The notes: generated by a model not told the origin, from the sequence alone. A stretch of 64,000 nt of DNA from Candidatus Methanomethylophilaceae archaeon (GCA_944320495.1 CALUHR010000008.1:1-64000), one strand, 5' to 3'. Shown: positions 1 through 64,000, counted from the first letter of the stretch. Made by a program: numbers and translations.

Positions 1-2
1 GA

Positions 3-239
3 GAGATCACCAACTGGAGCCAGGTCGGCGGACCTGACAAGGCCATCGCCGTCTACTCCCGTGAGGATGGATCCGGAACCCGTGACTGCTTCGACTCCAT
101 GATGGAGAACACCATCGATGGATGGACGATTGCCTCTGGAATCGCGACCTACAACTCCACCAACGGAATCATCGGTGCCGTCCAGGGCAACTACGGCTCT
201 ATCGGTTACATCAGCATCGGACAGCTGGTCAACCTTTGA
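3..239 (+). CDS. pstS: Phosphate ABC transporter substrate-binding protein, 3' part (5'-truncated by window)
   Basis: Frame from 3 reads EITNWSQVGGPDKAIAVYSREDGSGTRDCF...GSIGYISIG, the PstS RxxGSGT motif; TGA at 237-239; directly upstream of pstC/A. Confidence 0.9.
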   Translation, partial: EITNWSQVGGPDKAIAVYSREDGSGTRDCFDSMMENTIDGWTIASGIATYNSTNGIIGAVQGNYGSIGYISIGQLVNL

Positions 240-252
240 TCGGTGATATCTA

Positions 253-2247
253 ATGCAAACATATCAGTATGGCCTACAGAGACGCAGCAGAACAGACAGT
301 GATCAGATAATGAAGACCGTCTTGACGGCGGTTGCCTCAGTGGCCATACTGATAGTCTTCCTAATCATTGTCTTCACACTATCCAGCAGCTGGGATGCCA
401 TAGGGGACGTCGGCATACTCGACTTCCTCTTCGGCACCCAGTGGAGCCCCTCTTCCGGCGCTTACGGGGCTGCCGCCATCATCCTGGGAACTCTGCTGGT
501 GACGCTCGGCGCCATAGCCTTCGCCATCCCACTCGGAATCGGTGCGGCTATCTACATCTCTGAAGTGGCCAATCCCAAGGCCCGTAACACTCTGAAGCTG
601 GTCTGCGAGATCTTCGCCGGAATCCCTTCCGTCGTCTACGGATTCTTCGGACTCCTGGTGCTGCTCCCCCTGCTTCAGGATATATTCCAGGACCAACTGG
701 TCTATTCACAGTCCTGGCTGGCAGGATCCATCCTCCTGGGCATCATGGCCCTGCCGACGGTAATATCCGTGGCCGAGGATGCCATTCACTCGGTCCCCCA
801 GTCCTACAGGGAGGCGTCCCTGGCCATGGGAGCCACTAGGTGGGAGACGACCATCAAGGTCATCGTCCCCGCCGCCATCTCCGGAATCACCGCGGCCATC
901 ATCCTCGGAATAGGAAGGGCCATCGGTGAGACAATGGCCGTCATGATGGTCACTGGAAATGCCACCATATTCCCCGACCCCATCTGGAACATATTCTCCC
1001 TGATCAGTACGATCACCGGAATCCTGGCACTAGAGGTCCCCGAGGCCTCCGTCGGCGACCTCCACTACAGCTCGCTGTTCCTGCTGGCCATCGTGCTGAT
1101 GGTCATGGTGCTTGTGATCAACCTCGCCTCACGCATAATCATCAAACGCATGAAGCGCAAGCTAGGCGTAGAGCCACCCCGTCAGGCTATCTTCTTCAAG
1201 ATCGGTCTGATCCCCAGTCAGGGGTCGTTCGGGGACTGGATCTCGGAGCACAAGGGCATCATAACCGCCGCGTTCGTCTACCTGTGCATGCTGGTGTTCG
1301 TCTGGATGATGGCATCCCTGTTCACCGGAGACCTGACGGCGCTTATCGTATCCGTAGTGGTCACGGCTGTGGTCTTCGCCGTCCAGAAGGTCTTCGAGAA
1401 GATCGACTCCACTGTCAAGCAGCAGGTCGCCCATGGCGGTCTGACCGTGATCATGGTGGTCGTCATCCTGATCCTGATCTTCATCATCGGCTACATCCTG
1501 ATGAACGGCCTCTCCGCCATCGACTGGGAGTTCCTAACGGGGGTCCCGACCAACGGAGGGCGTGACGGCGGAATCGGTCCCGCCATCGTGGGTACGCTCG
1601 AGCTCATGGCCGGAACGGCCCTTATCTCCCTTCCGCTCGGAATCTTCACGGGGGTGTACCTTGCCGAGTACGCCAAGGACACCAAGCTCACGAAGCTCAT
1701 CAGAGAGGCAATCGATCTGCTCAACGGTACCCCGTCCATCGTCTTCGGACTGTTCGGACTGGCGTTCTTCGTCAGGGTCCTCGATTTCGGCGTGTCCATG
1801 GTCGCTGGATGGTTCGTCCTTGCGTTCATGATCATGCCTGTCATAATAAGAACCACGGAGGAGGCGCTCACAGCCGTCCCGCATGACCTCAGGGAGGCCT
1901 CCATGGCGATGGGTGCCAGCAAATGGAGGACAATCGTCCGTGTCATTCTGCCCGCTGCAATGGGAGGTGTGATGACCGGTACAATCCTGTCCCTCGGACG
2001 CGCTGCCGGAGAGACCGCTCCGATCATGTTCGTCGCAGCGGTCTCCAGCTCGACTGCCCCTTACGCGGACTCCATATTCGATTCGGTGATGGCACTTCCG
2101 TTCCATCTGTATTACCTGGCCACCCACGTGGTCGGTTCCGATGCGATGCAGTATGGTACCGCGACGGTCCTTCTCGTGATCGTCCTCGGCATGTTCGCCA
2201 TTGCCACCATTATCAGAAATCACTACAACAAGAAAGTCAAATGGTGA
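253..2247 (+). CDS. pstC-pstA: Fused phosphate ABC permease PstC-PstA
   Basis: Two permease domains, each with an EAA loop ([15 protein letters not shown]; [15 protein letters not shown]) and GRAxGET motif, in one 664-aa ORF. Confidence 0.92.
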
Positions 2248-2251
2248 TCCT

Positions 2252-3157
2252 TTGAAATTCGGATTATTCAACAAGACCGAAAAGCCCTCCTCGGACCCAC
2301 AGTCCGAGGAGAAGGCCGTTCAGTCCCCCTCGGCTCCGCGTGACAAGAACACGGAGGAGTGGGAGAACAACGGGCAGTTCATATTCGCGGAGATCCCCTC
2401 CGACGACATCGCCATCGACATCAAGGGGATCAATCTCTGGTACGGGGAAAAGCAGGCCCTTTACGATGTGGACCTTCCGGTGAGGAGGAACGCCATCACG
2501 GCCCTGATCGGGCCCTCGGGATGCGGCAAGTCCACCCTGCTCAGGAGCATCAACAGGATGAACGATCTCGTTGACGGATGCAGGATCGAGGGGGAGATGC
2601 TGTTCCATGGGGAGAATCTCTACGATCCAGACGTAGACATAAACTCCCTCCGCACTCGTATCGGCATGATTTTCCAGAAGCCCAACCCGTTCCCCATGAC
2701 CATCAGGGAGAACATCACCTACGGGCCGAAGATCCACGGCATCAAGGACAAGAAGGAGCTCAACGAGATTGTCGAGAGGTGTCTCCAGCAGGCCGCACTC
2801 TACGACGAGGTCGCCGACCGTCTCGACACGTCCGCTCTGGGACTCTCCGGAGGACAGCAGCAGAGGCTGTGCATCGCCCGCGCGCTCTCGGTCAACCCGG
2901 AGGTCATCCTCATGGACGAGCCCACCTCCGCCCTGGACCCCATCGCCACCTCGAAGATCGAGGATCTGGCACTCCAGCTGAAGAAGGAGTACACGGTTGC
3001 AATCGTCACCCACAACATGCAGCAGGCATCCCGTATCGCGGACTATACCGGCTTCATGTATCTGGGCAAGATGATCGAGTTCAGCGAGACGGGCAAGATG
3101 TTCAACAAGCCCATCAAGGCCATGACCGAGAGATACCTGACCGGAAGGTTCGGATGA
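2252..3157 (+). CDS. pstB: Phosphate ABC transporter ATP-binding protein
   Basis: [29 protein letters not shown]; likely TTG start at 2252 after GGTGA (ORF track starts 2201). Confidence 0.95.
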
Positions 3158-3161
3158 TAGC

Positions 3162-3809
3162 ATGCAGAGATTCACAGAGGACATAGACTCGCTGGTTGCC
3201 GAGACCTGCGACATGGCGAACCTCGCCGCGGACATGATCGACAAATCGGTCCAGGCGATAGTGGACGAGAACCTGGAGCTGGCCGACGAGGTCATCGACG
3301 ACTTCGACAGGCTCACCAGGTATGATGACGAGATCGAGGAGGCAGCCATCAGGATCCTGACCCTGTACCAGCCGACCGCCGTCGACTCCAGGACCGTCGC
3401 CACGGTCATGAAGTCGATCACGTACCTGGAGAGGATCGGGAAGTACGGGGTGAACATCGCCAAGGCCACCAAGTACCTCAGCGACAAGCCCATGTACGAG
3501 CCGGTCAACATGATCGCCCCCATGGGGGAGACCGCCGTCAGGATGGTCAAGACCGTGATCAACGGGTTCGAGGAGAAGTCCGTCGACGGGTTCGACAAGT
3601 TCCAGGAGATGGACGACTACCTCGACAGGACCATGCGCGATGACCTGAGCAAGCTCGTCGAGTTCATAACCGCGAATCCGGACAGCGCGGACGTCTGCAC
3701 ATACTACATCTCGGTGCTCAAGTACCTCGAGAGGGTCGGTGACCACGCCTGCAAGATGGCCGAGAAGGTCAACTTCATGGTCACCGGCATGCGCGCGCAC
3801 ATCGCGTGA
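3162..3809 (+). CDS. phoU: Phosphate signalling/uptake regulator PhoU
   Basis: Two PhoU repeats (LERIGKYGVNIA; LERVGDHACKMAE), end of pst operon. Confidence 0.93.
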   Translation: MQRFTEDIDSLVAETCDMANLAADMIDKSVQAIVDENLELADEVIDDFDRLTRYDDEIEEAAIRILTLYQPTAVDSRTVATVMKSITYLERIGKYGVNIAKATKYLSDKPMYEPVNMIAPMGETAVRMVKTVINGFEEKSVDGFDKFQEMDDYLDRTMRDDLSKLVEFITANPDSADVCTYYISVLKYLERVGDHACKMAEKVNFMVTGMRAHIA

Positions 3810-3876
3810 CCAAACCATTCAAACGGGGAGGAATCCCCGTCCCATCAATCGTGAAACCATTCACTGGTGATAGTCC

Positions 3877-4173
3877 ATGAGTAGTGGGATAATGATGTTC
3901 GATTGCGAGCAGGTCCGTAAACTGTTCCTGTTCGCGGCCATCGCCGGCGCCGCGCTGGTAATTCTAGATTTCGTACTGTTCGTCGTTCTCGACATCCCGG
4001 TCGCCTACTTCATTCTGGCAGGGGTCGTCCCCGCACTGCTTCTCACCCTCGGCGGTGATGCCTACCGCAAATTCGGGAGGATCCAGATGCCGCTTGCGAC
4101 CAAGAACGAGATGAGGTGCCGCTACACGAAGATTGACGATGTGTGGTACGCGTTCGAGGAGATTGAGGAATGA
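3877..4173 (+). CDS. Small membrane protein, hypothetical (2 TM)
   Basis: Hydrophobic N-half, host-like codon use. Confidence 0.6.
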   Translation: MSSGIMMFDCEQVRKLFLFAAIAGAALVILDFVLFVVLDIPVAYFILAGVVPALLLTLGGDAYRKFGRIQMPLATKNEMRCRYTKIDDVWYAFEEIEE

Positions 4174-4199
4174 AAAAACCGGGGTGGGACCGCCACCCC
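4173..4199 (-). terminator. GC hairpin plus T-tract, intrinsic-terminator-like, between convergent genes
   Basis: GGGGTGG-gaccg-CCACCCC (4181-4199); on the minus strand followed by GGTTTTTT. Confidence 0.55.
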
Positions 4200-4218
4200 T
4201 TAGTTTATGACCTTCAAT

Positions 4219-4794
4219 TCACGAACTGAAGGTGTCCCTGCGGGAGTACACCATGAAGGTGATGATCAGGCCGATGACGGCCAGACCGATCCCCATGGCG
4301 GCGTACACCGAGAAGCTGCAGATCCCCAGGCAGACCACCGAAGAGGCGGCGCAGAGGATGGTCGCGGCCTTCCAGTTCTCGGCCTTCCTGCAGAACACGT
4401 AGCAGAGTATGGCGAGGGCTCCGCTCACCACGAGGCTGGCCATGCTCAGGCTCATCAGGAGAGGGATGCTGTCGCTCCAGGCTGGCATCATCGAGCCCGC
4501 ATCCAAGCCCGACATGTCCGACATCGTCCTGATAAGCTCGTTGTAGGCCTCCTCCGTCATACCAACGGAGCTGACCAGGTCCATCAGCCCCAGCACTATG
4601 GCGAAAATGCCGTAGAACAGTATGACGAACGAGAATCCGGGTCCGGTCTTACGGCGCTGTGACATCCAGATCTCGTTCTCATAGGGGTTCGGGCCGCCGC
4701 CCACCTGAGCTCCGCACTCGGCGCAGTAGATCGCCCCTTCGGGCAGCTCGGCGCCGCATCTCGTGCAGAAACGGTCTCCTTCCATGCTATCCAA
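4219..4794 (-). CDS. Zinc-ribbon-containing membrane protein
   Basis: CxxC-x10-CxxC (CTRC...CAEC) then 4 hydrophobic segments. Confidence 0.8.
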   Translation of the reverse strand: MDSMEGDRFCTRCGAELPEGAIYCAECGAQVGGGPNPYENEIWMSQRRKTGPGFSFVILFYGIFAIVLGLMDLVSSVGMTEEAYNELIRTMSDMSGLDAGSMMPAWSDSIPLLMSLSMASLVVSGALAILCYVFCRKAENWKAATILCAASSVVCLGICSFSVYAAMGIGLAVIGLIITFMVYSRRDTFSS

Positions 4795-4959
4795 TCCCTC
4801 CTACCGCGTATATCATCCTTGCCATCGTTCCGACGTGGCGGCCGTATCTATCAGACGTCCGGTTACAACGTCATCCGTGCCGATGGATCCCGCTTCGGAT
4901 ATGAGGTCCATGAGCGCGTCCCTGACCATCGTCTCGGACGTGCCGTCGACCCGCAGAAG

Positions 4960-5837
4960 ATGGCGACGCTGGGCTGCGCCCAGGCGGACTACTTCGGACT
5001 GGAGTCGGTCAGGGCCGGGTTCTGCCTCACAGAGGAGGCGGAGGCCTTCGGATGCCCGATCGACATGGGTACGGCCACCTCGTCCCCGATGCTGAAGGGA
5101 TGCAGGTACACGTACAACCCGATGAAGAGAATCTACGACGAGCCGGACGACCTCCCGGACATCGACGAGTTCCTCAACACCGGCAGGGTGAGGACGGCCA
5201 TCGAGGCCATGTCCATCATGAAGAGGACCCACGGCGAGGACTATTGCGTCGTGGGAGGGAACACGGGCCCGTTCACGATGACTGGGCATCTTCTCAACAC
5301 CGAGAATCTTGTATACTCGGTATGGACGGAGCCCGAGAGGGCCCAGAAGTGGGTTGGTGCTATCGCCCCCTACTGCAGGGCCTTCGGCCAGGCGCTGCTC
5401 GACGCGGGCGCGGATATCGTCCAGATGTCGGAGCCGTCGGCCTCTACGGACATTCTGGCGCCGACGGACTTCCCGGTGCAGTCCGACCAGTTCGTTTCCA
5501 GGTGCCTCGGATCGCTGAAGGGATACACCATTCTGCACATCTGTGGTGATTCGGCGCCGATCATCCCGTTCATGTTCGATACCGGCGTCACGGGCATCTC
5601 CGTGGAGGAGAAGGTCCCGTCCGAGAAGGCCGTGGAGATAGCAAACCACAGGGGATGCCTCGTTGGAAATGTCGGCTGCGCCTTCCCGCTGTTCAAGGGC
5701 ACGCCGAAGGACGTGGCCGCCTCCGCGGCGAGGAGCGGGATGCCGGATTCGACGTGATCTCGGCAGGATGCGGGGTCCCCATCGGGACGCCCGACGACAA
5801 CATTCTCGCCCTCGTGAAGGAGATCACGGGCTGCTGA
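4960..5837 (+). pseudogene. MtaA/CmuA-family methylcobamide:CoM methyltransferase (uroporphyrinogen decarboxylase fold), frameshifted near 5730 and apparently 5'-damaged
   Basis: DPQKMATL..GLESVRAGFCLTEEAEAFGC, LHICGD, LVGNVG; the conserved C-terminal ISAGCG lies in another frame (5655-5837); first in-frame ATG only at 4960. Confidence 0.65.
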
Positions 5838-5968
5838 TGTAAACCGGGGGCCCAGCGCCCCCACACCTCTCGGACCGCATTCAACCATGAATGCATTGTA
5901 CTTCTAATACAGCACTTGACTTCCAGTCCAATCTATTAGTTCTACCCCCATCCTATGACAAGTGGGTG

Positions 5969-6376
5969 ATGACCGACAGCCGCAGGCCCAAGATGTCCGA
6001 CGAGGAGCTTCTCTTCAGGATACTGAAGGCTATCGAAGCCAGGGGCGGCGTCATAGAGTCGGATCTGTACGATATCGTCGGGACCGCCAGGCGTCTACGT
6101 CCGATACTCGACAGGCTCTGCAGCAGGGGATTCGTCAGCACCACCATGCGTGACCGTGGCCAGAGGGTTCCCGTGTACCATCTGACCGACTACGGCAGGC
6201 TGCTGTTCCACGTGGACGGCTTGCGTCACGAGATCCTCGGCATGAGATCGGACCAATCCGTCGGAGAGATGCTCCTCGAGACCGGGGAGGTCAACAGGAT
6301 CAGGGGCGAGTTCGAGAACGTGAGGCGTCTCATGAGGGTCGTCTTCGACGACGACGGGTCCGAAGACTCCGAGTGA
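5969..6376 (+). CDS. Small winged-helix DNA-binding protein (paralog 1)
   Basis: ESDLYDIV...ILDRL..RGFV..GQRVPVYHLTDYGR, MarR/HxlR-like wing; start at 5969 after GGGTG. Confidence 0.7.
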   Translation: MTDSRRPKMSDEELLFRILKAIEARGGVIESDLYDIVGTARRLRPILDRLCSRGFVSTTMRDRGQRVPVYHLTDYGRLLFHVDGLRHEILGMRSDQSVGEMLLETGEVNRIRGEFENVRRLMRVVFDDDGSEDSE

Positions 6377-6452
6377 GGCACTGGACGGCAAGTCAACCGT
6401 TCCTCAACTTATAGAACAAGTTAGTTCTTGAGAAAGACATTCAGAATCGCCC

Positions 6453-6806
6453 ATGGCGACTAATCGCAGGGCGAACGTTACGGATCTGGAGCTCATGAGA
6501 GGGGTGGTCCATCAGATCTGGAATCAGGGGGAGGTCATGGAGTCGGACCTCTATCATCTGGTCGGGAACAGGGGCCGCATCCCTCCGATCCTCGATTCCA
6601 TGTCCGCACACGGGCTCCTGTCGACGAGGATCCGCGAATCCGGCCAGAGGGTCCCGCTATATTCCTACACGGACAAGGGCAGGCTGTACTGCATGTGCTG
6701 GCTGCTGGCAGAGGACCTCAGGCGGATTGAAGGGGAGGCCGATCTCGACGACGGCGAGTTCACGGAGATTTACGGGATCCTCGGACGGAGGTACGGCTCG
6801 GAACGA
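6453..6806 (+). CDS. Small winged-helix DNA-binding protein (paralog 2), ends at CGA
   Basis: ESDLYHLV...ILDSM..HGLL..GQRVPLYSYTDKGR; first in-frame CGA 6804-6806; ORF track runs on to 6965 through intergenic-looking sequence. Confidence 0.65.
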
Positions 6807-6980
6807 ACGCCCTCAACAAGTGATATATACCGAGAGGGCATCCACCCACTCACGGAGTTCAGAGGTATCTTCGGATGCATCTGCCGTGGGGGGAGTTGCT
6901 CCTCCAGGACACACGGGGGCGATGGTCGGACGTGTGTGATCGCGGTTCCATTCTATGATTTGTGATTGGTTCAGCTAAGC

Positions 6981-6988
6981 TTATATAC
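6981..6988 (+). promoter_or_regulatory. Archaeal TATA box of the rps19e operon
   Basis: TTATATAC in an AT-rich patch about 70 nt before the ATG; SD-like GAGGT before the start. Confidence 0.5.
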
Positions 6989-7055
6989 TAGTCCTTCTAT
7001 CCACGCGCCCGTAGCCGTCCTGCGACTAGATTGCGGGGCGGTGTGAGGTATCGAT

Positions 7056-7484
7056 ATGGTTACCGTCTACGACGTTCCCGCCGAGGCACTCATACTCAAG
7101 ACGGCCCAGAAGCTCAAGGAGAACCCCAACATCGTTCCCCCTGAGTGGGCCGAGTTCGTGAAGACCGGCAGGCATACCGAGAGGGCCCCGTCCCAGGACG
7201 ACTGGTGGTACACTAGGGCTGCCTCCATCATGAGGAAGCTGTACGTCAAGGGACCGATGGGATCCTCCAAGCTCGCAGCCGAGTACGGCGGATTCGCCGA
7301 CAGGGGCTCCATGCCCAACAAGGCAGTCAAGGGAAGCCGCAACATCGCAAGGAAATGCATGATGCAGCTCGAGGCGGCCGGCTACCTGGTCTCCAAGGAC
7401 AAGGAGGGTCGCGCCATCAGCCCCGCGGGGCAGTCTCTTCTGGACAACACCGCGAAAGAGGTCTATGACGAGATGAGGGCCTGA
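7056..7484 (+). CDS. rps19e: 30S ribosomal protein S19e
   Basis: TVYDVPA...PEWAEFVKTG..ER.P..DWWY.RAASI.RKLY. Confidence 0.97.
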   Translation: MVTVYDVPAEALILKTAQKLKENPNIVPPEWAEFVKTGRHTERAPSQDDWWYTRAASIMRKLYVKGPMGSSKLAAEYGGFADRGSMPNKAVKGSRNIARKCMMQLEAAGYLVSKDKEGRAISPAGQSLLDNTAKEVYDEMRA

Positions 7485-7496
7485 GGAGGCATCGGC

Positions 7497-7826
7497 ATGG
7501 AAGACCCCGAACTGGAAGCGATCAGACAGAGAAGGATGGCCGAGATGCAGCAGCAGGCCCAGAACCAGGCCGCTCAGCAGGAGCAGGCCCAGAGGCTCGA
7601 GGCCCAGAAGCAGGGCGTCCTCAGGCAGATCCTGACTTCGGAGGCGCGCGACAGGCTCGCCAACATCAGGCTCGCCAACCCGCAGATGGCGGAATCTGTC
7701 GAGAATCAGCTCATACAGCTTGCCCAGAGCGGCAGACTGAGGGGTGTCATCGATGACGCCATGCTGAAGAACATCCTGGTCCAGGTCTCCCCGCAGCGCA
7801 GGGAGATCACCATAGAGAGGAGATAA
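7497..7826 (+). CDS. PDCD5-like DNA-binding protein
   Basis: [13 protein letters not shown]...[15 protein letters not shown]; conserved position after rps19e. Confidence 0.92.
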
Positions 7827-7828
7827 TC

Positions 7829-7984
7829 ATGTCTAGCACAAAGGCCCCCGCAATGAAACAGAGGCTGAACAAGAAGGTCAAGCAGAACCGCCGTGTCCCG
7901 GCATGGGTCATGATCAGGACCAACAGGCAGTTCCTCCGCCACCCCAAGAGAAGGTCGTGGCGCATGAGCAAGATCAAGGAGTGA
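7829..7984 (+). CDS. rpl39e: 50S ribosomal protein L39e (absent from ORF track)
   Basis: Manual translation [51 protein letters not shown], 51 aa. Confidence 0.95.
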
Positions 7985-7989
7985 TGACG

Positions 7990-8253
7990 ATGGCAGATGA
8001 GATTGAGAGGATCATGGTCATCCCGCTCAGGGCGACCAAGCAGGCTCCCCGTACCAGGAGGGCCAAGCGTGCCGTTAAGGAGGTCAGGGAGACCGTCATG
8101 AGGCACATGAGGACGTCCGAGGAGAACGTCTGGATCGACGCCAGCGTCAACGAGAAGCTGTGGGAGAACGGAATCCGCAACCCTCCCTCCAAGATCACCG
8201 TCAAGGCCGTCAAGTTCGAGGACGGTCTCGTCGAGGTCTCCCTCGCGGAGTGA
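7990..8253 (+). CDS. rpl31e: 50S ribosomal protein L31e
   Basis: ERIMVIPLR...RAKRAVK...IDASVNEKLWENGIRNPPSKITV. Confidence 0.96.
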   Translation: MADEIERIMVIPLRATKQAPRTRRAKRAVKEVRETVMRHMRTSEENVWIDASVNEKLWENGIRNPPSKITVKAVKFEDGLVEVSLAE

Positions 8254-8258
8254 TCCAA

Positions 8259-8918
8259 ATGATGAGGTTCTCGAGTTACGGAGGCAGTCCGAACATAGCC
8301 GTCTTCGCCACGGCGAGCGAGAACCTCGCCTTTACCGCCGCCGACGCCTCCCCCGAGTTCGAGAGGACTCTCGGGGAGGCGCTCGGCGTCGATGTCATCA
8401 AGGTGTTCGTCGCCGGGTCCCACGTGGTCGGATCGCTTATCGCGATGAACTCCAACGGCGCAGTCGTCACCAACATGGCGGACGACGACGAGATGGCCGC
8501 CATCGAGGCGCACATCCCCTGCATGAGGCTGGACGACCAGCTCAACGCGGCCGGGAACAACATCCTGGTCAACGACCACGGGGCGATCGTCAGCCCGGAG
8601 TACTCCGAGGCGACCGCCAGGGCCATCGGGGAGGCGCTCGGCGTCGAGGCCGTTCGCTCCTCCATAGGAGGCATCAACACCGTCGGATCCGCGTGCAGGG
8701 TCACCAACAAGGGGTGCGCCTGCCACATGGACGCCACCGACGAGGAGATCGCGCTGATCAAGGACGTCCTCGGGGTGGAGTGCATACGCACCACCGTCAA
8801 CCACGGCGTCAGGTCCGTCGGAGCCGGCATCATCGCCAACTCCAAGGGTGCCATCGTGGGCGACCAGACCACGCCCATCGAGATGGGGAAGATCGAGGAC
8901 GCGCTCGTCCTCTACTGA
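8259..8918 (+). CDS. eif6: Translation initiation factor aIF-6
   Basis: NIAVFA...GSLIAMNSNG...AAGNNILVNDHGAIV...TTPIE; conserved operon position. Confidence 0.95.
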   Translation: MMRFSSYGGSPNIAVFATASENLAFTAADASPEFERTLGEALGVDVIKVFVAGSHVVGSLIAMNSNGAVVTNMADDDEMAAIEAHIPCMRLDDQLNAAGNNILVNDHGAIVSPEYSEATARAIGEALGVEAVRSSIGGINTVGSACRVTNKGCACHMDATDEEIALIKDVLGVECIRTTVNHGVRSVGAGIIANSKGAIVGDQTTPIEMGKIEDALVLY

Positions 8919-9609
8919 TGCGGAAGGGGCATCTCTCCCCGATGCACTGCGGATTCCCCGCTGAGAAGAGGCATCCCACCGACGAAGGCACGGTCATTCC
9001 CGCATCCAGCGCATCGTCGATGTACTTTGCAGCGGCGATGATGGCGAGATATCCGTCGCGCTTGCAGCATCTGGGTCCGGCGAAGGACCCGATGGCCGCG
9101 AGGCATTCCGAGGTCAGGGTGTTGCATTGGCCCCACGACTCCCCCGACATGGGGGAGGATCCCGTGATTATGCTGAAGGCGATGCCGCAGCTGATTGCCG
9201 CCCCGCATGCCCCCCACAGTCCGCATGCGCCTCCCGGCACCTGCCCACCGCGACGGGACATCTCCCTCAGCGCAGCGGGCAGATCGATGTCGTTGCCTGA
9301 GTTACGGTACGCGGCCAGGATGGAGGATCCGACGAACACGTGGTGCTCTGGTCCATGCATGTGCACCCCAGGCAGGAGCATCAGGTCGGTGAGGATGACG
9401 GACGGATCCAGCGAGGTGGAGGCGAGGCATGAGGCCTCGATCATGGAAAGATCCCCTCTGTGACATCCGTCGCATACGAAGTGCCCCGCCTCGCATTCGG
9501 CGTTGGACATGAACTCTTTATGGCAGATGGAGCAGGTCATCGGACGCTGCCCCTCCAGATATCTGAGCGGTCTTCCGCAGATCATGCATCCCGAGACATA
9601 CTCAACCAT
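8905..9609 (-). CDS. Cys-rich DUF5714-like protein, ends at CGA
   Basis: CMICG, CSIC, C..GHFVCDGC, MHGPEHH, GPRCCKRD, C-terminal C.GERCPF; CGA 8905-8907; ORF track 8830-9672. Confidence 0.75.
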
Positions 9610-9713
9610 GGTCTGGAATGTCGGTCCCGTCTTTAACATGCTGACATCCGACGTACTGCTCCGACAGGGCATTTGTGTGCAGGTTTTTCTATGACGAATG
9701 GAATCCAGAACAC

Positions 9714-10838
9714 ATGGGCAAGACTCTGGTCCTGGTCGTCGACAGGGACGACGACTTCGGTGTCAAGGGAAAGGTCAACACACCCGTCGTCGGTGTGCAG
9801 AACTGCCTCGATGCCGCAACCTCGTTCGGCATCGCCGATCCGGAGGATTCGGACCTCAACGCCCTCTATGCGGCCATAAGCGTCTGCCTCGAGCTCCAGG
9901 AGGACGGCCACGAGGCTGATGTCGCTCTCATCTGCGGCGACGAGAAGGTGGGCCACCGCTCCGACCTGGCACTGGTCGCCCAGCTGTCCGAGGTTCTCGA
10001 GCAGATAGAGCCTGACAGCGTGGTCCTGGTTGGGGACGGCGCCGAGGACGAGTACATCTACCCCATCATTTCGTCCCGCGCTCACGTGGATTCGGTCCGC
10101 AAGGTATACGTCAAGCAGGCCCCGGGACTCGAAGGCACGTTCTACATCATCACCAAGATGCTGTCGGACCCGGACAAGCGCAAGCGCTTCCTGGTCCCGC
10201 TCGGCGTCGTCATCGCCATGCTGGCGGTCTTCTTCCTCCTGCCGAGACTGATCCTCTTCGGCATCGACGGCGACACGAACCAGCTGGCCGCCATGTCGGG
10301 GCCCGCCGCACTGCTGTTCGTGGGTCTGATCCTGATATTCTATGGGTACAACACGATGCAGCGTCTGCAGGACCTGCGGACGGTCATAATGTCGTCGCTG
10401 GTCGGTAGGACGACCTCGATGATCTTCCTGCTGATATCCATCTCCGTGGTTCTGATCATGGCGATCTATTCCATCATGGAGATAGGTGACCTCTATCTGA
10501 GGAACAACTGGCTGCGCGGCATCTATTTCATTTCCGCCATGGTCTGGCCCATGATCATAGCTCTCGAGCTCTACCAGGTCGGCGTCGTCATCGAGAGACT
10601 GATGGCGAAGAAGGAGGTCGGGCTCTCGATCATATTCAGCTGCCTCGGTCTCGCCAGCCTGGGTCTGGTCGTGTTCGGTGTCCTGGACATCATGATGTCC
10701 TACATGGGCATCGGTTACGGGATGAACATCGGCGTAGTCGAGGTCATCGGAGGAATCGCGGTCTCGATAGTCAGCAACTTCCTGAAGGGAAGGGCGAAGG
10801 ATGCCTATGCGGAGGCCGTCCCGGATGAGGTTCTCCGA
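9714..10838 (+). CDS. DUF373-family archaeal membrane protein, ends at CGA
   Basis: LVLVVDRDDD.G.K...DPEDSDLNA...VGDGAEDE; CGA 10836-10838; ORF track to 10949. Confidence 0.85.
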
Positions 10839-11499
10839 TTGGGAGCCACTGTACGGGGCGATACTCGCCGACATGGGATACTCCCGCGAAGGCGACGAGC
10901 TGACCGTCCGTGTCCTCAAGGCCGTCACGGTGAACTGCGATCTGGTTGATCCGGACGATCTCACCGGCACCTTCGGCGATTCCGCCACCGTGTTCGGGGA
11001 CGCGCCATGCCTCGAGGAGGACATCGCCGCCGAACCTCCGGAGGGAGGACTGTTCGCATCCGGATCGAGCGTCAGGAGGCTGCTCGCGCTGGGGATCGTC
11101 CCAGATGCGGTCGTCACCGATCTGGACGGGGACATCCCGTCGCAACTGGAGGCCAGCTCCCGCGGGGCAGTGACATTCGTTCACGCCCATGGCGACAACG
11201 CCGATGCCGTGAGGATGTGGGCCGGAAGGTTCGAGGGGCCGTTGGTGCTCACCACCCAGTCCGTCCCGGAGAGGACCGTGTCGGACTTCGGCGGGTTCAC
11301 CGACGGGGACAGGGCGGTCTGCATCGCCCAGGAGATGGGATGCCGCCGGGTGACCCTGTCGGGATTCGATTTCGATCATCCGATGCCCAAGGAGGGCACC
11401 GACCCGGATGTGAAGCTCAGGAAGCTCTCGTGGGCAAGACGCATCATCTCGTCGCTGGACGGCCTAGAGGTCCGCATGGCCGGCGGCAGGGCGCTTCGA
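10825..11499 (+). CDS. mptE: 6-hydroxymethyl-7,8-dihydropterin pyrophosphokinase MptE-like (DUF115), ends at CGA
   Basis: WEPLY..IL.DMGY, VVTDLDG, HAHGDN, FGGFTDGDRA, GFDF, K.RKL.WA; CGA 11497-11499; ORF track runs to 12549. Confidence 0.8.
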
Positions 11500-11566
11500 G
11501 CACCGTGTCGTCCGTCCCTTCCGCTATTTTATAGGATGAGGGCATCATGCCGTTCGAGGCAATCCG

Positions 11567-13168
11567 ATGAGCACCGCGTACATCGTTCTCCTGATACTGC
11601 TCATCGTCTACATCCCGATCTGGCTGTGGGTCTGGCGCAATCCCGAGAAGGCGGAGCGCTGGCACCTCGTGAAGTACGGCCCATGCATCATGATCAAGAC
11701 GCAGCTGGGCATGAGGACAATGGACCGCCTGGCCTCGCATCCGAGGTTCTGGCGCGCGTTCGGGCTGTTCTCCAAGATGGTCTCGGCGGTGCTGTTCTTC
11801 CTGATGATGTACATGCTGGTGGTGGCGGTCATAGCACTGCCATCCACGCTGTCGTCGGGGTCGTCGGTCGGCATAGAGTACGCCCTTGCGATTCCGGGGT
11901 TCAATCCCATACTCCCGCTCAGCTACGGTGTCGTCGCCCTCGTCATCGCGATGGTGGTCCACGAGCTCGCCCACGGAATACAGGCGCGCGCCAACGGCAT
12001 CCGCGTCAAATCCTCCGGCCTCCTCTACGGCGTCGTCCCCCTGGGCGCGTTCGTGGAGCCGGACGAGGAGGACCTCGCATCGAAACCACGCAGGGCCCGG
12101 GTCGACGTCTACGCCGCCGGTATCACCGTGAACACGATCGTGGCGGTGCTCAGCATCGCGATCCTCATACTGTCGTGCGGGGCGGTGTCCTCCGATCACG
12201 GCGACACGCCCGGCGTGTACTACATCGACGCCGACTCCCCTGCCTACGAGGCAGGCGTACCGACGTCCGCCCTCATCGTGGGGATAGAGGATGCGGATGG
12301 AGACGTCACATACGGCGAGGACGAGATCTCGTCGTCGGTCATCATGTCCGGCATGTCCGCCTCCATCGGCCTAGACGGCATCGATCCGACCAGGCAGTAC
12401 ATCGTGACGTACCTGTACCACGACGAGACGTACACCACCGAGCCGATGCAGCTGGGGATGTTCATCAAGGCCATCACCTCCGGGAGCCCGGCAGACAAGG
12501 CCGGTCTGGAGGTCGGCGATTTCATCTACTCCGTCGAGATCGATGGTGAGGTCACATACATCGGCAGTCCGGCCCACTTCACCAAGCTGATGTCCGGGAC
12601 GTCCCCCGGGGACACGGTCACCATCACAACCGTCGACCCCATCGGCGAAGACGGCACCGTGACGACGACCACCTACGAGGACATCGTCCTCGCCTCCAGC
12701 GGATCCATCGGATTCCTGGGGGTGACCAGCACCACCAGCGGTATGACCTTCGTCACACCGGATGCGATGATGGACCGTGCGACCGACCCGTTCTACGGCG
12801 CCGACACCCCGTTCTCGTACGTGTCATCACTGTTCAGCTACCTCTCTGGGCCGTTCAACGGCATGGATCCCGTGTCCGACGATGTGAGATGGTGGTACGA
12901 CGTCCCTGCCGGAGACCTCTTCTGGATGGCAGTGACGCTGCTCTATTGGATATTCTGGCTCGACATCCTGCTGGCGATCTCCAACGCCCTGCCGACCTAC
13001 GTGCTCGACGGAGGATTCATATTCGCCGGAGGTGTCAGCTGGCTGCTCGAGAAGATCGGTGTGAGGGACGAGACGCGGAACGCGCGCCTGACGGACAGCA
13101 TCGCCGGGAGCATGTCCACGCTCACGCTGTTCCTGTTCCTGATGGTGATCCTGGCAATGGTGATTTGA
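11567..13168 (+). CDS. Site-2 protease (M50) with PDZ domains
   Basis: HELAHG, GAFVEPD, YAAGI..N, NALP..VLDGG; PDZ-like SPADKAGLEVGD. Confidence 0.9.
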   Translation: MSTAYIVLLILLIVYIPIWLWVWRNPEKAERWHLVKYGPCIMIKTQLGMRTMDRLASHPRFWRAFGLFSKMVSAVLFFLMMYMLVVAVIALPSTLSSGSSVGIEYALAIPGFNPILPLSYGVVALVIAMVVHELAHGIQARANGIRVKSSGLLYGVVPLGAFVEPDEEDLASKPRRARVDVYAAGITVNTIVAVLSIAILILSCGAVSSDHGDTPGVYYIDADSPAYEAGVPTSALIVGIEDADGDVTYGEDEISSSVIMSGMSASIGLDGIDPTRQYIVTYLYHDETYTTEPMQLGMFIKAITSGSPADKAGLEVGDFIYSVEIDGEVTYIGSPAHFTKLMSGTSPGDTVTITTVDPIGEDGTVTTTTYEDIVLASSGSIGFLGVTSTTSGMTFVTPDAMMDRATDPFYGADTPFSYVSSLFSYLSGPFNGMDPVSDDVRWWYDVPAGDLFWMAVTLLYWIFWLDILLAISNALPTYVLDGGFIFAGGVSWLLEKIGVRDETRNARLTDSIAGSMSTLTLFLFLMVILAMVI

Positions 13169-13182
13169 GGGGGTGAACGAGG

Positions 13183-14130
13183 ATGATGGAGATTTACGAG
13201 ATGAGGGAGGGGCGCCCGCTAAGGACCGACTCCTTCCACGATGACGTCTGGATCAACCTCGTGGCGCCCACGGCGGAGGAGATCGAGGAGGTTCTCTCGT
13301 TCCTCAAGCTGGACCGCGAGGCCATAACTTCAGCTCTGGATGACGAAGAGGGTTCCAGGACCGAGGTTTCCCAGGACTACACCCTGATCCTCGTCGACGT
13401 GCCTACGAGGGAGTGGAGGAACAGCCGCGAGGAGTTCACCACGTACCCCCTGTCGATCACGGTCACGGACCGCGCCATAGTCACGGTCTGCCTGCAGGAG
13501 GTCTTCGCCCTCGCGAACATCGCCGCGGGCAAGAGCAAGAGCAAGAGCGTCTTCGACGTCACCAACCGCGCCAGGTTCGTCCTTCAGATACTGTTCAGAA
13601 TCGCGATTAACTATCAGACCGACCTCAAGTACATCGAGGTGAAGAGGACCGCCATCGAGGAGGCCCTCCGCAGGACCACCCGCAGGGACGACCTGTTCGA
13701 GCTTCACGAGCTCGAGTCCAACCTGGTCTACTTCAAGACGTCGCTCAGCGTGAACGCGTCCATCATCGAGAGGATGAGCAAGCAGTCGCGCTTCGTCTCC
13801 ACACCGGAGGACCGCGACCTCATGGACGACGTGATAGTCGAGACCAACCAGGCCCTGGAGATGACGATGACGTACAGCCAGATCATCAAGGGTACGCGTC
13901 AGCTCGCGGAGGCCGATCTAAACAACTCCCTTTCGAACGTCATGAAGTTCCTGACGTCCATCACACTCATCATAGCGATACCCACGATGCTGGCCAGCTT
14001 CTACGGAATGAACGTTAGGCTGCCGGGGGAGGACTCGCCGTACGCATATCTGGCCCTGTTCGGGGCGATGATTGCGCTGTGCGCGCTGTCCATATGGGGA
14101 CTCAAGAGGAAGGGCCTATGGCGCCGATAA
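13183..14130 (+). CDS. corA: CorA-family Mg2+/Co2+ transporter
   Basis: WINLVAPT.EE, YGMN signature; ends CGC CGA TAA. Confidence 0.92.
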   Translation: MMEIYEMREGRPLRTDSFHDDVWINLVAPTAEEIEEVLSFLKLDREAITSALDDEEGSRTEVSQDYTLILVDVPTREWRNSREEFTTYPLSITVTDRAIVTVCLQEVFALANIAAGKSKSKSVFDVTNRARFVLQILFRIAINYQTDLKYIEVKRTAIEEALRRTTRRDDLFELHELESNLVYFKTSLSVNASIIERMSKQSRFVSTPEDRDLMDDVIVETNQALEMTMTYSQIIKGTRQLAEADLNNSLSNVMKFLTSITLIIAIPTMLASFYGMNVRLPGEDSPYAYLALFGAMIALCALSIWGLKRKGLWRR

Positions 14131-15101
14131 GCGAAATCGCAGAGGCCATCCGGGCGTACCCCGGAGTGACCAGGAAGCACACGATACACAAGATTGTAGA
14201 CCTCCTGCCGACCACGGGGTTCCCCCAGGTGGTGGCGGCGGAGGGCGAGGACGCGGCAGCGATAGACGTCGGGGACCAGTACATCCTGTTCGCCGCCGAC
14301 GGCATCATGGAGTCGCTGGTGAGGACTGCCCCGTACTACGCGGGCTACTTCGCCGTCCTCGTCAACGTGAACGACATCGCCGCTATGGGCGGCAGGCCTC
14401 TCGGCATGGTGGACGTCATGTCCATCGTCCAGGCGGACGTGTGCAAGGAGATGATCCGCGGTATGAAGGAGGGAATCCGTAAGTTCGGTGTGCCCATCGT
14501 CGGCGGACACGTCCATCCGGACTGCCACTACAACGCCATCGACATATCCATCGTCGGGAAGGTCGCCAAGGATGCGCTCCTGAGGAGCAGCACCGCCGAG
14601 CCCGGCGACGACATAGTCTTCGTCATCGACACCGACGGCTTCTACCCGGAGATGCTGCCCTACGCGTTCGTCACCACCGTCCAGAAGTCCGACGAGCTGG
14701 TCCGCGCCCAGATGGAGGCGGCCGCGGTCGTCGGCGAGAGGCATCTGGCCCATGCCTGCAAGGACATGAGCAATCCCGGCAGCATCGGCACCCTGGGCAT
14801 GATGCTCGAGTCCTCCGGCGCTGGGGCCCTCGTGGACGTCACCAGGATACCCGCCCCCAAGGACGTCGACCCGGTCCGCTGGCATCTCTCGTACCAGGGC
14901 TGCGGGTTCTGCTTCGCATGTCCACCGGAGAACTCCCAGGAGATCATCGACATCTTCGCAGAGGTCTCGTGCGAGGGAGCGGTTGTCGGAAGGGTCGACG
15001 ACAGCAAGCAGCTCAAGATTACCGACGGGAAGGACACGGCTGTGCTGTTCGACTTCAACAAGGAGATCATAACCGGGTGCCGCCCCAAGGAGCACGAATA
15101 A
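14118..15101 (+). CDS. Methanogenesis marker protein 2 (AIR synthase-related)
   Basis: GEDAAAI, AVLVNVNDIAAMGG.P, VGGH.HPD, KDMSNPG.IGT. Confidence 0.85.
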   Translation: MAPISEIAEAIRAYPGVTRKHTIHKIVDLLPTTGFPQVVAAEGEDAAAIDVGDQYILFAADGIMESLVRTAPYYAGYFAVLVNVNDIAAMGGRPLGMVDVMSIVQADVCKEMIRGMKEGIRKFGVPIVGGHVHPDCHYNAIDISIVGKVAKDALLRSSTAEPGDDIVFVIDTDGFYPEMLPYAFVTTVQKSDELVRAQMEAAAVVGERHLAHACKDMSNPGSIGTLGMMLESSGAGALVDVTRIPAPKDVDPVRWHLSYQGCGFCFACPPENSQEIIDIFAEVSCEGAVVGRVDDSKQLKITDGKDTAVLFDFNKEIITGCRPKEHE

Positions 15102-15103
15102 GC

Positions 15104-15410
15104 GCCTGGCCACAGGGGTTGACCCGGCATCCCGAACCAAGTTTGCCACTTCGCTCCTCGACCCTGCGATCCCTCAAACGTCGGTAGTCCAGAGTAAGGC
15201 TGCTCCCGTCAGGACCTGACCCGGTTCCCCCAGTTGATGCGTGAACGGCTTCCCTCCGGAAGCCTTCGTCGCAAACTCCGACTCTGTGGGACAAGATTTC
15301 ATTGTCGCTAGGTGGGCTTGATTCGATCAGCTGGGCCGTCCCCTGCTGTCACCCCCGCGTGTTGACGATTTCGGGTATAGGGCACGCCAAGCGCCCCGGT
15401 CAAGCCAGAC
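15104..15410 (-). ncRNA. ffs: Archaeal SRP (7S) RNA
   Basis: About 307 nt; 5' GTCTGGC pairs with 3' GCCAGGC; Alu-like 5' domain (..CCCTATACCCGAAATCG..ACGCGGGGG); helix 6 GGCTTCC-GGAG-GGAAGCC; helix 8 TCAGGTCC-TGAC-GGGAGCAG. Confidence 0.9.
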
Positions 15411-15430
15411 GTACCCCGATGGTCGCCCTT

Positions 15431-15438
15431 CTATATAA
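15431..15438 (-). promoter_or_regulatory. TATA box of SRP RNA
   Basis: TTATATAG on the minus strand about 25 nt upstream of the predicted 5' end. Confidence 0.6.
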
Positions 15439-15530
15439 TCAATTTCCGTCTTCGACTCAGATTCCTTTAAGTATGTGTTCACCATCGAGGGATTAGCGTG
15501 CTATATGATAGCACGGTACACGGTGAGAAC

Positions 15531-15668
15531 ATGGAGATACTAGGCCTTTCGGACCCATGGATAATAGGCGGCTACGCGCTCAGCATAATCTGCGTCGTGT
15601 TCTGCTGCGCCTATGCCCTGATCAAAGGCAGAGGAGGCTCCGAAGAGGAGGATGAGGGCGATGAGCGA
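15531..15668 (+). CDS. Symporter small accessory membrane peptide (45 aa), ends at CGA
   Basis: MEILGLSDPWIIGGYALSIICVVFCCAYALIKG + acidic tail, directly before an SSS gene; ATGAGCGA overlap; ORF track runs to 15977. Confidence 0.7.
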
Positions 15669-17322
15669 AGGCGTCGACCTCGTGACATTCGGTGCGATGA
15701 TGGTCGTCTTCATCATCGTCACCCTCGTGCTCGGCTGGTACGGATACAAGAATACCAAGAGCAACGAGGAGTTCCTCCTCGGAAGGAGCAAGGCAGGACC
15801 CCTGATCATCGCGCTGTCGTACGGCTCCACGTTCCTCTCCGCTTCCGCGGTCATAGGATTCGGCGGCCAGGCCGCCGTCCACGGCATGTCTCTGCTCTGG
15901 CTCTGCATGCTCAATCTATTCGTGGGGCTCATCGTCGCGTTCCTGATCTTCGGAGGTCCAACCAGGCGCAAGGGTAGGCAGCTGGGCGCGTCCACGTACG
16001 CGGACCTTCTGGGAAAGATCTACAAGTCGAGGGGGATCCGCGCGTTCACCGCGATCCTCATCATCGTCATGATGCCGATCTACGCCGCGGCCGTCCTCAA
16101 GGGCGGGGTCAACTCCCTCGCCACCATCACAGGCCTCACGGAGTACTACGACCTGATCCTGATCGCGTTGTCCATCATAGTGGCGGTCTACGTCGTATAC
16201 GGCGGGATCATCGCCGTCATGTACAACGACGCGTTCCAGGCGGCGATCATGTTCGTCGGGATGGCCGTCATCCTCGTGGTCACCTACTCCTACTTCGGAG
16301 GGGTCACGGCCGGCAACAGCGCCCTCGTAGACCTCTGGGACACGAACTTCTCCCATATCTGGGACTCGCTCGGCTCCTCGACCGGCACACTGGACGGATT
16401 CAACGGATGGACGAACTTCTCCACGTTCGGCTCCAAGGAGTGGATGACCGTCGTCACCACCTTCCTCCTCGGAGTGGGCATCGGAGCCCTCACCCAGCCG
16501 CAGCTCGCGGTGAGGTTCATGTCCGCCAAGTCCGACAGGGACCTGAACAAGTCCCTGCTGGTCGGGTCCATCTTCATGATCGTGATCGTGGGATCGGCCT
16601 ACACCGTGGGGGCCCTGAGCAACGTCTACTTCTACGACATGCACGGGACCTTCGCCTTCGACTACATCAGCGGCCTCGGACTCGGTACGGACTACATCAT
16701 CCCGCAGTTCATCCTCGAGATCTTCCACGACATGACCTTCGGGGACCTGTTCATCTCGCTGTTCCTGCTGTCCCTGATCTGCGCCGCGATATCCACCATC
16801 AGCGCGCTCATTCACACCATCGGGGCGGCCGGAGGATACGACCTCTACACCATCTACCAGAACAAGAAGGGCAGGATGAAGGGGGACTCCCAGAGCATCA
16901 AGCTGAACAGGGCCTTCATGGTCGTGATCATGGTGCTCCTTGTGGTCTACTGCTACCTGATGCCCAGCGACATCATCGCCAAGGCCACGTCCATCTTCAT
17001 GGGCGTGACGGCCGCGGCCCTGCTCCCCGCCTACTTCCACGCCCTATACTCCAAGAGGCCCAACAGGAAGGCGGCTATCGCGAGCATATCCGTCGGGACG
17101 CTGTCCTACATGGTGCTCGCCCTGTTCTTCAACACGGGCACCAGCGTGTTCCTCCCGATATGCAAGGCGATCACCGGGCAGAGCGTCCTGTTCCCGGACA
17201 GCGTGTTGGCGTCGACTGACCCGCTGGTGATCTCGCTCCCGCTCTCCATCCTGACGATGGCGGTGGCTCTTCTGTTCTTCAGGTCCCGCGACCTGGAGGA
17301 GGAGCCCACCCCGTCGCTCTGA
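15661..17322 (+). CDS. Sodium:solute symporter family protein
   Basis: ALSYGSTFLSASAVIGFGG, YVVYGGIIAV..ND, LTQPQLAVRFM, AAISTIS. Confidence 0.92.
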   Translation: MSEGVDLVTFGAMMVVFIIVTLVLGWYGYKNTKSNEEFLLGRSKAGPLIIALSYGSTFLSASAVIGFGGQAAVHGMSLLWLCMLNLFVGLIVAFLIFGGPTRRKGRQLGASTYADLLGKIYKSRGIRAFTAILIIVMMPIYAAAVLKGGVNSLATITGLTEYYDLILIALSIIVAVYVVYGGIIAVMYNDAFQAAIMFVGMAVILVVTYSYFGGVTAGNSALVDLWDTNFSHIWDSLGSSTGTLDGFNGWTNFSTFGSKEWMTVVTTFLLGVGIGALTQPQLAVRFMSAKSDRDLNKSLLVGSIFMIVIVGSAYTVGALSNVYFYDMHGTFAFDYISGLGLGTDYIIPQFILEIFHDMTFGDLFISLFLLSLICAAISTISALIHTIGAAGGYDLYTIYQNKKGRMKGDSQSIKLNRAFMVVIMVLLVVYCYLMPSDIIAKATSIFMGVTAAALLPAYFHALYSKRPNRKAAIASISVGTLSYMVLALFFNTGTSVFLPICKAITGQSVLFPDSVLASTDPLVISLPLSILTMAVALLFFRSRDLEEEPTPSL

Positions 17323-17447
17323 TAAACCATCCGAGGGCCTTTCGGCCCCCATCCATGGATTGTTTCGTCCGATGGCTTTCTAAATACAATATATTATAAA
17401 TACTATGAATCCAAGACTATTGATGGACGCCGGGTCTCGCCGAGACT

Positions 17448-17768
17448 GTGGCGCTGTGTGCAATCATGACGATAAAAGACGTAGCGAGCGTTACCGCACT
17501 GGAAGAGAAGCATATGATCTCTATCCTCCTCTTCCTTTCCACCCATGGCCCCAGCAGGAAGATTGACATCTACGACGGGGTCTCATCCAATCCCAGAATG
17601 CCTGACAAGCTCAACATCCTGGAGGGAATGGGTCTGATCACCCAGGAGATCGATTCCGTGACCAGATCCACCATCGTTTCCCTGACCGAACCCGGGGAGC
17701 AGATTGCGGGGATGCTCGTGGCCATCGATTGCCGCATAAAGGAGCTAACCACGGCGCGAGCCGATTAA
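17448..17768 (+). CDS. Small winged-helix protein
   Basis: ILLFL..HGP.RKIDIY..VS....MPDKL..LE.MGLI...VSLTEPG; ends GCG CGA GCC GAT TAA; start uncertain. Confidence 0.7.
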   Translation: MALCAIMTIKDVASVTALEEKHMISILLFLSTHGPSRKIDIYDGVSSNPRMPDKLNILEGMGLITQEIDSVTRSTIVSLTEPGEQIAGMLVAIDCRIKELTTARAD

Positions 17769-17794
17769 GTACATCCTCGGGATTTCAGGCTCTC

Positions 17795-18598
17795 ATGGAG
17801 AAGGCTCTGGAGCTCAGGAACGTATCTGTCGTCAGGAACGGCAACCACATCCTGAGGTCCGTCGACCTGGATATCTACCGCGGTGAGAACGTCGCCGTGA
17901 TAGGTCCGAACGGTTCTGGCAAGACCACGCTCATCAAGCTTCTGAGAGGGGACATCCACCCGTACTACGACGAGGAGAACCCGGCGACCATGCGTATATT
18001 CGGCATGGACCGCTGGAACCTCTTCGACGTCCGCAGCCGCATGGGGGTCGTCTCCATGGACCTGCAGTCCCAGTTCCACTCGGACACACGGGTGTCCGAG
18101 GTGGTATGCTCGGGGTTCTTCAACAGCCTGGATGTCTTCAGGAACCACACCCTCACCGACGAGATGATCAGGGCCGCCCACGAGGCCGCCATGACCATGG
18201 GTGTGGAGGATCTCATGGACCGTGAGATCGCCAACCTCTCTCTGGGGGAGATGCGCCGCACCCTGATCGCCAGGGCGATGGTGACCAAGCCCGATCTCCT
18301 GGTTCTCGACGAGCCGATGACCGGGCTGGACATAGTGATGAAGTCCAAGTTCCGCTCGATGTTCGACATCCTCATCGAGGCCGGCGTGAGCATAGTCATG
18401 ATCACCCACGAGCTCACCGACATACCCAAATCCGTCAGGAGGGTCGTCATGGTCAAGGACGGCGAGATCTACGCCGACGGCCCGAAGGAGGAGCTCCTGA
18501 CCAGCGAGACGATCTCCGACCTCTATGGGGAGGAAATCGAGGTAGAATGCACCGATGGCATCTACCGCATGCACATGTCTGGGAATATGATAGGATGA
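17795..18598 (+). CDS. ABC ATP-binding protein (ModF-like)
   Basis: GPNGSGKTT, LSLGE.RR, LDEP..GLD, ITH. Confidence 0.88.
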   Translation: MEKALELRNVSVVRNGNHILRSVDLDIYRGENVAVIGPNGSGKTTLIKLLRGDIHPYYDEENPATMRIFGMDRWNLFDVRSRMGVVSMDLQSQFHSDTRVSEVVCSGFFNSLDVFRNHTLTDEMIRAAHEAAMTMGVEDLMDREIANLSLGEMRRTLIARAMVTKPDLLVLDEPMTGLDIVMKSKFRSMFDILIEAGVSIVMITHELTDIPKSVRRVVMVKDGEIYADGPKEELLTSETISDLYGEEIEVECTDGIYRMHMSGNMIG

Positions 18599-19065
18599 CC
18601 AAGGTCTGCGGAGAATGCGGCAGGGAGGTACCCTACGACATGGACTTCTGCCCATATTGCGGCAGCCGCAGGACCCTGGAGGTCGGGGGCCAGGGTACAG
18701 CCCAGATGCTCTGCCCCGACTGCGGGACGCCCTACGGCTACGGGGACAGATTCTGCGGCAAATGCGGAGCCCAGCTCCCGCAGATCCCGCCCCAGGCTGT
18801 CGTCGCGCGCATGAGGAAGCACACGAACCTCGCGCTGATGGTCGCTCTCATAGCCGGTTTCTTCAACGTGTTCGGTCTGGGGCACATCATACTCAAGAGC
18901 TACATCAGGGGCGTCATGTTCATCATCATGGGTGTTGTGATCTGGTATCTCAACGGATGGAGCCTCTTCGGAGGCGGCTTCACCGTGACCCTTCTGACGG
19001 TCGCGGTGTACTTCTATCAGGCGATCGATGTCACCAGGGTGGCCATGACCCCGGAGGACAGATGA
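18595..19065 (+). CDS. Double zinc-ribbon membrane protein
   Basis: Four CxxC pairs then GLGH-type TM2-like hydrophobic region. Confidence 0.75.
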   Translation: MTKVCGECGREVPYDMDFCPYCGSRRTLEVGGQGTAQMLCPDCGTPYGYGDRFCGKCGAQLPQIPPQAVVARMRKHTNLALMVALIAGFFNVFGLGHIILKSYIRGVMFIIMGVVIWYLNGWSLFGGGFTVTLLTVAVYFYQAIDVTRVAMTPEDR

Positions 19066-20528
19066 CCGACTGGACCGAGAAGTACCGCCCGAGGACGCTC
19101 GACGACGTCATCGGCAATCCGGCGGCGGTCAACTCCCTGAGGGCGTGGGCCCGTTCGTGGGACTCCGGTGTCCCGGAGGTCCGCGCCGTCGTGCTCAGCG
19201 GACCTCCCGGCGTGGGGAAGACCACATCCGCCGAGGCCCTGGCCAGGGAGATGGGCTGGGGGATAATCGAGATGAATGCCTCGGACCAGAGGCGCAAGTC
19301 CGATATCGAGGCGGTGGCGCTGAGCGGATCGATATCCAACACCTTCGGTGATGACGGTACATATCTGGATTCCGGTTCCAGGGGGAGGACCCTCATCGTC
19401 CTCGACGAGGCCGACAGCTTCGCCGGCAACAGCGACCGCGGAGGAGGCTCCGCAGTGACCGAGGTCATCAACTCCACCAAGCAGCCGCTCATAATCATAG
19501 CCAACGACTACTACGAGCTGACCAGGAAGAGCAGTGCCGCCAAGACGAAGGCGATGCAGATAGTCTTCAAGAGGCCGCAGAAAACCTCCATCGCCAAGGC
19601 GCTGTACAGGATAGCAGAGGCCGAGGGCATCGAGGTCGATCCTGAGGCCATGGAGAGGCTCGCTGAGAACGCGTCGGGCGACATGCGCGCGGCGGTCCGT
19701 GACTTCCAGTCTCTCGCCATAGGCAGGGACTCCGTCTCGGCCGAGGTCTCGGAGGGGCTCTCCCACAGGGACGTGGAGACCGACCTCTTCGGCATGATGT
19801 CGGCGGTGTTCCGTGGTTCCGACCCTGCAGCCGCGAGGTCGGCCATGTCAGAGGTGGACGAGGAACCCTCCACCAAGCTGATGTGGATAGACGAGAACCT
19901 GCCTACCGAGTTCGTCGACCCCGGGGACCTCGTTCGCGGATACGAGAAGCTCTCCAGGGCCGCCATGTTCCTGGGCAGGGTCAACAGCCGCCAGTACTAC
20001 GGGTTCTGGTCCTACGCCTCAGACTACATGACCTACGGACTCATGGGCGCACGCATGACCGACCGTCGCGGGAGGGATCGCATGAGGTTCCCATCCCTGA
20101 TGTCCAAGATGTCCCGTGGCAAGGGCGGAAGGGGCGTACGCTCCTCGCTGGAGATGAAGGTCGCCCTGATGCTGCACACCACACCGGCCCGCGCCGGCAG
20201 GGACGTCGTCCCCTATCTGGCGGCGATGTGCGCGTCGGACAAAGCATTCAGAGCAGTGTTGGCCGCCGATCTCATGCTGGACGCGGACGAGATGGGCTAT
20301 CTCATAGACAAGAAGCCCGAGTCCAAGGACGTCAAGACAGCCCTCGCCGAGGCCGAGCGCATCCTCGAGGAGAGAGCGATTGCTGCCAGGAGGCCGGTCG
20401 TCGCCCCGGTCATCGAGCCCGCTAAGCCATTAGCGGAGGCTCCCGCTCCGAAACCGGCTCCCAAGCCGGAACCAGCCCCAGCCGCACCGCAAAGACCAAA
20501 GGCACAGCGCAGCCTATTCGACTTCTGA
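19062..20528 (+). CDS. rfcL: Replication factor C large subunit
   Basis: DWTEKYRP, GPPGVGKTT, EMNASD.R, LDEAD, GDMRAA; C-terminal QRSLFDF (PIP-box-like). Confidence 0.95.
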   Translation: MTDWTEKYRPRTLDDVIGNPAAVNSLRAWARSWDSGVPEVRAVVLSGPPGVGKTTSAEALAREMGWGIIEMNASDQRRKSDIEAVALSGSISNTFGDDGTYLDSGSRGRTLIVLDEADSFAGNSDRGGGSAVTEVINSTKQPLIIIANDYYELTRKSSAAKTKAMQIVFKRPQKTSIAKALYRIAEAEGIEVDPEAMERLAENASGDMRAAVRDFQSLAIGRDSVSAEVSEGLSHRDVETDLFGMMSAVFRGSDPAAARSAMSEVDEEPSTKLMWIDENLPTEFVDPGDLVRGYEKLSRAAMFLGRVNSRQYYGFWSYASDYMTYGLMGARMTDRRGRDRMRFPSLMSKMSRGKGGRGVRSSLEMKVALMLHTTPARAGRDVVPYLAAMCASDKAFRAVLAADLMLDADEMGYLIDKKPESKDVKTALAEAERILEERAIAARRPVVAPVIEPAKPLAEAPAPKPAPKPEPAPAAPQRPKAQRSLFDF

Positions 20529-20532
20529 TACC

Positions 20533-21489
20533 ATGGACGATGCCTACCGCGACCTCCTCATCAAGCAGCAGTACAGGCTGTACAAGGACCATTCCGCAGT
20601 CAAGCTCTGCCACTGGATGAAGGAGAGCATGATCCGCGGCAGGCATTGCTACAAGCAGGACTTCTACGGTATCCAGTCCCACAGGTGCCTCCAGATGACA
20701 CCCGCCATTAACGAGTGCAGCCACATGTGCACCTTCTGCTGGCGCGTCCAGGAGCACGACTTCGAGGTCAGGGACTGGGCGGAGCCCAAGGAGATGCTCG
20801 ACGGCCTCATAGAACAGCAGAGGAAGCTCGTCTCAGGATTCAAGGGGGACCCCCGCTGTGACATTAAGATGTACGAGGAGGCCCGCAATCCGGATCAGGT
20901 CGCCATCTCGCTGGCAGGCGAGCCCATCACATATCCGTACCTTTCCGAGTTCCTCAGGGAGTGCCATTCCCGCGGCATGACGACGTTCATGGTCACCAAC
21001 GGGACGTATCCGGAGAGGCTCGCCGAGCTGGACACCCTGCCCATGCAACTCTATGTGACCGTCGCGGCCCCCAACGAGGAGGTCTACAGGCGCGTCTGCC
21101 GCCCCAAGGAGCAGGACTGCTGGGACCGTCTGATGAGGACCCTCGAGCTTCTCCCTTCGCTGGAGACCCGGACCGTCATAAGGCACACCCTTGTCAAGAA
21201 CGAGAACTTCGGATGGCTGGACGATTACGCCCGTCTCGACAGGATCGCGGACCCCGATATGGTGGAGCCTAAGGGATACGTGTTTGTGGGAGGCTCCAGG
21301 ATGCGCCTCACCATAGACTGCATGCCGTCCTTCGCCGAGGTCAAAGACTTCTCCAGGCAGCTTGGCGATCGCATAGGCATGTCGATAATCAACGAGCGCG
21401 AGGACAGCCGCGTCGTCCTTCTCGGGGCCCCGGGCATGGAGACCGACGTCAGGAAGCTCCACGGGCTCCCGTCGCATATGGAAGAATGA
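20533..21489 (+). CDS. taw1: 4-demethylwyosine synthase (radical SAM)
   Basis: HSAVKLCHW, CYKQ.FYGI.SHRC, CSHMCTFCWR, AISL.GEP. Confidence 0.95.
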   Translation: MDDAYRDLLIKQQYRLYKDHSAVKLCHWMKESMIRGRHCYKQDFYGIQSHRCLQMTPAINECSHMCTFCWRVQEHDFEVRDWAEPKEMLDGLIEQQRKLVSGFKGDPRCDIKMYEEARNPDQVAISLAGEPITYPYLSEFLRECHSRGMTTFMVTNGTYPERLAELDTLPMQLYVTVAAPNEEVYRRVCRPKEQDCWDRLMRTLELLPSLETRTVIRHTLVKNENFGWLDDYARLDRIADPDMVEPKGYVFVGGSRMRLTIDCMPSFAEVKDFSRQLGDRIGMSIINEREDSRVVLLGAPGMETDVRKLHGLPSHMEE

Positions 21490-21519
21490 AGAAGACGGGG
21501 TCACCCCCGCCAGGTTTTC

Positions 21520-21798
21520 TCACATCCAGTTCATCGCGATGTACGCGATGAGGATGATGTGCAGGACCAGGAAGACGTAGACGAGCTTGAACTTGGTCTT
21601 CTGGGTCTTGTGGTGCGCGACCTTCATGCCGATGGCGGCGCCCCAGGGGCCGAAGAGGGCCCCCAGGAGAAGGGTGGATTCCTTCGTGCGCCACTGGTCG
21701 GTCTTGGCCTTGTGCTTGTCCCAGGCGTACATCGCGAACACGATCGCGTTGATCACGACGTATACCGCGAACACAACCAGGGTAAGGTTCTGGTCCAT
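21520..21798 (-). CDS. DUF1294-family membrane protein
   Basis: DKHKAK..WRTKE..L...GPWGA..GM..AHHKT.K. Confidence 0.85.
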   Translation of the reverse strand: MDQNLTLVVFAVYVVINAIVFAMYAWDKHKAKTDQWRTKESTLLLGALFGPWGAAIGMKVAHHKTQKTKFKLVYVFLVLHIILIAYIAMNWM

Positions 21799-22199
21799 CA
21801 GATCCTCGCAATGAACTCGTCGACGGCGACGGGGATGCCGGCCTCGTTCATCTCACAACCCTTGTTGTTGAAGTAGACCGCATCCTGGATGCCAAGCTCT
21901 TCAGCGATCTTGTCGCGCTGGGCGTCGCCCTTCTCGCCGTTGTACATGCAGACGATGAAGAGATGGAGATTCTTGCCCTTGAGGGCGTCCCTGTTGGCAT
22001 CGAGGAACTGCACGAGCGGCTTGTATGGCTTGCCGGCGTGGACACCGGTCCCGAAGATCACGTCATCGAAATCGGTCAGATTGATCTTCGTGATCTGCTT
22101 CAGGTTGAAGACGTCCGCCTTCAGTTCGCGAGCCATATAATCGGCTATGCCTTTGGTGTTCTTCGTGAATCCTGTTGCGTAGATGATGGCCGTTCCCAT
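21798..22199 (-). CDS. Flavodoxin-domain protein
   Basis: IIYAT...NTKGIA, VIFGTGVHAG. Confidence 0.75.
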   Translation of the reverse strand: MGTAIIYATGFTKNTKGIADYMARELKADVFNLKQITKINLTDFDDVIFGTGVHAGKPYKPLVQFLDANRDALKGKNLHLFIVCMYNGEKGDAQRDKIAEELGIQDAVYFNNKGCEMNEAGIPVAVDEFIARI

Positions 22200-22225
22200 C
22201 GTTCATCCCATCCTAATGCAGGGAC

Positions 22226-22783
22226 TCAGAGCTTCTTGGCCAGCGCGACGGCCTCTTCCATGACGGCGGCGTTGTCCTTCGCGGGTCCGTTGGGCCCCTC
22301 CCTGTAGTCGATGTTACCGACGACATCGCACTTAAGGAAACCGCCCAGCACGTTCTTGATGGTGGCCGCGATGTTCTCGGTGCCGGCTCCGGACCCGGAG
22401 GTGACGACGGTGGCGACCTTCTTGCCCTCGGGGATGTTGCAGACGAATCCGTTGGGCCCCATTCCGACGTATCCATAGAAGCGGTCCTCGAGCATCCTGT
22501 ACTGGGAGACGGCCTGTCCGAAGTAGTCGGGGGTGGCGAGGATGACGGATCCGCTCTCCGCGATGGAGTTGAGGACAGGGGTGAGTCCGTCGTTCCTGAC
22601 GCAGTGGCCGGCCTTCTTGCATCCCATGCAAGCCTGGCATCCCTTGACGTTCTCGAGCTGGTTCAGGTAGAACACGTCGACCTTCTTGCCCTCGGCCTCG
22701 AGGGTCTCGACCATCTTACCGACGATGGCGGCGCAGTTTCCGTTCTTCCTGGGCGAAGCAATCACAGCGGTTACATCCGACAT
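22226..22783 (-). CDS. Iron-sulfur flavoprotein / NAD(P)H-dependent FMN reductase family
   Basis: ASPRKNGN, CQACMGC....C, ATPDYFG. Confidence 0.88.
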   Translation of the reverse strand: MSDVTAVIASPRKNGNCAAIVGKMVETLEAEGKKVDVFYLNQLENVKGCQACMGCKKAGHCVRNDGLTPVLNSIAESGSVILATPDYFGQAVSQYRMLEDRFYGYVGMGPNGFVCNIPEGKKVATVVTSGSGAGTENIAATIKNVLGGFLKCDVVGNIDYREGPNGPAKDNAAVMEEAVALAKKL

Positions 22784-22871
22784 AGTATGAACCTCGAAAA
22801 TGTGTAATAGTTTTTCGTTATAAATATTTCCGTACCAAATGTTATTAACCTACCTAATGTTACCATAAGGC

Positions 22872-23363
22872 ATGAGTCCCCAATCCATCGGTTGCAATCT
22901 CAATCCGGACCGCACGAGCCTTCCCAACCACGTGAGGTTCAACTGCTGTCTGGATGCCGCCATGTCGGTGATCGAGGGCAGGTGGAAGGGTACGATCCTG
23001 TGCATGCTCTATCTGAACGGGGGCATGAGGTTCTCGGAGCTCCAGAAGGCCATCGGGGAGGTCTCCTCAAGGATCCTCTCCAAGCAGCTCAGGGAGCTGG
23101 AGGAGGACGGGATGATCTCCCGTGAGGTGGCCAGCGACAGGAAGCTCAAGGTGACGTACTCGCTCACCGAGAAGGGTGAATCCATACTGCCCGCCCTAAA
23201 GATGCTGGCCGAGTGGGGGTCTTACCATCAGGTCGTCAGGGTGATCCTTCCGGAGGGTGTTTCAGCCCTCGACCACCTTGACCAGCACGCGTCTCGTCCT
23301 GGGGCCGTCGAACTCGCAGAGGAAGATGCCCTGCCAGGTGCCGAGGACAGGCTCTCCGCCTGA
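22872..23363 (+). CDS. HxlR-family transcriptional regulator
   Basis: IEGRWK..IL, RFSEL...I..VSSRILSKQLRELEEDG, YSLT.KG; divergent from the flavoprotein; C-terminus overlaps yjbQ. Confidence 0.88.
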   Translation: MSPQSIGCNLNPDRTSLPNHVRFNCCLDAAMSVIEGRWKGTILCMLYLNGGMRFSELQKAIGEVSSRILSKQLRELEEDGMISREVASDRKLKVTYSLTEKGESILPALKMLAEWGSYHQVVRVILPEGVSALDHLDQHASRPGAVELAEEDALPGAEDRLSA

Positions 23364-23663
23364 CACGATCACAGTCGCGGAGGGTCCCACGCAGCTGGTT
23401 CTCAGATGGGCGTGTGAGTTGCCTTCCGCGTGGAGGTAGTCGTCCCTCTCCGGGAATGCGCGGTCGAGTCCGGCTAGCATGTCGGTCTTGACGTCGGGGT
23501 CGGCGTTCTCGTTGATCGTTATGCCAGCGGTGGTGTGCTTCGAGAATACCACGCATATGCCCTCGCGGATTCCACTGTCTGCGATGATTCTCCTTACCGG
23601 AGATGTTATGTCGATAATCTGCGTCCTGCCCGTCTCGACCGTTATCTCGCGGATGGGTGTCAT
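23262..23663 (-). CDS. yjbQ: YjbQ family (secondary thiamine-phosphate synthase-like)
   Basis: HTTAGITINENADPDV..D, HAEGNSHAH, LGTWQGIF.CEFDGPR. Confidence 0.92.
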   Translation of the reverse strand: MTPIREITVETGRTQIIDITSPVRRIIADSGIREGICVVFSKHTTAGITINENADPDVKTDMLAGLDRAFPERDDYLHAEGNSHAHLRTSCVGPSATVIVSGGEPVLGTWQGIFLCEFDGPRTRRVLVKVVEG

Positions 23664-24170
23664 AGGATGGGAATTACAGTATGGTGGTTGGATGTTTCGA
23701 TTTCCGCGGGGTCTTAGTTGGTCGTCGTTGCAGGTTCGTGCAGGGAATACGTCGGCCACGGGGCCCTCATCAGATAAGTCCGTACCGATAAATCTCATCC
23801 TGTCAGGCTGGTCAGACGTCAGATTTCTCGGGGCATCGATTTCGGCGATGCGTCCCTCGGCCGACAGGGAGATGCTGATGACTTCTCGTATTCCGAATGA
23901 GTACCAAATCGCCAATGAACAGGGATCTGTGGGTGTCCGAATAGTCCATGAGCCTCTGGGTCTCGCGGGTGCGTACTCTACGTGATGACATCCGGGACAT
24001 TGGAAATGGCAGTGGCTGAAACCTCGGCAAGAGTCCGGTCGATGCTTTGCACATCGTTGCAACCACATAATAGATGATTCATAAACTTCATATTGATTAT
24101 GATTATGAAATTAACATGAATTCGATAGTACTGGTTAAGAACGCCGATAATATACGTACCTTCGACCCAC

Positions 24171-25121
24171 ATGGCATACAGTCTAGTCAAGATTGACGCG
24201 GGACGTTCTGAGGAGCTCAGGGACAGATGCTCCGCTCTGAACTACTACACGATGAAGGCCGACATATTCGGTGTCTGCGTCCAGCTCTACACCGAGAGCA
24301 AGGACTACATTGACATGTGGGCGGACAACTTCTACCAGATGTCCGATTCGGTCAGGTCCCACGCGAGGATATTCTGCTTGGATGATGCGTCCACGGACCT
24401 CCATGTGGAATACGATGTGGCCACGCGCACCATTTTCCTGTTCAACTTTGACTACTATGGGTGGGTCAAGAGCATCGCCCTCGGGATGGCCGGGAACATA
24501 CTGGAGGACGCCCACTCCATCTATTCCGTGCACGGCGCGGCGCTCGACATCGACGGCCGTGGCGTCACGCTCATCGCTCCCTCCAAGACGGGGAAGACGA
24601 CCCAGTCCTGGGGGCTGCTGAGAGCAGATCATGCCAGCCTGATCACCGACGACTGGTACTTCGTTTCCTTCGACGGGTCCCGCCCGAGGGTCCGCGGTTC
24701 CGAGAAGAACTGCTACATCGACGCTGACATCGGGGACGTGTGGGAGGAGTACAAACCCCTGGTCCGCGGGGTCAAATTCGACAACAGGGGCAGGGGAATC
24801 GGGAACGTCAGATGGGTCGCCGGTGAGGGCTCCGTGATCTCGGAGACCTCCATGCGCTACGTGTTCCTCCTCAAACGCGATGCAGACGAGGAGCCAGGCG
24901 TCAGGAGGATGGAGCCGGAGGATGCGCTTTCATATCTTAGGGAACACGACTACTGCAACCCCCACCAGCTCCTGCGCGACGACCACCGTATGGTAAGACG
25001 CGAAAACTTCTTCCGCAGGTATCTCTCGGAATGCGAGGTGTTCATGGTGAACACCACCGGCACACCGGAGGAGACTCAGGCCTCCATAAGGGAGGTCCTC
25101 GCAGAGAGGTGCGGGATATGA
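24171..25121 (+). CDS. HPr-kinase/PEPCK-type P-loop protein, function unknown
   Basis: VHGAALDIDGRGV.LIAPSKTGKTT, LITDDW. Confidence 0.7.
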   Translation: MAYSLVKIDAGRSEELRDRCSALNYYTMKADIFGVCVQLYTESKDYIDMWADNFYQMSDSVRSHARIFCLDDASTDLHVEYDVATRTIFLFNFDYYGWVKSIALGMAGNILEDAHSIYSVHGAALDIDGRGVTLIAPSKTGKTTQSWGLLRADHASLITDDWYFVSFDGSRPRVRGSEKNCYIDADIGDVWEEYKPLVRGVKFDNRGRGIGNVRWVAGEGSVISETSMRYVFLLKRDADEEPGVRRMEPEDALSYLREHDYCNPHQLLRDDHRMVRRENFFRRYLSECEVFMVNTTGTPEETQASIREVLAERCGI

Positions 25122-26077
25122 AGGCTCCGAGGGTCAGGGGGATCGCCTCCTCCGATGTGAAGAACAAGTTCACAGGCGCGGCAGGCAAGATGCGCGACGC
25201 CGTCTCCTCGTCCAGGAAGTCCATCCTGGACTCCAACTTCAAGCATGAGCGCGCCATAAGGATCGAGAAGCGTCACGAGCTCTCGGTCATGTGGTTCTCA
25301 TTCATCATCATCGTCGTCTCCAGCGCCGTGTTCTTCATCATCGGCAGGATCGTAAACGACGGCGACTGGTCCTACATGGACTTCTTCTACAACATGGGCT
25401 GCAACATCCTGGCCATGTTCATCGTCGTGCTCTGCTTGGACACGCTGGTCAACCGCAACCGCGACGACCGTCTGCAGAGGGGGGAGGCGTCCAAGATCCT
25501 CAGGTATAACCGCCTCATCAGCCCGGAGATCGACATGTATCTGGTCAGGAAGAACATGGTCATCACCCCCAACGGCAAGACCGTGAGGAAGTTCCAGGTC
25601 GATGCCAAGTTCACCGTCAGGGACATGCGCGACATGTACGGCGCGTCGGATCTCGTAGCCGATGTCGGCATCTCCAAGATCAGGAGATATGCCCATTACC
25701 AGGCGGTTCTGGCGGACCACTTCGAGAAGCTCATAGAGAATGTGGACTTCGTCTTCTACCCGGAGATTGCTGACGCCGCGATGCGCTATCTCAACGCCAC
25801 CTCCTACGGCGAGGCCGCCCTCGATGCCGTGGTCAGCTACGAGGACACCCGCGCAGGGACGAAGTCGATGAGGGCTATGGTCATCCAGATGATTCGCGAA
25901 GAGCCCGAGGAGGGCCGCTTCATCGATGCAAACCCGACGATGAAGAACGTATACCTGGTGCACCAGATGATCAACGAGCAGGAGGCTGCCGTGGCCGACT
26001 ATCTCAGGATGATCAAGACCCTCCAGGAGAAGGACCCCTCGCAGTCGAAGCGTGACGACGTCATCGAGCAAGAGTGA
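25118..26077 (+). CDS. Hypothetical membrane protein (2 TM plus soluble domain)
   Basis: ATGA overlap with upstream gene, two hydrophobic segments, host-like codon use. Confidence 0.7.
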   Translation: MKAPRVRGIASSDVKNKFTGAAGKMRDAVSSSRKSILDSNFKHERAIRIEKRHELSVMWFSFIIIVVSSAVFFIIGRIVNDGDWSYMDFFYNMGCNILAMFIVVLCLDTLVNRNRDDRLQRGEASKILRYNRLISPEIDMYLVRKNMVITPNGKTVRKFQVDAKFTVRDMRDMYGASDLVADVGISKIRRYAHYQAVLADHFEKLIENVDFVFYPEIADAAMRYLNATSYGEAALDAVVSYEDTRAGTKSMRAMVIQMIREEPEEGRFIDANPTMKNVYLVHQMINEQEAAVADYLRMIKTLQEKDPSQSKRDDVIEQE

Positions 26078-26749
26078 CCACGGGACCTCGTGCGATATCC
26101 TCAGGGAATCGGGCTCTACTTCGCATCCCAGGCACATGATCATCACACCCGAGCCGACGGCATGCTCCAGGGCTTTGGCGAATGCAGGGTCGGTGTCACG
26201 GTTCGGCGTGAACAAGCACATGCCGGACATCTGAACGACGAACACGGCGAAGGCCTCGTAACCCTCCGTGACGCATTCCTCCAAGCCGCGGAGATGCTTC
26301 CTGCCGCGCTCGGTGGGGGCATCGGGGAACATGCAGACCCCGTCGGTCTCCTGCGTGACTCCCTTGACCTCGGCGAATATGCGGCGGTCTCCCGCTTCGA
26401 TGTAGAAGTCGAACCTGGAGTCCCCATGGGTGCACTCCGGGCGGACGACCGCTCCCGGACCGAACGGCTCCGTCCTGGACAGATATTCGGAGAATACCCT
26501 GTTGGGGGCCTGGGAATCGATATTGATAAGCAGATCGCCCTTCCATGCGGCCACGAGGTCGTACCCGTACCTCCTTCCCGGGCTGTCCGAAGCGGAGAGG
26601 ACTACGCGGGTACCGGGCTGGAGGATCTCCCCGCATCTGCCGGTGTTCTTGACGTGGACACAGACCTCCTCCCCGTCGATGAGGACGGTGGCGACGAACC
26701 TGTTCTCCCTGGAGACGAACTCCGCGTCCCTCGTCGTGGCGTAACGCAT
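26045..26749 (-). CDS. sfsA: SfsA-family nuclease/DNA-binding protein, ends at CGA
   Basis: RENRF, HVKNTGRC.E, SRFDFY, EVKGVT, FPDAPTERG.KHL; 234 aa to CGA 26045-26047; ORF track runs to 25298. Confidence 0.9.
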
Positions 26750-26800
26750 GAGCCAGTGAAGAATCGACACTATTAATGGGGGAGCCGTCATGGCGAGTTC

Positions 26801-27457
26801 ATGGACGGGTTCATGACGTACGAGAGGGTCAAGACTCCCAGAGGAGACAGCTTCCGCACGGTCGGGGACCAGCTCTCGGACGAGATATACGTCCTGGACA
26901 CCGAGACCACCGGTCTGGAGGGAGCCCCGAAGGATCTCGTCGTGGACATCGGGATCTGCAGGGTCTCCTTCAACGACGGCACCGTGGAGGACGTGTACTC
27001 GTCAGTGGTAGGATATGACACGTCCGAGTGGGATGACTATCTGAAGAACGCATGGATCTTCGAGAACACCGACATGACCCTCGGCATGGTAGAGGAGGCC
27101 CCTCCAGCGCTCAATATCATCGACGAGGTCCGCCGTATCCTCCGCAGGAAGCCGGTGACGTCCTACAACACGGATTATGACTTCGGCAAGTTCCTCTACG
27201 AGGAGCCCTGGGACATGCGCGGATGGTTCGTCGAATGCTATGACATCATGAAGGCGGCGACCGACGTCTGCAAGATCCCCAGCGAGTACTACGGCCGCTC
27301 GTACAAATATCCCAAGCTGGACTATGCGTATTCCAAGATCGTGGACGGCGATCCCGCGGGCATACACGGCCACCAGGATCACCGCGCGCTCTCGGATGCC
27401 AGGATGGCCTCCTACGTCATGATCGAGCTCCAGAAGGCGGGGCTCTATCATCCCCGA
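26801..27457 (+). CDS. DEDDh 3'-5' exonuclease, ends at CGA
   Basis: LDTETTG, SYNTDYD, HRALSDA; CGA 27455-27457; ORF track to 27646. Confidence 0.85.
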
Positions 27458-27472
27458 AGGGCGTTCCCGGAC

Positions 27473-30025
27473 TCAGATCTCCTCTTTCGACGACTCGGAG
27501 CTGTACTCCTCGTCGAGCTTCCTCATGTAGTACTCCTCGAACCTCTCGATGAGGTGCCTGAACGCGTTCCTCCTGAGGACGAGGACCTCCAGCACAAGCA
27601 GGAGCACTATGAAGCCGATGACCACGGCGTACCATTCTATCGGTAGCAATGCCAGTCCGACGAGCTCGACTGCGATGAACGGGAAGTAGAGGTACATCGC
27701 GAGCACGAGTGCAATTATGAGCAGAGTTATCACGAGGGGGACGAGGCTCTTGTTGGTGCGACCGTCCGCGGACATGAACTTCCAGCGGGGGCAGATCAGG
27801 AATATCTGGAACAGGCCTCCGATGGACAGGAACAGGACCATGGCCGTCCTTGCGGCGACCTCCGGTATTCCGGATCCGTTCCAGGACAGATAATCGGCCA
27901 TTATGTCGCTGCCGGTGTATCCGATCCTGTCGGCCATCGCCGCCAGGTCGAGAGTCAGCGTCCCGGAGCCGAAGGCCCACCAGGTGAGAGCGTAGATCAC
28001 GAGGGCCATGGTGGCCATCATTATCGACAACGGGATGCAATACCGTAGCACATCAGGTAGGATGAGCTCCTTGTTCTCGTCCGGCTTCGCGAAGATGGTC
28101 ATGAAGAAGGCCATGATCGAGACGGAGATGAACGCGTAGAATGTGTTCTGGATGGGGATCATCGGGATGTTCCCGAAGAGGACGTAGGTGAACACGAAGA
28201 TCACGGCGAGCGTGAAGTTGCGTGTGAGGTAGAGCTTGAGGATGTCCCTCATGCCCGAGACGGTCTTGCGTCCCTCCACGAGGGCCTTGGGCAGGGCGGA
28301 GAAGTTGTCCTTGACCAGGATCATGTCCGCCACGCCCCTCGCGGCGCCGGACCCGGATTCCAAGGACACCCCGACGTGGGCCGTCTTGAGGGACTTGACG
28401 TCGTTGACGCCGTCCCCGATCATCGCAACGTAGCGCCCATTGTCCCTGAGGGCCTCGATGACACGCTCCTTGTTCTCCGGTTTCATACGGCCGAATATGT
28501 TGCACTCGAGGGCCGCCTTCTCGAACTCGTCCTTCGACATGGCCTCGAGCTCTGGGCCGGAGACGATCCTCCTCTCGCCGGGGATGCCCGCGATGGTGAA
28601 CAGGGAGTCCACGGTGACGGGGTCGTCTCCGGAGATGACCTTCAGGTCCATGCCGTTGTCCAGGAATACCTGGATGGTCTCCCTGCAGTCGGGCCTCACC
28701 TCATCTCTTATGGAGACCACGGATATGGGCGTCATTGGCGCGAGCACCGGCTCTCCGGACTGGTCGAATAGAGGGTGGTCGCCGCTCCTGCAGATGAGGA
28801 CGGTCCTCAGGCCCTTCCTGGCCTCTGCGTCGATGATGGCGTGGATGTCGCGGTCGCTCCTCACGTAATCGCACAGCGAGGTCCACGCTCCCATGTACAT
28901 TGTGAGCTCCTCGCTGTCGATGATCACGCGGACGGCGCTGTACTTGCGCTGTGATGAGAACTGGATCTCGTCCACGAGCTCCACATCCGTGGGACCGTAG
29001 TGCTCCAGGAGGGCGTCGACGGTACGGTTCCTGCTTCCTGTGGCGGAAGCGAACGCTGATATCAGGCGGGAGGCCTCCTCGGATGGGATCAGGTCGATCG
29101 AGTCCTCGTACCTGAGCTTGTTCGTCGTGATCGTTCCGGTCTTGTCCATGCAGACGGTGTCCACGTGGCTGATCGATTCGACGGAGTTGGACTGCTGGAG
29201 CAGGACTCCGGAATCCGCCATGCGCATGGCTGCGATCATGTACGTCAGCGTGATGAGCAGGAAGAGAGCGATGGGGACCACGTCCAGACAGAGGACGAAG
29301 ACCTCCAGCATCTTCCCGAAGCTCTCGTGGGTGACGAAGATCGATTTGATTATCGTGATGACGAAGAGCACCGCGGCCAAGGCCATGAGCACCTTCGTGA
29401 CGGTCCCCGTTTCCATCTGGAGAGGGGTCCTCTTCACGGTGTACTTCTTGGCGCTCGAGAGCATCCTGGACGCGTAGGACTCGGCACCGAATCCGGTGAC
29501 GGTGTAGTGCGCCTCTCCAGTCACACAGTTGGATCCCGAGTAGATGGTGTCGCCGGCGTTCTTCCTTACAGTGCTCGATTCCCCGGTGAGCAGGGACTCG
29601 TCCATCTCCAGGGACCTGCAGGAGACGATGGTCCCGTCGACCACGGCCTGGTCGCCGGCGCGGAGGATGACGACGTCGTCCTTCACGACCTCGCTCTGGT
29701 CCACGACGACCTCGGCCCCGTCCCTCATGACGGTTACCTTCGGCCTGGTAAGAAGAGAGATCTTGTCCAGCCTGCGCTTGGCGCGCATCTCCTGGATCGT
29801 CGAGATCAGGATGTTGGCAATGATGATCCCAGTGGCCGATACGGCGCTGATGGACTCCTCGCAGACGAGCAGGAGGATGCCCAGGATGAACAGGACCATG
29901 TTGAACGGCGTGAGCGCGTTCTTCACGAAGATGTCGGTGTACGTCCTGCTGGTTCTGACCTCGCTGTTGTTGACAAGTCCATCGGCCTTGCGTTGCTCGA
30001 CTTCGGCGGAGGTCAGTCCTTCCAT
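27473..30025 (-). CDS. P-type cation-transporting ATPase (CtpE-like)
   Basis: DESLLTGES, DKTGT, VISGD, MIGDGVND. Confidence 0.95.
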   Translation of the reverse strand: MEGLTSAEVEQRKADGLVNNSEVRTSRTYTDIFVKNALTPFNMVLFILGILLLVCEESISAVSATGIIIANILISTIQEMRAKRRLDKISLLTRPKVTVMRDGAEVVVDQSEVVKDDVVILRAGDQAVVDGTIVSCRSLEMDESLLTGESSTVRKNAGDTIYSGSNCVTGEAHYTVTGFGAESYASRMLSSAKKYTVKRTPLQMETGTVTKVLMALAAVLFVITIIKSIFVTHESFGKMLEVFVLCLDVVPIALFLLITLTYMIAAMRMADSGVLLQQSNSVESISHVDTVCMDKTGTITTNKLRYEDSIDLIPSEEASRLISAFASATGSRNRTVDALLEHYGPTDVELVDEIQFSSQRKYSAVRVIIDSEELTMYMGAWTSLCDYVRSDRDIHAIIDAEARKGLRTVLICRSGDHPLFDQSGEPVLAPMTPISVVSIRDEVRPDCRETIQVFLDNGMDLKVISGDDPVTVDSLFTIAGIPGERRIVSGPELEAMSKDEFEKAALECNIFGRMKPENKERVIEALRDNGRYVAMIGDGVNDVKSLKTAHVGVSLESGSGAARGVADMILVKDNFSALPKALVEGRKTVSGMRDILKLYLTRNFTLAVIFVFTYVLFGNIPMIPIQNTFYAFISVSIMAFFMTIFAKPDENKELILPDVLRYCIPLSIMMATMALVIYALTWWAFGSGTLTLDLAAMADRIGYTGSDIMADYLSWNGSGIPEVAARTAMVLFLSIGGLFQIFLICPRWKFMSADGRTNKSLVPLVITLLIIALVLAMYLYFPFIAVELVGLALLPIEWYAVVIGFIVLLLVLEVLVLRRNAFRHLIERFEEYYMRKLDEEYSSESSKEEI

Positions 30026-30071
30026 GGATGGACCGTAAACGAGACCGTATATTAGGAGTTCGGAGACTCCT

Positions 30072-32975
30072 TCGCCGGTCCCTGGCGATCCTCTCCGCCG
30101 CTACCGCGTCCAGCTCCTTCTGGGACATCGGCTCGATCTCGACGGTCCTTCCCTGGGACACGTAGTCGATGAAACATCTCACCGGCAGGCCCGTATAGAA
30201 TCCGGCTGCGGCCAGAGCGTAAGCGGACAGCTGGATCACGTACTCCCTCTGGAAGCGGTCGGTCTCGTCGGTCTTGTAGTCGTGCACCTCGATGCGGTCC
30301 TCGAACACCAGCAGGAGGTCGATGACGCCCTTCAGGACGGTGGTCCCGCCGATTATGGGGACCGTGCACTCAATCTCCGAATACGACCTGATGAAGCCGT
30401 CCATCCCCCTCCTCGACAGCACATCCGATGCTATGTATTCGGACTCGGGGAATCTGCCGGAAGGGGACATGCCCAGCTCCATGAGGTGCGCCTCTTCGTG
30501 GACGTCGGTGCCGTACTTCCTGCCCTTGTGGCATACCTCGTCAGGCTCCTCGGCCATTCCGCCCAGGCCGTCCTCGGACTCGATGTCCATGATGCCGTGG
30601 ACCCCGATGGTGGGGGTCCGGGTGCGATATCCGCCGATCTCCGGAGGATCGATCAGGCCCTGCTCCGCCGCTAGGTCCGGCAGCTCCGCCTGCGGGATGC
30701 TCTGGAACCCGCCGTTCGGAAGGTCCTTCATGAAGTAGGAGGGCTTGGGTCCGCAGATGAGGGTCTCGTACTGCTTCGCCCTCGACATGGCGACGAACAT
30801 GAGCCGGCGTTCCTCGTCGTATCTCGTCTGCTTCGCGATGTCGACGAGCTTGGTCCTCCAGGACCTGCAGATCTTCGAGTAGCCGGCGAATCTCCCGACT
30901 GTCTTCGAGCATCTGATCCCCGTCGGGTCCGAGAACGAGAACATGGATCTCTCCCGGTCGGAGACGGGCATCGCCTTGATGTCGACGAAGGGTATGATGA
31001 CGGCCGGGAACTCCAGCCCCTTCGACTTGTGCATCGTCATCACGATGACCGCGTCGGCGCCGGAAACCATCTCGACGGGATAGGAGGTCTCTGACTCGAT
31101 ATCCTCTTCGATGATGGTCACGAGGTCCGAGATTGTCAGCAGGGAGTTCCGGTGGGCCGTCGACAGTATCGTGGTGATGGCCTGCGTGACATCATTGTCA
31201 AGACCGTACCATCCGAATATCGAGGAGATGAGGTCGGTGATCCTGCGGCGCTTCCTCTCCAGGACCCGGCGCTGGTCGACTATCTCGGTGGGAACCGCAG
31301 CCTGGTCGTCCGTGGCCCTCTTGATGTCTATCATAGAGTAGCCCAGGTCGGCCATGATCGGGACTAGGCCCCACTTGTCGTTCCTGTTGGCGAGATAGCG
31401 CAGCCATGCCAGGGCGAGCTTCCCCTCGCGGGTGGCCATGACCTCCACATCCCCCTGAAGGAAGGCAGGTATCCCCTCGTCTGTCAGCAACTTGACGATG
31501 TTCCTGCATCCGGCCCCGTTGCGGCAGAGGATCGCGATGTCGCCGAGCCTGATCGGTCTGCGGACCCCGTCATCGACGACGTGGTACCTCTCCGAGCCGA
31601 CATAGTCGCGTATGGCGTCAGCCACGGCCTCCATCTCCTCTCCCTTGGATGCGCACTGCACGTATCTGACGGCGGTGTCCTGTCCGATCTCCTCCTGGCG
31701 CTGGGCGGTCAGGCGGACAAGTGTCCCTTCGATCGCATCGTAGTCCAGCTTCTCCTCGCTGGCGCCTCTGAGCTTCAGGCACTCGAACGCCGTGTCCACG
31801 ATGAGCTGGGACGAACGGTAGTTCACGTCGAGCGGCAACTTGAGTGCCTCAGGGATCTGGAATCTGACGAGCTCCGCGTCCCGGTTGAGCTTCCTGCGGA
31901 GCAGGCGGCAGCGTTCCTCGAAGTCGGTGATGTTCTCGATGGACACGAACCTGAATCCGTAGATCCCCTGCTTCCAGTCCCCTACGACGCAGAGGTTGGG
32001 CTCGCTGAGGACCATGAGGGCCATCATGAGCTGTGAGGCGTTGGTGTCCTGGAATTCATCGATCATGACGTACCTGTAGGAGTTCATCTGCCTGACGCGC
32101 GTGTTTCCGTATATGATGGAGAACGCGAGCATGGCGTTGACCCCGAAGGTCAGGCGGTCGTCCCTGATGCATCTGCGGATGTACTCCCAGTAGACGTCGT
32201 GGATGAAGAGGATGAGGTCCGAGCGGTCCTCGTTCACCGCGGAAACTAGGACGGAATCCTCGACGGTGGACTCGCCTATCCTGGCGGGGAGCGGGTCGTA
32301 CTCGTTGACATCCAGATCCTTGGAGAACGCCTTCAGGACGTCGGACTTCCTCTGCTTGGGCCTCAGCTCGTTCATGTCGCGGAGCGTGGCGAGCAGCCCG
32401 GCGGTGTCGCCATCCAGCACATTGTCCTCGTTGCCGAACCATCCGCCCTTGGTGGGGTAGATCCCGCGGGACATCAGGCGGTTGATGAGCTCGTAGACAT
32501 CCCTCTGGTTCTGGCTGGATATGGTCGCCCATTCCCCGTAGTCCTCGCCGCGGGCCTCCAGGAAGGAGTCCAGGAATGTGGAGAAGTGCACCCTGTTCAG
32601 GGTCTCGTTCTCCTCCATCCTCACGGAATGGGAGAGCTTGTCGTCGATTCCGAAAAGGGAACCGGCGTTCTCCGGGGATTCCATCACTATCGATGTGCAG
32701 AACGCATCGAACGTCTTCACCTGGACGAGCTTGGAATCCTCCATCATGCCGTTGGCGGCCATCTCGCCCTTGATGCGCTCCTCCATCTCGTTGGCGGCGT
32801 TGCGTGTGAATGTCAGCATGAGGACGTCCATCGGCCCGACATCCTCTCTGGACACGAGGTTCAGGTACCTCCTGACGATGGTGTGCGTCTTCCCCGTGCC
32901 GGGTCCGGCGTCGACGACCATCATGCCGTCGAGGGTTTCGGCTATGCGTCTCTGCGACTCGTTTAGCTCACTCAT
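30072..32975 (-). CDS. UvrD/AddA-like helicase-nuclease, ends at CGA
   Basis: DAGPGTGKT, IDEFQDTN, VGDWKQGIY.FR, NYRS, TMHKSKGLEF, FVAMSRAK; C-terminal GVIDL..HDYKT nuclease; CGA 30072-30074; ORF track runs to 28701. Confidence 0.9.
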
Positions 32976-35631
32976 CGGCATCATCCTCCCCGTCGGCGGA
33001 GGCACCGAGGAGTATGGCCCGGGTGCACACCTGGAAGTATGGGCATTTGCGGCATCTCACGTTCCCGTTGGGGGCGGCCGGCAGGGATGTCGCCATCTGC
33101 ATGAGCATGGTCTCGTGCATCCTGTCCAGCGCATCGAGGAAGAGCTTCAGGCTACCTCTCGGGACGAGAATGCGCCCGTCGGCGATCACCATCCCGCCGA
33201 TGCAGATGCCCTCGAACTTGCCCAGGACTGTGGCCGCCTCCGAATCATCAGCATCCGGTCCCATGGCCTCGCGTGTGAGGGCGATGAGCTCCGGATTGTC
33301 CTTCCATTCGGAGGGGAGTCCCCTGATGTGGTCCCTTATCGCGGCTATGATCGCATCGGCGCGGTCCTTGTAGTCCTTCTTAATGCTGGCGCGCAGGGCA
33401 TCCACCGTGCGCTTGTCCGAGAGGAATGAGCGGAAGTCCCCGTCCACCAGTTCTATGGTACGGACACTGTCCATTATGTCGTATCCGTCGAAGGAGGACT
33501 CCACATCCCTGTCCATGGCGTAGAACTGGCGGAACACGTTCCTGGTCCCCACAATCTCCTTCGCCAGCCCCAGATAGATCAGCGGCTGGTACTCGGGATA
33601 GAAGGCCACCTTGCCGACGTCCATTGCCTTCGTGATCTCGCTCGGCTTCTTGGCCCTCCCGGTCTTGTAATCGGTGATGACGCCGTCCCAGTAGACGTCG
33701 AAGATCCCGTGCATCGGATGGACGTTGGAGCGATGGTCGGTCTCGCAGGAATCGCTGGTTCTGTCCTCGCCGATGGAGCGGATGAAGCGGTTGTCCCTCT
33801 TGTCCGTGAGAGGCGTGTCCGCATCGGCAAGGATCCCCACGGTGTCGATGTAGGCCATGACGTTGCACATGGCCCTGCGTATCCTGTCCCTGTCGAGCCC
33901 CTCCATAAGGGGCGTGGACAGTCCGGCGTAGCGGTCGGAGATCATGTCGACGAACTCGTCCACACCGCGTTCGCGGACCTCCCGCCCGTAGCAGGCGTAG
34001 AGCTCGGCGAACTCGTGGATGAGGTTCCCGAACTCCGTGTATGTCTCCTCGGGGGTCGGGAGTATCTCGTTGAACAGGTAGCGGCGGGGGCAGGCGGCGT
34101 AGGCGTTGAAGGACGATTTCGAGAACGGACGTCCGAACTCCCCGACGGGATCGACGGTGGCGTAGCCCCTGTCCGGTATCCTCTCCGCGGTCGGTTCCTC
34201 CCATCTGCCCTGAATTATCCTATCGCAGATGTCGGAGAACCTCTCGCATCTCTTCCCCAGAGCGAGGTCGAATGTGAGGCATGGTCTCGCGGGCTTGCCG
34301 TTCTTGCTCGGATTGACGAGGTAGATTCTGCGCTGACCCTGCTGGAGGAGGACCGTCAGGCGCAGGGCGTTGCGCTCCGCCTCGGTCTCGGAGTCGATGT
34401 ACTTCCTCCCCACTACGGGGATGTTCCATTCCTGCTCCATGCCGAGGAATATGACCACGGGCCTGTCGACGAAGACGGAGTTCCGGCAGTCGGCCAGGAG
34501 GACGCCCTTCTTCTCTGAATCTGGGATCTGCTCGTTGTGCTCGAGGCTCTGGACATTGTCCACAGCGAACCGCAGCTCTGAGACGCGGTCCGGTGTGACT
34601 GTGAGGCCTTCCATGCCGAGTTCCTGGAGAAGCATCGTTATGAGAGGCCGGTTCTTCGATTCGAACAGAACGTCGCGGACCTCGCCGAAGGTCATCCCCT
34701 TCTCGACGATGCGCCACATAGTGTCCTTGAGGTCGGCGGTCCTCTCGCCGAGGGAGTCTTCGGCCTGCTTCTCCAAGAGGAACGATTCGATCCCGCTGCG
34801 GAAGCTCCCGCCGAAGGTGGAGAACATCTCCTTCACCTCCCTCACCCTCACGGTCCTGTAGCGGAAAGCCAGACCGAGGAAGCCGAGGAAGTCGCGAACG
34901 CGATTGAGGTCCCTCATATTGAGGCTGTTGATGAATCCTATCTCGCGGCGGTAGAGGGCCGCGCGCACGGCGTCAGCGATGGGAGCGGTGGCGTTCAGGA
35001 CGATGGCGTAATCCTCCGCCCTGGCGGGATCGATGAGCCCGGCGGCGTTCTCCGCTAGCTGGCGGTCGTTCCCGACCTCGTTGATGGTCTCGATGCGGAA
35101 CTCGTCGTCGGTGAACATGTCGATGTCATCGAAGTCCATCGGGAGGAAGTGTTTGTCCAGATCATCGAAGAGGTCGACCCCGATGACGGCGACGCCGTCC
35201 GCCCTCTGGAAGAACCATTCGAAGCGGGGGTCGTCGGGGTCGAACACGCCCATCGAGGCCTCGAGGGTCGGGTGATGGATGTAGGATTCGTAGATGAGAC
35301 GGGAGTTCCTGGTGGTTATGTAGTCGCCGACGTCCTTCGTGTGGCGGCGGATCTCCCTGAAGTTCTGGATGTCGCCATAGACGTGCCTGAAGCTCAGCTG
35401 GGTCTCATCGGAGACCTTGGATATGAGCTCGAGATCGGACAGGAACGGCTTCCCAAGGGCGAGAGGTCCGAGGAGCAGGGCGATGTGCCTGGGCGTCATG
35501 GCCAGGGGGCCGATGCGTGGCGTGTCTATCCTCGCGTTCAGAGCGGTCTCCAACGGCGCGTCATTCGTTATGACGAGTCCGTAGTCTCTGACCTCCTCGT
35601 ACAGTTCGTCGATGGTCTTGAGTCTCCTCAT
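32968..35631 (-). CDS. AddB-like PD-(D/E)XK nuclease partner
   Basis: SKSSFNAYAACPRRY, FGNLIH, HGIFD..DYKTG, C-terminal CRKCPYFQVC; ATGAGTGA overlap with the helicase. Confidence 0.85.
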   Translation of the reverse strand: MRRLKTIDELYEEVRDYGLVITNDAPLETALNARIDTPRIGPLAMTPRHIALLLGPLALGKPFLSDLELISKVSDETQLSFRHVYGDIQNFREIRRHTKDVGDYITTRNSRLIYESYIHHPTLEASMGVFDPDDPRFEWFFQRADGVAVIGVDLFDDLDKHFLPMDFDDIDMFTDDEFRIETINEVGNDRQLAENAAGLIDPARAEDYAIVLNATAPIADAVRAALYRREIGFINSLNMRDLNRVRDFLGFLGLAFRYRTVRVREVKEMFSTFGGSFRSGIESFLLEKQAEDSLGERTADLKDTMWRIVEKGMTFGEVRDVLFESKNRPLITMLLQELGMEGLTVTPDRVSELRFAVDNVQSLEHNEQIPDSEKKGVLLADCRNSVFVDRPVVIFLGMEQEWNIPVVGRKYIDSETEAERNALRLTVLLQQGQRRIYLVNPSKNGKPARPCLTFDLALGKRCERFSDICDRIIQGRWEEPTAERIPDRGYATVDPVGEFGRPFSKSSFNAYAACPRRYLFNEILPTPEETYTEFGNLIHEFAELYACYGREVRERGVDEFVDMISDRYAGLSTPLMEGLDRDRIRRAMCNVMAYIDTVGILADADTPLTDKRDNRFIRSIGEDRTSDSCETDHRSNVHPMHGIFDVYWDGVITDYKTGRAKKPSEITKAMDVGKVAFYPEYQPLIYLGLAKEIVGTRNVFRQFYAMDRDVESSFDGYDIMDSVRTIELVDGDFRSFLSDKRTVDALRASIKKDYKDRADAIIAAIRDHIRGLPSEWKDNPELIALTREAMGPDADDSEAATVLGKFEGICIGGMVIADGRILVPRGSLKLFLDALDRMHETMLMQMATSLPAAPNGNVRCRKCPYFQVCTRAILLGASADGEDDADE

Positions 35632-35733
35632 CGTCCCTTCCCTCTTCACGGACATATCCGCAGGAGGTTTATGAACTGCTGGCTGTTATCCGTATAGTCC
35701 CTGTTATTCAGGACACGTTGGGAGGGTGCTGAA

Positions 35734-36285
35734 ATGGATGACGTGTACGTGGTCGAGGTCGCCGTGACGGGTCCCAGGGGTGCTCCGAAGGACCGCGTGG
35801 CGGAGGTGGCGGTATGCAGGGTCCTCTCGGACGGCTCGGACTTCGAGACCGTGTACAACGATGCGGTGGCCCTGGACCCCCTGGATCTGGGGAAGGGACC
35901 TCTGGATTACATGGAGGCGAACTACAGCATAACGCCCGAGGACCTCTATGCCGGGAGCCCGGAAGGACGCGTGGTGTCTGACCTCCAGGAAGCGATTTTC
36001 GGGAAGGAGTGCACATCATACAACGTGGGGAACGTGTTCGGCAAGCACCTCAGCTTCGAGCCCTGGGACGCCACCAGGAACCTCACGCTCCTCCCATCTC
36101 TCTCTGTGAGGCTCCCCGGCGATCTGCGCGGACCGCCAGAGCAGGAGCACATCCTCATCAGGCGTGCGTACGACTCCATCTGCCCCGGGGACCCGGCCGG
36201 TGTCGGTGAAGGGAACCACGCGATAGACCTTGCGCAGATGGCGGCTTCGGTCGCCTCCGTCTTGCGTAGGGAGGGCATCTTCCGA
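35734..36285 (+). CDS. Degenerate DEDD-exonuclease paralog, ends at CGA
   Basis: Aligns by eye to the 26801 gene (GAPKD.V....CRV, SYN...FGK.L..EPWD) but lacks the acidic catalytic residues; ORF track to 36354. Confidence 0.7.
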
Positions 36286-36376
36286 CAATGTTTCAACACT
36301 CGATATTTTGTAGGTTGTCTATACAAATCAGGATCTTCCACTTCAAAACTATAATTTTTTCCAAGATACCTGGTGT

Positions 36377-36802
36377 TCAAAACGGACCTACGCCATGAAA
36401 CCTGAACACCATGTCGTCCAGGGATGCGAGTGCCAGGCATCCCAGGAAGAGCAGGACGTACATTATCCAGCAGGGTACCGCGAAAACTATCGTGAAGATG
36501 CCGAACGTTAGGAAGACGGCGGCCACGAAGAACAGTAGACCCAGGAGCAGGGCGATGTAGCCCCTCTTCTGTCTCGGGTTCCTGTAGATGAGGCCCAAGC
36601 CGAGGAGACCGACGAACGCCGGGATGACCGACAGGAGTATTGCGACCTTGCGGCTTCCGCTCCTCCTCTGCCTCTTCTGGTATCCTCCGGACCTGTCGCG
36701 GACCGGCTCCGGCTCGACGGGGATCTTCTTATAGCATTTGGGGCAGGTCACGCTGTTGGATGGTACCAGCTCGCCGCAGTACGGACAGCGCCTGTCGGCC
36801 AT
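36377..36802 (-). CDS. Zinc-ribbon membrane protein
   Basis: CPYC..CPKC then 3 TM with GLLGLG. Confidence 0.75.
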   Translation of the reverse strand: MADRRCPYCGELVPSNSVTCPKCYKKIPVEPEPVRDRSGGYQKRQRRSGSRKVAILLSVIPAFVGLLGLGLIYRNPRQKRGYIALLLGLLFFVAAVFLTFGIFTIVFAVPCWIMYVLLFLGCLALASLDDMVFRFHGVGPF

Positions 36803-36803
36803 G

Positions 36804-37235
36804 TTACTCACCCTTCAGGACGAACGAGGTGCATACGGCCGATGCGATAAGCTTTCCCTCCTCGCTATAGGCGCGCACGTCGTAGACCTCCAGGGACCTG
36901 GAGCGGTTGATCGGGACGCAGACCGCCCTCAGTCTTCCAGACGCGGGGCGGTAGTAGGAGATGTGGGTGTTCTGTCCGGTGCACGGATGATGCATGTTGC
37001 ATGCGATGGCGAAGGTATGATCGATCAGCCCGTACACGGCGCCCCCGTGACCCCTGGCCATGCTGTTCATGAGCTCGGGCCTGATCTCGAGGGAGCACTC
37101 TACGCGATCCGACTCGATAGATTCGATCTCGATGCCGAGGAGTCTGGCGAAGGGAGCACCGTACATGTCCATCACGGCATCTATGCACTGCCTGGTATCC
37201 TCGGACATTCTCACGAGGATCTCGTCCCTGTCCAT
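36804..37235 (-). CDS. PaaI-family thioesterase
   Basis: N....GHGGAVYGLID hotdog-fold motif. Confidence 0.88.
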   Translation of the reverse strand: MDRDEILVRMSEDTRQCIDAVMDMYGAPFARLLGIEIESIESDRVECSLEIRPELMNSMARGHGGAVYGLIDHTFAIACNMHHPCTGQNTHISYYRPASGRLRAVCVPINRSRSLEVYDVRAYSEEGKLIASAVCTSFVLKGE

Positions 37236-37370
37236 GCCGCACCGTAGGGGGATCAGGGCTTAACGGTTGCCACCAGTCGTTCGGGGATGCTGGGATGATG
37301 AGGTCACATATCGGCCGTCCCTCACACAGGGATGGGAGAATGTATAATCGGAGGACGCTTGGGGGTGGCC

Positions 37371-38912
37371 ATGGAGGAGCCCCTCACTGTCACTCAGCTT
37401 AACACGAGAGTCAGGGCCCTGCTCTCCTCGACCCCCGATGTCAGGGACATCTGGGTCAGCGGGGAGATATCCAACCTCACACGCGCATCCTCCGGCCATT
37501 ACTACTTCGTCCTCAAGGACGCGACGGGGGAGGTGCGCTGCGCCCTCTTCGCCCGCGCGAGGTCGAGGGTCGACTTCGAGCCCAGGGAGAACATGAAGGT
37601 CCTCGCCTTCGGAAGCGCCGACCTGTACATCCAGAGGGGTAGCTACCAGTTCATCGTCGAGAACATGCGCCGCTCCGGCATCGGGGAGCTCTACCAGGCG
37701 TATGTGGAGCTGAAGAACAGGCTGGAGGGGGAGGGGCTGTTCGACCCGGCGAGGAAGAAGACCCTTCCGAAGTATCCGAGGAGGATCGGGGTGGTCACCT
37801 CGGAGACGGGGGCGGTCATCCATGATATCATAACGACGTCGGCGAGCAGGTTCCCGGCGGACATCATCCTGGCGCCCGCTCAGGTGCAGGGCGAGGGGGC
37901 TGCAGCCACCATCGTTTCCGGGATCAGGCTCCTGGACCGCTTCGGGGTGGACGTCATCATAGTCGGCAGGGGAGGCGGGTCCCTTGAGGATCTCTGGCCA
38001 TTCAACGAGGAATCGGTCGCCCGCGCGATATTCGAATGCTCCACCCCGATCGTATCCGCCGTCGGACACGAGACCGACTTCACCATCGCCGACTTCGTGG
38101 CGGACGTCCGCGCACCGACACCGACTGGTGCCGCGGCGATAATCCTCCGCGACAGAGCTGAGATACGCTCCCAGCTCAACAGGGACATGGCCAACGCCGA
38201 GAGGGCTCTCCGCTCGGTCCTGGACAGGATGAGGGCGTCCTTCGACGTCCTGGACGCAAGGCTCTCGCCCGAGAGGGCCTCCCGCGACCTCGATCTTAAG
38301 GGCATGTCCCTCGACGACTGGTGGGGGAGGGTGGACCGCTCCGTGAGGTCCGGCCTCTCCGAGAGGGAGCACCGGCTCGCCCTGCTCTCCGCCCGCGTAT
38401 CGGTAGCCGGCGCCTCCCAGGACATCGATTCCCGCAGGAGGGCGTTGGACGACATCGTCGAGAGGATCCGCAGAGCGGTGGCCGACGGGATGGCGAAGCG
38501 CGCGAGCGGTCTCGCCGTCCTAGATGCGAGGGTGTCGCCCGTGGCAGCTGTCAGGGACATTGAGAGCCGCAGGACCCGCCTGGAGGCAACATACGGCCGC
38601 GCATCTCCCGTGGACGCGGCCAGGGACCTGAGGGACCACAGGGCGAGGCTGGATTCGCTGTTCGCGAGAGCCTCTTCCGCATCGCTCGAGACCTACAGAT
38701 CATCATCATCGAGGCTCGAATCCGCATCCGCGGGCCTCGCATCGCTCAACCCCACGAGGGTCATGGAACGCGGATACGGGATAATCCTCAGACCGGACGG
38801 TCAGGTCCTGACATCGGTGTCGGACATGCTCGTCGGCGAGAAGATCGACATACGTCTGAGGGACGGTACCGCCAGGGCGGCGGTCAGAGAGATAACGGAG
38901 GACAGGGAATGA
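37371..38912 (+). CDS. xseA: Exodeoxyribonuclease VII large subunit
   Basis: WVSGEISN..ASSGHYYF.LKD, IGVVTS.TGAVIHD, GRGGGS.EDLWPFN, SAVGHETD, APTPTGAA, LNP..VMERGY. Confidence 0.95.
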   Translation: MEEPLTVTQLNTRVRALLSSTPDVRDIWVSGEISNLTRASSGHYYFVLKDATGEVRCALFARARSRVDFEPRENMKVLAFGSADLYIQRGSYQFIVENMRRSGIGELYQAYVELKNRLEGEGLFDPARKKTLPKYPRRIGVVTSETGAVIHDIITTSASRFPADIILAPAQVQGEGAAATIVSGIRLLDRFGVDVIIVGRGGGSLEDLWPFNEESVARAIFECSTPIVSAVGHETDFTIADFVADVRAPTPTGAAAIILRDRAEIRSQLNRDMANAERALRSVLDRMRASFDVLDARLSPERASRDLDLKGMSLDDWWGRVDRSVRSGLSEREHRLALLSARVSVAGASQDIDSRRRALDDIVERIRRAVADGMAKRASGLAVLDARVSPVAAVRDIESRRTRLEATYGRASPVDAARDLRDHRARLDSLFARASSASLETYRSSSSRLESASAGLASLNPTRVMERGYGIILRPDGQVLTSVSDMLVGEKIDIRLRDGTARAAVREITEDRE

Positions 38913-39160
38913 CGGACATGGAGCAGTACAGGGCCGAGGTCGCAGAGATGACCTTCGAGAAGAGCATGGAGGAGCTGGAGAGGCTCGTCGATGAGCTCGA
39001 GCAGGGAGGCGTCGACCTCGACAGGAGCCTGGAGATCTACGAGAGGGCGGTGGTCCTGAGGGACCACTGCAGGGCCATCCTCGATGACGGCCAGCGCCGT
39101 ATCCAGAAGATCATGGAGACAGCCGACGGCGTCAGGACAGAGGACCTCAGGGTTGAGTGA
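38909..39160 (+). CDS. xseB: Exodeoxyribonuclease VII small subunit
   Basis: FEKSMEELE.LV..LE.G...LD.SL..YERA..L...C. Confidence 0.92.
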   Translation: MTDMEQYRAEVAEMTFEKSMEELERLVDELEQGGVDLDRSLEIYERAVVLRDHCRAILDDGQRRIQKIMETADGVRTEDLRVE

Positions 39161-40010
39161 GCCTCCAGAGCGGGATTCCCGCCTCGTCGGCCCATTCGGT
39201 GGTGTCCGCGTAGAGCCTGGTGGAGCGGAAGCACTCGTCAGAGAACGCCAGTCTGAGGGCGCCGCCGAGGGACCCCTCGTCCAGCCCGGACGCGTTGAAC
39301 CCTCCGAATGAGCGCTTCAGGCCGATAAGCAGTATGGAGATCGTGTCGTGACCGCGTGCGGCCTCCCACATGTCGTCGAGCTGCTCGGCCTCGTCGTTGA
39401 GGATCCTAAGGAGCTCCTTCCTGCCGATCCTGGCCGAGCGGGAGTTGTCCAGCACCTCGGACACCATCTGGCGGGCGTCGAGGGCCATGCTGGCAGGGTT
39501 GATGAAGCGGTTGAAAGTGAGATTCTTGAAGCTCAGGTTGAGCCCCCTCTCCTGCGATATGAACATCAACAGGCCGATCGGATAGCTGGACGAAACCAGC
39601 GCATCCCTTATCGGGCCGAACCTCTCCTCGAAGCGGTCCACCTTCTCCGGGTCGCCATACTCGCTTATGACGTCATCCAGGGCGTTGCTCCTGATCGCCA
39701 TCATCTCCATGTCGCGGCAGTCGGTGTGGAAGAGTGGGGGCCTGGCGTGGCGACCGCGGAGGCGCTCCAGGTCGGGGTCCATGATCCCGAGCGTCTTCCG
39801 GTCCCTCCTGCGACCGGACATCTCCTTCACAACGCCACGGACGTTGTCCTTGGAGTGCGCGATCACGATGCTGACCTCGCCGCGGTCGACGAATTTGCCG
39901 AAAAGCCTGCTGTCGGTTATGCCCTCGACGATCAGGAACGCACCGTCGAACACGGTGCGCTCCATGCTGAGCTCGTTGCAGATGTCCTCGGTCGTCAGGA
40001 ACTCGCGCAT
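39147..40010 (-). CDS. DUF4435 / TOPRIM-like protein (AriB-like)
   Basis: FLIVEGITD, IMDPD, HTDCRDME, RGHD. Confidence 0.75.
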   Translation of the reverse strand: MREFLTTEDICNELSMERTVFDGAFLIVEGITDSRLFGKFVDRGEVSIVIAHSKDNVRGVVKEMSGRRRDRKTLGIMDPDLERLRGRHARPPLFHTDCRDMEMMAIRSNALDDVISEYGDPEKVDRFEERFGPIRDALVSSSYPIGLLMFISQERGLNLSFKNLTFNRFINPASMALDARQMVSEVLDNSRSARIGRKELLRILNDEAEQLDDMWEAARGHDTISILLIGLKRSFGGFNASGLDEGSLGGALRLAFSDECFRSTRLYADTTEWADEAGIPLWRLTQP

Positions 40011-41043
40011 TGGTAGGCCTCAGCTCCCTGGCCATGTCCCACTTGTCGTGGATGATCTGGGGCGAATGCGTGGCGACGATCATCTGGATGTCGCGTACCC
40101 TGCAGATGTCGAGAAGATAGTCCCCGAGCTTCTGCTGCCAGCAGACGTGGAGGGATATCTCCGGTTCGTCGATGATGACGATGGAGCCCTGGGGGGCGTG
40201 GAAGAGCAGAGCGTAGAACATGATGAGGATCTGCTTCTCTCCTGACGAGAGCTTCTGCAGCTGGAGAACGGTGCCATTGTTCATCGCCACCCCGATCCTG
40301 CCGGTGTCCGAGACGGTTACGGACTTGTTGAGGAAAATGTCGTTGACGATGTCTTTGAAGATGATGACGGACTCGGCGAGGATGTAATCCTTCTCGACAT
40401 AGTCGGCGAGGGAGCTGGCCAGCTCCTCGTATCCCTTGCGGTCCTTGGCAATCTCGTACCTGGACGGAGGGAACTTCTTGCCTGCTGGTATGTCGGGTTC
40501 GAAACCCGCGTCCCTGATAAAGTCGAGCTTGGCCTTGAGGTCCTTGCACCAGAACTCCAGGTCGCCGTCGGACATCTCCGACACGCCCTCCCTGAGCACC
40601 GGCTCGAGCTCCCTGTGCTCCCTCGCATAGCGGATGCGGTCCGCCAGCTCCTGGGCGTACACCTCGAGGGTGGGGGCCAGATGCCCGTCGCCCCTCTTGA
40701 TGGCTAACCTCTCCGGCGGGACGTAGAGCGTCTCGACGATGGAGGCCATGTCGGAGGGAGTCAGGTCCGTGTCGACGTCGCTCTTCCTCATGAGCACGAG
40801 CATCTCACCCTGGTAGTTCTGGATGACAAGGTCCTCGTCGTCGTCGAAGAGGATGTCAAACCTGGAGAACGGGGTCCCGCGGAGGTAGTCCACATCGCCG
40901 CGGAGGGCGGCGTAGATCATCCTCATCAGAGTACTCTTCCCAAGACCATTTGGGGAGTGCAGGAACGTGAGCGGCTGACCCATATCGAGGGCGAAGTCAT
41001 ACTCGTTGAAGAGCTTCGAGACATAGACTGACTTTATCTTCAT
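40003..41043 (-). CDS. ABC/SMC-like AAA ATPase (AriA-like), ends at CGA
   Basis: SPNGLGKST, LSSGEKQ, IIDEPEISLH..WQ, ATHSP; ATGCGCGA overlap with DUF4435; ORF track runs to 39673. Confidence 0.85.
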
Positions 41044-41168
41044 GGGCGTCCTGAAAATGGCCCTATCAGATAGAAGAAGGTTTCAGTGAGCCGGGGGCGT
41101 CTGGCATCCGGTGCCTGACTGTCGGAGTTAAGAAACCTATTAATCGGGTCCGCCAATCAACCGGGACG

Positions 41169-42002
41169 ATGGACGCCGACAAGACCTTCGAAGAGATACG
41201 CTCGCTCATATCGCAGGGCAGGAACGAAGAGGCCGTGGAGCTCACGGGGGAGCTCGCCGAGAGCTCGTCCGACCCCATGGTCGGGATCAAATGCCTCTCC
41301 CTTCTGAAGGTCGTCGGCGAGACCGAGAGGTCCAAGCCCATAGTCTCGAAGGTCGCATCCAATCTGCCAGATGACCCCCAGATGAGGATCCAGATTGCGG
41401 GTGCCCTCCGCGGGCTCGAATATCCGTCCACTGCCTACGGCATCCTTAAGGCCATGGACCAGGACGATACGGTCAGGAGGCTCTCGTGCATGTGCCTCGA
41501 GGACATGGAGGAGTACGAGCTCGCCCTGGATGCGGTGACCTCGATATCGCAGCTCCTTCCCTTCGACCGCGTCATGCTCACGGAAGTCAACAGCGCGTTG
41601 GGCAACCACAAGGAGGCCGTCAGGGTGTCCGAGGATCTCCTCCGCGAGTACCCGGACGATTTCGACGTCCGCAGGTCCTACGTCTCGGCACTCCTCCTGG
41701 CCGGAAGGGACAAGGAGGCCGTCAAGTTCGCCCGCGGATGCCTCAAGGAGAAGACCGCAGGTTCCAACGCCCTGGTGGCCTACGTCATGCGCATCCTGGG
41801 CAACACCAAGGCCGCGGCCGGATATGCCACCCGCGCGATCAACATGGATCCCAAGAACGTCAGCGCCATGGAGACCCTGGGCATATGCCTTGCCGAGAAG
41901 GGCGAGTACGACAAGGCCCGCATCGTGGCAGGGGCCATCAACGAGGCCTCTCCGGGCAGCCGCGCCGCCCTCAACGTCCTTTCCTTCTGCGAGGGGCACT
42001 GA
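41169..42002 (+). CDS. Tetratricopeptide-repeat protein
   Basis: Repeated helical TPR-like units (A..YATRAINMDPKN; LGICLAEKGEYDKA). Confidence 0.75.
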   Translation: MDADKTFEEIRSLISQGRNEEAVELTGELAESSSDPMVGIKCLSLLKVVGETERSKPIVSKVASNLPDDPQMRIQIAGALRGLEYPSTAYGILKAMDQDDTVRRLSCMCLEDMEEYELALDAVTSISQLLPFDRVMLTEVNSALGNHKEAVRVSEDLLREYPDDFDVRRSYVSALLLAGRDKEAVKFARGCLKEKTAGSNALVAYVMRILGNTKAAAGYATRAINMDPKNVSAMETLGICLAEKGEYDKARIVAGAINEASPGSRAALNVLSFCEGH

Positions 42003-42014
42003 CCCCTCCCCAAC

Positions 42015-43577
42015 TCACATCCTTCTTCCGGACCTTCTGACGCCGATGTCCGAGACGCGGCCCCTGCGCTTGGCGCGGCTGTTGAGCCAGACGTCCTTCC
42101 AGAACCCGGGCGTGAAGAGGATCGCGGCCGTGACTATCTCGAGACGTCCCATCCACATCAGCACGATGAGGATGCCCTTGATCCAGCCGTCGAGCCCGGC
42201 GAAGTCCCCGGTGGGTCCGAAGTTGCCGAAACCCATGCCTCCGTTGGACACCGCGGATATGGAGAGTCCGACCGAGTCCAGCAGGTCGTTGCCCCCGGTC
42301 ATGATCAGGACCGCACCGATGAGGATGGTCAGGACGAACATCACGAACACCATGAGCGCCGAACGGATCACGCTGTCCTCGACCACGCGGCCGTCGACCT
42401 TCACGGAGTAGACGGAGTTGGTGTGGACCAGGGTGCTGAATCCTGCCCTGATGTACTCGTAGATGATCCTCAGCCTCCCGATCTTGATTCCTCCGCTGGT
42501 GGAGCTGGTGGACGCTCCGATTACGACGACGATCATCAGGAAGATGGTGCACTGGGCCGGCCAGAGGGTGTAGTCCTCGACGTAGAATCCCGTGGACGTC
42601 CCGAGGGACACCGTGGTGAACAGGACGTCCTTGAAGACCTCGTAGAGGCTCCTGGCGTCGGTAGGCTTGCCGGAGACGATCATGTCCTGGAGCATCAGCA
42701 GGAAGATGACCACCGTGATGACCCCGAACCACACGATCATGGCACGGTACTCGGAGTTGCCACGGTAGACGCCGCGCTCCCTCCTGGCTATGGCGCGGTA
42801 GTGGAGGTAGAAGTTCGTTCCTCCGAGGAACATGAAGGCGATGGTGACCCATTGGACGGCGTCCGAGTAGATCATCAGGCTGCTGTTGAACATGAACAGG
42901 CCACCGGTCGAGATGGTGGAGAACATGAGGCACATGGCCTCGATGGTAGGCACCTGCAGGATCACGAGGAAGATGAAGTTCAGGGCGCTCAGCAGCATGT
43001 AGATCATGATGAACGAGCGGGCGACGTCCCTCATCTTATGGGAGTAGTCCGAGGACTCGTACCCGGCCAGCTCGTTGTAGAACAGTCCGCGGCCGTGGCC
43101 CACCTTCGGCAAGAAGTAAAGGAAGATCAGGACGACGGCGATACCTCCGATCCACTGGGTCATGGACCTCCAGATCAGGAGACTGGTGCTCTGCTCGCTC
43201 AGGTCGCCGATGACGGTGAGCCCGGTGGTGGTGATGCCGCTGACCGACTCGAAGATCGCGTCAATGGGGTCTATCCCCGACATGATGTAAGGGATGGTGC
43301 CGATGGCGAACATCACCAGCCAGGAGAGCCCAACCAGCAGCAGTCCGTTCACGAAGCGGAACGTGCGGTACTGGGTGAACATGAGGTACTGGAAGGATCC
43401 GAGGGCCAGAAGAAACGGGATCGGGGCAAGGAAGGGCATAGCGTCCTCGCCGAAGTACAGGGCGAAGGCGGCCGGCACCAGCAGCACCAGGCCGAAGATT
43501 ACCTCCACCAGGCCGAGGACGTTGACCGTCGTCCCCTCCCAACGGATGCAGCGCTTGCGAAAATCCTTCCACTTCAA
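42015..43577 (-). CDS. trkH: Trk potassium uptake permease
   Basis: FESVSGITTTG, WIGGIAV, STISTGG, STSGGIK..R, ISAVSNGG, MWMGRLE. Confidence 0.93.
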   Translation of the reverse strand: MKWKDFRKRCIRWEGTTVNVLGLVEVIFGLVLLVPAAFALYFGEDAMPFLAPIPFLLALGSFQYLMFTQYRTFRFVNGLLLVGLSWLVMFAIGTIPYIMSGIDPIDAIFESVSGITTTGLTVIGDLSEQSTSLLIWRSMTQWIGGIAVVLIFLYFLPKVGHGRGLFYNELAGYESSDYSHKMRDVARSFIMIYMLLSALNFIFLVILQVPTIEAMCLMFSTISTGGLFMFNSSLMIYSDAVQWVTIAFMFLGGTNFYLHYRAIARRERGVYRGNSEYRAMIVWFGVITVVIFLLMLQDMIVSGKPTDARSLYEVFKDVLFTTVSLGTSTGFYVEDYTLWPAQCTIFLMIVVVIGASTSSTSGGIKIGRLRIIYEYIRAGFSTLVHTNSVYSVKVDGRVVEDSVIRSALMVFVMFVLTILIGAVLIMTGGNDLLDSVGLSISAVSNGGMGFGNFGPTGDFAGLDGWIKGILIVLMWMGRLEIVTAAILFTPGFWKDVWLNSRAKRRGRVSDIGVRRSGRRM

Positions 43578-43581
43578 CCGA

Positions 43582-44934
43582 TCACATCTCCGGCAGGACT
43601 CCCTTGCCGAAGATCCTCACGACCTCCGACTCCATCTTCGCGTTCGAGAATAGAATGACCGAGTCACCGTCCTCCATCCTGGTGTCCAGCACCGGGTACA
43701 GGATCTCGCCTTGGCGCTCGATGGCCACGAGACGGAGCCCCTCGGGCATGTTCAGGTCCCCGACGAAGCGGTTCAGCAGCTTGGAGCCCGAGTCGACGAC
43801 ATGGGTGAAGAACATCCAGTCGCTGCTCTGCATCCTGGCTATGGCCAGCTCGTCGGAGACGAGGCATTTGATGATCTCGTTGGACACGACCTGGTTGAAG
43901 CCGATGATGGTCTGCAGGCCGGTGTAGCGGAAGATGTCCTCGTACTCGCGCATGAAATACCGAGAGATGACCTTGCGCGCGTTGTGCCTGCCGGCGGACA
44001 TGCACATGAGGAGGTTCGTCTCGTCCCTCGACGAGGTCGAGACGGTGGCATCCACGCGGAACACGTTCTCGTCCGCCTGGATGTTCGGGTCGGTGTAGTC
44101 GGCGTTGATGATGGCGACGCCGCTGAGCGCCCTGGAGAGGGCGATGCAGCGGGCCGGGTCGCGCTCGATGATCTTGATGTATCTCTTTACGGGATCGTCG
44201 GAGAGCATCTTGGCGAGGTTTAATCCGACGATGGAGCCTCCGAGGATGCAGACCTCCCTGGTGACGTCCTCGACACCGACCATCTCGTTGAACTGGGAGA
44301 TTGCCTCGTCGCTCCCGAACACGCACAGGCGGTCGCCGGGATGGACCTCCATCGTCTCCGGGGATGTGAACACATCGTCGTCGCGATAGATGGCGAAAAC
44401 GGTGCATCCTGGCGGTATGGGGAGGTGCATGACGACACGTCCCACGATGGGCTTCTGTCCCTGGACGGAGAACACGGCGATGCTCACGCCCATGCTCCTG
44501 ATGCTCTCGTACTCGACGACGTTCTCGAGGACGCTGAGCCTGTACATCTTCTCCGCGGTCGTCAGGTCGGGGGATATGATGTAGTCGATGCCCTCCACGC
44601 CGTCGGACGCGGTGTCGACCATGAAGTCGGGGTTGTGGATGGTGGCCACGGTCTTGATGTCGGGCTTGATCCTCTTGGCCATCATGCAGACGAATAGGTT
44701 CTCCGAGTCTGAGCTCAGCGTCGAGACTATGACCTCGGCGCCATGGCTCTCTATGGCGTATCTGAGGATGCGCGGATTCGTACCGTCCTCCCTCAGGACG
44801 GCGACGTTGAGGCGGCCCTTCAGGGTCTCCGTCACGGATTCGTCCTTCTCGATGACGAGGACGTCGTGAACGTCGGAGACCGTCTCGGCGGAGACGAATC
44901 CGACGTTCCCCGCCCCGACTATGATGACCTTCAT
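43582..44934 (-). CDS. trkA: Trk potassium uptake regulatory subunit
   Basis: Two RCK_N/RCK_C pairs, GAGNVG and LGGSIVG. Confidence 0.93.
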   Translation of the reverse strand: MKVIIVGAGNVGFVSAETVSDVHDVLVIEKDESVTETLKGRLNVAVLREDGTNPRILRYAIESHGAEVIVSTLSSDSENLFVCMMAKRIKPDIKTVATIHNPDFMVDTASDGVEGIDYIISPDLTTAEKMYRLSVLENVVEYESIRSMGVSIAVFSVQGQKPIVGRVVMHLPIPPGCTVFAIYRDDDVFTSPETMEVHPGDRLCVFGSDEAISQFNEMVGVEDVTREVCILGGSIVGLNLAKMLSDDPVKRYIKIIERDPARCIALSRALSGVAIINADYTDPNIQADENVFRVDATVSTSSRDETNLLMCMSAGRHNARKVISRYFMREYEDIFRYTGLQTIIGFNQVVSNEIIKCLVSDELAIARMQSSDWMFFTHVVDSGSKLLNRFVGDLNMPEGLRLVAIERQGEILYPVLDTRMEDGDSVILFSNAKMESEVVRIFGKGVLPEM

Positions 44935-45074
44935 CCGCTGGGACTACGCCTACGGGAACTATAACACTTTTCGGTCGGTCGGGAGGGGTCATCCAGCCCC
45001 CTCTCCCTTCCATATATAGGATATGGAGTTTCCGACCGAATCATATTAACATTGAGATTCGCATCCGTCGCCTC

Positions 45075-46331
45075 ATGTGGCAGCAAGTCAACGAGGACTT
45101 CTGGAAGGAGAACCGCGAATCCAAGGTCGGACAGGTCGAGGACACCGTCCGCGAGATCGTCGAAAACGTCAGGCAGAACGGCGACAAGGCCCTCAGGGAG
45201 CTGGCGAAGAAGTTCGACAAGGTCGACCTGGGTGAGATCGCGGTGACCCGCGAAGAGATCGAGGCCGCCTACGAGCAGGTGAAGCCCGAACTCGTGGAGG
45301 AGCTCGAGAACGCTGCATTCAACATCGAGAGGTTCCACAGGATGCAGATGCCCGCAGGCCTCTGGCTCACCGAGGTCGAGCCCGGCATCACCCTCGGGGT
45401 CAAGTCCACCCCCCTCGAGAGGGTCGGATGCTACATCCCCGGAGGGCGCGCGTCCTATCCCAGCACCGTGCTCATGACCGCCATCCCCGCCAAGGTCGCG
45501 GGCGTCGACGAGGTCATCATGTGCACCCCCGCACCGATCAACCCCCTCACCCTCGTGGCCGCCGACATCGCCGGCGTCGACGAGATCTACAAGTCCGGAG
45601 GCGCCCAGGCCATCGCCGCCATGGCCCTCGGTACCGAGAGCATCGAGCCCGTTCAGAAGATCGTCGGGCCCGGCAACGTGTTCGTCACCGGCGCCAAGAT
45701 GATGCTCCGCAACACCGTCGACATCGACTTCCCCGCCGGCCCCTCCGAGATCGGCGTCCTCGCAGACGAGACCGCCGTGCCCGAGTACGTGGCCTCCGAC
45801 CTCATCGCCCAGGCGGAGCACGACCCGTCCTCCGCCAGCCTGCTGGTCACCAGCGACCCCGACCTCCCCGACAGGATCTGGGAGATCATGGAGGGCATGA
45901 TCGAGAAGGCCCCCAGGAGGGAGATCATCGAGAAGGCCATGAACAACTCCGGCTACATCATCGCCGAGGACATGGACCTCGCCATCGAGATCATGAACGG
46001 CATCGCCCCCGAGCACCTGTCCATCCAGGTCCGCGACCCGCTGGACGTCCTCGGCAAGGTCAGGAACGGCGGTTCCATCTTCGTCGGACCCTACACCCCG
46101 GTCGCCGCCGGCGACTACGCATCCGGGACCAACCACGTCCTGCCCACGTCCGGCCACGCCGCAACCTGCTCCGGCCTGAACGTCCACCACTTCATGAAGA
46201 CCTCCACCGTCCAGATGCTCTCCAAGGAGGGGCTGGCCGTTCTCGCGCCGACCATCGAGACCCTGGCCACCGCTGAGGGCCTGCACGCCCACTGCGAATC
46301 GGTCAAGATCAGGAAGCCGGAGGAGGAGTGA
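45075..46331 (+). CDS. hisD: Histidinol dehydrogenase
   Basis: VG.YIPGG, GGAQAIAAMA.GT, DFPAGPSE, QAEHD, APEHL, GDYASGTNHVLPT. Confidence 0.97.
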   Translation: MWQQVNEDFWKENRESKVGQVEDTVREIVENVRQNGDKALRELAKKFDKVDLGEIAVTREEIEAAYEQVKPELVEELENAAFNIERFHRMQMPAGLWLTEVEPGITLGVKSTPLERVGCYIPGGRASYPSTVLMTAIPAKVAGVDEVIMCTPAPINPLTLVAADIAGVDEIYKSGGAQAIAAMALGTESIEPVQKIVGPGNVFVTGAKMMLRNTVDIDFPAGPSEIGVLADETAVPEYVASDLIAQAEHDPSSASLLVTSDPDLPDRIWEIMEGMIEKAPRREIIEKAMNNSGYIIAEDMDLAIEIMNGIAPEHLSIQVRDPLDVLGKVRNGGSIFVGPYTPVAAGDYASGTNHVLPTSGHAATCSGLNVHHFMKTSTVQMLSKEGLAVLAPTIETLATAEGLHAHCESVKIRKPEEE

Positions 46332-46335
46332 TCCC

Positions 46336-48438
46336 ATGGCGGGCCGCACCACGAAGAGGGCCCCCGCGGACGAGACCCCTGCGGCCCCCGATCTCTACGA
46401 CTCCAAGTACTACATCAACAGGGAGCTGTCGTGGCTCGAGTTCAACAGGAGGTGCCTCGAGGAGGCCAAGGACGCCTCCAACCCCCTGCTGGAGAGGGTG
46501 AAGTTCCTGGCGATATGCTACGGGAACCTGGACGAGTTCTACATGATCCGCGTCCCCGGGATCATCGCCAAGACCCCCATACCCGGACCGGACTACCTAA
46601 CGATCAACTACAACACCCTGATGCAGCAGGTCTCCGAGACCGTGCAGAAGCTCGTCTTCGAGTACTCCGACTGCTGGAACGGGATCAAGACGGAGCTCGC
46701 CGAGGCGGGCATCGTCATCAGCAAGGTGGAGCAGCTCTCGCCCGACCAGCAGGCCTGGGTGGCCGGGTTCTACAAGCAGAGGGTCCACCCCCTGCTGACC
46801 CCGCTGGCACTGGACGTGAGCCACCCGTTCCCGTTCATCTCCAACAACTCGCTGAACATCGCGGTGAGGATGTACGACAAGAACCACGAACAGCTGTTCG
46901 CCCGTGTCAAGGTCCCCGTCGGCGTCCTCCCCAGGTTCGTGCGGGTCCCCTCCACAAAGGGCGAGCAGTACGTCCTCCTGGAGGACATCCTGGAGAACCA
47001 CATCTCCTCGCTGTTCCCCGGCCTCGACGTGGTGGGTGCGTACATGTTCCGCGTCACACGCAACGCGGATGTGAAGGTCACGATCGACGAGGCCTGCGAC
47101 TTCATGACCGCGGTCGAGGAGTCCCTCGAGGACAGGGACATCGGGTTCCCCGTCAGGATGGCCGTCGAGCGCACCATGCCGCCGGAGATGGTCAAACTGT
47201 TCGCCAGGAACCTGAAGCTCAGCGACCTCCAGGTCCACAGGACCGACGCCATCAGCCTCGGGGACCTGTGGGAGCTCGTGGGCCTGGACTATCCGAAGAT
47301 GAAGGACAAGCCCTTCGAGCCCTACACCCCGCCGGAGCTGGCCGAGGGGATGGACATATTCGAGTCCATCAAGGACAGGGACTGGATCCTGTTCCACCCC
47401 TACGAATCGTTCCAGACCATCGTCCGCTTCATCACCACATCCGCCGAGGACCTAAACGTCCAGAGCATCAAGATCTGCCTGTACAGGATCGGCAAGGACC
47501 CGTCCCTGGTGAAGGCGCTGATGCGCGCCAAGGAGAACGGCAAGACGGTCTCGGTCCTGATGGAGCTCCGCGCCAAGTTCGACGAGAGCAACAACATCCT
47601 GTGGGCCAGGGAGATGGAGAAGATCGGCGTGCACGTGGTCTACGGTCCGGTGAACCTGAAGGTCCACTCCAAGCTCCTCCAGGTCGTCCGCCTCGAGGGG
47701 GAGAAGCTCGTCCGCTACACGCACATGAGCTCGGGCAACTACAACTCGTCCACCGCCAAGCAGTACGGGGACATCTCGTTCCTGACCGCCAACCCGGAGA
47801 TCGGGGAGGACGTGGGGGAGCTGTTCAACGCCCTGACCGGATACTTCGGACCCAGGATGTACACGCATCTGCTGGTGGCTCCGCTGACACTTAAGAGCTC
47901 CCTGATCGAGAAGATCGAGCGCGAGATAGAGGTGTGCAGGACCACCGGAAGCGGGTACATCGCCATGAAGGCGAACGGGCTGATCGACTCGGACATCATC
48001 GCCGCGCTCTACAAGGCGTCCAACGCCGGCGTCCGCATCGACCTCAACATCCGCGGACTCTGCTGCCTACGCCCGGGGATCCCCGGTGTCTCGGAGAACA
48101 TCAGGGTCACCAGCATCGTGGACAGGTTCCTCGAGCACTCGAGGATCTACTACTTCGAGAACGGCGGCCATCCGGAGATGTACATGGGATCATCGGACAT
48201 GATGCCCAGGAACCTACTGGCCAGGGTGGAGGTGCTGTTCCCCGTGCTGGACCAGGACATGCTCGCCCACATAAGGGACGACATCCTGAGGATCCATCTC
48301 AGCGACAACGTGAAGGCACGCGAGCTTCTGCCCGACGGCACCTACAGGCTCGTCCAGAGGCCGGAGGGCGAGAAGAGGATGAGATCCCAGAAGTGGTTCC
48401 TCGACCACAGGGGATGCTGGCATGGAACAGAGGACTGA
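46336..48438 (+). CDS. ppk1: Polyphosphate kinase 1
   Basis: YINRELSWLEFN.R, NLDEFYMIRV, HPFPF, LFHPYESF, ELRAKFDE, KVHSK, DRFLEHSR. Confidence 0.97.
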   Translation: MAGRTTKRAPADETPAAPDLYDSKYYINRELSWLEFNRRCLEEAKDASNPLLERVKFLAICYGNLDEFYMIRVPGIIAKTPIPGPDYLTINYNTLMQQVSETVQKLVFEYSDCWNGIKTELAEAGIVISKVEQLSPDQQAWVAGFYKQRVHPLLTPLALDVSHPFPFISNNSLNIAVRMYDKNHEQLFARVKVPVGVLPRFVRVPSTKGEQYVLLEDILENHISSLFPGLDVVGAYMFRVTRNADVKVTIDEACDFMTAVEESLEDRDIGFPVRMAVERTMPPEMVKLFARNLKLSDLQVHRTDAISLGDLWELVGLDYPKMKDKPFEPYTPPELAEGMDIFESIKDRDWILFHPYESFQTIVRFITTSAEDLNVQSIKICLYRIGKDPSLVKALMRAKENGKTVSVLMELRAKFDESNNILWAREMEKIGVHVVYGPVNLKVHSKLLQVVRLEGEKLVRYTHMSSGNYNSSTAKQYGDISFLTANPEIGEDVGELFNALTGYFGPRMYTHLLVAPLTLKSSLIEKIEREIEVCRTTGSGYIAMKANGLIDSDIIAALYKASNAGVRIDLNIRGLCCLRPGIPGVSENIRVTSIVDRFLEHSRIYYFENGGHPEMYMGSSDMMPRNLLARVEVLFPVLDQDMLAHIRDDILRIHLSDNVKARELLPDGTYRLVQRPEGEKRMRSQKWFLDHRGCWHGTED

Positions 48439-49996
48439 CACCGAGACCGTAGGCTTCATCGACGTCGGCACCAACTCCATCCATCTGCTGGTGGTCAGGT
48501 TCTATCCTGACACCTCCGGGACGCCCATATTCCAGGACAAGGAGTCCGTGAGGCTGGGCAAGAGCCTGTACAGCACCGGGCGCATCACCCCCGAGGCGGT
48601 GGAGAAGAGCGCCCTGGTCGTATCGAGGTTCGCCCGGATATCCAGAGGCCTCGGCGCAGACCGCGTGATCGCGTTCGCGACCTGCGCGGCCAGGGAGGCC
48701 GCCAACCGCCAGGAGCTCATCGACGCCGTCTCCAAGGATGTGGAGCTGAAGGTAATCCCCGGCACCGAGGAGGCCAGGCTGATCGCCCTGGGCGTATTCG
48801 GGGACCAGGGGCCGGCTGAGCGCACAGTCGAGATCGACATCGGCGGGGGCAGCACCGAGGTCATCGTCCGCGAGAAGGGCGAGGACATCTTCCTCGACAG
48901 CCTCAGCATGGGCGCGGTCCGCTACAACTACTCCCTCAACATCGACTGCTCCGGACCCGTGAGCCAGGAGCAGTACTCCATGATACTCCGCACCGTCGAC
49001 ATATCGTCGTACCACGCGGTGAACAAGGTCCGCGCCCTCGGCTTCCGCAGAGCGGTGGGATCCTCCGGGACGCTCATGTCCATAGCCGACATGTGCGCCG
49101 CCCGCAGGGGAGACGGGGACGCCTCGTACTTCACCCGCAAGGAGCTCCGCTCACTGATGCAGGACCTCTGTCCCATGACCGCCGAGGAGCGCCTCAGGGT
49201 CCCGGGCATGGGGAAGACGAGATCGGACATCATCATCCCCGGAGGGGCGATAGCAGAGGAGCTGATGTCCCTTTTCGGCATATCCAGGATGGACATAAGC
49301 CCGGACGGGCTCAAGCAGGGGATGATGCTGGACCATCAGCTCTCCCACGGGTACACCGTATTCGGTGCCAGGCAGTCCTCCGTGCGCGCCCTGGCCCACA
49401 GGTGCCAGTACGACCGCCGCCATGCCGAGACCGTCGAGCGCAACGCCATGTCCCTCTTCGACCAGTCGAGGGAGCTGGGAATGCACGACCTCGGCCCGCA
49501 GTGGAGGAGCCTGCTCTCCTGCGCGTGCATACTGCACGACATAGGCGAGCTAATCAGCTACTCCAACCACAACGTGCTGTCCCAGGTCATCATCGAGAAG
49601 GCCGACCTCCAGGGGTTCACCTGCGAGGAGATCGCGGCCATGGGTCTCATGGTCAGGTTCCACCACAAGAAGTTCCCCGGCCCGAAGGACTCCCGCCTGG
49701 CGGGCATGTCCAGGGAGGACGCCACAGCCGTCAGGGTGTGCGCCATGCTGCTCAAGATGGCGGACGTCATGGACCGCCACAGGAACAACTCGGTCCGCAG
49801 CGCGCGCATGAGGATAGACGGGGGGCGTCTCATCCTATCGCTCTCCGCCGATGAGGACCCCAGCATGGAGATCTGGAGCCTCGAGCGCATCCGCCCCGAC
49901 TTCCAGAAGCTCTTCGGTCTGGACCTCGTGCCCGTCTCCGTAGATCCGATGACACCCGTCCCGTCTCGGAACGGGGCCGGAACATCCCCGGAATGA
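48422..49996 (+). CDS. ppx: Exopolyphosphatase Ppx/GppA with HD domain
   Basis: IDVGTNSIH, ATCAAREA.N, EEARL, DIGGGSTE, LHDIG. Confidence 0.93.
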   Translation: MEQRTDTETVGFIDVGTNSIHLLVVRFYPDTSGTPIFQDKESVRLGKSLYSTGRITPEAVEKSALVVSRFARISRGLGADRVIAFATCAAREAANRQELIDAVSKDVELKVIPGTEEARLIALGVFGDQGPAERTVEIDIGGGSTEVIVREKGEDIFLDSLSMGAVRYNYSLNIDCSGPVSQEQYSMILRTVDISSYHAVNKVRALGFRRAVGSSGTLMSIADMCAARRGDGDASYFTRKELRSLMQDLCPMTAEERLRVPGMGKTRSDIIIPGGAIAEELMSLFGISRMDISPDGLKQGMMLDHQLSHGYTVFGARQSSVRALAHRCQYDRRHAETVERNAMSLFDQSRELGMHDLGPQWRSLLSCACILHDIGELISYSNHNVLSQVIIEKADLQGFTCEEIAAMGLMVRFHHKKFPGPKDSRLAGMSREDATAVRVCAMLLKMADVMDRHRNNSVRSARMRIDGGRLILSLSADEDPSMEIWSLERIRPDFQKLFGLDLVPVSVDPMTPVPSRNGAGTSPE

Positions 49997-50151
49997 GCCT
50001 CGGACCCGCTCCGGACGGGCGAAAAAGGACAGATTCAAATAATCCAGCAGGGATAGGGAATCAGAGTGGAAGCCGGTCCCCTTGCATGGAAGAGATTCCA
50101 AACCGGCCTCTACTTACCTTCACATCCCGCCTTCATCAGCGGACGTGATGG

Positions 50152-51441
50152 ATGGGGGATCTCATGGTGACGGGCACGGCATTCTTCGAAGCGGCCGCCG
50201 CCTACAACGATGCACCGGTGAAGAGCGGATTGTGCTCCATATGCAAGGGCGCCCACAGGCTGTGCGGCAAGGACCGCTGCCCCCTGATGATCAAGTTCTA
50301 CTCGCAGCAGAAGACCCGGCCGCTCATAGACGCCAAGGACCTGGCCGGCTCAAGCCCACCGTCCGTCTTCGTGGGACGCTACGGATACCCGAAGGTGGAC
50401 ATCGGACCCCTGGTCCCGCCGGAGTTCGGTGACACCTCCGTAATGGGGAGACCTGAGATGTGGGTCGGGAAGTCGATAGACGAGATCGTCGACATGCGCT
50501 TCCGCCTGGTGAGGGGGAAGTACCGCATCGACGCCACCGACTTCGCGAAGTACGGGCGCATGGTGGACGCGGTCCAGGAGGTGGCGCTGACCGAGCGCCC
50601 CATAGACATAGAGACCACCTTCTCCCAGAAGCCCCGCGGCAGGGTCGTCCTGGACGATGACATCGAGCCCTTCGGTCCTTCGGCCAGGATGGAGGCCATG
50701 TCCATAGGCAACGGGAGGTTCGAGAGGAACCTGGAGAGGTCGTTCTACGACACCGACATGCGCGCCGTGGACGCCGTGGTGTCGGCGTACAGGGGAGGGA
50801 CCCTGATCTCCGAGATCCAGAAGGCCTTCTCTGTTGGAACGATGGGGACCGGCAAGCGCAGGCGCTTCGTCCCCACCAGATGGAGCATCACCGCCGTCGA
50901 CGACATCATAGGCAAGGACCTGCTGAAGACCACCAGGTGGAACCCGACCATCGACGACTTCAGGCTCTACCTCTGGGAGGAGCTGGACAACAGGTGGGCC
51001 ATCCTCCTGATGCCCTGCACCTGGAGGTTCGAGCTCATAGAGGCGTGGTATCCCAACACCACCTGGAACCCCACCGGGAAGACCATAGACGTCATCCACG
51101 ACAGCGAGTTCTTCGACGGCAGGACGGAGTACGCCCACATCGGAGGATGCTACTACGCGTCAAGGATGGCGGTCAACGAGCTGCTCATTAAAGAGGGGAG
51201 GACCGCAGGTGCCGTCATCATGAGGGAGGCCCATCCCGGATACGTTATGCCCGTCGGGGTCTGGAACGTCAGGGAGAACGTCCGCGCCGCTCTGAAGACG
51301 GAGCCCCTCCATTTCGAGACCTACGACCAGGCGATGACCCGTGTGGAGCAGATGATGGACATCAAGCGCGACGGATGGATCGCCAACTCCGACGTGATGA
51401 GGGACTGGCTCGTCCAGAGGAGGATTGAGGACTATTACCGA
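50152..51441 (+). CDS. nreA: Archaeal DNA repair protein NreA, ends at CGA
   Basis: N-terminal CSICKG..LCG..CP, GSSPPSVFVGRYGYPKV, VPTRWSITAVDD, GVWNVRE; C-terminal QRRIEDYY (PIP-like) then CGA; ORF track runs to 52473. Confidence 0.9.
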
Positions 51442-52228
51442 CACGACCCTCGGCGACTTCTCCGGAGAGAGGCTGGAATGGGACGGTCCTTTCCGGATAG
51501 TGGAGTGCGGCAGGGCGCTGTCCCCATCCGGGCTGGACGAGATGGACTACGCCCTGAACCCCTACGGGGGATGCGAGCACGGCTGCATCTACTGCTACGC
51601 CCCGGGACACACCCATTCGGATCTCGCGGGATGGAGGGTCGTCCGCGTCAAGAGGAACGTGATCGACAGGCTGTCCAGGGAGCTGCCCTTCGCGGACGGT
51701 ATAATCGGCATAGGCACGGTCACCGATCCGTACCAGGCCGCAGAGGGCAGGTTCCGCCTGACCAGGGGATGCCTGGAGGTCCTGGCCTCGAGGGGCCGGA
51801 GGATCCACATCCACACCAAATCGGACCTCGTCCTCCGCGACATCGACATCCTGTCGGGGATGGACTGCGTCGTCGGGATCACGTTCACCGGCGTCGATCC
51901 GAGGGTCTCGAAGATGACCGAGCCAGGCGCCCCGCTGCCCGAGGCGAGGCTCCGGGCGATCACCGGCCTCTTGGACGGCGGGGTGCGGACGTACGCCCTG
52001 GTCGCCCCCACCATGTCGACCGCCGAGGGGCACGAGGCGGAGATCATCGATGCCCTCCGTTCCACGGGGGTCCGCCGCGTATACGTGGAACCCCTCAACC
52101 TCAGGCTTGTGGACACCACGCGTCTCGACAGGATGGGCATAACCCCGTCCCCCAAGGCTGTCGCGGAGATGGCCAGACTCTGCCGCGAGGCTGGCATCCT
52201 GGGCATGGGCGTGGTTCGTCGATATTGA
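51425..52228 (+). CDS. Radical SAM protein (SPL/DNA-repair-photolyase-like)
   Basis: LNPYGGCEHGCIYCYA, IGT.TDPYQ, HTKSDLVLRD; ends CGT CGA TAT TGA; start uncertain (TTG 51425). Confidence 0.85.
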   Translation: MRTITDTTLGDFSGERLEWDGPFRIVECGRALSPSGLDEMDYALNPYGGCEHGCIYCYAPGHTHSDLAGWRVVRVKRNVIDRLSRELPFADGIIGIGTVTDPYQAAEGRFRLTRGCLEVLASRGRRIHIHTKSDLVLRDIDILSGMDCVVGITFTGVDPRVSKMTEPGAPLPEARLRAITGLLDGGVRTYALVAPTMSTAEGHEAEIIDALRSTGVRRVYVEPLNLRLVDTTRLDRMGITPSPKAVAEMARLCREAGILGMGVVRRY

Positions 52229-53038
52229 GAACCATTATGAATCGCGATCGTTTCAATCAGACATCTGGGAATTGCGCCATTGCCTTCAGATTGCGAGGGT
52301 CGGAAGGGTTCCTCGATGGACTGGAGAACGGCGATGGAGTTCGTGGGCGCCACTTACGAACTGATCATCCTGTGCTTCGCCTATGGTTCCCCGAACCACT
52401 CCGCCCAGTGTGCCAGAGGGGATTGGGCTGTTGCACGGCCAGATCTCCATGGTCTCCATGTACTACATGTTGAGGACGATCAAACCCTGCTGTTCTTCAA
52501 GATCTCTGACCATCTCGGCAGGAATCCGGCCACCGTAAAGATCCCCCGGTCTCGATATACGGGTGTTTCGCCCCAAGAGGTGTAAGAAGGGAACGACCGA
52601 CAGATCGCCGCCGGCCAGTTTTCAGTGTATGCGATCAATCCTCGAGACGATCTTCCACTCGCCGTTTTTACAGGCATTTCCGTGAAGGGCGGAGCATTCA
52701 TCTCTACATTGTAATGCGCGCGAACGCGGCCGAGCCCTCGATTTCAAGGACATCAATGCACGTCATCGCATCGGGAACCGCCCAGGTCTTGTCCACCGAG
52801 TCGAAGAGAGATTGCATGAATCCCCGGCAAGCTCCCCGTTCACGTAGCCTCAAAACCGCCTCCTGGTCAAACGTTTTCCCGAGGAGGGTGGTGTCACAGC
52901 CCCTTCATCCGTCGGAGTAAAATCTGCATTGCCTTCACGACTTCCTCGAAGTCCGATATCTTGTCCGAATCCATCACCTTCGTATCCATGCTGACTAATA
53001 GGATTCAGGTGACACGCGGGGTGCAGGGCACACCCGCA

Positions 53039-53671
53039 TCGTTCGCTTGGCGGCATGATGAAGTGCGTCCAGAGGTGGGGCTCATAGACGGGCTTCTCGG
53101 TTCCCGCCATCCTTCCGGCGTTGATGCACTTCAGGAGCCACGCCATGTTCTGGGCGAGCGTGCGCATGGTCTGCAGCCCCTCCTCGTCCCTGCGGACGTC
53201 TTCGGGGGTGAAGCCATGGACCTGGTTCCAGTATTGTGATGGGACCAGCGGCATGTTGCAGATCGTGAAGTACTTGTTCAGGCGGTCGAAGGCCGCGGAA
53301 GCCCCGCCCCTGCGGCAGGACACGACAGATGCTCCGAGCTTGCCGGCCATCCTCGCCGCATTGGAATAGAAGAACCTGTCCGCGAATGCGCAGACCTGAC
53401 CAGACGGGCCAGCGTAGTACACAGGCGAGCCCAGAACGATTGCGTCGAACTCGTCCAGCCTCTCCGCCAGGACGTTGACGTCGTCCTTGATCGAGCACCT
53501 GCCCTTCTTGGCGCAGTATCCGCAGTCCCTGCATCCAGCGGTGTCGTTCTTGATGTGATAAATCTCCGACTCGACGCCCTCCTTGGTGAGTGTTTCCGCA
53601 ATCTCCTTCAGGGCGGTGTAGGTGCAGCCGTGCTCCTTGGGGCTGCCGTTGATAAGTAGAACCTTTGCCAT
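53039..53671 (-). CDS. Flavodoxin-family (iron-sulfur flavoprotein/FMN reductase), ends at CGA
   Basis: INGSP...GCT, CRDC..C..C, GSPVYY, RRGG..AAF, YWN..HG; ORF track 52850-53740. Confidence 0.88.
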
Positions 53672-53767
53672 AGTATCGCTCCGATTGGGCCGAATGGCCA
53701 TACTGCGTCCCCAAATCGAGGACTGATAAGAACCCGCCATCCGAAGACAGCGAGGTCTGGTTTGTTA

Positions 53768-54313
53768 TCAAATGGATGCTCCCAGCTTCCTGGCCTCGTC
53801 CAGGTCACCGTGACCCTTGATGTCCCCTACGGCCATGACGCCGCCGCAAAGTACCTTCCCCAGGCTCTTCCAGCCCAGGTGGCGTATGAGGTTGTCATAG
53901 TAGTTCACGACCTCGTCGAAGCCGTCGCCCTCGGCCGCCATGAGAAGGACGCATTCCTTCACCGGGTTCCTGTAGTCCGGGTTGCACTCCGCCACCGCGA
54001 ACAGACGGTCGAACGCCGTCCTGAGCTGACCGCTGAGGTTCCAGTAGTACAACGGGGATGCCAGGACGACGACGTCCGTGGCCTTGTAGGCCGGATAGAT
54101 GTCGTCCATCCCGTCCCTCTGGATGCACGGGTGGTCCGGGTCCTTCCCGCCGCAGAAGCATCCGCGACAGCCGTGGATGTCCATCCCCTGGAGGAAGAAC
54201 GTCTCGACGGTGTTGCCTGCGCCCTCCGCGCCTTCGGTGAACGCCGTGATGAGCTCGGATGTGTTGCCGTTCCTCCTGGGGCTCCCGTTGAGAACAACGA
54301 TCTTCTTTGCCAT
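53768..54313 (-). CDS. Flavodoxin-family protein
   Basis: LNGSPRRNGNT, C.GC..C, ASPLYYW..SGQL. Confidence 0.9.
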   Translation of the reverse strand: MAKKIVVLNGSPRRNGNTSELITAFTEGAEGAGNTVETFFLQGMDIHGCRGCFCGGKDPDHPCIQRDGMDDIYPAYKATDVVVLASPLYYWNLSGQLRTAFDRLFAVAECNPDYRNPVKECVLLMAAEGDGFDEVVNYYDNLIRHLGWKSLGKVLCGGVMAVGDIKGHGDLDEARKLGASI

Positions 54314-54316
54314 GTG

Positions 54317-54724
54317 TCACCCCTTCTTGATCGTGTCCGAGTTCTGGTTGTAGACCTTGGCTACGCACTTCCACTCGCCGTCTATCTTGATCATCATCAG
54401 GAAATCGCTGAAGTCGATGCGTCCTCCCCAGTTGTCCTCCAGGACGCGGACGATTGCCACGGTCTCCTCGATACAGAGGACGTCTATCCTGGCCTTGTAC
54501 CCGGGGTCCGCGCCGACGGTGTCGATGTTGTCATACAGGTTCTGGATGGGGCCGTGCTCGAGTCTCCCGTCTAGGAACCCGAACATGACGGCCTCGGGGT
54601 AGAAGAGCTCCTTGGCGGGCGTGCTATTGCCCGAGCCGACGCTCTCGACGAACTTCTCTGCCGCTCTCTCCACCGCATAGTACTCGCTCATGTCAGATCT
54701 CATTGCCGATCCCCTCAGCGACAT
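54317..54724 (-). CDS. NTF2-like (lumazine-binding-type) protein
   Basis: F...A.M.G, IDV...EET.A..., FSD...M.K.DGEWK.VAKVY; start may be 54691. Confidence 0.75.
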   Translation of the reverse strand: MSLRGSAMRSDMSEYYAVERAAEKFVESVGSGNSTPAKELFYPEAVMFGFLDGRLEHGPIQNLYDNIDTVGADPGYKARIDVLCIEETVAIVRVLEDNWGGRIDFSDFLMMIKIDGEWKCVAKVYNQNSDTIKKG

Positions 54725-54899
54725 GGTCGCTTTAGACAGACCATCTCTGGAAAGGATATAAGTCGCGCACTTTCGCGCACATCAGTCACTCACCTGCGCT
54801 CCAGTCACTTACCCGGGGTGAAGCTTGGGCCATGCTTCATAAATTGAAGTGTGAGGGTTTTTTGAATCACGGTCGCATTATGTCGGACGGCGAGTGCCA

Positions 54900-55244
54900 A
54901 TGGTCCAGTGCAGCATTCTCGAGGCCGACATAGATACGACGGGGTTCAGCTACACCCTGTCCCTGATCAATGGGAAGTACAAGATGTTCATCCTGTACGC
55001 CCTGATGGAGTTCGGCACCGTCCGCTTCAACGAGATGAAGGGGTACATCAGGGGAATCTCCTTCAAGACGCTCAGCTCGAACCTCAAGGAGCTGGAGCAG
55101 GACGGCCTGGTGCACAGGGAGGAGTACCCGCAGGTGCCCCCGAAGGTCGAGTATTCCCTCACCGAGACCGGCAAGTCGCTCATCCCGATCCTCGACTCCA
55201 TGTGTGAGTGGGGGGACGTCCATCGCGGAGACCGTCCGAGATGA
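54900..55244 (+). CDS. HxlR-family transcriptional regulator
   Basis: [39 protein letters not shown]. Confidence 0.92.
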
Positions 55245-55330
55245 TGACCGTCTGTAATGAGCATCATATTATCTAACACATTGTTCCTTATCCGCCCCAT
55301 GGCCGAACTAGCGGCCCCGAGGGGAATCCA

Positions 55331-55840
55331 TTGTCGAAGGAACTTATCGCATTCTACTCAAGGGCCGACGAGAACTACTTCGCCGGTTCCTACAGATACG
55401 TGGACGTCGGGAACACCGAGATTGTCGCCGGAATGCTCCAGGAGCTCACCGGGGCCGACATTTTCAAGATTGAGCAGGCGAAGCCCTACTCCAAGGACTA
55501 CAACACCTGCATCGAGGAGGCCAAGGAGCACCAGAGGAGGGACGCGCACCCCGAGCTGAAGTCCTGCCCGAAGAGCATCGACGGGTACGACACGATCTAC
55601 CTAGGCTACCCGAACTACTGGGGGACGATGCCCATGGCCGTCTTCACCTTCCTCGAGAGGTACGACTTCACAGGCAAGACCATCCGACCCTTCTGCACTA
55701 ACGAGGGCAGCGGTCTCGGCAGTAGCGTCTCCGACATCAGTAGCCTCTGCCCCGGGGCCAACATCGAGAAAGGCCTGGCCATCACAGGCGGACAGGCCAG
55801 GGGTTCCCGCCCCTCCCTCGAGCGCTGGCTCAAAGGATGA
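55331..55840 (+). CDS. Flavodoxin (carries the only internal CGA seen; possibly truncated)
   Basis: AFYSRA.EN, GNTE..A, YLGYPNYWG.MP, GKTI(R=CGA)PFCTNEGSG; TTG start. Confidence 0.85.
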   Translation: MSKELIAFYSRADENYFAGSYRYVDVGNTEIVAGMLQELTGADIFKIEQAKPYSKDYNTCIEEAKEHQRRDAHPELKSCPKSIDGYDTIYLGYPNYWGTMPMAVFTFLERYDFTGKTIRPFCTNEGSGLGSSVSDISSLCPGANIEKGLAITGGQARGSRPSLERWLKG

Positions 55841-55987
55841 CCCCCGACGGTGGGGGCCGCTCCCATCCCGGCCCCCACCGACCCCGCGGACAAGTCCCAG
55901 ACACGCTGCGTTCAGACGCGTAGTATAATAACAACACTTTTATAGAAGAACTAAATTGTCGTAATCAAACATACAGGTGATAATACC

Positions 55988-57604
55988 ATGTACGGTTCTG
56001 GAAACCAGCCCGTCATCGTGCTCAAAGAGGGCACGGAGAGGAGCAAAGACAAAGAGGCTCAGTTCAACAACATCAGCGCCGCCAAGGCCGTTGCCGACGC
56101 TGTCAGGTCCACCCTGGGACCCAAGGGAATGGACAAGATGCTGGTCAACACCATCGGCGATGTCGTCATCACCAACGACGGTGTGACCATCCTGAAGGAG
56201 ATCGACGTCCAGCACCCCGCCGCCAAGATGGTCGTCGAGGTCGCCAAGACCCAGGACGCCGAGTGCGGAGACGGGACCACCACCAGCGTCGTCCTCGCCG
56301 GGGAGCTCCTCAAGCAGTCCGAGACCCTCATCGACGCCAACGTCCACCCCACCGTCATCACCAATGGTTTCAAGATGGCCGCCGACAAGGCCGTCGAGAT
56401 CCTCAACGAGATCGCCATCGACGCGAAATCCGACGAGGTCCTGAAGAACGTCGCCTCCACCGCCCTGGTCGGCAAGTCCGTCGGCGATGAGGAGGAGGCC
56501 CTGGCCGAGATCGTCGTCAAGGCCTGCAAGTCCGTCGAGGAGGACGGAAAGGTCGACACCAAGAACATCCGCATCCAGAAGAAGGTCGGCGGAGTCATCG
56601 GCGACACCTACCTCGTGCAGGGAGTCGTCATCGACAAGGAGAAGGTCCACTCCAGGATGCCCTCCCACGTCGAGGACGCCAAGATCGCCCTGTTCTCCTG
56701 CCCCCTTGAGGTCAAGAAGACCGAGTTCGACGCCCAGATCCAGATCACCGACCCCACCATGATGTCCTCCTTCCTCGACGAGGAGGAGAAGTCCATGAAG
56801 GCCATGGTCGAGAAGATCAAGGAGGTCGGAGCGAACGTCGTCTTCTGCCAGAAGGGAGTCGACGAGCTCGTCCAGCACTACCTCTCCAAGGCCGGCATCC
56901 TCGCCTACAGGAGGCTCAAGGAGTCCGACCTCGAGGCCATCGCCAAGGCCACCGGCGCCAACATCGTCGGCAACGTCATGGAGATGACCAAGGAGGACCT
57001 CGGAACCGCCGGAGCGGTCGACGAGAAGCAGGTCGGAGAGGACGGCATGGCCTTCATCACCGGCTGCAAGAACCCCAAGGCGATCACCATCTTCGTCCGC
57101 GGCGGAACCGAGCACGTCCTGGAGGAGGTCGAGAGGGCCCTCAACGACTCCATCCGCGTCGTCGGTGTCGCCATCGAGGACGGAAAGGTCGTCGCCGGTG
57201 CCGGAGCCCCCGAGATCGAGCTCGAGCTCAGGCTGGACGACTACGCCGCATCCGTCGGAGGACGCGAGCAGCTCGCCATCGAGAAGTTCGCCAAGGCCAT
57301 GGAGATCATCCCCTGGACCCTCGCCGAGAACGCAGGTATCGACCCTATCGACAGCATCATCAAGCTGAAGAACGCCCACGAGAAGAAGGAGAACGGCGCC
57401 GTCTACGCCGGTCTCGACCTCGACAGCGGCGACGCCGTCGACATGAAGGCCAGGAACGTCCTCGAGCCCCTCAGGGTCAAGGTCCAGGCCATCAACTCCG
57501 CCCAGGAGGTCGCCAACATGATCCTCAGGATCGACGACGTCATCGCGTCCCGCAGGGCCCCTCCGGCGCCTCCGCAGGGAGCCGGCGGAATGCCCGGAAT
57601 GTGA
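55988..57604 (+). CDS. ths: Thermosome (group II chaperonin) subunit
   Basis: [25 protein letters not shown], Gly/Met-rich tail. Confidence 0.98.
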
Positions 57605-57626
57605 TTCCGTAAAAACGCCCACATCC

Positions 57627-57654
57627 GGGGGCGGGGGTCTTGCCCCCTCGCCCC
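57627..57654 (+). terminator. GC-rich hairpin after the thermosome gene
   Basis: GGGGGCGGGGG-tcttg-CCCCCTCGCCCC followed by a pyrimidine-rich tract. Confidence 0.45.
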
Positions 57655-57696
57655 AAACCTTCCTTCATTTTATACAGAGAATGAGATGCGTTCCCC

Positions 57697-58014
57697 ATGA
57701 GAGGCGCCATCAATGCCGATCCGGACCAGGCCGTCAGGGGCTACCGCTCCCTCAGGCTCCTTTCCGTCGTCCTGGTCGTGTGCGCTATCTTGGGACACGT
57801 CCTGGGCCACGGATGGCTCACACTCGTCTGCGCCATATTCGCGGCCGTTCTGCTCGCCTTCGAGGCCCACATCTCCCTGAAGGTCTACAAGAACCCCCCG
57901 CACCTCGATGATGACAGCCCCACGGCGACCATCCGCTACGCGTCCCCGGAACACAGCAGGCTCGTCAACGATCTCATCTACTTCGAGACCGTCGAGGAGA
58001 GGGACCGCGAATGA
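57697..58014 (+). CDS. Small membrane protein, hypothetical
   Basis: Two hydrophobic helices, host-like codon use. Confidence 0.55.
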   Translation: MRGAINADPDQAVRGYRSLRLLSVVLVVCAILGHVLGHGWLTLVCAIFAAVLLAFEAHISLKVYKNPPHLDDDSPTATIRYASPEHSRLVNDLIYFETVEERDRE

Positions 58015-58129
58015 GGAGGCCCTGCCCTTCCGTACGCAACGGTTTTCACAACGGTCCACGATTATTGAGACGATAGGATTCCCGCGGCACGGGCATTGTC
58101 GAGGGGATCCGGACCGAGGGGGTTAGGAC

Positions 58130-59233
58130 ATGGCCGACATGGAGTACAGGAGACTGCCTCACGGCGGGGAGGAGATCAGCGTAATCGGATTCGGGACGGG
58201 GTTCAACGAGTTCCCAGGCCACGAGGCGATGGTGCGGACCATACGCTTCGCGCTCGACTCCGGCATCAACCTGCTCGATCTCACGCCATGGGATGCCAGG
58301 GTGCTGGGGGCCTTCGGCGAGGCCCTGAGGGGGAGGCGCGAGGACGCATACCTCCAGATCCACTTCGGGTCCGACTACCCCTCCGGAACCTACGAGAGGA
58401 TCCACGGGCTTGACAGGGTCAGGAAGGCCGTGGAGCGGCAGATGGCCCAGGTTGGCACCGACTACATCGACTTCGGATTCATACACTGCCTCGACGATCC
58501 GCAGGTCTTTGAGGACGAGTTCTCCAACGGCACCATCGACTATCTCCTGAAGCTCAGGGATGAGGGTATCGTGCGCCATGTGGCGCTGTCCACCCACACC
58601 CCCTCCATCGCCAACAGGGTCCTCGACGAGGGATTCCTGGACCTCCTGATGTTCAGCATCAACCCCGCCTATGACTACCAGCATGGGCAGTACGCCTTCG
58701 GCGGGACCGACGAGAGGGCGGAGCTCTACACCCGCTGCATGACCGATGGCGTTGGGATATCGGTCATGAAGCCGTTCAGCAAGGGGCAGCTGCTGGATCC
58801 ATCCCTGTCGCCTTTCGGGAAGGGTCTCACCGTCAACCAGTGCCTGCAGTACGCCCTAGACAAGCCCGGCGTGGTGTCGGTTCTGCCCGGCATCAAGGGG
58901 ATGGACGACCTCCGCGGTGTGCTGTCGTTCCTGGACTCCACACCGGAGGAGAGGGACTACTCCGTGGTGAGGACGTTCTCCCCGCCGGACGTGTCCGGGA
59001 GATGCGTCTACTGCAACCACTGCCAGCCCTGTCCTCGGGGCATCAACGTCGGACTGGTCAACAAGTACTACGACCTCGTCCTCGCAGGCGACGCACTGGC
59101 CGCCGACCACTACATGAACCTCTCGCTCAAGGCGGGTGACTGCGTCGGATGCGGCCACTGCAACGATGTCTGTCCGTTCCATGTGGACCAGGTCAGGAGG
59201 ATGGCGGAGATCCGGGACCGCTTCGGGCAGTGA
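58130..59233 (+). CDS. Aldo/keto reductase with C-terminal 4Fe-4S domain
   Basis: SVIGFG, YIDFGFIH, MKPF..G, CVYCNHC.PC and CVGCGHC...CP. Confidence 0.9.
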   Translation: MADMEYRRLPHGGEEISVIGFGTGFNEFPGHEAMVRTIRFALDSGINLLDLTPWDARVLGAFGEALRGRREDAYLQIHFGSDYPSGTYERIHGLDRVRKAVERQMAQVGTDYIDFGFIHCLDDPQVFEDEFSNGTIDYLLKLRDEGIVRHVALSTHTPSIANRVLDEGFLDLLMFSINPAYDYQHGQYAFGGTDERAELYTRCMTDGVGISVMKPFSKGQLLDPSLSPFGKGLTVNQCLQYALDKPGVVSVLPGIKGMDDLRGVLSFLDSTPEERDYSVVRTFSPPDVSGRCVYCNHCQPCPRGINVGLVNKYYDLVLAGDALAADHYMNLSLKAGDCVGCGHCNDVCPFHVDQVRRMAEIRDRFGQ

Positions 59234-59309
59234 CCCCTGGGACCCGAACACGGGCCCTCGACAATCCTTTATAACGGCGGAGCCGATGCGTCTGCGGGAT
59301 GGATGCACA

Positions 59310-60083
59310 ATGCGCGCAGCGCTATACGCCAGGGTCTCGACGGACGACCAGGCGGTCGAGGGTTTCTCGCTCGACGCCCAGGTCAAGCGCCTCGAGGCCT
59401 ATTGCAGGGTCCGCGGCTGGGAGGTCGGCGGGATCTACAGGGACGAGGGGTTCTCCGGCAGGAACACCAAGCGTCCGGAGTACGAGAGGATGATGCGCGA
59501 GTCCGACTCGTGGGACGTCCTCCTCGTTCTGAAGATGGACCGTATCCACAGGAACAGCGTCAACTTCGCCCGCATGATGGACGACCTGCGCGACATGGGC
59601 AAGGAGTTCAACTCGGTCCAGGAGAAGTTCGACACCACCACCGCCATGGGACGGTTCGTCATGGACATCATGCAGAGGATCGCCCAGCTGGAGAGCGAGC
59701 AGATCGGCGAGAGGACGTTCATGGGCATGGAGTTCAAGGCCCGCAACGGCACCGGAAACCTCGGCTCCGGCCACCCGTACGGATACGTGTACACCGAGCA
59801 CGGCCTGGAGGTCGTGAAGGATGAGGCGCATACGGTGCGCGCGATCTACAACATGTACGTAAGGGGCTCCACCATGGAGGACATCGCCGGATTCCTCAAC
59901 AGCGCCGAGATCCCCGCCAAGAAGGGCGGCAAGTGGAACAGGCAGTCCGTCTGCAACATCCTCCACAACCCGCTCTACGTGGGATACTCGGAGTGGAACG
60001 GCATCCTGCGCAAGGGCGAGCAGCAGCCCATCGTCGAGATGGCGGTCTTCGAGAAGGTCAACGGGCCGTTGGAGATCCAGCGA
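59310..60083 (+). CDS. Serine recombinase (resolvase + recombinase domain), ends at CGA
   Basis: YARVST.DQ, DEG.SG....RP, KMDRIHRN, AQLESEQI.ER; CGATG overlap with next gene; ORF track to 60104. Confidence 0.9.
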
Positions 60084-60940
60084 TGCGTGCGGCCATATAC
60101 GTGAGGGTCTCCACCGAGGAGCAGGCCGCCGAGGGGTACTCCATCGAGGCCCAGAAGGAGCTACTCCAGGACTACTGCATCGTCGAGGGGTGGGAGGTCG
60201 CCGGCGTCTACGAGGACGACGGATTCTCCGGAAGGAACGACAAGCGTCCCGCCTACCGCAAGATGATGTCGGAGATGGACCTTTGGGATGTGGTCGTCGT
60301 CATCAAGATGGACCGTATCCACAGGAACAGCCGCAACTTCATGTCCATGATGGACACGCTCACCAAGCATGGGAAGATGTTCGTGTCCTCGTCCGAAGCA
60401 TTGGATACGACCAACGCCCTCGGGAGGTTCGTGGTCGACATGATACAGAGGCTCGCCCAGCTGGAGAGCGAGCAGATCGGCGAGAGGACGTACATGGGCA
60501 TGCGCGAGAAGGCCGAGACCCTCGAGGCCGTCCAATCCGGTAAGAGGACCATGGGCTTCACGCCGCCGTTCGGCTACCGTCTTGAGGACGGGGCACTCGT
60601 CGAGGACGAGGGGGAGCTCCCGATCGTCAGGCGCATGTTCGCCGAATATGCCGAGGGCAGGCCCATGGATGCGATATGCTTCGGCCTCAACCGCGACGGG
60701 ATACTCACCCGCAGGGGCAATCCCTGGAACAAGCGCAACCTCGCCAACATCCTCCACAACCCCGTCTACGCCGGGTACATGAGATGGGAGGACATCCTCA
60801 TCCGCCACGATGCGGAGACGGTCCTCTCGCCGGAGCAGTTCAACGGCGTGCAGGAGCGCATCGCCTCCAGGATCAGGGACCCCTCCAAGAGGGGCGTGAA
60901 TCTCCTTCCAACAGAGTCAGATTATGCGACGGGGATGCGA
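60083..60940 (+). CDS. Serine recombinase paralog 2, ends at CGA
   Basis: YVRVSTEEQ, DDG.SG, KMDRIHRN, PPFGY, IL.NP.YAG; CGA 60938-60940; ORF track to TAG at 60958. Confidence 0.9.
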
Positions 60941-61156
60941 ACCGGACGAGCCGGTTAGTTAACGGAGAACGTTCGGTGCAAATATCCCATATTATAAATA
61001 ATGTATCCGAAAAAGTCCATTTGTTGACGTCTCAATCTCCATTGTCTGGCACATGCCTCTGGATGTCTATGCCTGTACGCATGCGCCACATATGGTATTA
61101 AATAGTGATTACGTCGAATCATTCCCCGGGTCCTAGACCCAATAGGAGGAAAACAA

Positions 61157-61681
61157 ATGACTGACGAATGCAAAACCATCGACCCGACGGCCTTCGGCCT
61201 GTTCTTCGTGGCCGTTGTGTCCCTTCCACTCGCCCTGGCCGGATTCTTCGGCTACATGGGCAACGAGTGGAACGCGACCATCATGGCTGGCGTCGGATCT
61301 CTGCTGATGGTAAACGGATTCTTCATTCTTCTCGCAGCGCTGTACGCCTACAAAGCCGGCAGCAACTTCGGATTCGTCGTATTCGGCCTCGTCTCCATGG
61401 GAGTGTTCTATGCCGGATACGGAGGGGGAGACCTCTGGATCAACGTCACCTTCGGAATCATATTCCTGATCTGTCTGATCTGGTCCTACCGCGCAAAGAC
61501 GCTGAAGACCCTGACGTTCATCCTGCTGACCACCGCCCTTGTGTTCATCGCCAACGGCTGTGTTATCGAGACCGGTGCCGAGTGGTCCTGGCTGTTCCTC
61601 GGAATCGCCGCCATCCTCAACTTCATCCTCACTCTGTACCTGGCTTTCGCGCTCGCCGACGAGCACATCCGCTGTGTCTGA
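61157..61681 (+). CDS. GPR1/FUN34/YaaH-family (acetate uptake) channel
   Basis: N-terminal DPTAFGLF motif, about 6 TM. Confidence 0.7.
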   Translation: MTDECKTIDPTAFGLFFVAVVSLPLALAGFFGYMGNEWNATIMAGVGSLLMVNGFFILLAALYAYKAGSNFGFVVFGLVSMGVFYAGYGGGDLWINVTFGIIFLICLIWSYRAKTLKTLTFILLTTALVFIANGCVIETGAEWSWLFLGIAAILNFILTLYLAFALADEHIRCV

Positions 61682-61755
61682 TCGGAGGACCTCAAACCCC
61701 TTACCGGCCTCTGGCCGGGACATCTTTATTTAAGCGTTCTCAATCACCGACCCTC

Positions 61756-61851
61756 ATGAAGAAGGAAATGAAGATCAAGATCGGTGCCTACTTCATGGTC
61801 ATCATCATGGTCGTCGTCGTTGTAACGGCAGCCGCCTCCGCCCTGATCTGA
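61756..61851 (+). CDS. 31-aa single-TM peptide, putative
   Basis: MKKEMKIKIGAYFMVIIMVVVVVTAAASALI; TGATG overlap with the SDR start. Confidence 0.5.
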   Translation: MKKEMKIKIGAYFMVIIMVVVVVTAAASALI

Positions 61852-62603
61852 TGATCGCCGTCGTCACCGGGGCATCGTCGGGCATCGGGGCCGAGTTCTG
61901 CAGGGCCCTGGACGGGGAGGGGCTGGATTCCATCTGGATCATCGCCAGGAGAGCCGACAGGCTGGAGGCCCTGGCATCCGAGCTCTCCACCCCCTGCGTC
62001 GTAATCCACGCGGATCTCACCGACAGGAAGCAGCTGTCCGAGCTCGTCGGACGCATAGGATCCTCCGGCGAGAGGGTCGACTACCTGGTGAACTGCGCCG
62101 GAGTCGGCAGGTTCGGAGAGACCTGGGAGCTCTCATCGGAGGAGACGCTGTCCATGATCGACCTGAACGTCTCCGCCCTCACGGAGATGTGCCGCGGATG
62201 CATCCCCCGCATGGAATCCGGATCCCGCATCATCAACGTCTGCTCCGCATCCGCGTATCTTCCGCTGGAGCGCCTCAACGTGTATTCCGCCACCAAGGCG
62301 TACGTGCGCGCGTTCTGCAACGCCCTCGGAAGGGAGCTAAAGACCAGAGGCATCACGGTATTGGAGGTCTCCCCTGGATGGGTGGAGACAGATTTCATCC
62401 CGCTCTCCAGGTCCACAGGCGACGTTCCCGAGACTGTCTTCAAGCACACCGTTAAGGCTCGCGACGTCGCCGTGAGGGCCATCGCCGACGCCAAGCACGG
62501 GAGGAAGCGCTCGATATGCGGCGCGTACAACAGGCTCCAGGTCTTCGTGTGCACCCACATGCCTCGCATGGCATCATACGTCTGGGGAAGGTCCCTGCTG
62601 TGA
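61851..62603 (+). CDS. Short-chain dehydrogenase/reductase
   Basis: TGASSGIG, NCAG, YSATK. Confidence 0.93.
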   Translation: MIAVVTGASSGIGAEFCRALDGEGLDSIWIIARRADRLEALASELSTPCVVIHADLTDRKQLSELVGRIGSSGERVDYLVNCAGVGRFGETWELSSEETLSMIDLNVSALTEMCRGCIPRMESGSRIINVCSASAYLPLERLNVYSATKAYVRAFCNALGRELKTRGITVLEVSPGWVETDFIPLSRSTGDVPETVFKHTVKARDVAVRAIADAKHGRKRSICGAYNRLQVFVCTHMPRMASYVWGRSLL

Positions 62604-63205
62604 CGACGGTCCTCCGCGAGTTCAGGGAGGGGGACTGCAAACCCATATCCGCGATAATGTGCGACGTCTGGTCCATGGTGAGCTACGGCGCCGATGTCGC
62701 CATGCCCGGGTCGAGGATGTACTGCTGCCAATGCGTCCTCGGGTCGTCGTTCATCCGTGTGGCCGAGGTCGACGGGAGGATCGTCGGATGCGTCGGGGCC
62801 AGATACGGGAACGAGAGGGTCGATGCACCCTGGGCCGAGAGGATGCTGCGGCAAGAGAGGGATTCCTTGGCGAACTCCGAGGACGGGATGCGGATGATCG
62901 CCGAGTTCGAGTCCTACGATTCCATAGACAGGGACCTCGGCATCAGTACCGAGATCGACACCGATGCGGAGCTCACCATACTCATCCTTTCCGAGGGTTG
63001 CAGGGGACTCGGACTGGGCAGGATGATGTTCAACGCCGCCTGCGATTACCTTCGCTCCAAGGGCGCCGGGAGCATGATGCTGTACACCGACACCGACTGC
63101 AACACAGGGTTCTACGATGCCCTCGGCGCAGAGCGCGTGGCAACCTCAGGAATGATGTGCCTGGGGGAGCCGCTCGGAATGTTCCTTTACAGATATCCGC
63201 TGCGA
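62600..63205 (+). CDS. GNAT-family N-acetyltransferase, ends at CGA
   Basis: GTG start in GTGA overlap; VAEVDGRIVG, RGLGLG, FYDALG; CGA 63203-63205; ORF track to 63379. Confidence 0.82.
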
Positions 63206-63209
63206 GGAG

Positions 63210-64000
63210 TCATCGGAATCCGAACAGAGCCTTCGCATTGTCGACATGCTCCTCCGCATCGAGATGGAACGGACACCTCGAGGTGCACCTGCCACAGTGC
63301 AGACAGTCGGAAGCGTGCTTCGACAGAGCCCTGTAGTGCTCCCAGGCCATCTCGTCGCCAACGGCGAACAAGTCGCTGAACTTGTTGACCTTCCCGATGT
63401 CGATGCCTGCGGGGCACGGGAGGCAGTGGTTACAGTAGACGCACTGGTCCTACATGTCCGCCGCCGTCAGGCCGCCGATGAACGAGTAGTCCCTCTCCTC
63501 CCTAGAAGCGTCTAGGTACGAGAGCATAGCCTCGAGCTGTCCGACTGAGCCTATTCCCGGGACCACGGACACTGCCCCGGGGCGGTCCAGCGCGTACTGA
63601 ATGCACTGCGCCGGGGTCATCGCCCTCCCGAACGGGGAGGTCTCGGCATCCATCAAGATGCCTCCCCCATAGGGCTTCATCACGACTATCCCGATCCCCC
63701 TGCGCTCGCAGTCGCGGTAGAGCTCCAGCCTCTCGGGGTCCATCACGAGGCCGTTGTCCCCGGCCACGAAGTCATAGGTGGGATTGAGGCTGAGCATGAA
63801 GTCGTCGACAACCGTTTCCTCGATGAAGCGCCTGCATATCTCTGGGGTGTGAGACGTGAACCCGATGTTGTCCACGCGCCCCTCGTCCTTCCATTCGACC
63901 AGCATGTCGTACAGCCCATCGGACATGATGCGCTCGTAGTCCTGGGCCTCGTCGACGCAGTGGAAGAGCAGCAGGTCGGCGTGATCGAGACCGTACTTCC
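63210..64000 (-). CDS. Aldo/keto reductase with 4Fe-4S tail and in-frame TAG (5'-truncated by window)
   Basis: Paralog of the 58130 gene; ADM-TAG(63450-63452)-DQCVYCNHCLPC continues in frame to CGA TGA (63210-63215). Confidence 0.85.

What the first reader, a model, noticed from the sequence alone, without database searches (positions are those of the whole stretch)
6804..63215. CGA appears to function as a stop codon: candidate new archaeal genetic-code variant
Seen in sequence: 15 recognisable genes run on past their expected C-terminus under code 11, by 6 to about 460 codons, usually into a neighbour, yet their first in-frame CGA lies at about the expected end. The sites are 6804, 8905(-), 10836, 11497, 15666, 26045(-), 27455, 30072(-), 36283, 40003(-), 51439, 53039(-), 60081, 60938 and 63203. 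Four more genes have CGA within three codons of TGA/TAA (14125, 17757, 52220, 63213(-)), and rpl39e is followed by TGA TGA CGA. A by-eye scan of the in-frame Arg codons of the other called genes (including Arg-rich xseA, the AddAB-like pair, rfcL and ppk) found AGG, CGC, CGT, AGA and CGG but only one internal CGA (55685). Flanking bases of the CGA sites share no motif. Established: arginine codons have become unassigned or termination signals elsewhere (CGG in Mycoplasma capricolum, AGA/AGG in vertebrate mitochondria). In archaea CGA is normally read by tRNA-Arg(UCG). Inference: loss of that tRNA plus GC-pressure TGA>CGA drift, with termination by aRF1 or ribosome rescue. I know of no described CGA=stop code.
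Basis: partly seen in the sequence, partly recalled or inferred. Interest (0 to 1): 0.97.

Follow-up and report, generated by a model that had tools for sequence, protein, structure and literature searches.

The report
CGA used as a stop codon
In this chicken-gut methanogen and its close relatives the arginine codon CGA almost never occurs inside genes but ends about a fifth of them exactly where relatives have TGA, which would be the first sense-to-stop change of the genetic code seen outside organelles.

Summary
All 20 coordinates are in-frame CGA codons. Genome-wide, 250 of 1185 confident coding segments reach CGA before any standard stop. Sequence after CGA looks as non-coding as sequence after TGA, whereas 11 control rare codons are followed by coding sequence in 60-92% of cases.

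Pfam domains end just before the CGAs. In independent public assemblies the orthologous codon is TGA, TAA or CGA. CGG still aligns with Arg.

The tRNA is kept, but in this genus its anticodon arm is damaged (31-39 mismatch or C33).

The release-factor gene aRF1 carries one in-frame CGA at a conserved Arg in every Methanomethylophilaceae genome examined, which suggests RF2-like feedback.

CGA behaves as a weak, context-tuned stop:
- It is followed by T in 60% of cases.
- It is rarer in strongly codon-biased genes.
- It has more backup stops than TGA.

The organism is a Methanomethylophilaceae MAG (Methanoprimaticola-type genus). CGA ends 0-10% of genes in some species and 21-26% in this sub-clade.

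I found no paper describing this. One 2026 preprint raises the possibility for two unrelated vent archaea. This scan had already flagged the feature on other windows of this genome. Termination is inferred, not shown biochemically.

The parts
6804..6806 (+). CGA terminator of the PadR-like gene 6453-6806
   Evidence: in frame, 52 codons to the next TGA/TAA, coding score falls after it
8905..8907 (-). CGA terminator of the DUF5714 gene 8905-9672
   Evidence: domain ends at 172/173 at aa 250, CGA is codon 256; the RNA-library contig X17 record 18 keeps CGA
10836..10838 (+). CGA terminator of the DUF373 gene 9675-10838
11497..11499 (+). CGA terminator of the MptE-like gene 10801-11499
   Evidence: read-through would run 349 codons with score -1.28
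15666..15668 (+). CGA terminator of the small acidic ORF 15498-15668
26045..26047 (-). CGA terminator of sfsA 26045-26791
   Evidence: SfsA domain ends at aa 228, CGA is codon 249
27455..27457 (+). CGA terminator of the RNase_T-type exonuclease gene 26801-27457
30072..30074 (-). CGA terminator of the AddA-like helicase-nuclease gene 30072-33005
   Evidence: last domain ends at aa 965, CGA is codon 978; read-through of 456 codons with score -1.0
36283..36285 (+). CGA terminator of ORF 35734-36285 (no Pfam match)
40003..40005 (-). CGA terminator of the AAA/ABC ATPase gene 40003-41043
51439..51441 (+). CGA terminator of nre 50152-51441
   Evidence: Nre_C ends at 110/110 at aa 428; the orthologous codon is CGA in 6 independent assemblies, TGA in 35 and TAA in 1
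53039..53041 (-). CGA terminator of the FMN reductase gene 53039-53740
60081..60083 (+). CGA terminator of the first serine recombinase gene; its A is the A of the next gene's ATG (CGATG)
60938..60940 (+). CGA terminator of the second serine recombinase gene 60083-60940
63203..63205 (+). CGA terminator of the GNAT gene 62516-63205
14125..14127 (+). CGA directly followed by TAA at the end of corA; it cannot be told which codon terminates
   Evidence: CGA TAA; CorA reaches 292/292 at aa 309
17757..17759 (+). CGA two codons before TGA; the RNA-library contig keeps CGA
   Evidence: (X15 record 15: its only difference is at 17675)
52220..52222 (+). CGA one codon before TGA at the end of the radical-SAM gene
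63213..63215 (-). CGA directly followed by TGA at the end of the aldo-keto reductase/Fe-S gene
55685..55687 (+). The one internal CGA: inside a Flavodoxin_4 domain, at a column where the nearest orthologues have AGG (Arg); followed by C
   Evidence: domain spans aa 26-167, CGA is codon 119; G052 and G143: AGG

Best explanation
CGA is a fourth, weaker stop codon in this genome and its genus. Shown: CGA has been purged from sense positions and sits at the ends of about 21% of genes (about 30% in this window), at the column where relatives have TGA or TAA. Inferred mechanism: the single aRF1 terminates at CGA in competition with a retained but weakened tRNA-Arg(UCG). The outcome is tuned by context: a following U favours termination and a following C favours Arg. 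The tRNA is kept because aRF1's own mRNA holds one in-frame CGA at an essential Arg (codon 78, RLK motif). When aRF1 is abundant it would cut short its own synthesis, which is feedback of the RF2/prfB type. Once CGA terminates, T>C drift under GC pressure turns TGA stops into CGA stops.
For: Genome-wide:
- 250 of 1185 confident coding segments end at CGA.
- The stretch from CGA to the next standard stop scores -0.43, against -0.44 after TGA.
- After 11 control rare codons the score is +0.58 to +1.09.

Homology:
- Pfam domains end just before the CGAs.
- The codon opposite a G000 CGA-stop in relatives is a stop in 46 of 72 pairs (64%), against 293 of 382 (77%) for TGA-stops.
- The nre stop column is CGA in 6 independent public assemblies and TGA or TAA in 36.

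Not an artefact:
- The same pattern holds in other assemblies: G063 16/76, G064 16/62, MG2 10/101, G052 6/96.
- DNA run X1 shows no change at any CGA site.

Signs of a weak stop:
- The base after CGA is T in 60% of cases, against 30% after TGA. This rises from 31% to 64% with codon bias.
- CGA's share of stops falls from 40% to 13% as codon bias rises.
- A standard stop lies within 5 codons after 21.6% of CGA stops, against 13.1% of TGA stops (p=0.0013).

Sense CGA is nearly absent. About 28 candidates exist genome-wide and most are shadow frames. The robust ones are aRF1 R78 and flavodoxin R119, both followed by C.

aRF1:
- Every Methanomethylophilaceae aRF1 examined (about 65 genomes) has at least one CGA, usually exactly one. 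It lies at a conserved Arg within codons 9-123.
- In about 38 genomes of this genus it reads (G/T)CT CGA CTN at the RLK Arg.
- Background sense CGA is 0 to 1.07 per 1000 codons.
- In other families of the order, aRF1 has 0-5 CGAs spread over the gene.

tRNA(UCG):
- It is present everywhere.
- Other genera have a normal 31-39 pair and a CUUCGGA/CUUCGAA loop.
- This genus has C.A, U.C or A.A at 31-39, or C33.
- G000 also has U32 and C38.
Against: - No protein or ribosome data exist, so termination is inferred from sequence alone.
- aRF1 keeps NIKS and YxCxxxF unchanged. No substitution separates high-CGA from low-CGA species: G28S in the GTS-loop equivalent occurs only in G000/G134, not in G063/G064.
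- How a factor of the eRF1 type could accept C at the first codon position is unknown.
- A tRNA with anticodon UCG and Arg identity elements is retained, so some read-through is expected.
- G052 has 61% GC but only 6% CGA stops, so GC pressure alone does not set the share.
- The context rule for sense CGA rests on two or three sites.
Confidence: 0.68

Rival explanations
1. CGA is an unassigned or 'hungry' codon. The crippled tRNA leaves the A site empty and ribosomes stall. Chains are then freed by a rescue route (aPelota/ABCE1 splitting plus peptidyl-tRNA hydrolase, or codon-independent aRF1 action), not by specific recognition of CGA.
For: The tRNA(UCG) anticodon arm is abnormal in all genus members. 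aRF1's codon-reading motifs are unchanged. CGA is avoided in strongly codon-biased genes.
Against: Rescue is costly for a fifth of all genes. The strong +4 U preference and its rise with codon bias are typical of release-factor recognition. The gene that carries the conserved in-frame CGA is aRF1, not pelota.
Confidence: 0.13
2. CGA is edited to UGA in the mRNA by C-to-U deamination, so the ribosome meets an ordinary stop codon.
For: It would explain the CGA/TGA equivalence without any change in aRF1. The local context bias could be an editing motif.
Against: Contigs from two metatranscriptome libraries keep CGA at 8905-8907 (X17 record 18, no differences) and at 17757 (X15 record 15, only difference at 17675). 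This is weak evidence: contigs hide minor variants and RNA libraries can hold DNA. aRF1 CGA78 and flavodoxin CGA119 would have to escape editing. No mRNA C-to-U editing is known in archaea (my knowledge).
Confidence: 0.04
3. CGA is still plain arginine, and these genes are translated on to the next standard stop, giving C-terminal extensions.
For: tRNA-Arg(UCG) is present. CGA encodes a conserved Arg in aRF1 and aligns with Arg in the flavodoxin.
Against: The extensions would be up to about 500 codons, often antisense through neighbouring genes. They have no coding signal. Orthologues stop at that column. This reading does not explain the near-total absence of CGA inside genes.
Confidence: 0.04
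4. Artefact: systematic T>C consensus errors at TGA, or a mis-assembled or altered record.
For: None found.
Against: CGA stands at the same orthologous stops in independent MAGs from other studies and assemblers. The organism is held by DNA runs of at least 5 studies, and run X1 shows only 4 differences in 20 kb, none at a CGA site. X1 may be the source sample. Errors would not remove CGA from sense positions.
Confidence: 0.01

Closest known systems
Sense-to-stop codes of organelles (AGA/AGG in vertebrate mitochondria, NCBI table 2; TCA in Scenedesmus mitochondria, table 22)
   Same: An amino-acid codon, again an arginine codon in table 2, disappears from sense positions and marks gene ends.
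   Different: Here the change is in a free-living cellular genome of 1.77 Mb with about 1,700 genes. It affects about 21% of genes rather than one or two. The cognate tRNA is retained. The factor would be aRF1 (eRF1 type), and the codon differs from UGA at the first base.
Possible CGA stop in two hydrothermal-vent archaeal assemblies (Melnykov 2026, bioRxiv 10.64898/2026.04.02.715157)
   Same: Archaea in which CGA is absent from HMM-matched domains; the author notes that it 'may be a stop codon'.
   Different: In those assemblies CGG is reassigned to Trp, tRNA(UCG) was not found, GC is about 50%, and no evidence at gene ends was given. Here CGG is Arg and the tRNA is present. The lineage is a gut Methanomethylophilaceae, and the stop role is supported by orthologue and domain ends.
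Unassigned CGG of Mycoplasma capricolum (Oba et al. 1991, cited in PMC8629427)
   Same: A rare CGN arginine codon driven out of genes, with a decoding problem.
   Different: That case arose under AT pressure, with the tRNA lost and the codon simply unused. Here the codon is used at hundreds of gene ends under GC pressure.
RF2 (prfB) autoregulation by an in-frame UGA in bacteria
   Same: The release-factor gene carries an early in-frame copy of a codon that the factor itself would read as stop, and this is conserved across many genomes.
   Different: Escape here would be by tRNA-Arg(UCG) read-through at a conserved Arg, not by +1 frameshifting. The position shifts between genera (columns 9, 11, 25, 27, 50, 78, 123). 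There is no experimental support.
All-TAG-as-pyrrolysine code in archaea (Kivenson et al., bioRxiv 10.1101/2024.09.30.615893)
   Same: It is found in the same order of methanogens. In this genome TAG also behaves as a sense codon.
   Different: That is a stop-to-sense change. The paper does not mention CGA.

Membership tests
Sense-to-stop codon reassignment | Codon absent from conserved sense positions | tested here: met
   1 CGA among about 19,400 confidently coding codons on C8 and 0 among about 20,000 in G052. Only 2-3 credible sense CGAs in the whole genome.
Sense-to-stop codon reassignment | Codon stands at gene ends, aligned with the stop codons of orthologues, and the sequence behind it is non-coding | tested here: met
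   Pfam domain ends.
Sense-to-stop codon reassignment | Cognate tRNA lost or disabled | tested here: inconclusive
   tRNA(UCG) is present with Arg identity elements. It has a 31-39 mismatch (A.A in G000) plus U32/C38, or C33 in a sister group. Its activity is unknown.
Sense-to-stop codon reassignment | Release factor (or another route) releases the peptide at the codon | not testable with these tools
   Needs release assays, proteomics or ribosome profiling.
Unassigned codon (M. capricolum CGG type) | Codon essentially unused anywhere in genes, including gene ends | tested here: not met
   CGA closes 250 of 1185 confident genes.
Release-factor autoregulation (prfB type) | In-frame copy of the factor's own stop codon early in its gene, conserved across relatives | tested here: met
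   At least one CGA within codons 9-123 of aRF1 in all of about 65 family genomes. It is at the RLK Arg in about 38 genus genomes. Background is 0 to 1.07 CGA per 1000 codons.
Release-factor autoregulation (prfB type) | Factor level controls termination versus recoding at that site | not testable with these tools
   Needs reporter or in vitro translation assays.
CGG-to-Trp archaeal code of Melnykov 2026 | CGG decoded as Trp | tested here: not met
   CGG aligns with Arg in 63% of 230 aligned positions, as the other Arg codons do (63-73%). Trp is not among the six commonest partners.

The most novel reading that the evidence does not exclude
CGA is a dual-meaning codon throughout the Methanomethylophilaceae. 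aRF1 of this family can read CGA, a codon that does not begin with U, and competes for it with tRNA-Arg(UCG). Every aRF1 gene exploits this through one early in-frame CGA as a feedback sensor. In one genus the tRNA was weakened, so CGA became a context-dependent stop (U after it gives stop, C after it gives Arg) that is now replacing TGA.
Probability: 0.4. Interest if true: 0.97.

Novelty: new variant of a known kind. Interest (0 to 1): 0.93.

Why it matters
Sense-to-stop changes of the code are so far established only in organelles. A cellular lineage in which an arginine codon ends a fifth of the genes would show that the stop set can grow in a full-sized genome. It would also catch the process in progress, with usage of 0-26% among sister species.

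It offers a testable system for two questions:
- How a factor of the eRF1 type could accept a C-initial codon.
- Whether a release factor regulates itself through a sense/stop codon.

There is also a practical consequence. Standard gene callers using table 11 will fuse or extend a fifth or more of the genes in these gut methanogen genomes. The organism is widespread in poultry gut metagenomes, and a Methanoprimaticola strain MG2 has a RefSeq assembly. Annotations, pangenomes and metaproteomic databases for them are therefore likely to be wrong at these genes.

Tried and rejected
- Methylation or sequencing-error motif at CGA sites. The CGATC/CGATG enrichment first suggested a GATC-type artefact. 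I rejected this because independent Illumina MAGs share the CGAs and the bias grows with codon bias.
- Frameshift or indel errors as the cause of the drop in coding score. Rejected because domains are complete and the next genes start at or next to the CGA.
- A first attempt to find sense CGAs by tblastn alignments spanning the codon gave 103 'spanning' hits. These were an artefact of conserved neighbouring-gene DNA and shadow frames. After requiring no subject stop, only aRF1 and the flavodoxin remained robust.
- A greedy longest-ORF codon count was useless at 60% GC because of antisense ORFs. I replaced it with flank-scored counting.
- Exact look-up of the read-through and CGA-ended Nre and DUF373 proteins in the public protein collection found nothing. 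I therefore could not document public mis-annotation.
- A second aRF1 copy specialised for CGA: only one eRF1_2-domain gene passed the cut-off in G000. A protein search found one further weak eRF1-type match, probably pelota.
- aRF1 substitutions correlating with CGA use: none found at NIKS, YxCxxxF or the GTS equivalent across high- and low-use species. One family-wide difference lies near NIKS (Met/Leu where other families have Arg, four residues after NIKS). I noted it but cannot interpret it.
- RNA-library contigs covered only some CGA sites. Parts without cover say nothing.
- Literature searches for a described CGA stop in Methanomassiliicoccales, Methanomethylophilaceae or Methanoprimaticola found nothing.


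Full report
**Source**

The window is contig C8:1-64000 of a 1.77-Mb, 14-contig, 61% GC genome. A search with the Nre protein places it in the Methanomethylophilaceae (Methanomassiliicoccales). The nearest public records are:
- a chicken-gut-type MAG, CASFYI01 (99% identity);
- Thermoplasmata MAGs JAUNXZ/JAUNYA (88%);
- three mislabelled bins CAVIUM, CAVABN and CAVJLK (85%);
- Ca. Methanoprimaticola sp. MG2 (84%);
- UBA480 (82%).

Sequencing-run look-up shows the organism in chicken, bird and gut metagenomes of at least five DNA studies.

**Check of the observation**

- Every coordinate given is an in-frame CGA at the end of an ORF.
- Under table 11 the frames run on for 6-516 codons, mostly antisense through neighbours.
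- With CGA as a stop the window tiles into about 63 genes: 42 TGA, 18 CGA, 3 TAA.
- Pfam domains finish just before the CGAs: DUF5714 at 172/173, Nre_C at 110/110, SfsA at 137/138, DUF373 at 335/335, and also the AddA-like nuclease, CorA and both resolvases.

Genome-wide I trained a codon log-odds score and took 1185 coding segments with a high score in their last 100 codons.
- Their first stop is TGA in 886, CGA in 250, TAA in 36 and TAG in 13.
- The stretch between CGA and the next standard stop scores -0.43, as after TGA (-0.44).
- As a control I treated 11 other rare codons as stops. The sequence behind them stays coding in 60-92% of cases (mean +0.58 to +1.09). For CGA the figure is 4%.
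- In-frame CGA inside confidently coding sequence is 1 in about 19,400 codons on C8, against 43.6 per 1000 in the other two frames.

**Homology anchoring**

- The nre stop column in 42 orthologous loci is CGA in six independent assemblies, TGA in 35 and TAA in one. Two close relatives (L003, L007) have TGA.
- Across about 1.1 Mb of relatives' DNA, the codon opposite a G000 CGA-stop is a stop in 46 of 72 pairs (64%). For G000 TGA-stops the figure is 293 of 382 (77%).
- Other assemblies show the same behaviour on their own:

| Genome | Genes ending at CGA |
|---|---|
| G063 | 16/76 |
| G064 | 16/62 |
| MG2 (G068 = G129) | 10/101 |
| G052 | 6/96 |
| G031 | 3/73 |
| G124 | 2/76 |
| G131 | 1/62 |
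| G016 | 1/38 |
| G123 | 0/62 |

- In M. alvus (G058) and other genera, CGA is a very rare sense codon (0 to 1.07 per 1000).
- An assembly artefact or planted change is therefore excluded.
- DNA run X1 has only four differences over 20 kb, none at a CGA site. X1 may be the source sample.
- Two RNA-library contigs keep CGA at 8905-8907 and at 17757. This is weak evidence against C-to-U editing.

**What else is true of the code here**

- CGG aligns with Arg, as the other Arg codons do. This is therefore not the CGG-to-Trp lineage of Melnykov's preprint.
- TAG behaves as a sense codon: coding continues after 82% of first TAGs, and TAG aligns with varied residues. This fits the Pyl codes described for this order.

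**The tRNA**

It was found in every relative in which it was specifically sought with the covariance model. A plain BLAST search matched it in only 16 of 61 family genomes and missed copies that the model later found.

- In other genera the anticodon arm is canonical: a C-G, U-G or U-A pair at 31-39, and a CUUCGGA or CUUCGAA loop.
- In this genus the arm is always abnormal:
  - C.A at 31-39 in G052, G042, G031 and G016;
  - U.C in MG2;
  - A.A in G000, G063, G064 and UBA480;
  - C33 in place of the near-universal U33 in G123, G124 and G131.
- G000 also has U32 and C38.
- The species with A.A are those with 21-26% CGA stops. The sample is small and the species are related, so this is a lead and not a test.

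**The release factor**

G000 has one aRF1. Its NIKS and YxCxxxF motifs are intact. Codon 78, the conserved Arg of the RLK segment after NIKS, is CGA.

- All of about 65 family genomes examined have at least one CGA in aRF1, usually exactly one. It always sits at a conserved Arg between codons 9 and 123.
- The column differs between genera: 9, 11, 25, 27, 50, 78 or 123.
- In about 38 genomes of this genus it reads (G/T)CT CGA CTN at the RLK Arg. One exception has it at codon 25.
- From the background rates, 0.04-0.44 CGA per aRF1 gene would be expected. For six genera with measured rates, the joint chance of at least one in each is about 1e-5. Kinship overstates this figure.
- In other families of the order, CGA is an ordinary codon in aRF1 (0-5 copies spread along the gene).
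- UBA480's aRF1 itself ends in CGA, with a second CGA two codons later.
- An earlier first-stage note of this scan (e1-5716832) had seen codon 78 in this genome. The family-wide pattern is new here.

**Signs that CGA is a weak, context-tuned stop**

- The base after CGA stops is T in 60% of cases, against 30% after TGA.
- From low to high codon bias, this T share rises 31, 47, 60, 64%. Over the same bins CGA's share of stops falls 40, 36, 28, 13%.
- A standard stop lies within 5 codons after 21.6% of CGA stops, against 13.1% of TGA stops (p=0.0013).
- 26% of CGA stops overlap the next ATG (CGATG), against 7% for TGA.
- The two robust sense CGAs are both followed by C: aRF1 R78, and window 55685, which lies inside a Flavodoxin_4 domain where the closest orthologues have AGG. 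C is the least favourable following base for eRF1-type factors (my knowledge) and follows only 14% of CGA stops.
- In the other genera, CGA codons are enriched within 5 codons of the true stop: 6 of 62, against 1.7-2.8% for CGG, CGT and AGA. This hints that the ambiguity is older than this genus.

**Interpretation**

That CGA functions as a terminator at the genomic level is very well supported (I put it above 0.9). How it terminates is inferred. I favour direct termination by aRF1 in competition with a weakened tRNA, with aRF1 feedback through its own CGA. Three observations support this:
- the +4 context effect;
- the avoidance of CGA stops in strongly codon-biased genes;
- the fact that aRF1 itself is the gene with the conserved CGA.

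Stall-and-rescue, mRNA editing and plain read-through remain possible, at about 0.13, 0.04 and 0.04.

**Comparison with what is known**

Sense-to-stop changes are established only in organelles. The only mention of a possible CGA stop that I found is the 2026 preprint on two vent archaea, which could not test it. Searches on Methanomassiliicoccales, Methanomethylophilaceae and Methanoprimaticola found nothing. Earlier follow-ups of this scan reached the same conclusion on other windows of this genome.

Noticed in passing
G000 contig C2:85936-87165 (-), outside the window (locus L081:1087-2316 -): The aRF1 gene has an in-frame CGA at codon 78 (conserved Arg of RLK). Every Methanomethylophilaceae aRF1 examined (about 65 genomes) carries one such CGA in its first 123 codons. 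This is a candidate RF2-like feedback.
   Followed up: yes
G000 contig C13:413317-413390 (+), outside the window (locus L082:218-291): tRNA-Arg(UCG) is retained but has an A31.A39 mismatch plus U32 and C38. All members of this genus have a damaged anticodon arm (C.A, U.C or A.A at 31-39, or C33), whereas other genera have a canonical one.
   Followed up: yes
genome-wide; in the window e.g. about 7813-7815, 7834-7836, about 14016-14018, and inside 63213-63926 (-): TAG behaves as a sense codon. Coding continues after most first in-frame TAGs, and TAG aligns with varied residues in relatives. This fits a pyrrolysine or all-TAG-sense code. aragorn found no tRNA with a CUA anticodon.
   Followed up: partly
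window 15103-15411 (-): Archaeal SRP RNA (Rfam RF01857, 181.6 bits).
   Followed up: no
window 59286-60940 (+): Two tandem serine recombinase genes (Resolvase plus Recombinase domains), both ending in CGA. The first overlaps the start of the second as CGATG. They lie near an AddAB-like pair and an AAA ATPase, so this may be a mobile or defence island. Its CGA stops lack the genome-wide +4 T bias.
   Followed up: partly
G000 contig C13:194145 (-) (locus L245): A CGA sits exactly between a SIS (GmhA-like) domain and a HAD (GmhB-like) domain in one open frame. It is either two genes separated by a CGA stop, with a GTG start two codons later, or a fusion read through CGA.
   Followed up: partly
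aRF1 alignment, residue 65 of the G000 protein (four residues after NIKS): All Methanomethylophilaceae have Met or Leu where the other families of the order have Arg or Asn and human eRF1 has Arg68. This is a family-wide difference next to the codon-reading motif, of unknown meaning.
   Followed up: no
window 7735-8401: This stretch has several-fold higher contig depth in all four runs. It shows shared differences at 7834, 7882 and 7913, including T>A at 7834, which turns a TAG into AAG. It probably attracts contigs of a related, more abundant organism.
   Followed up: no
locus L171 (UBA480, G065:C53): The aRF1 gene of UBA480 itself ends ...RPN CGA GGT CGA. The release factor's own terminator is CGA, with a second CGA as backup.
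   Followed up: partly
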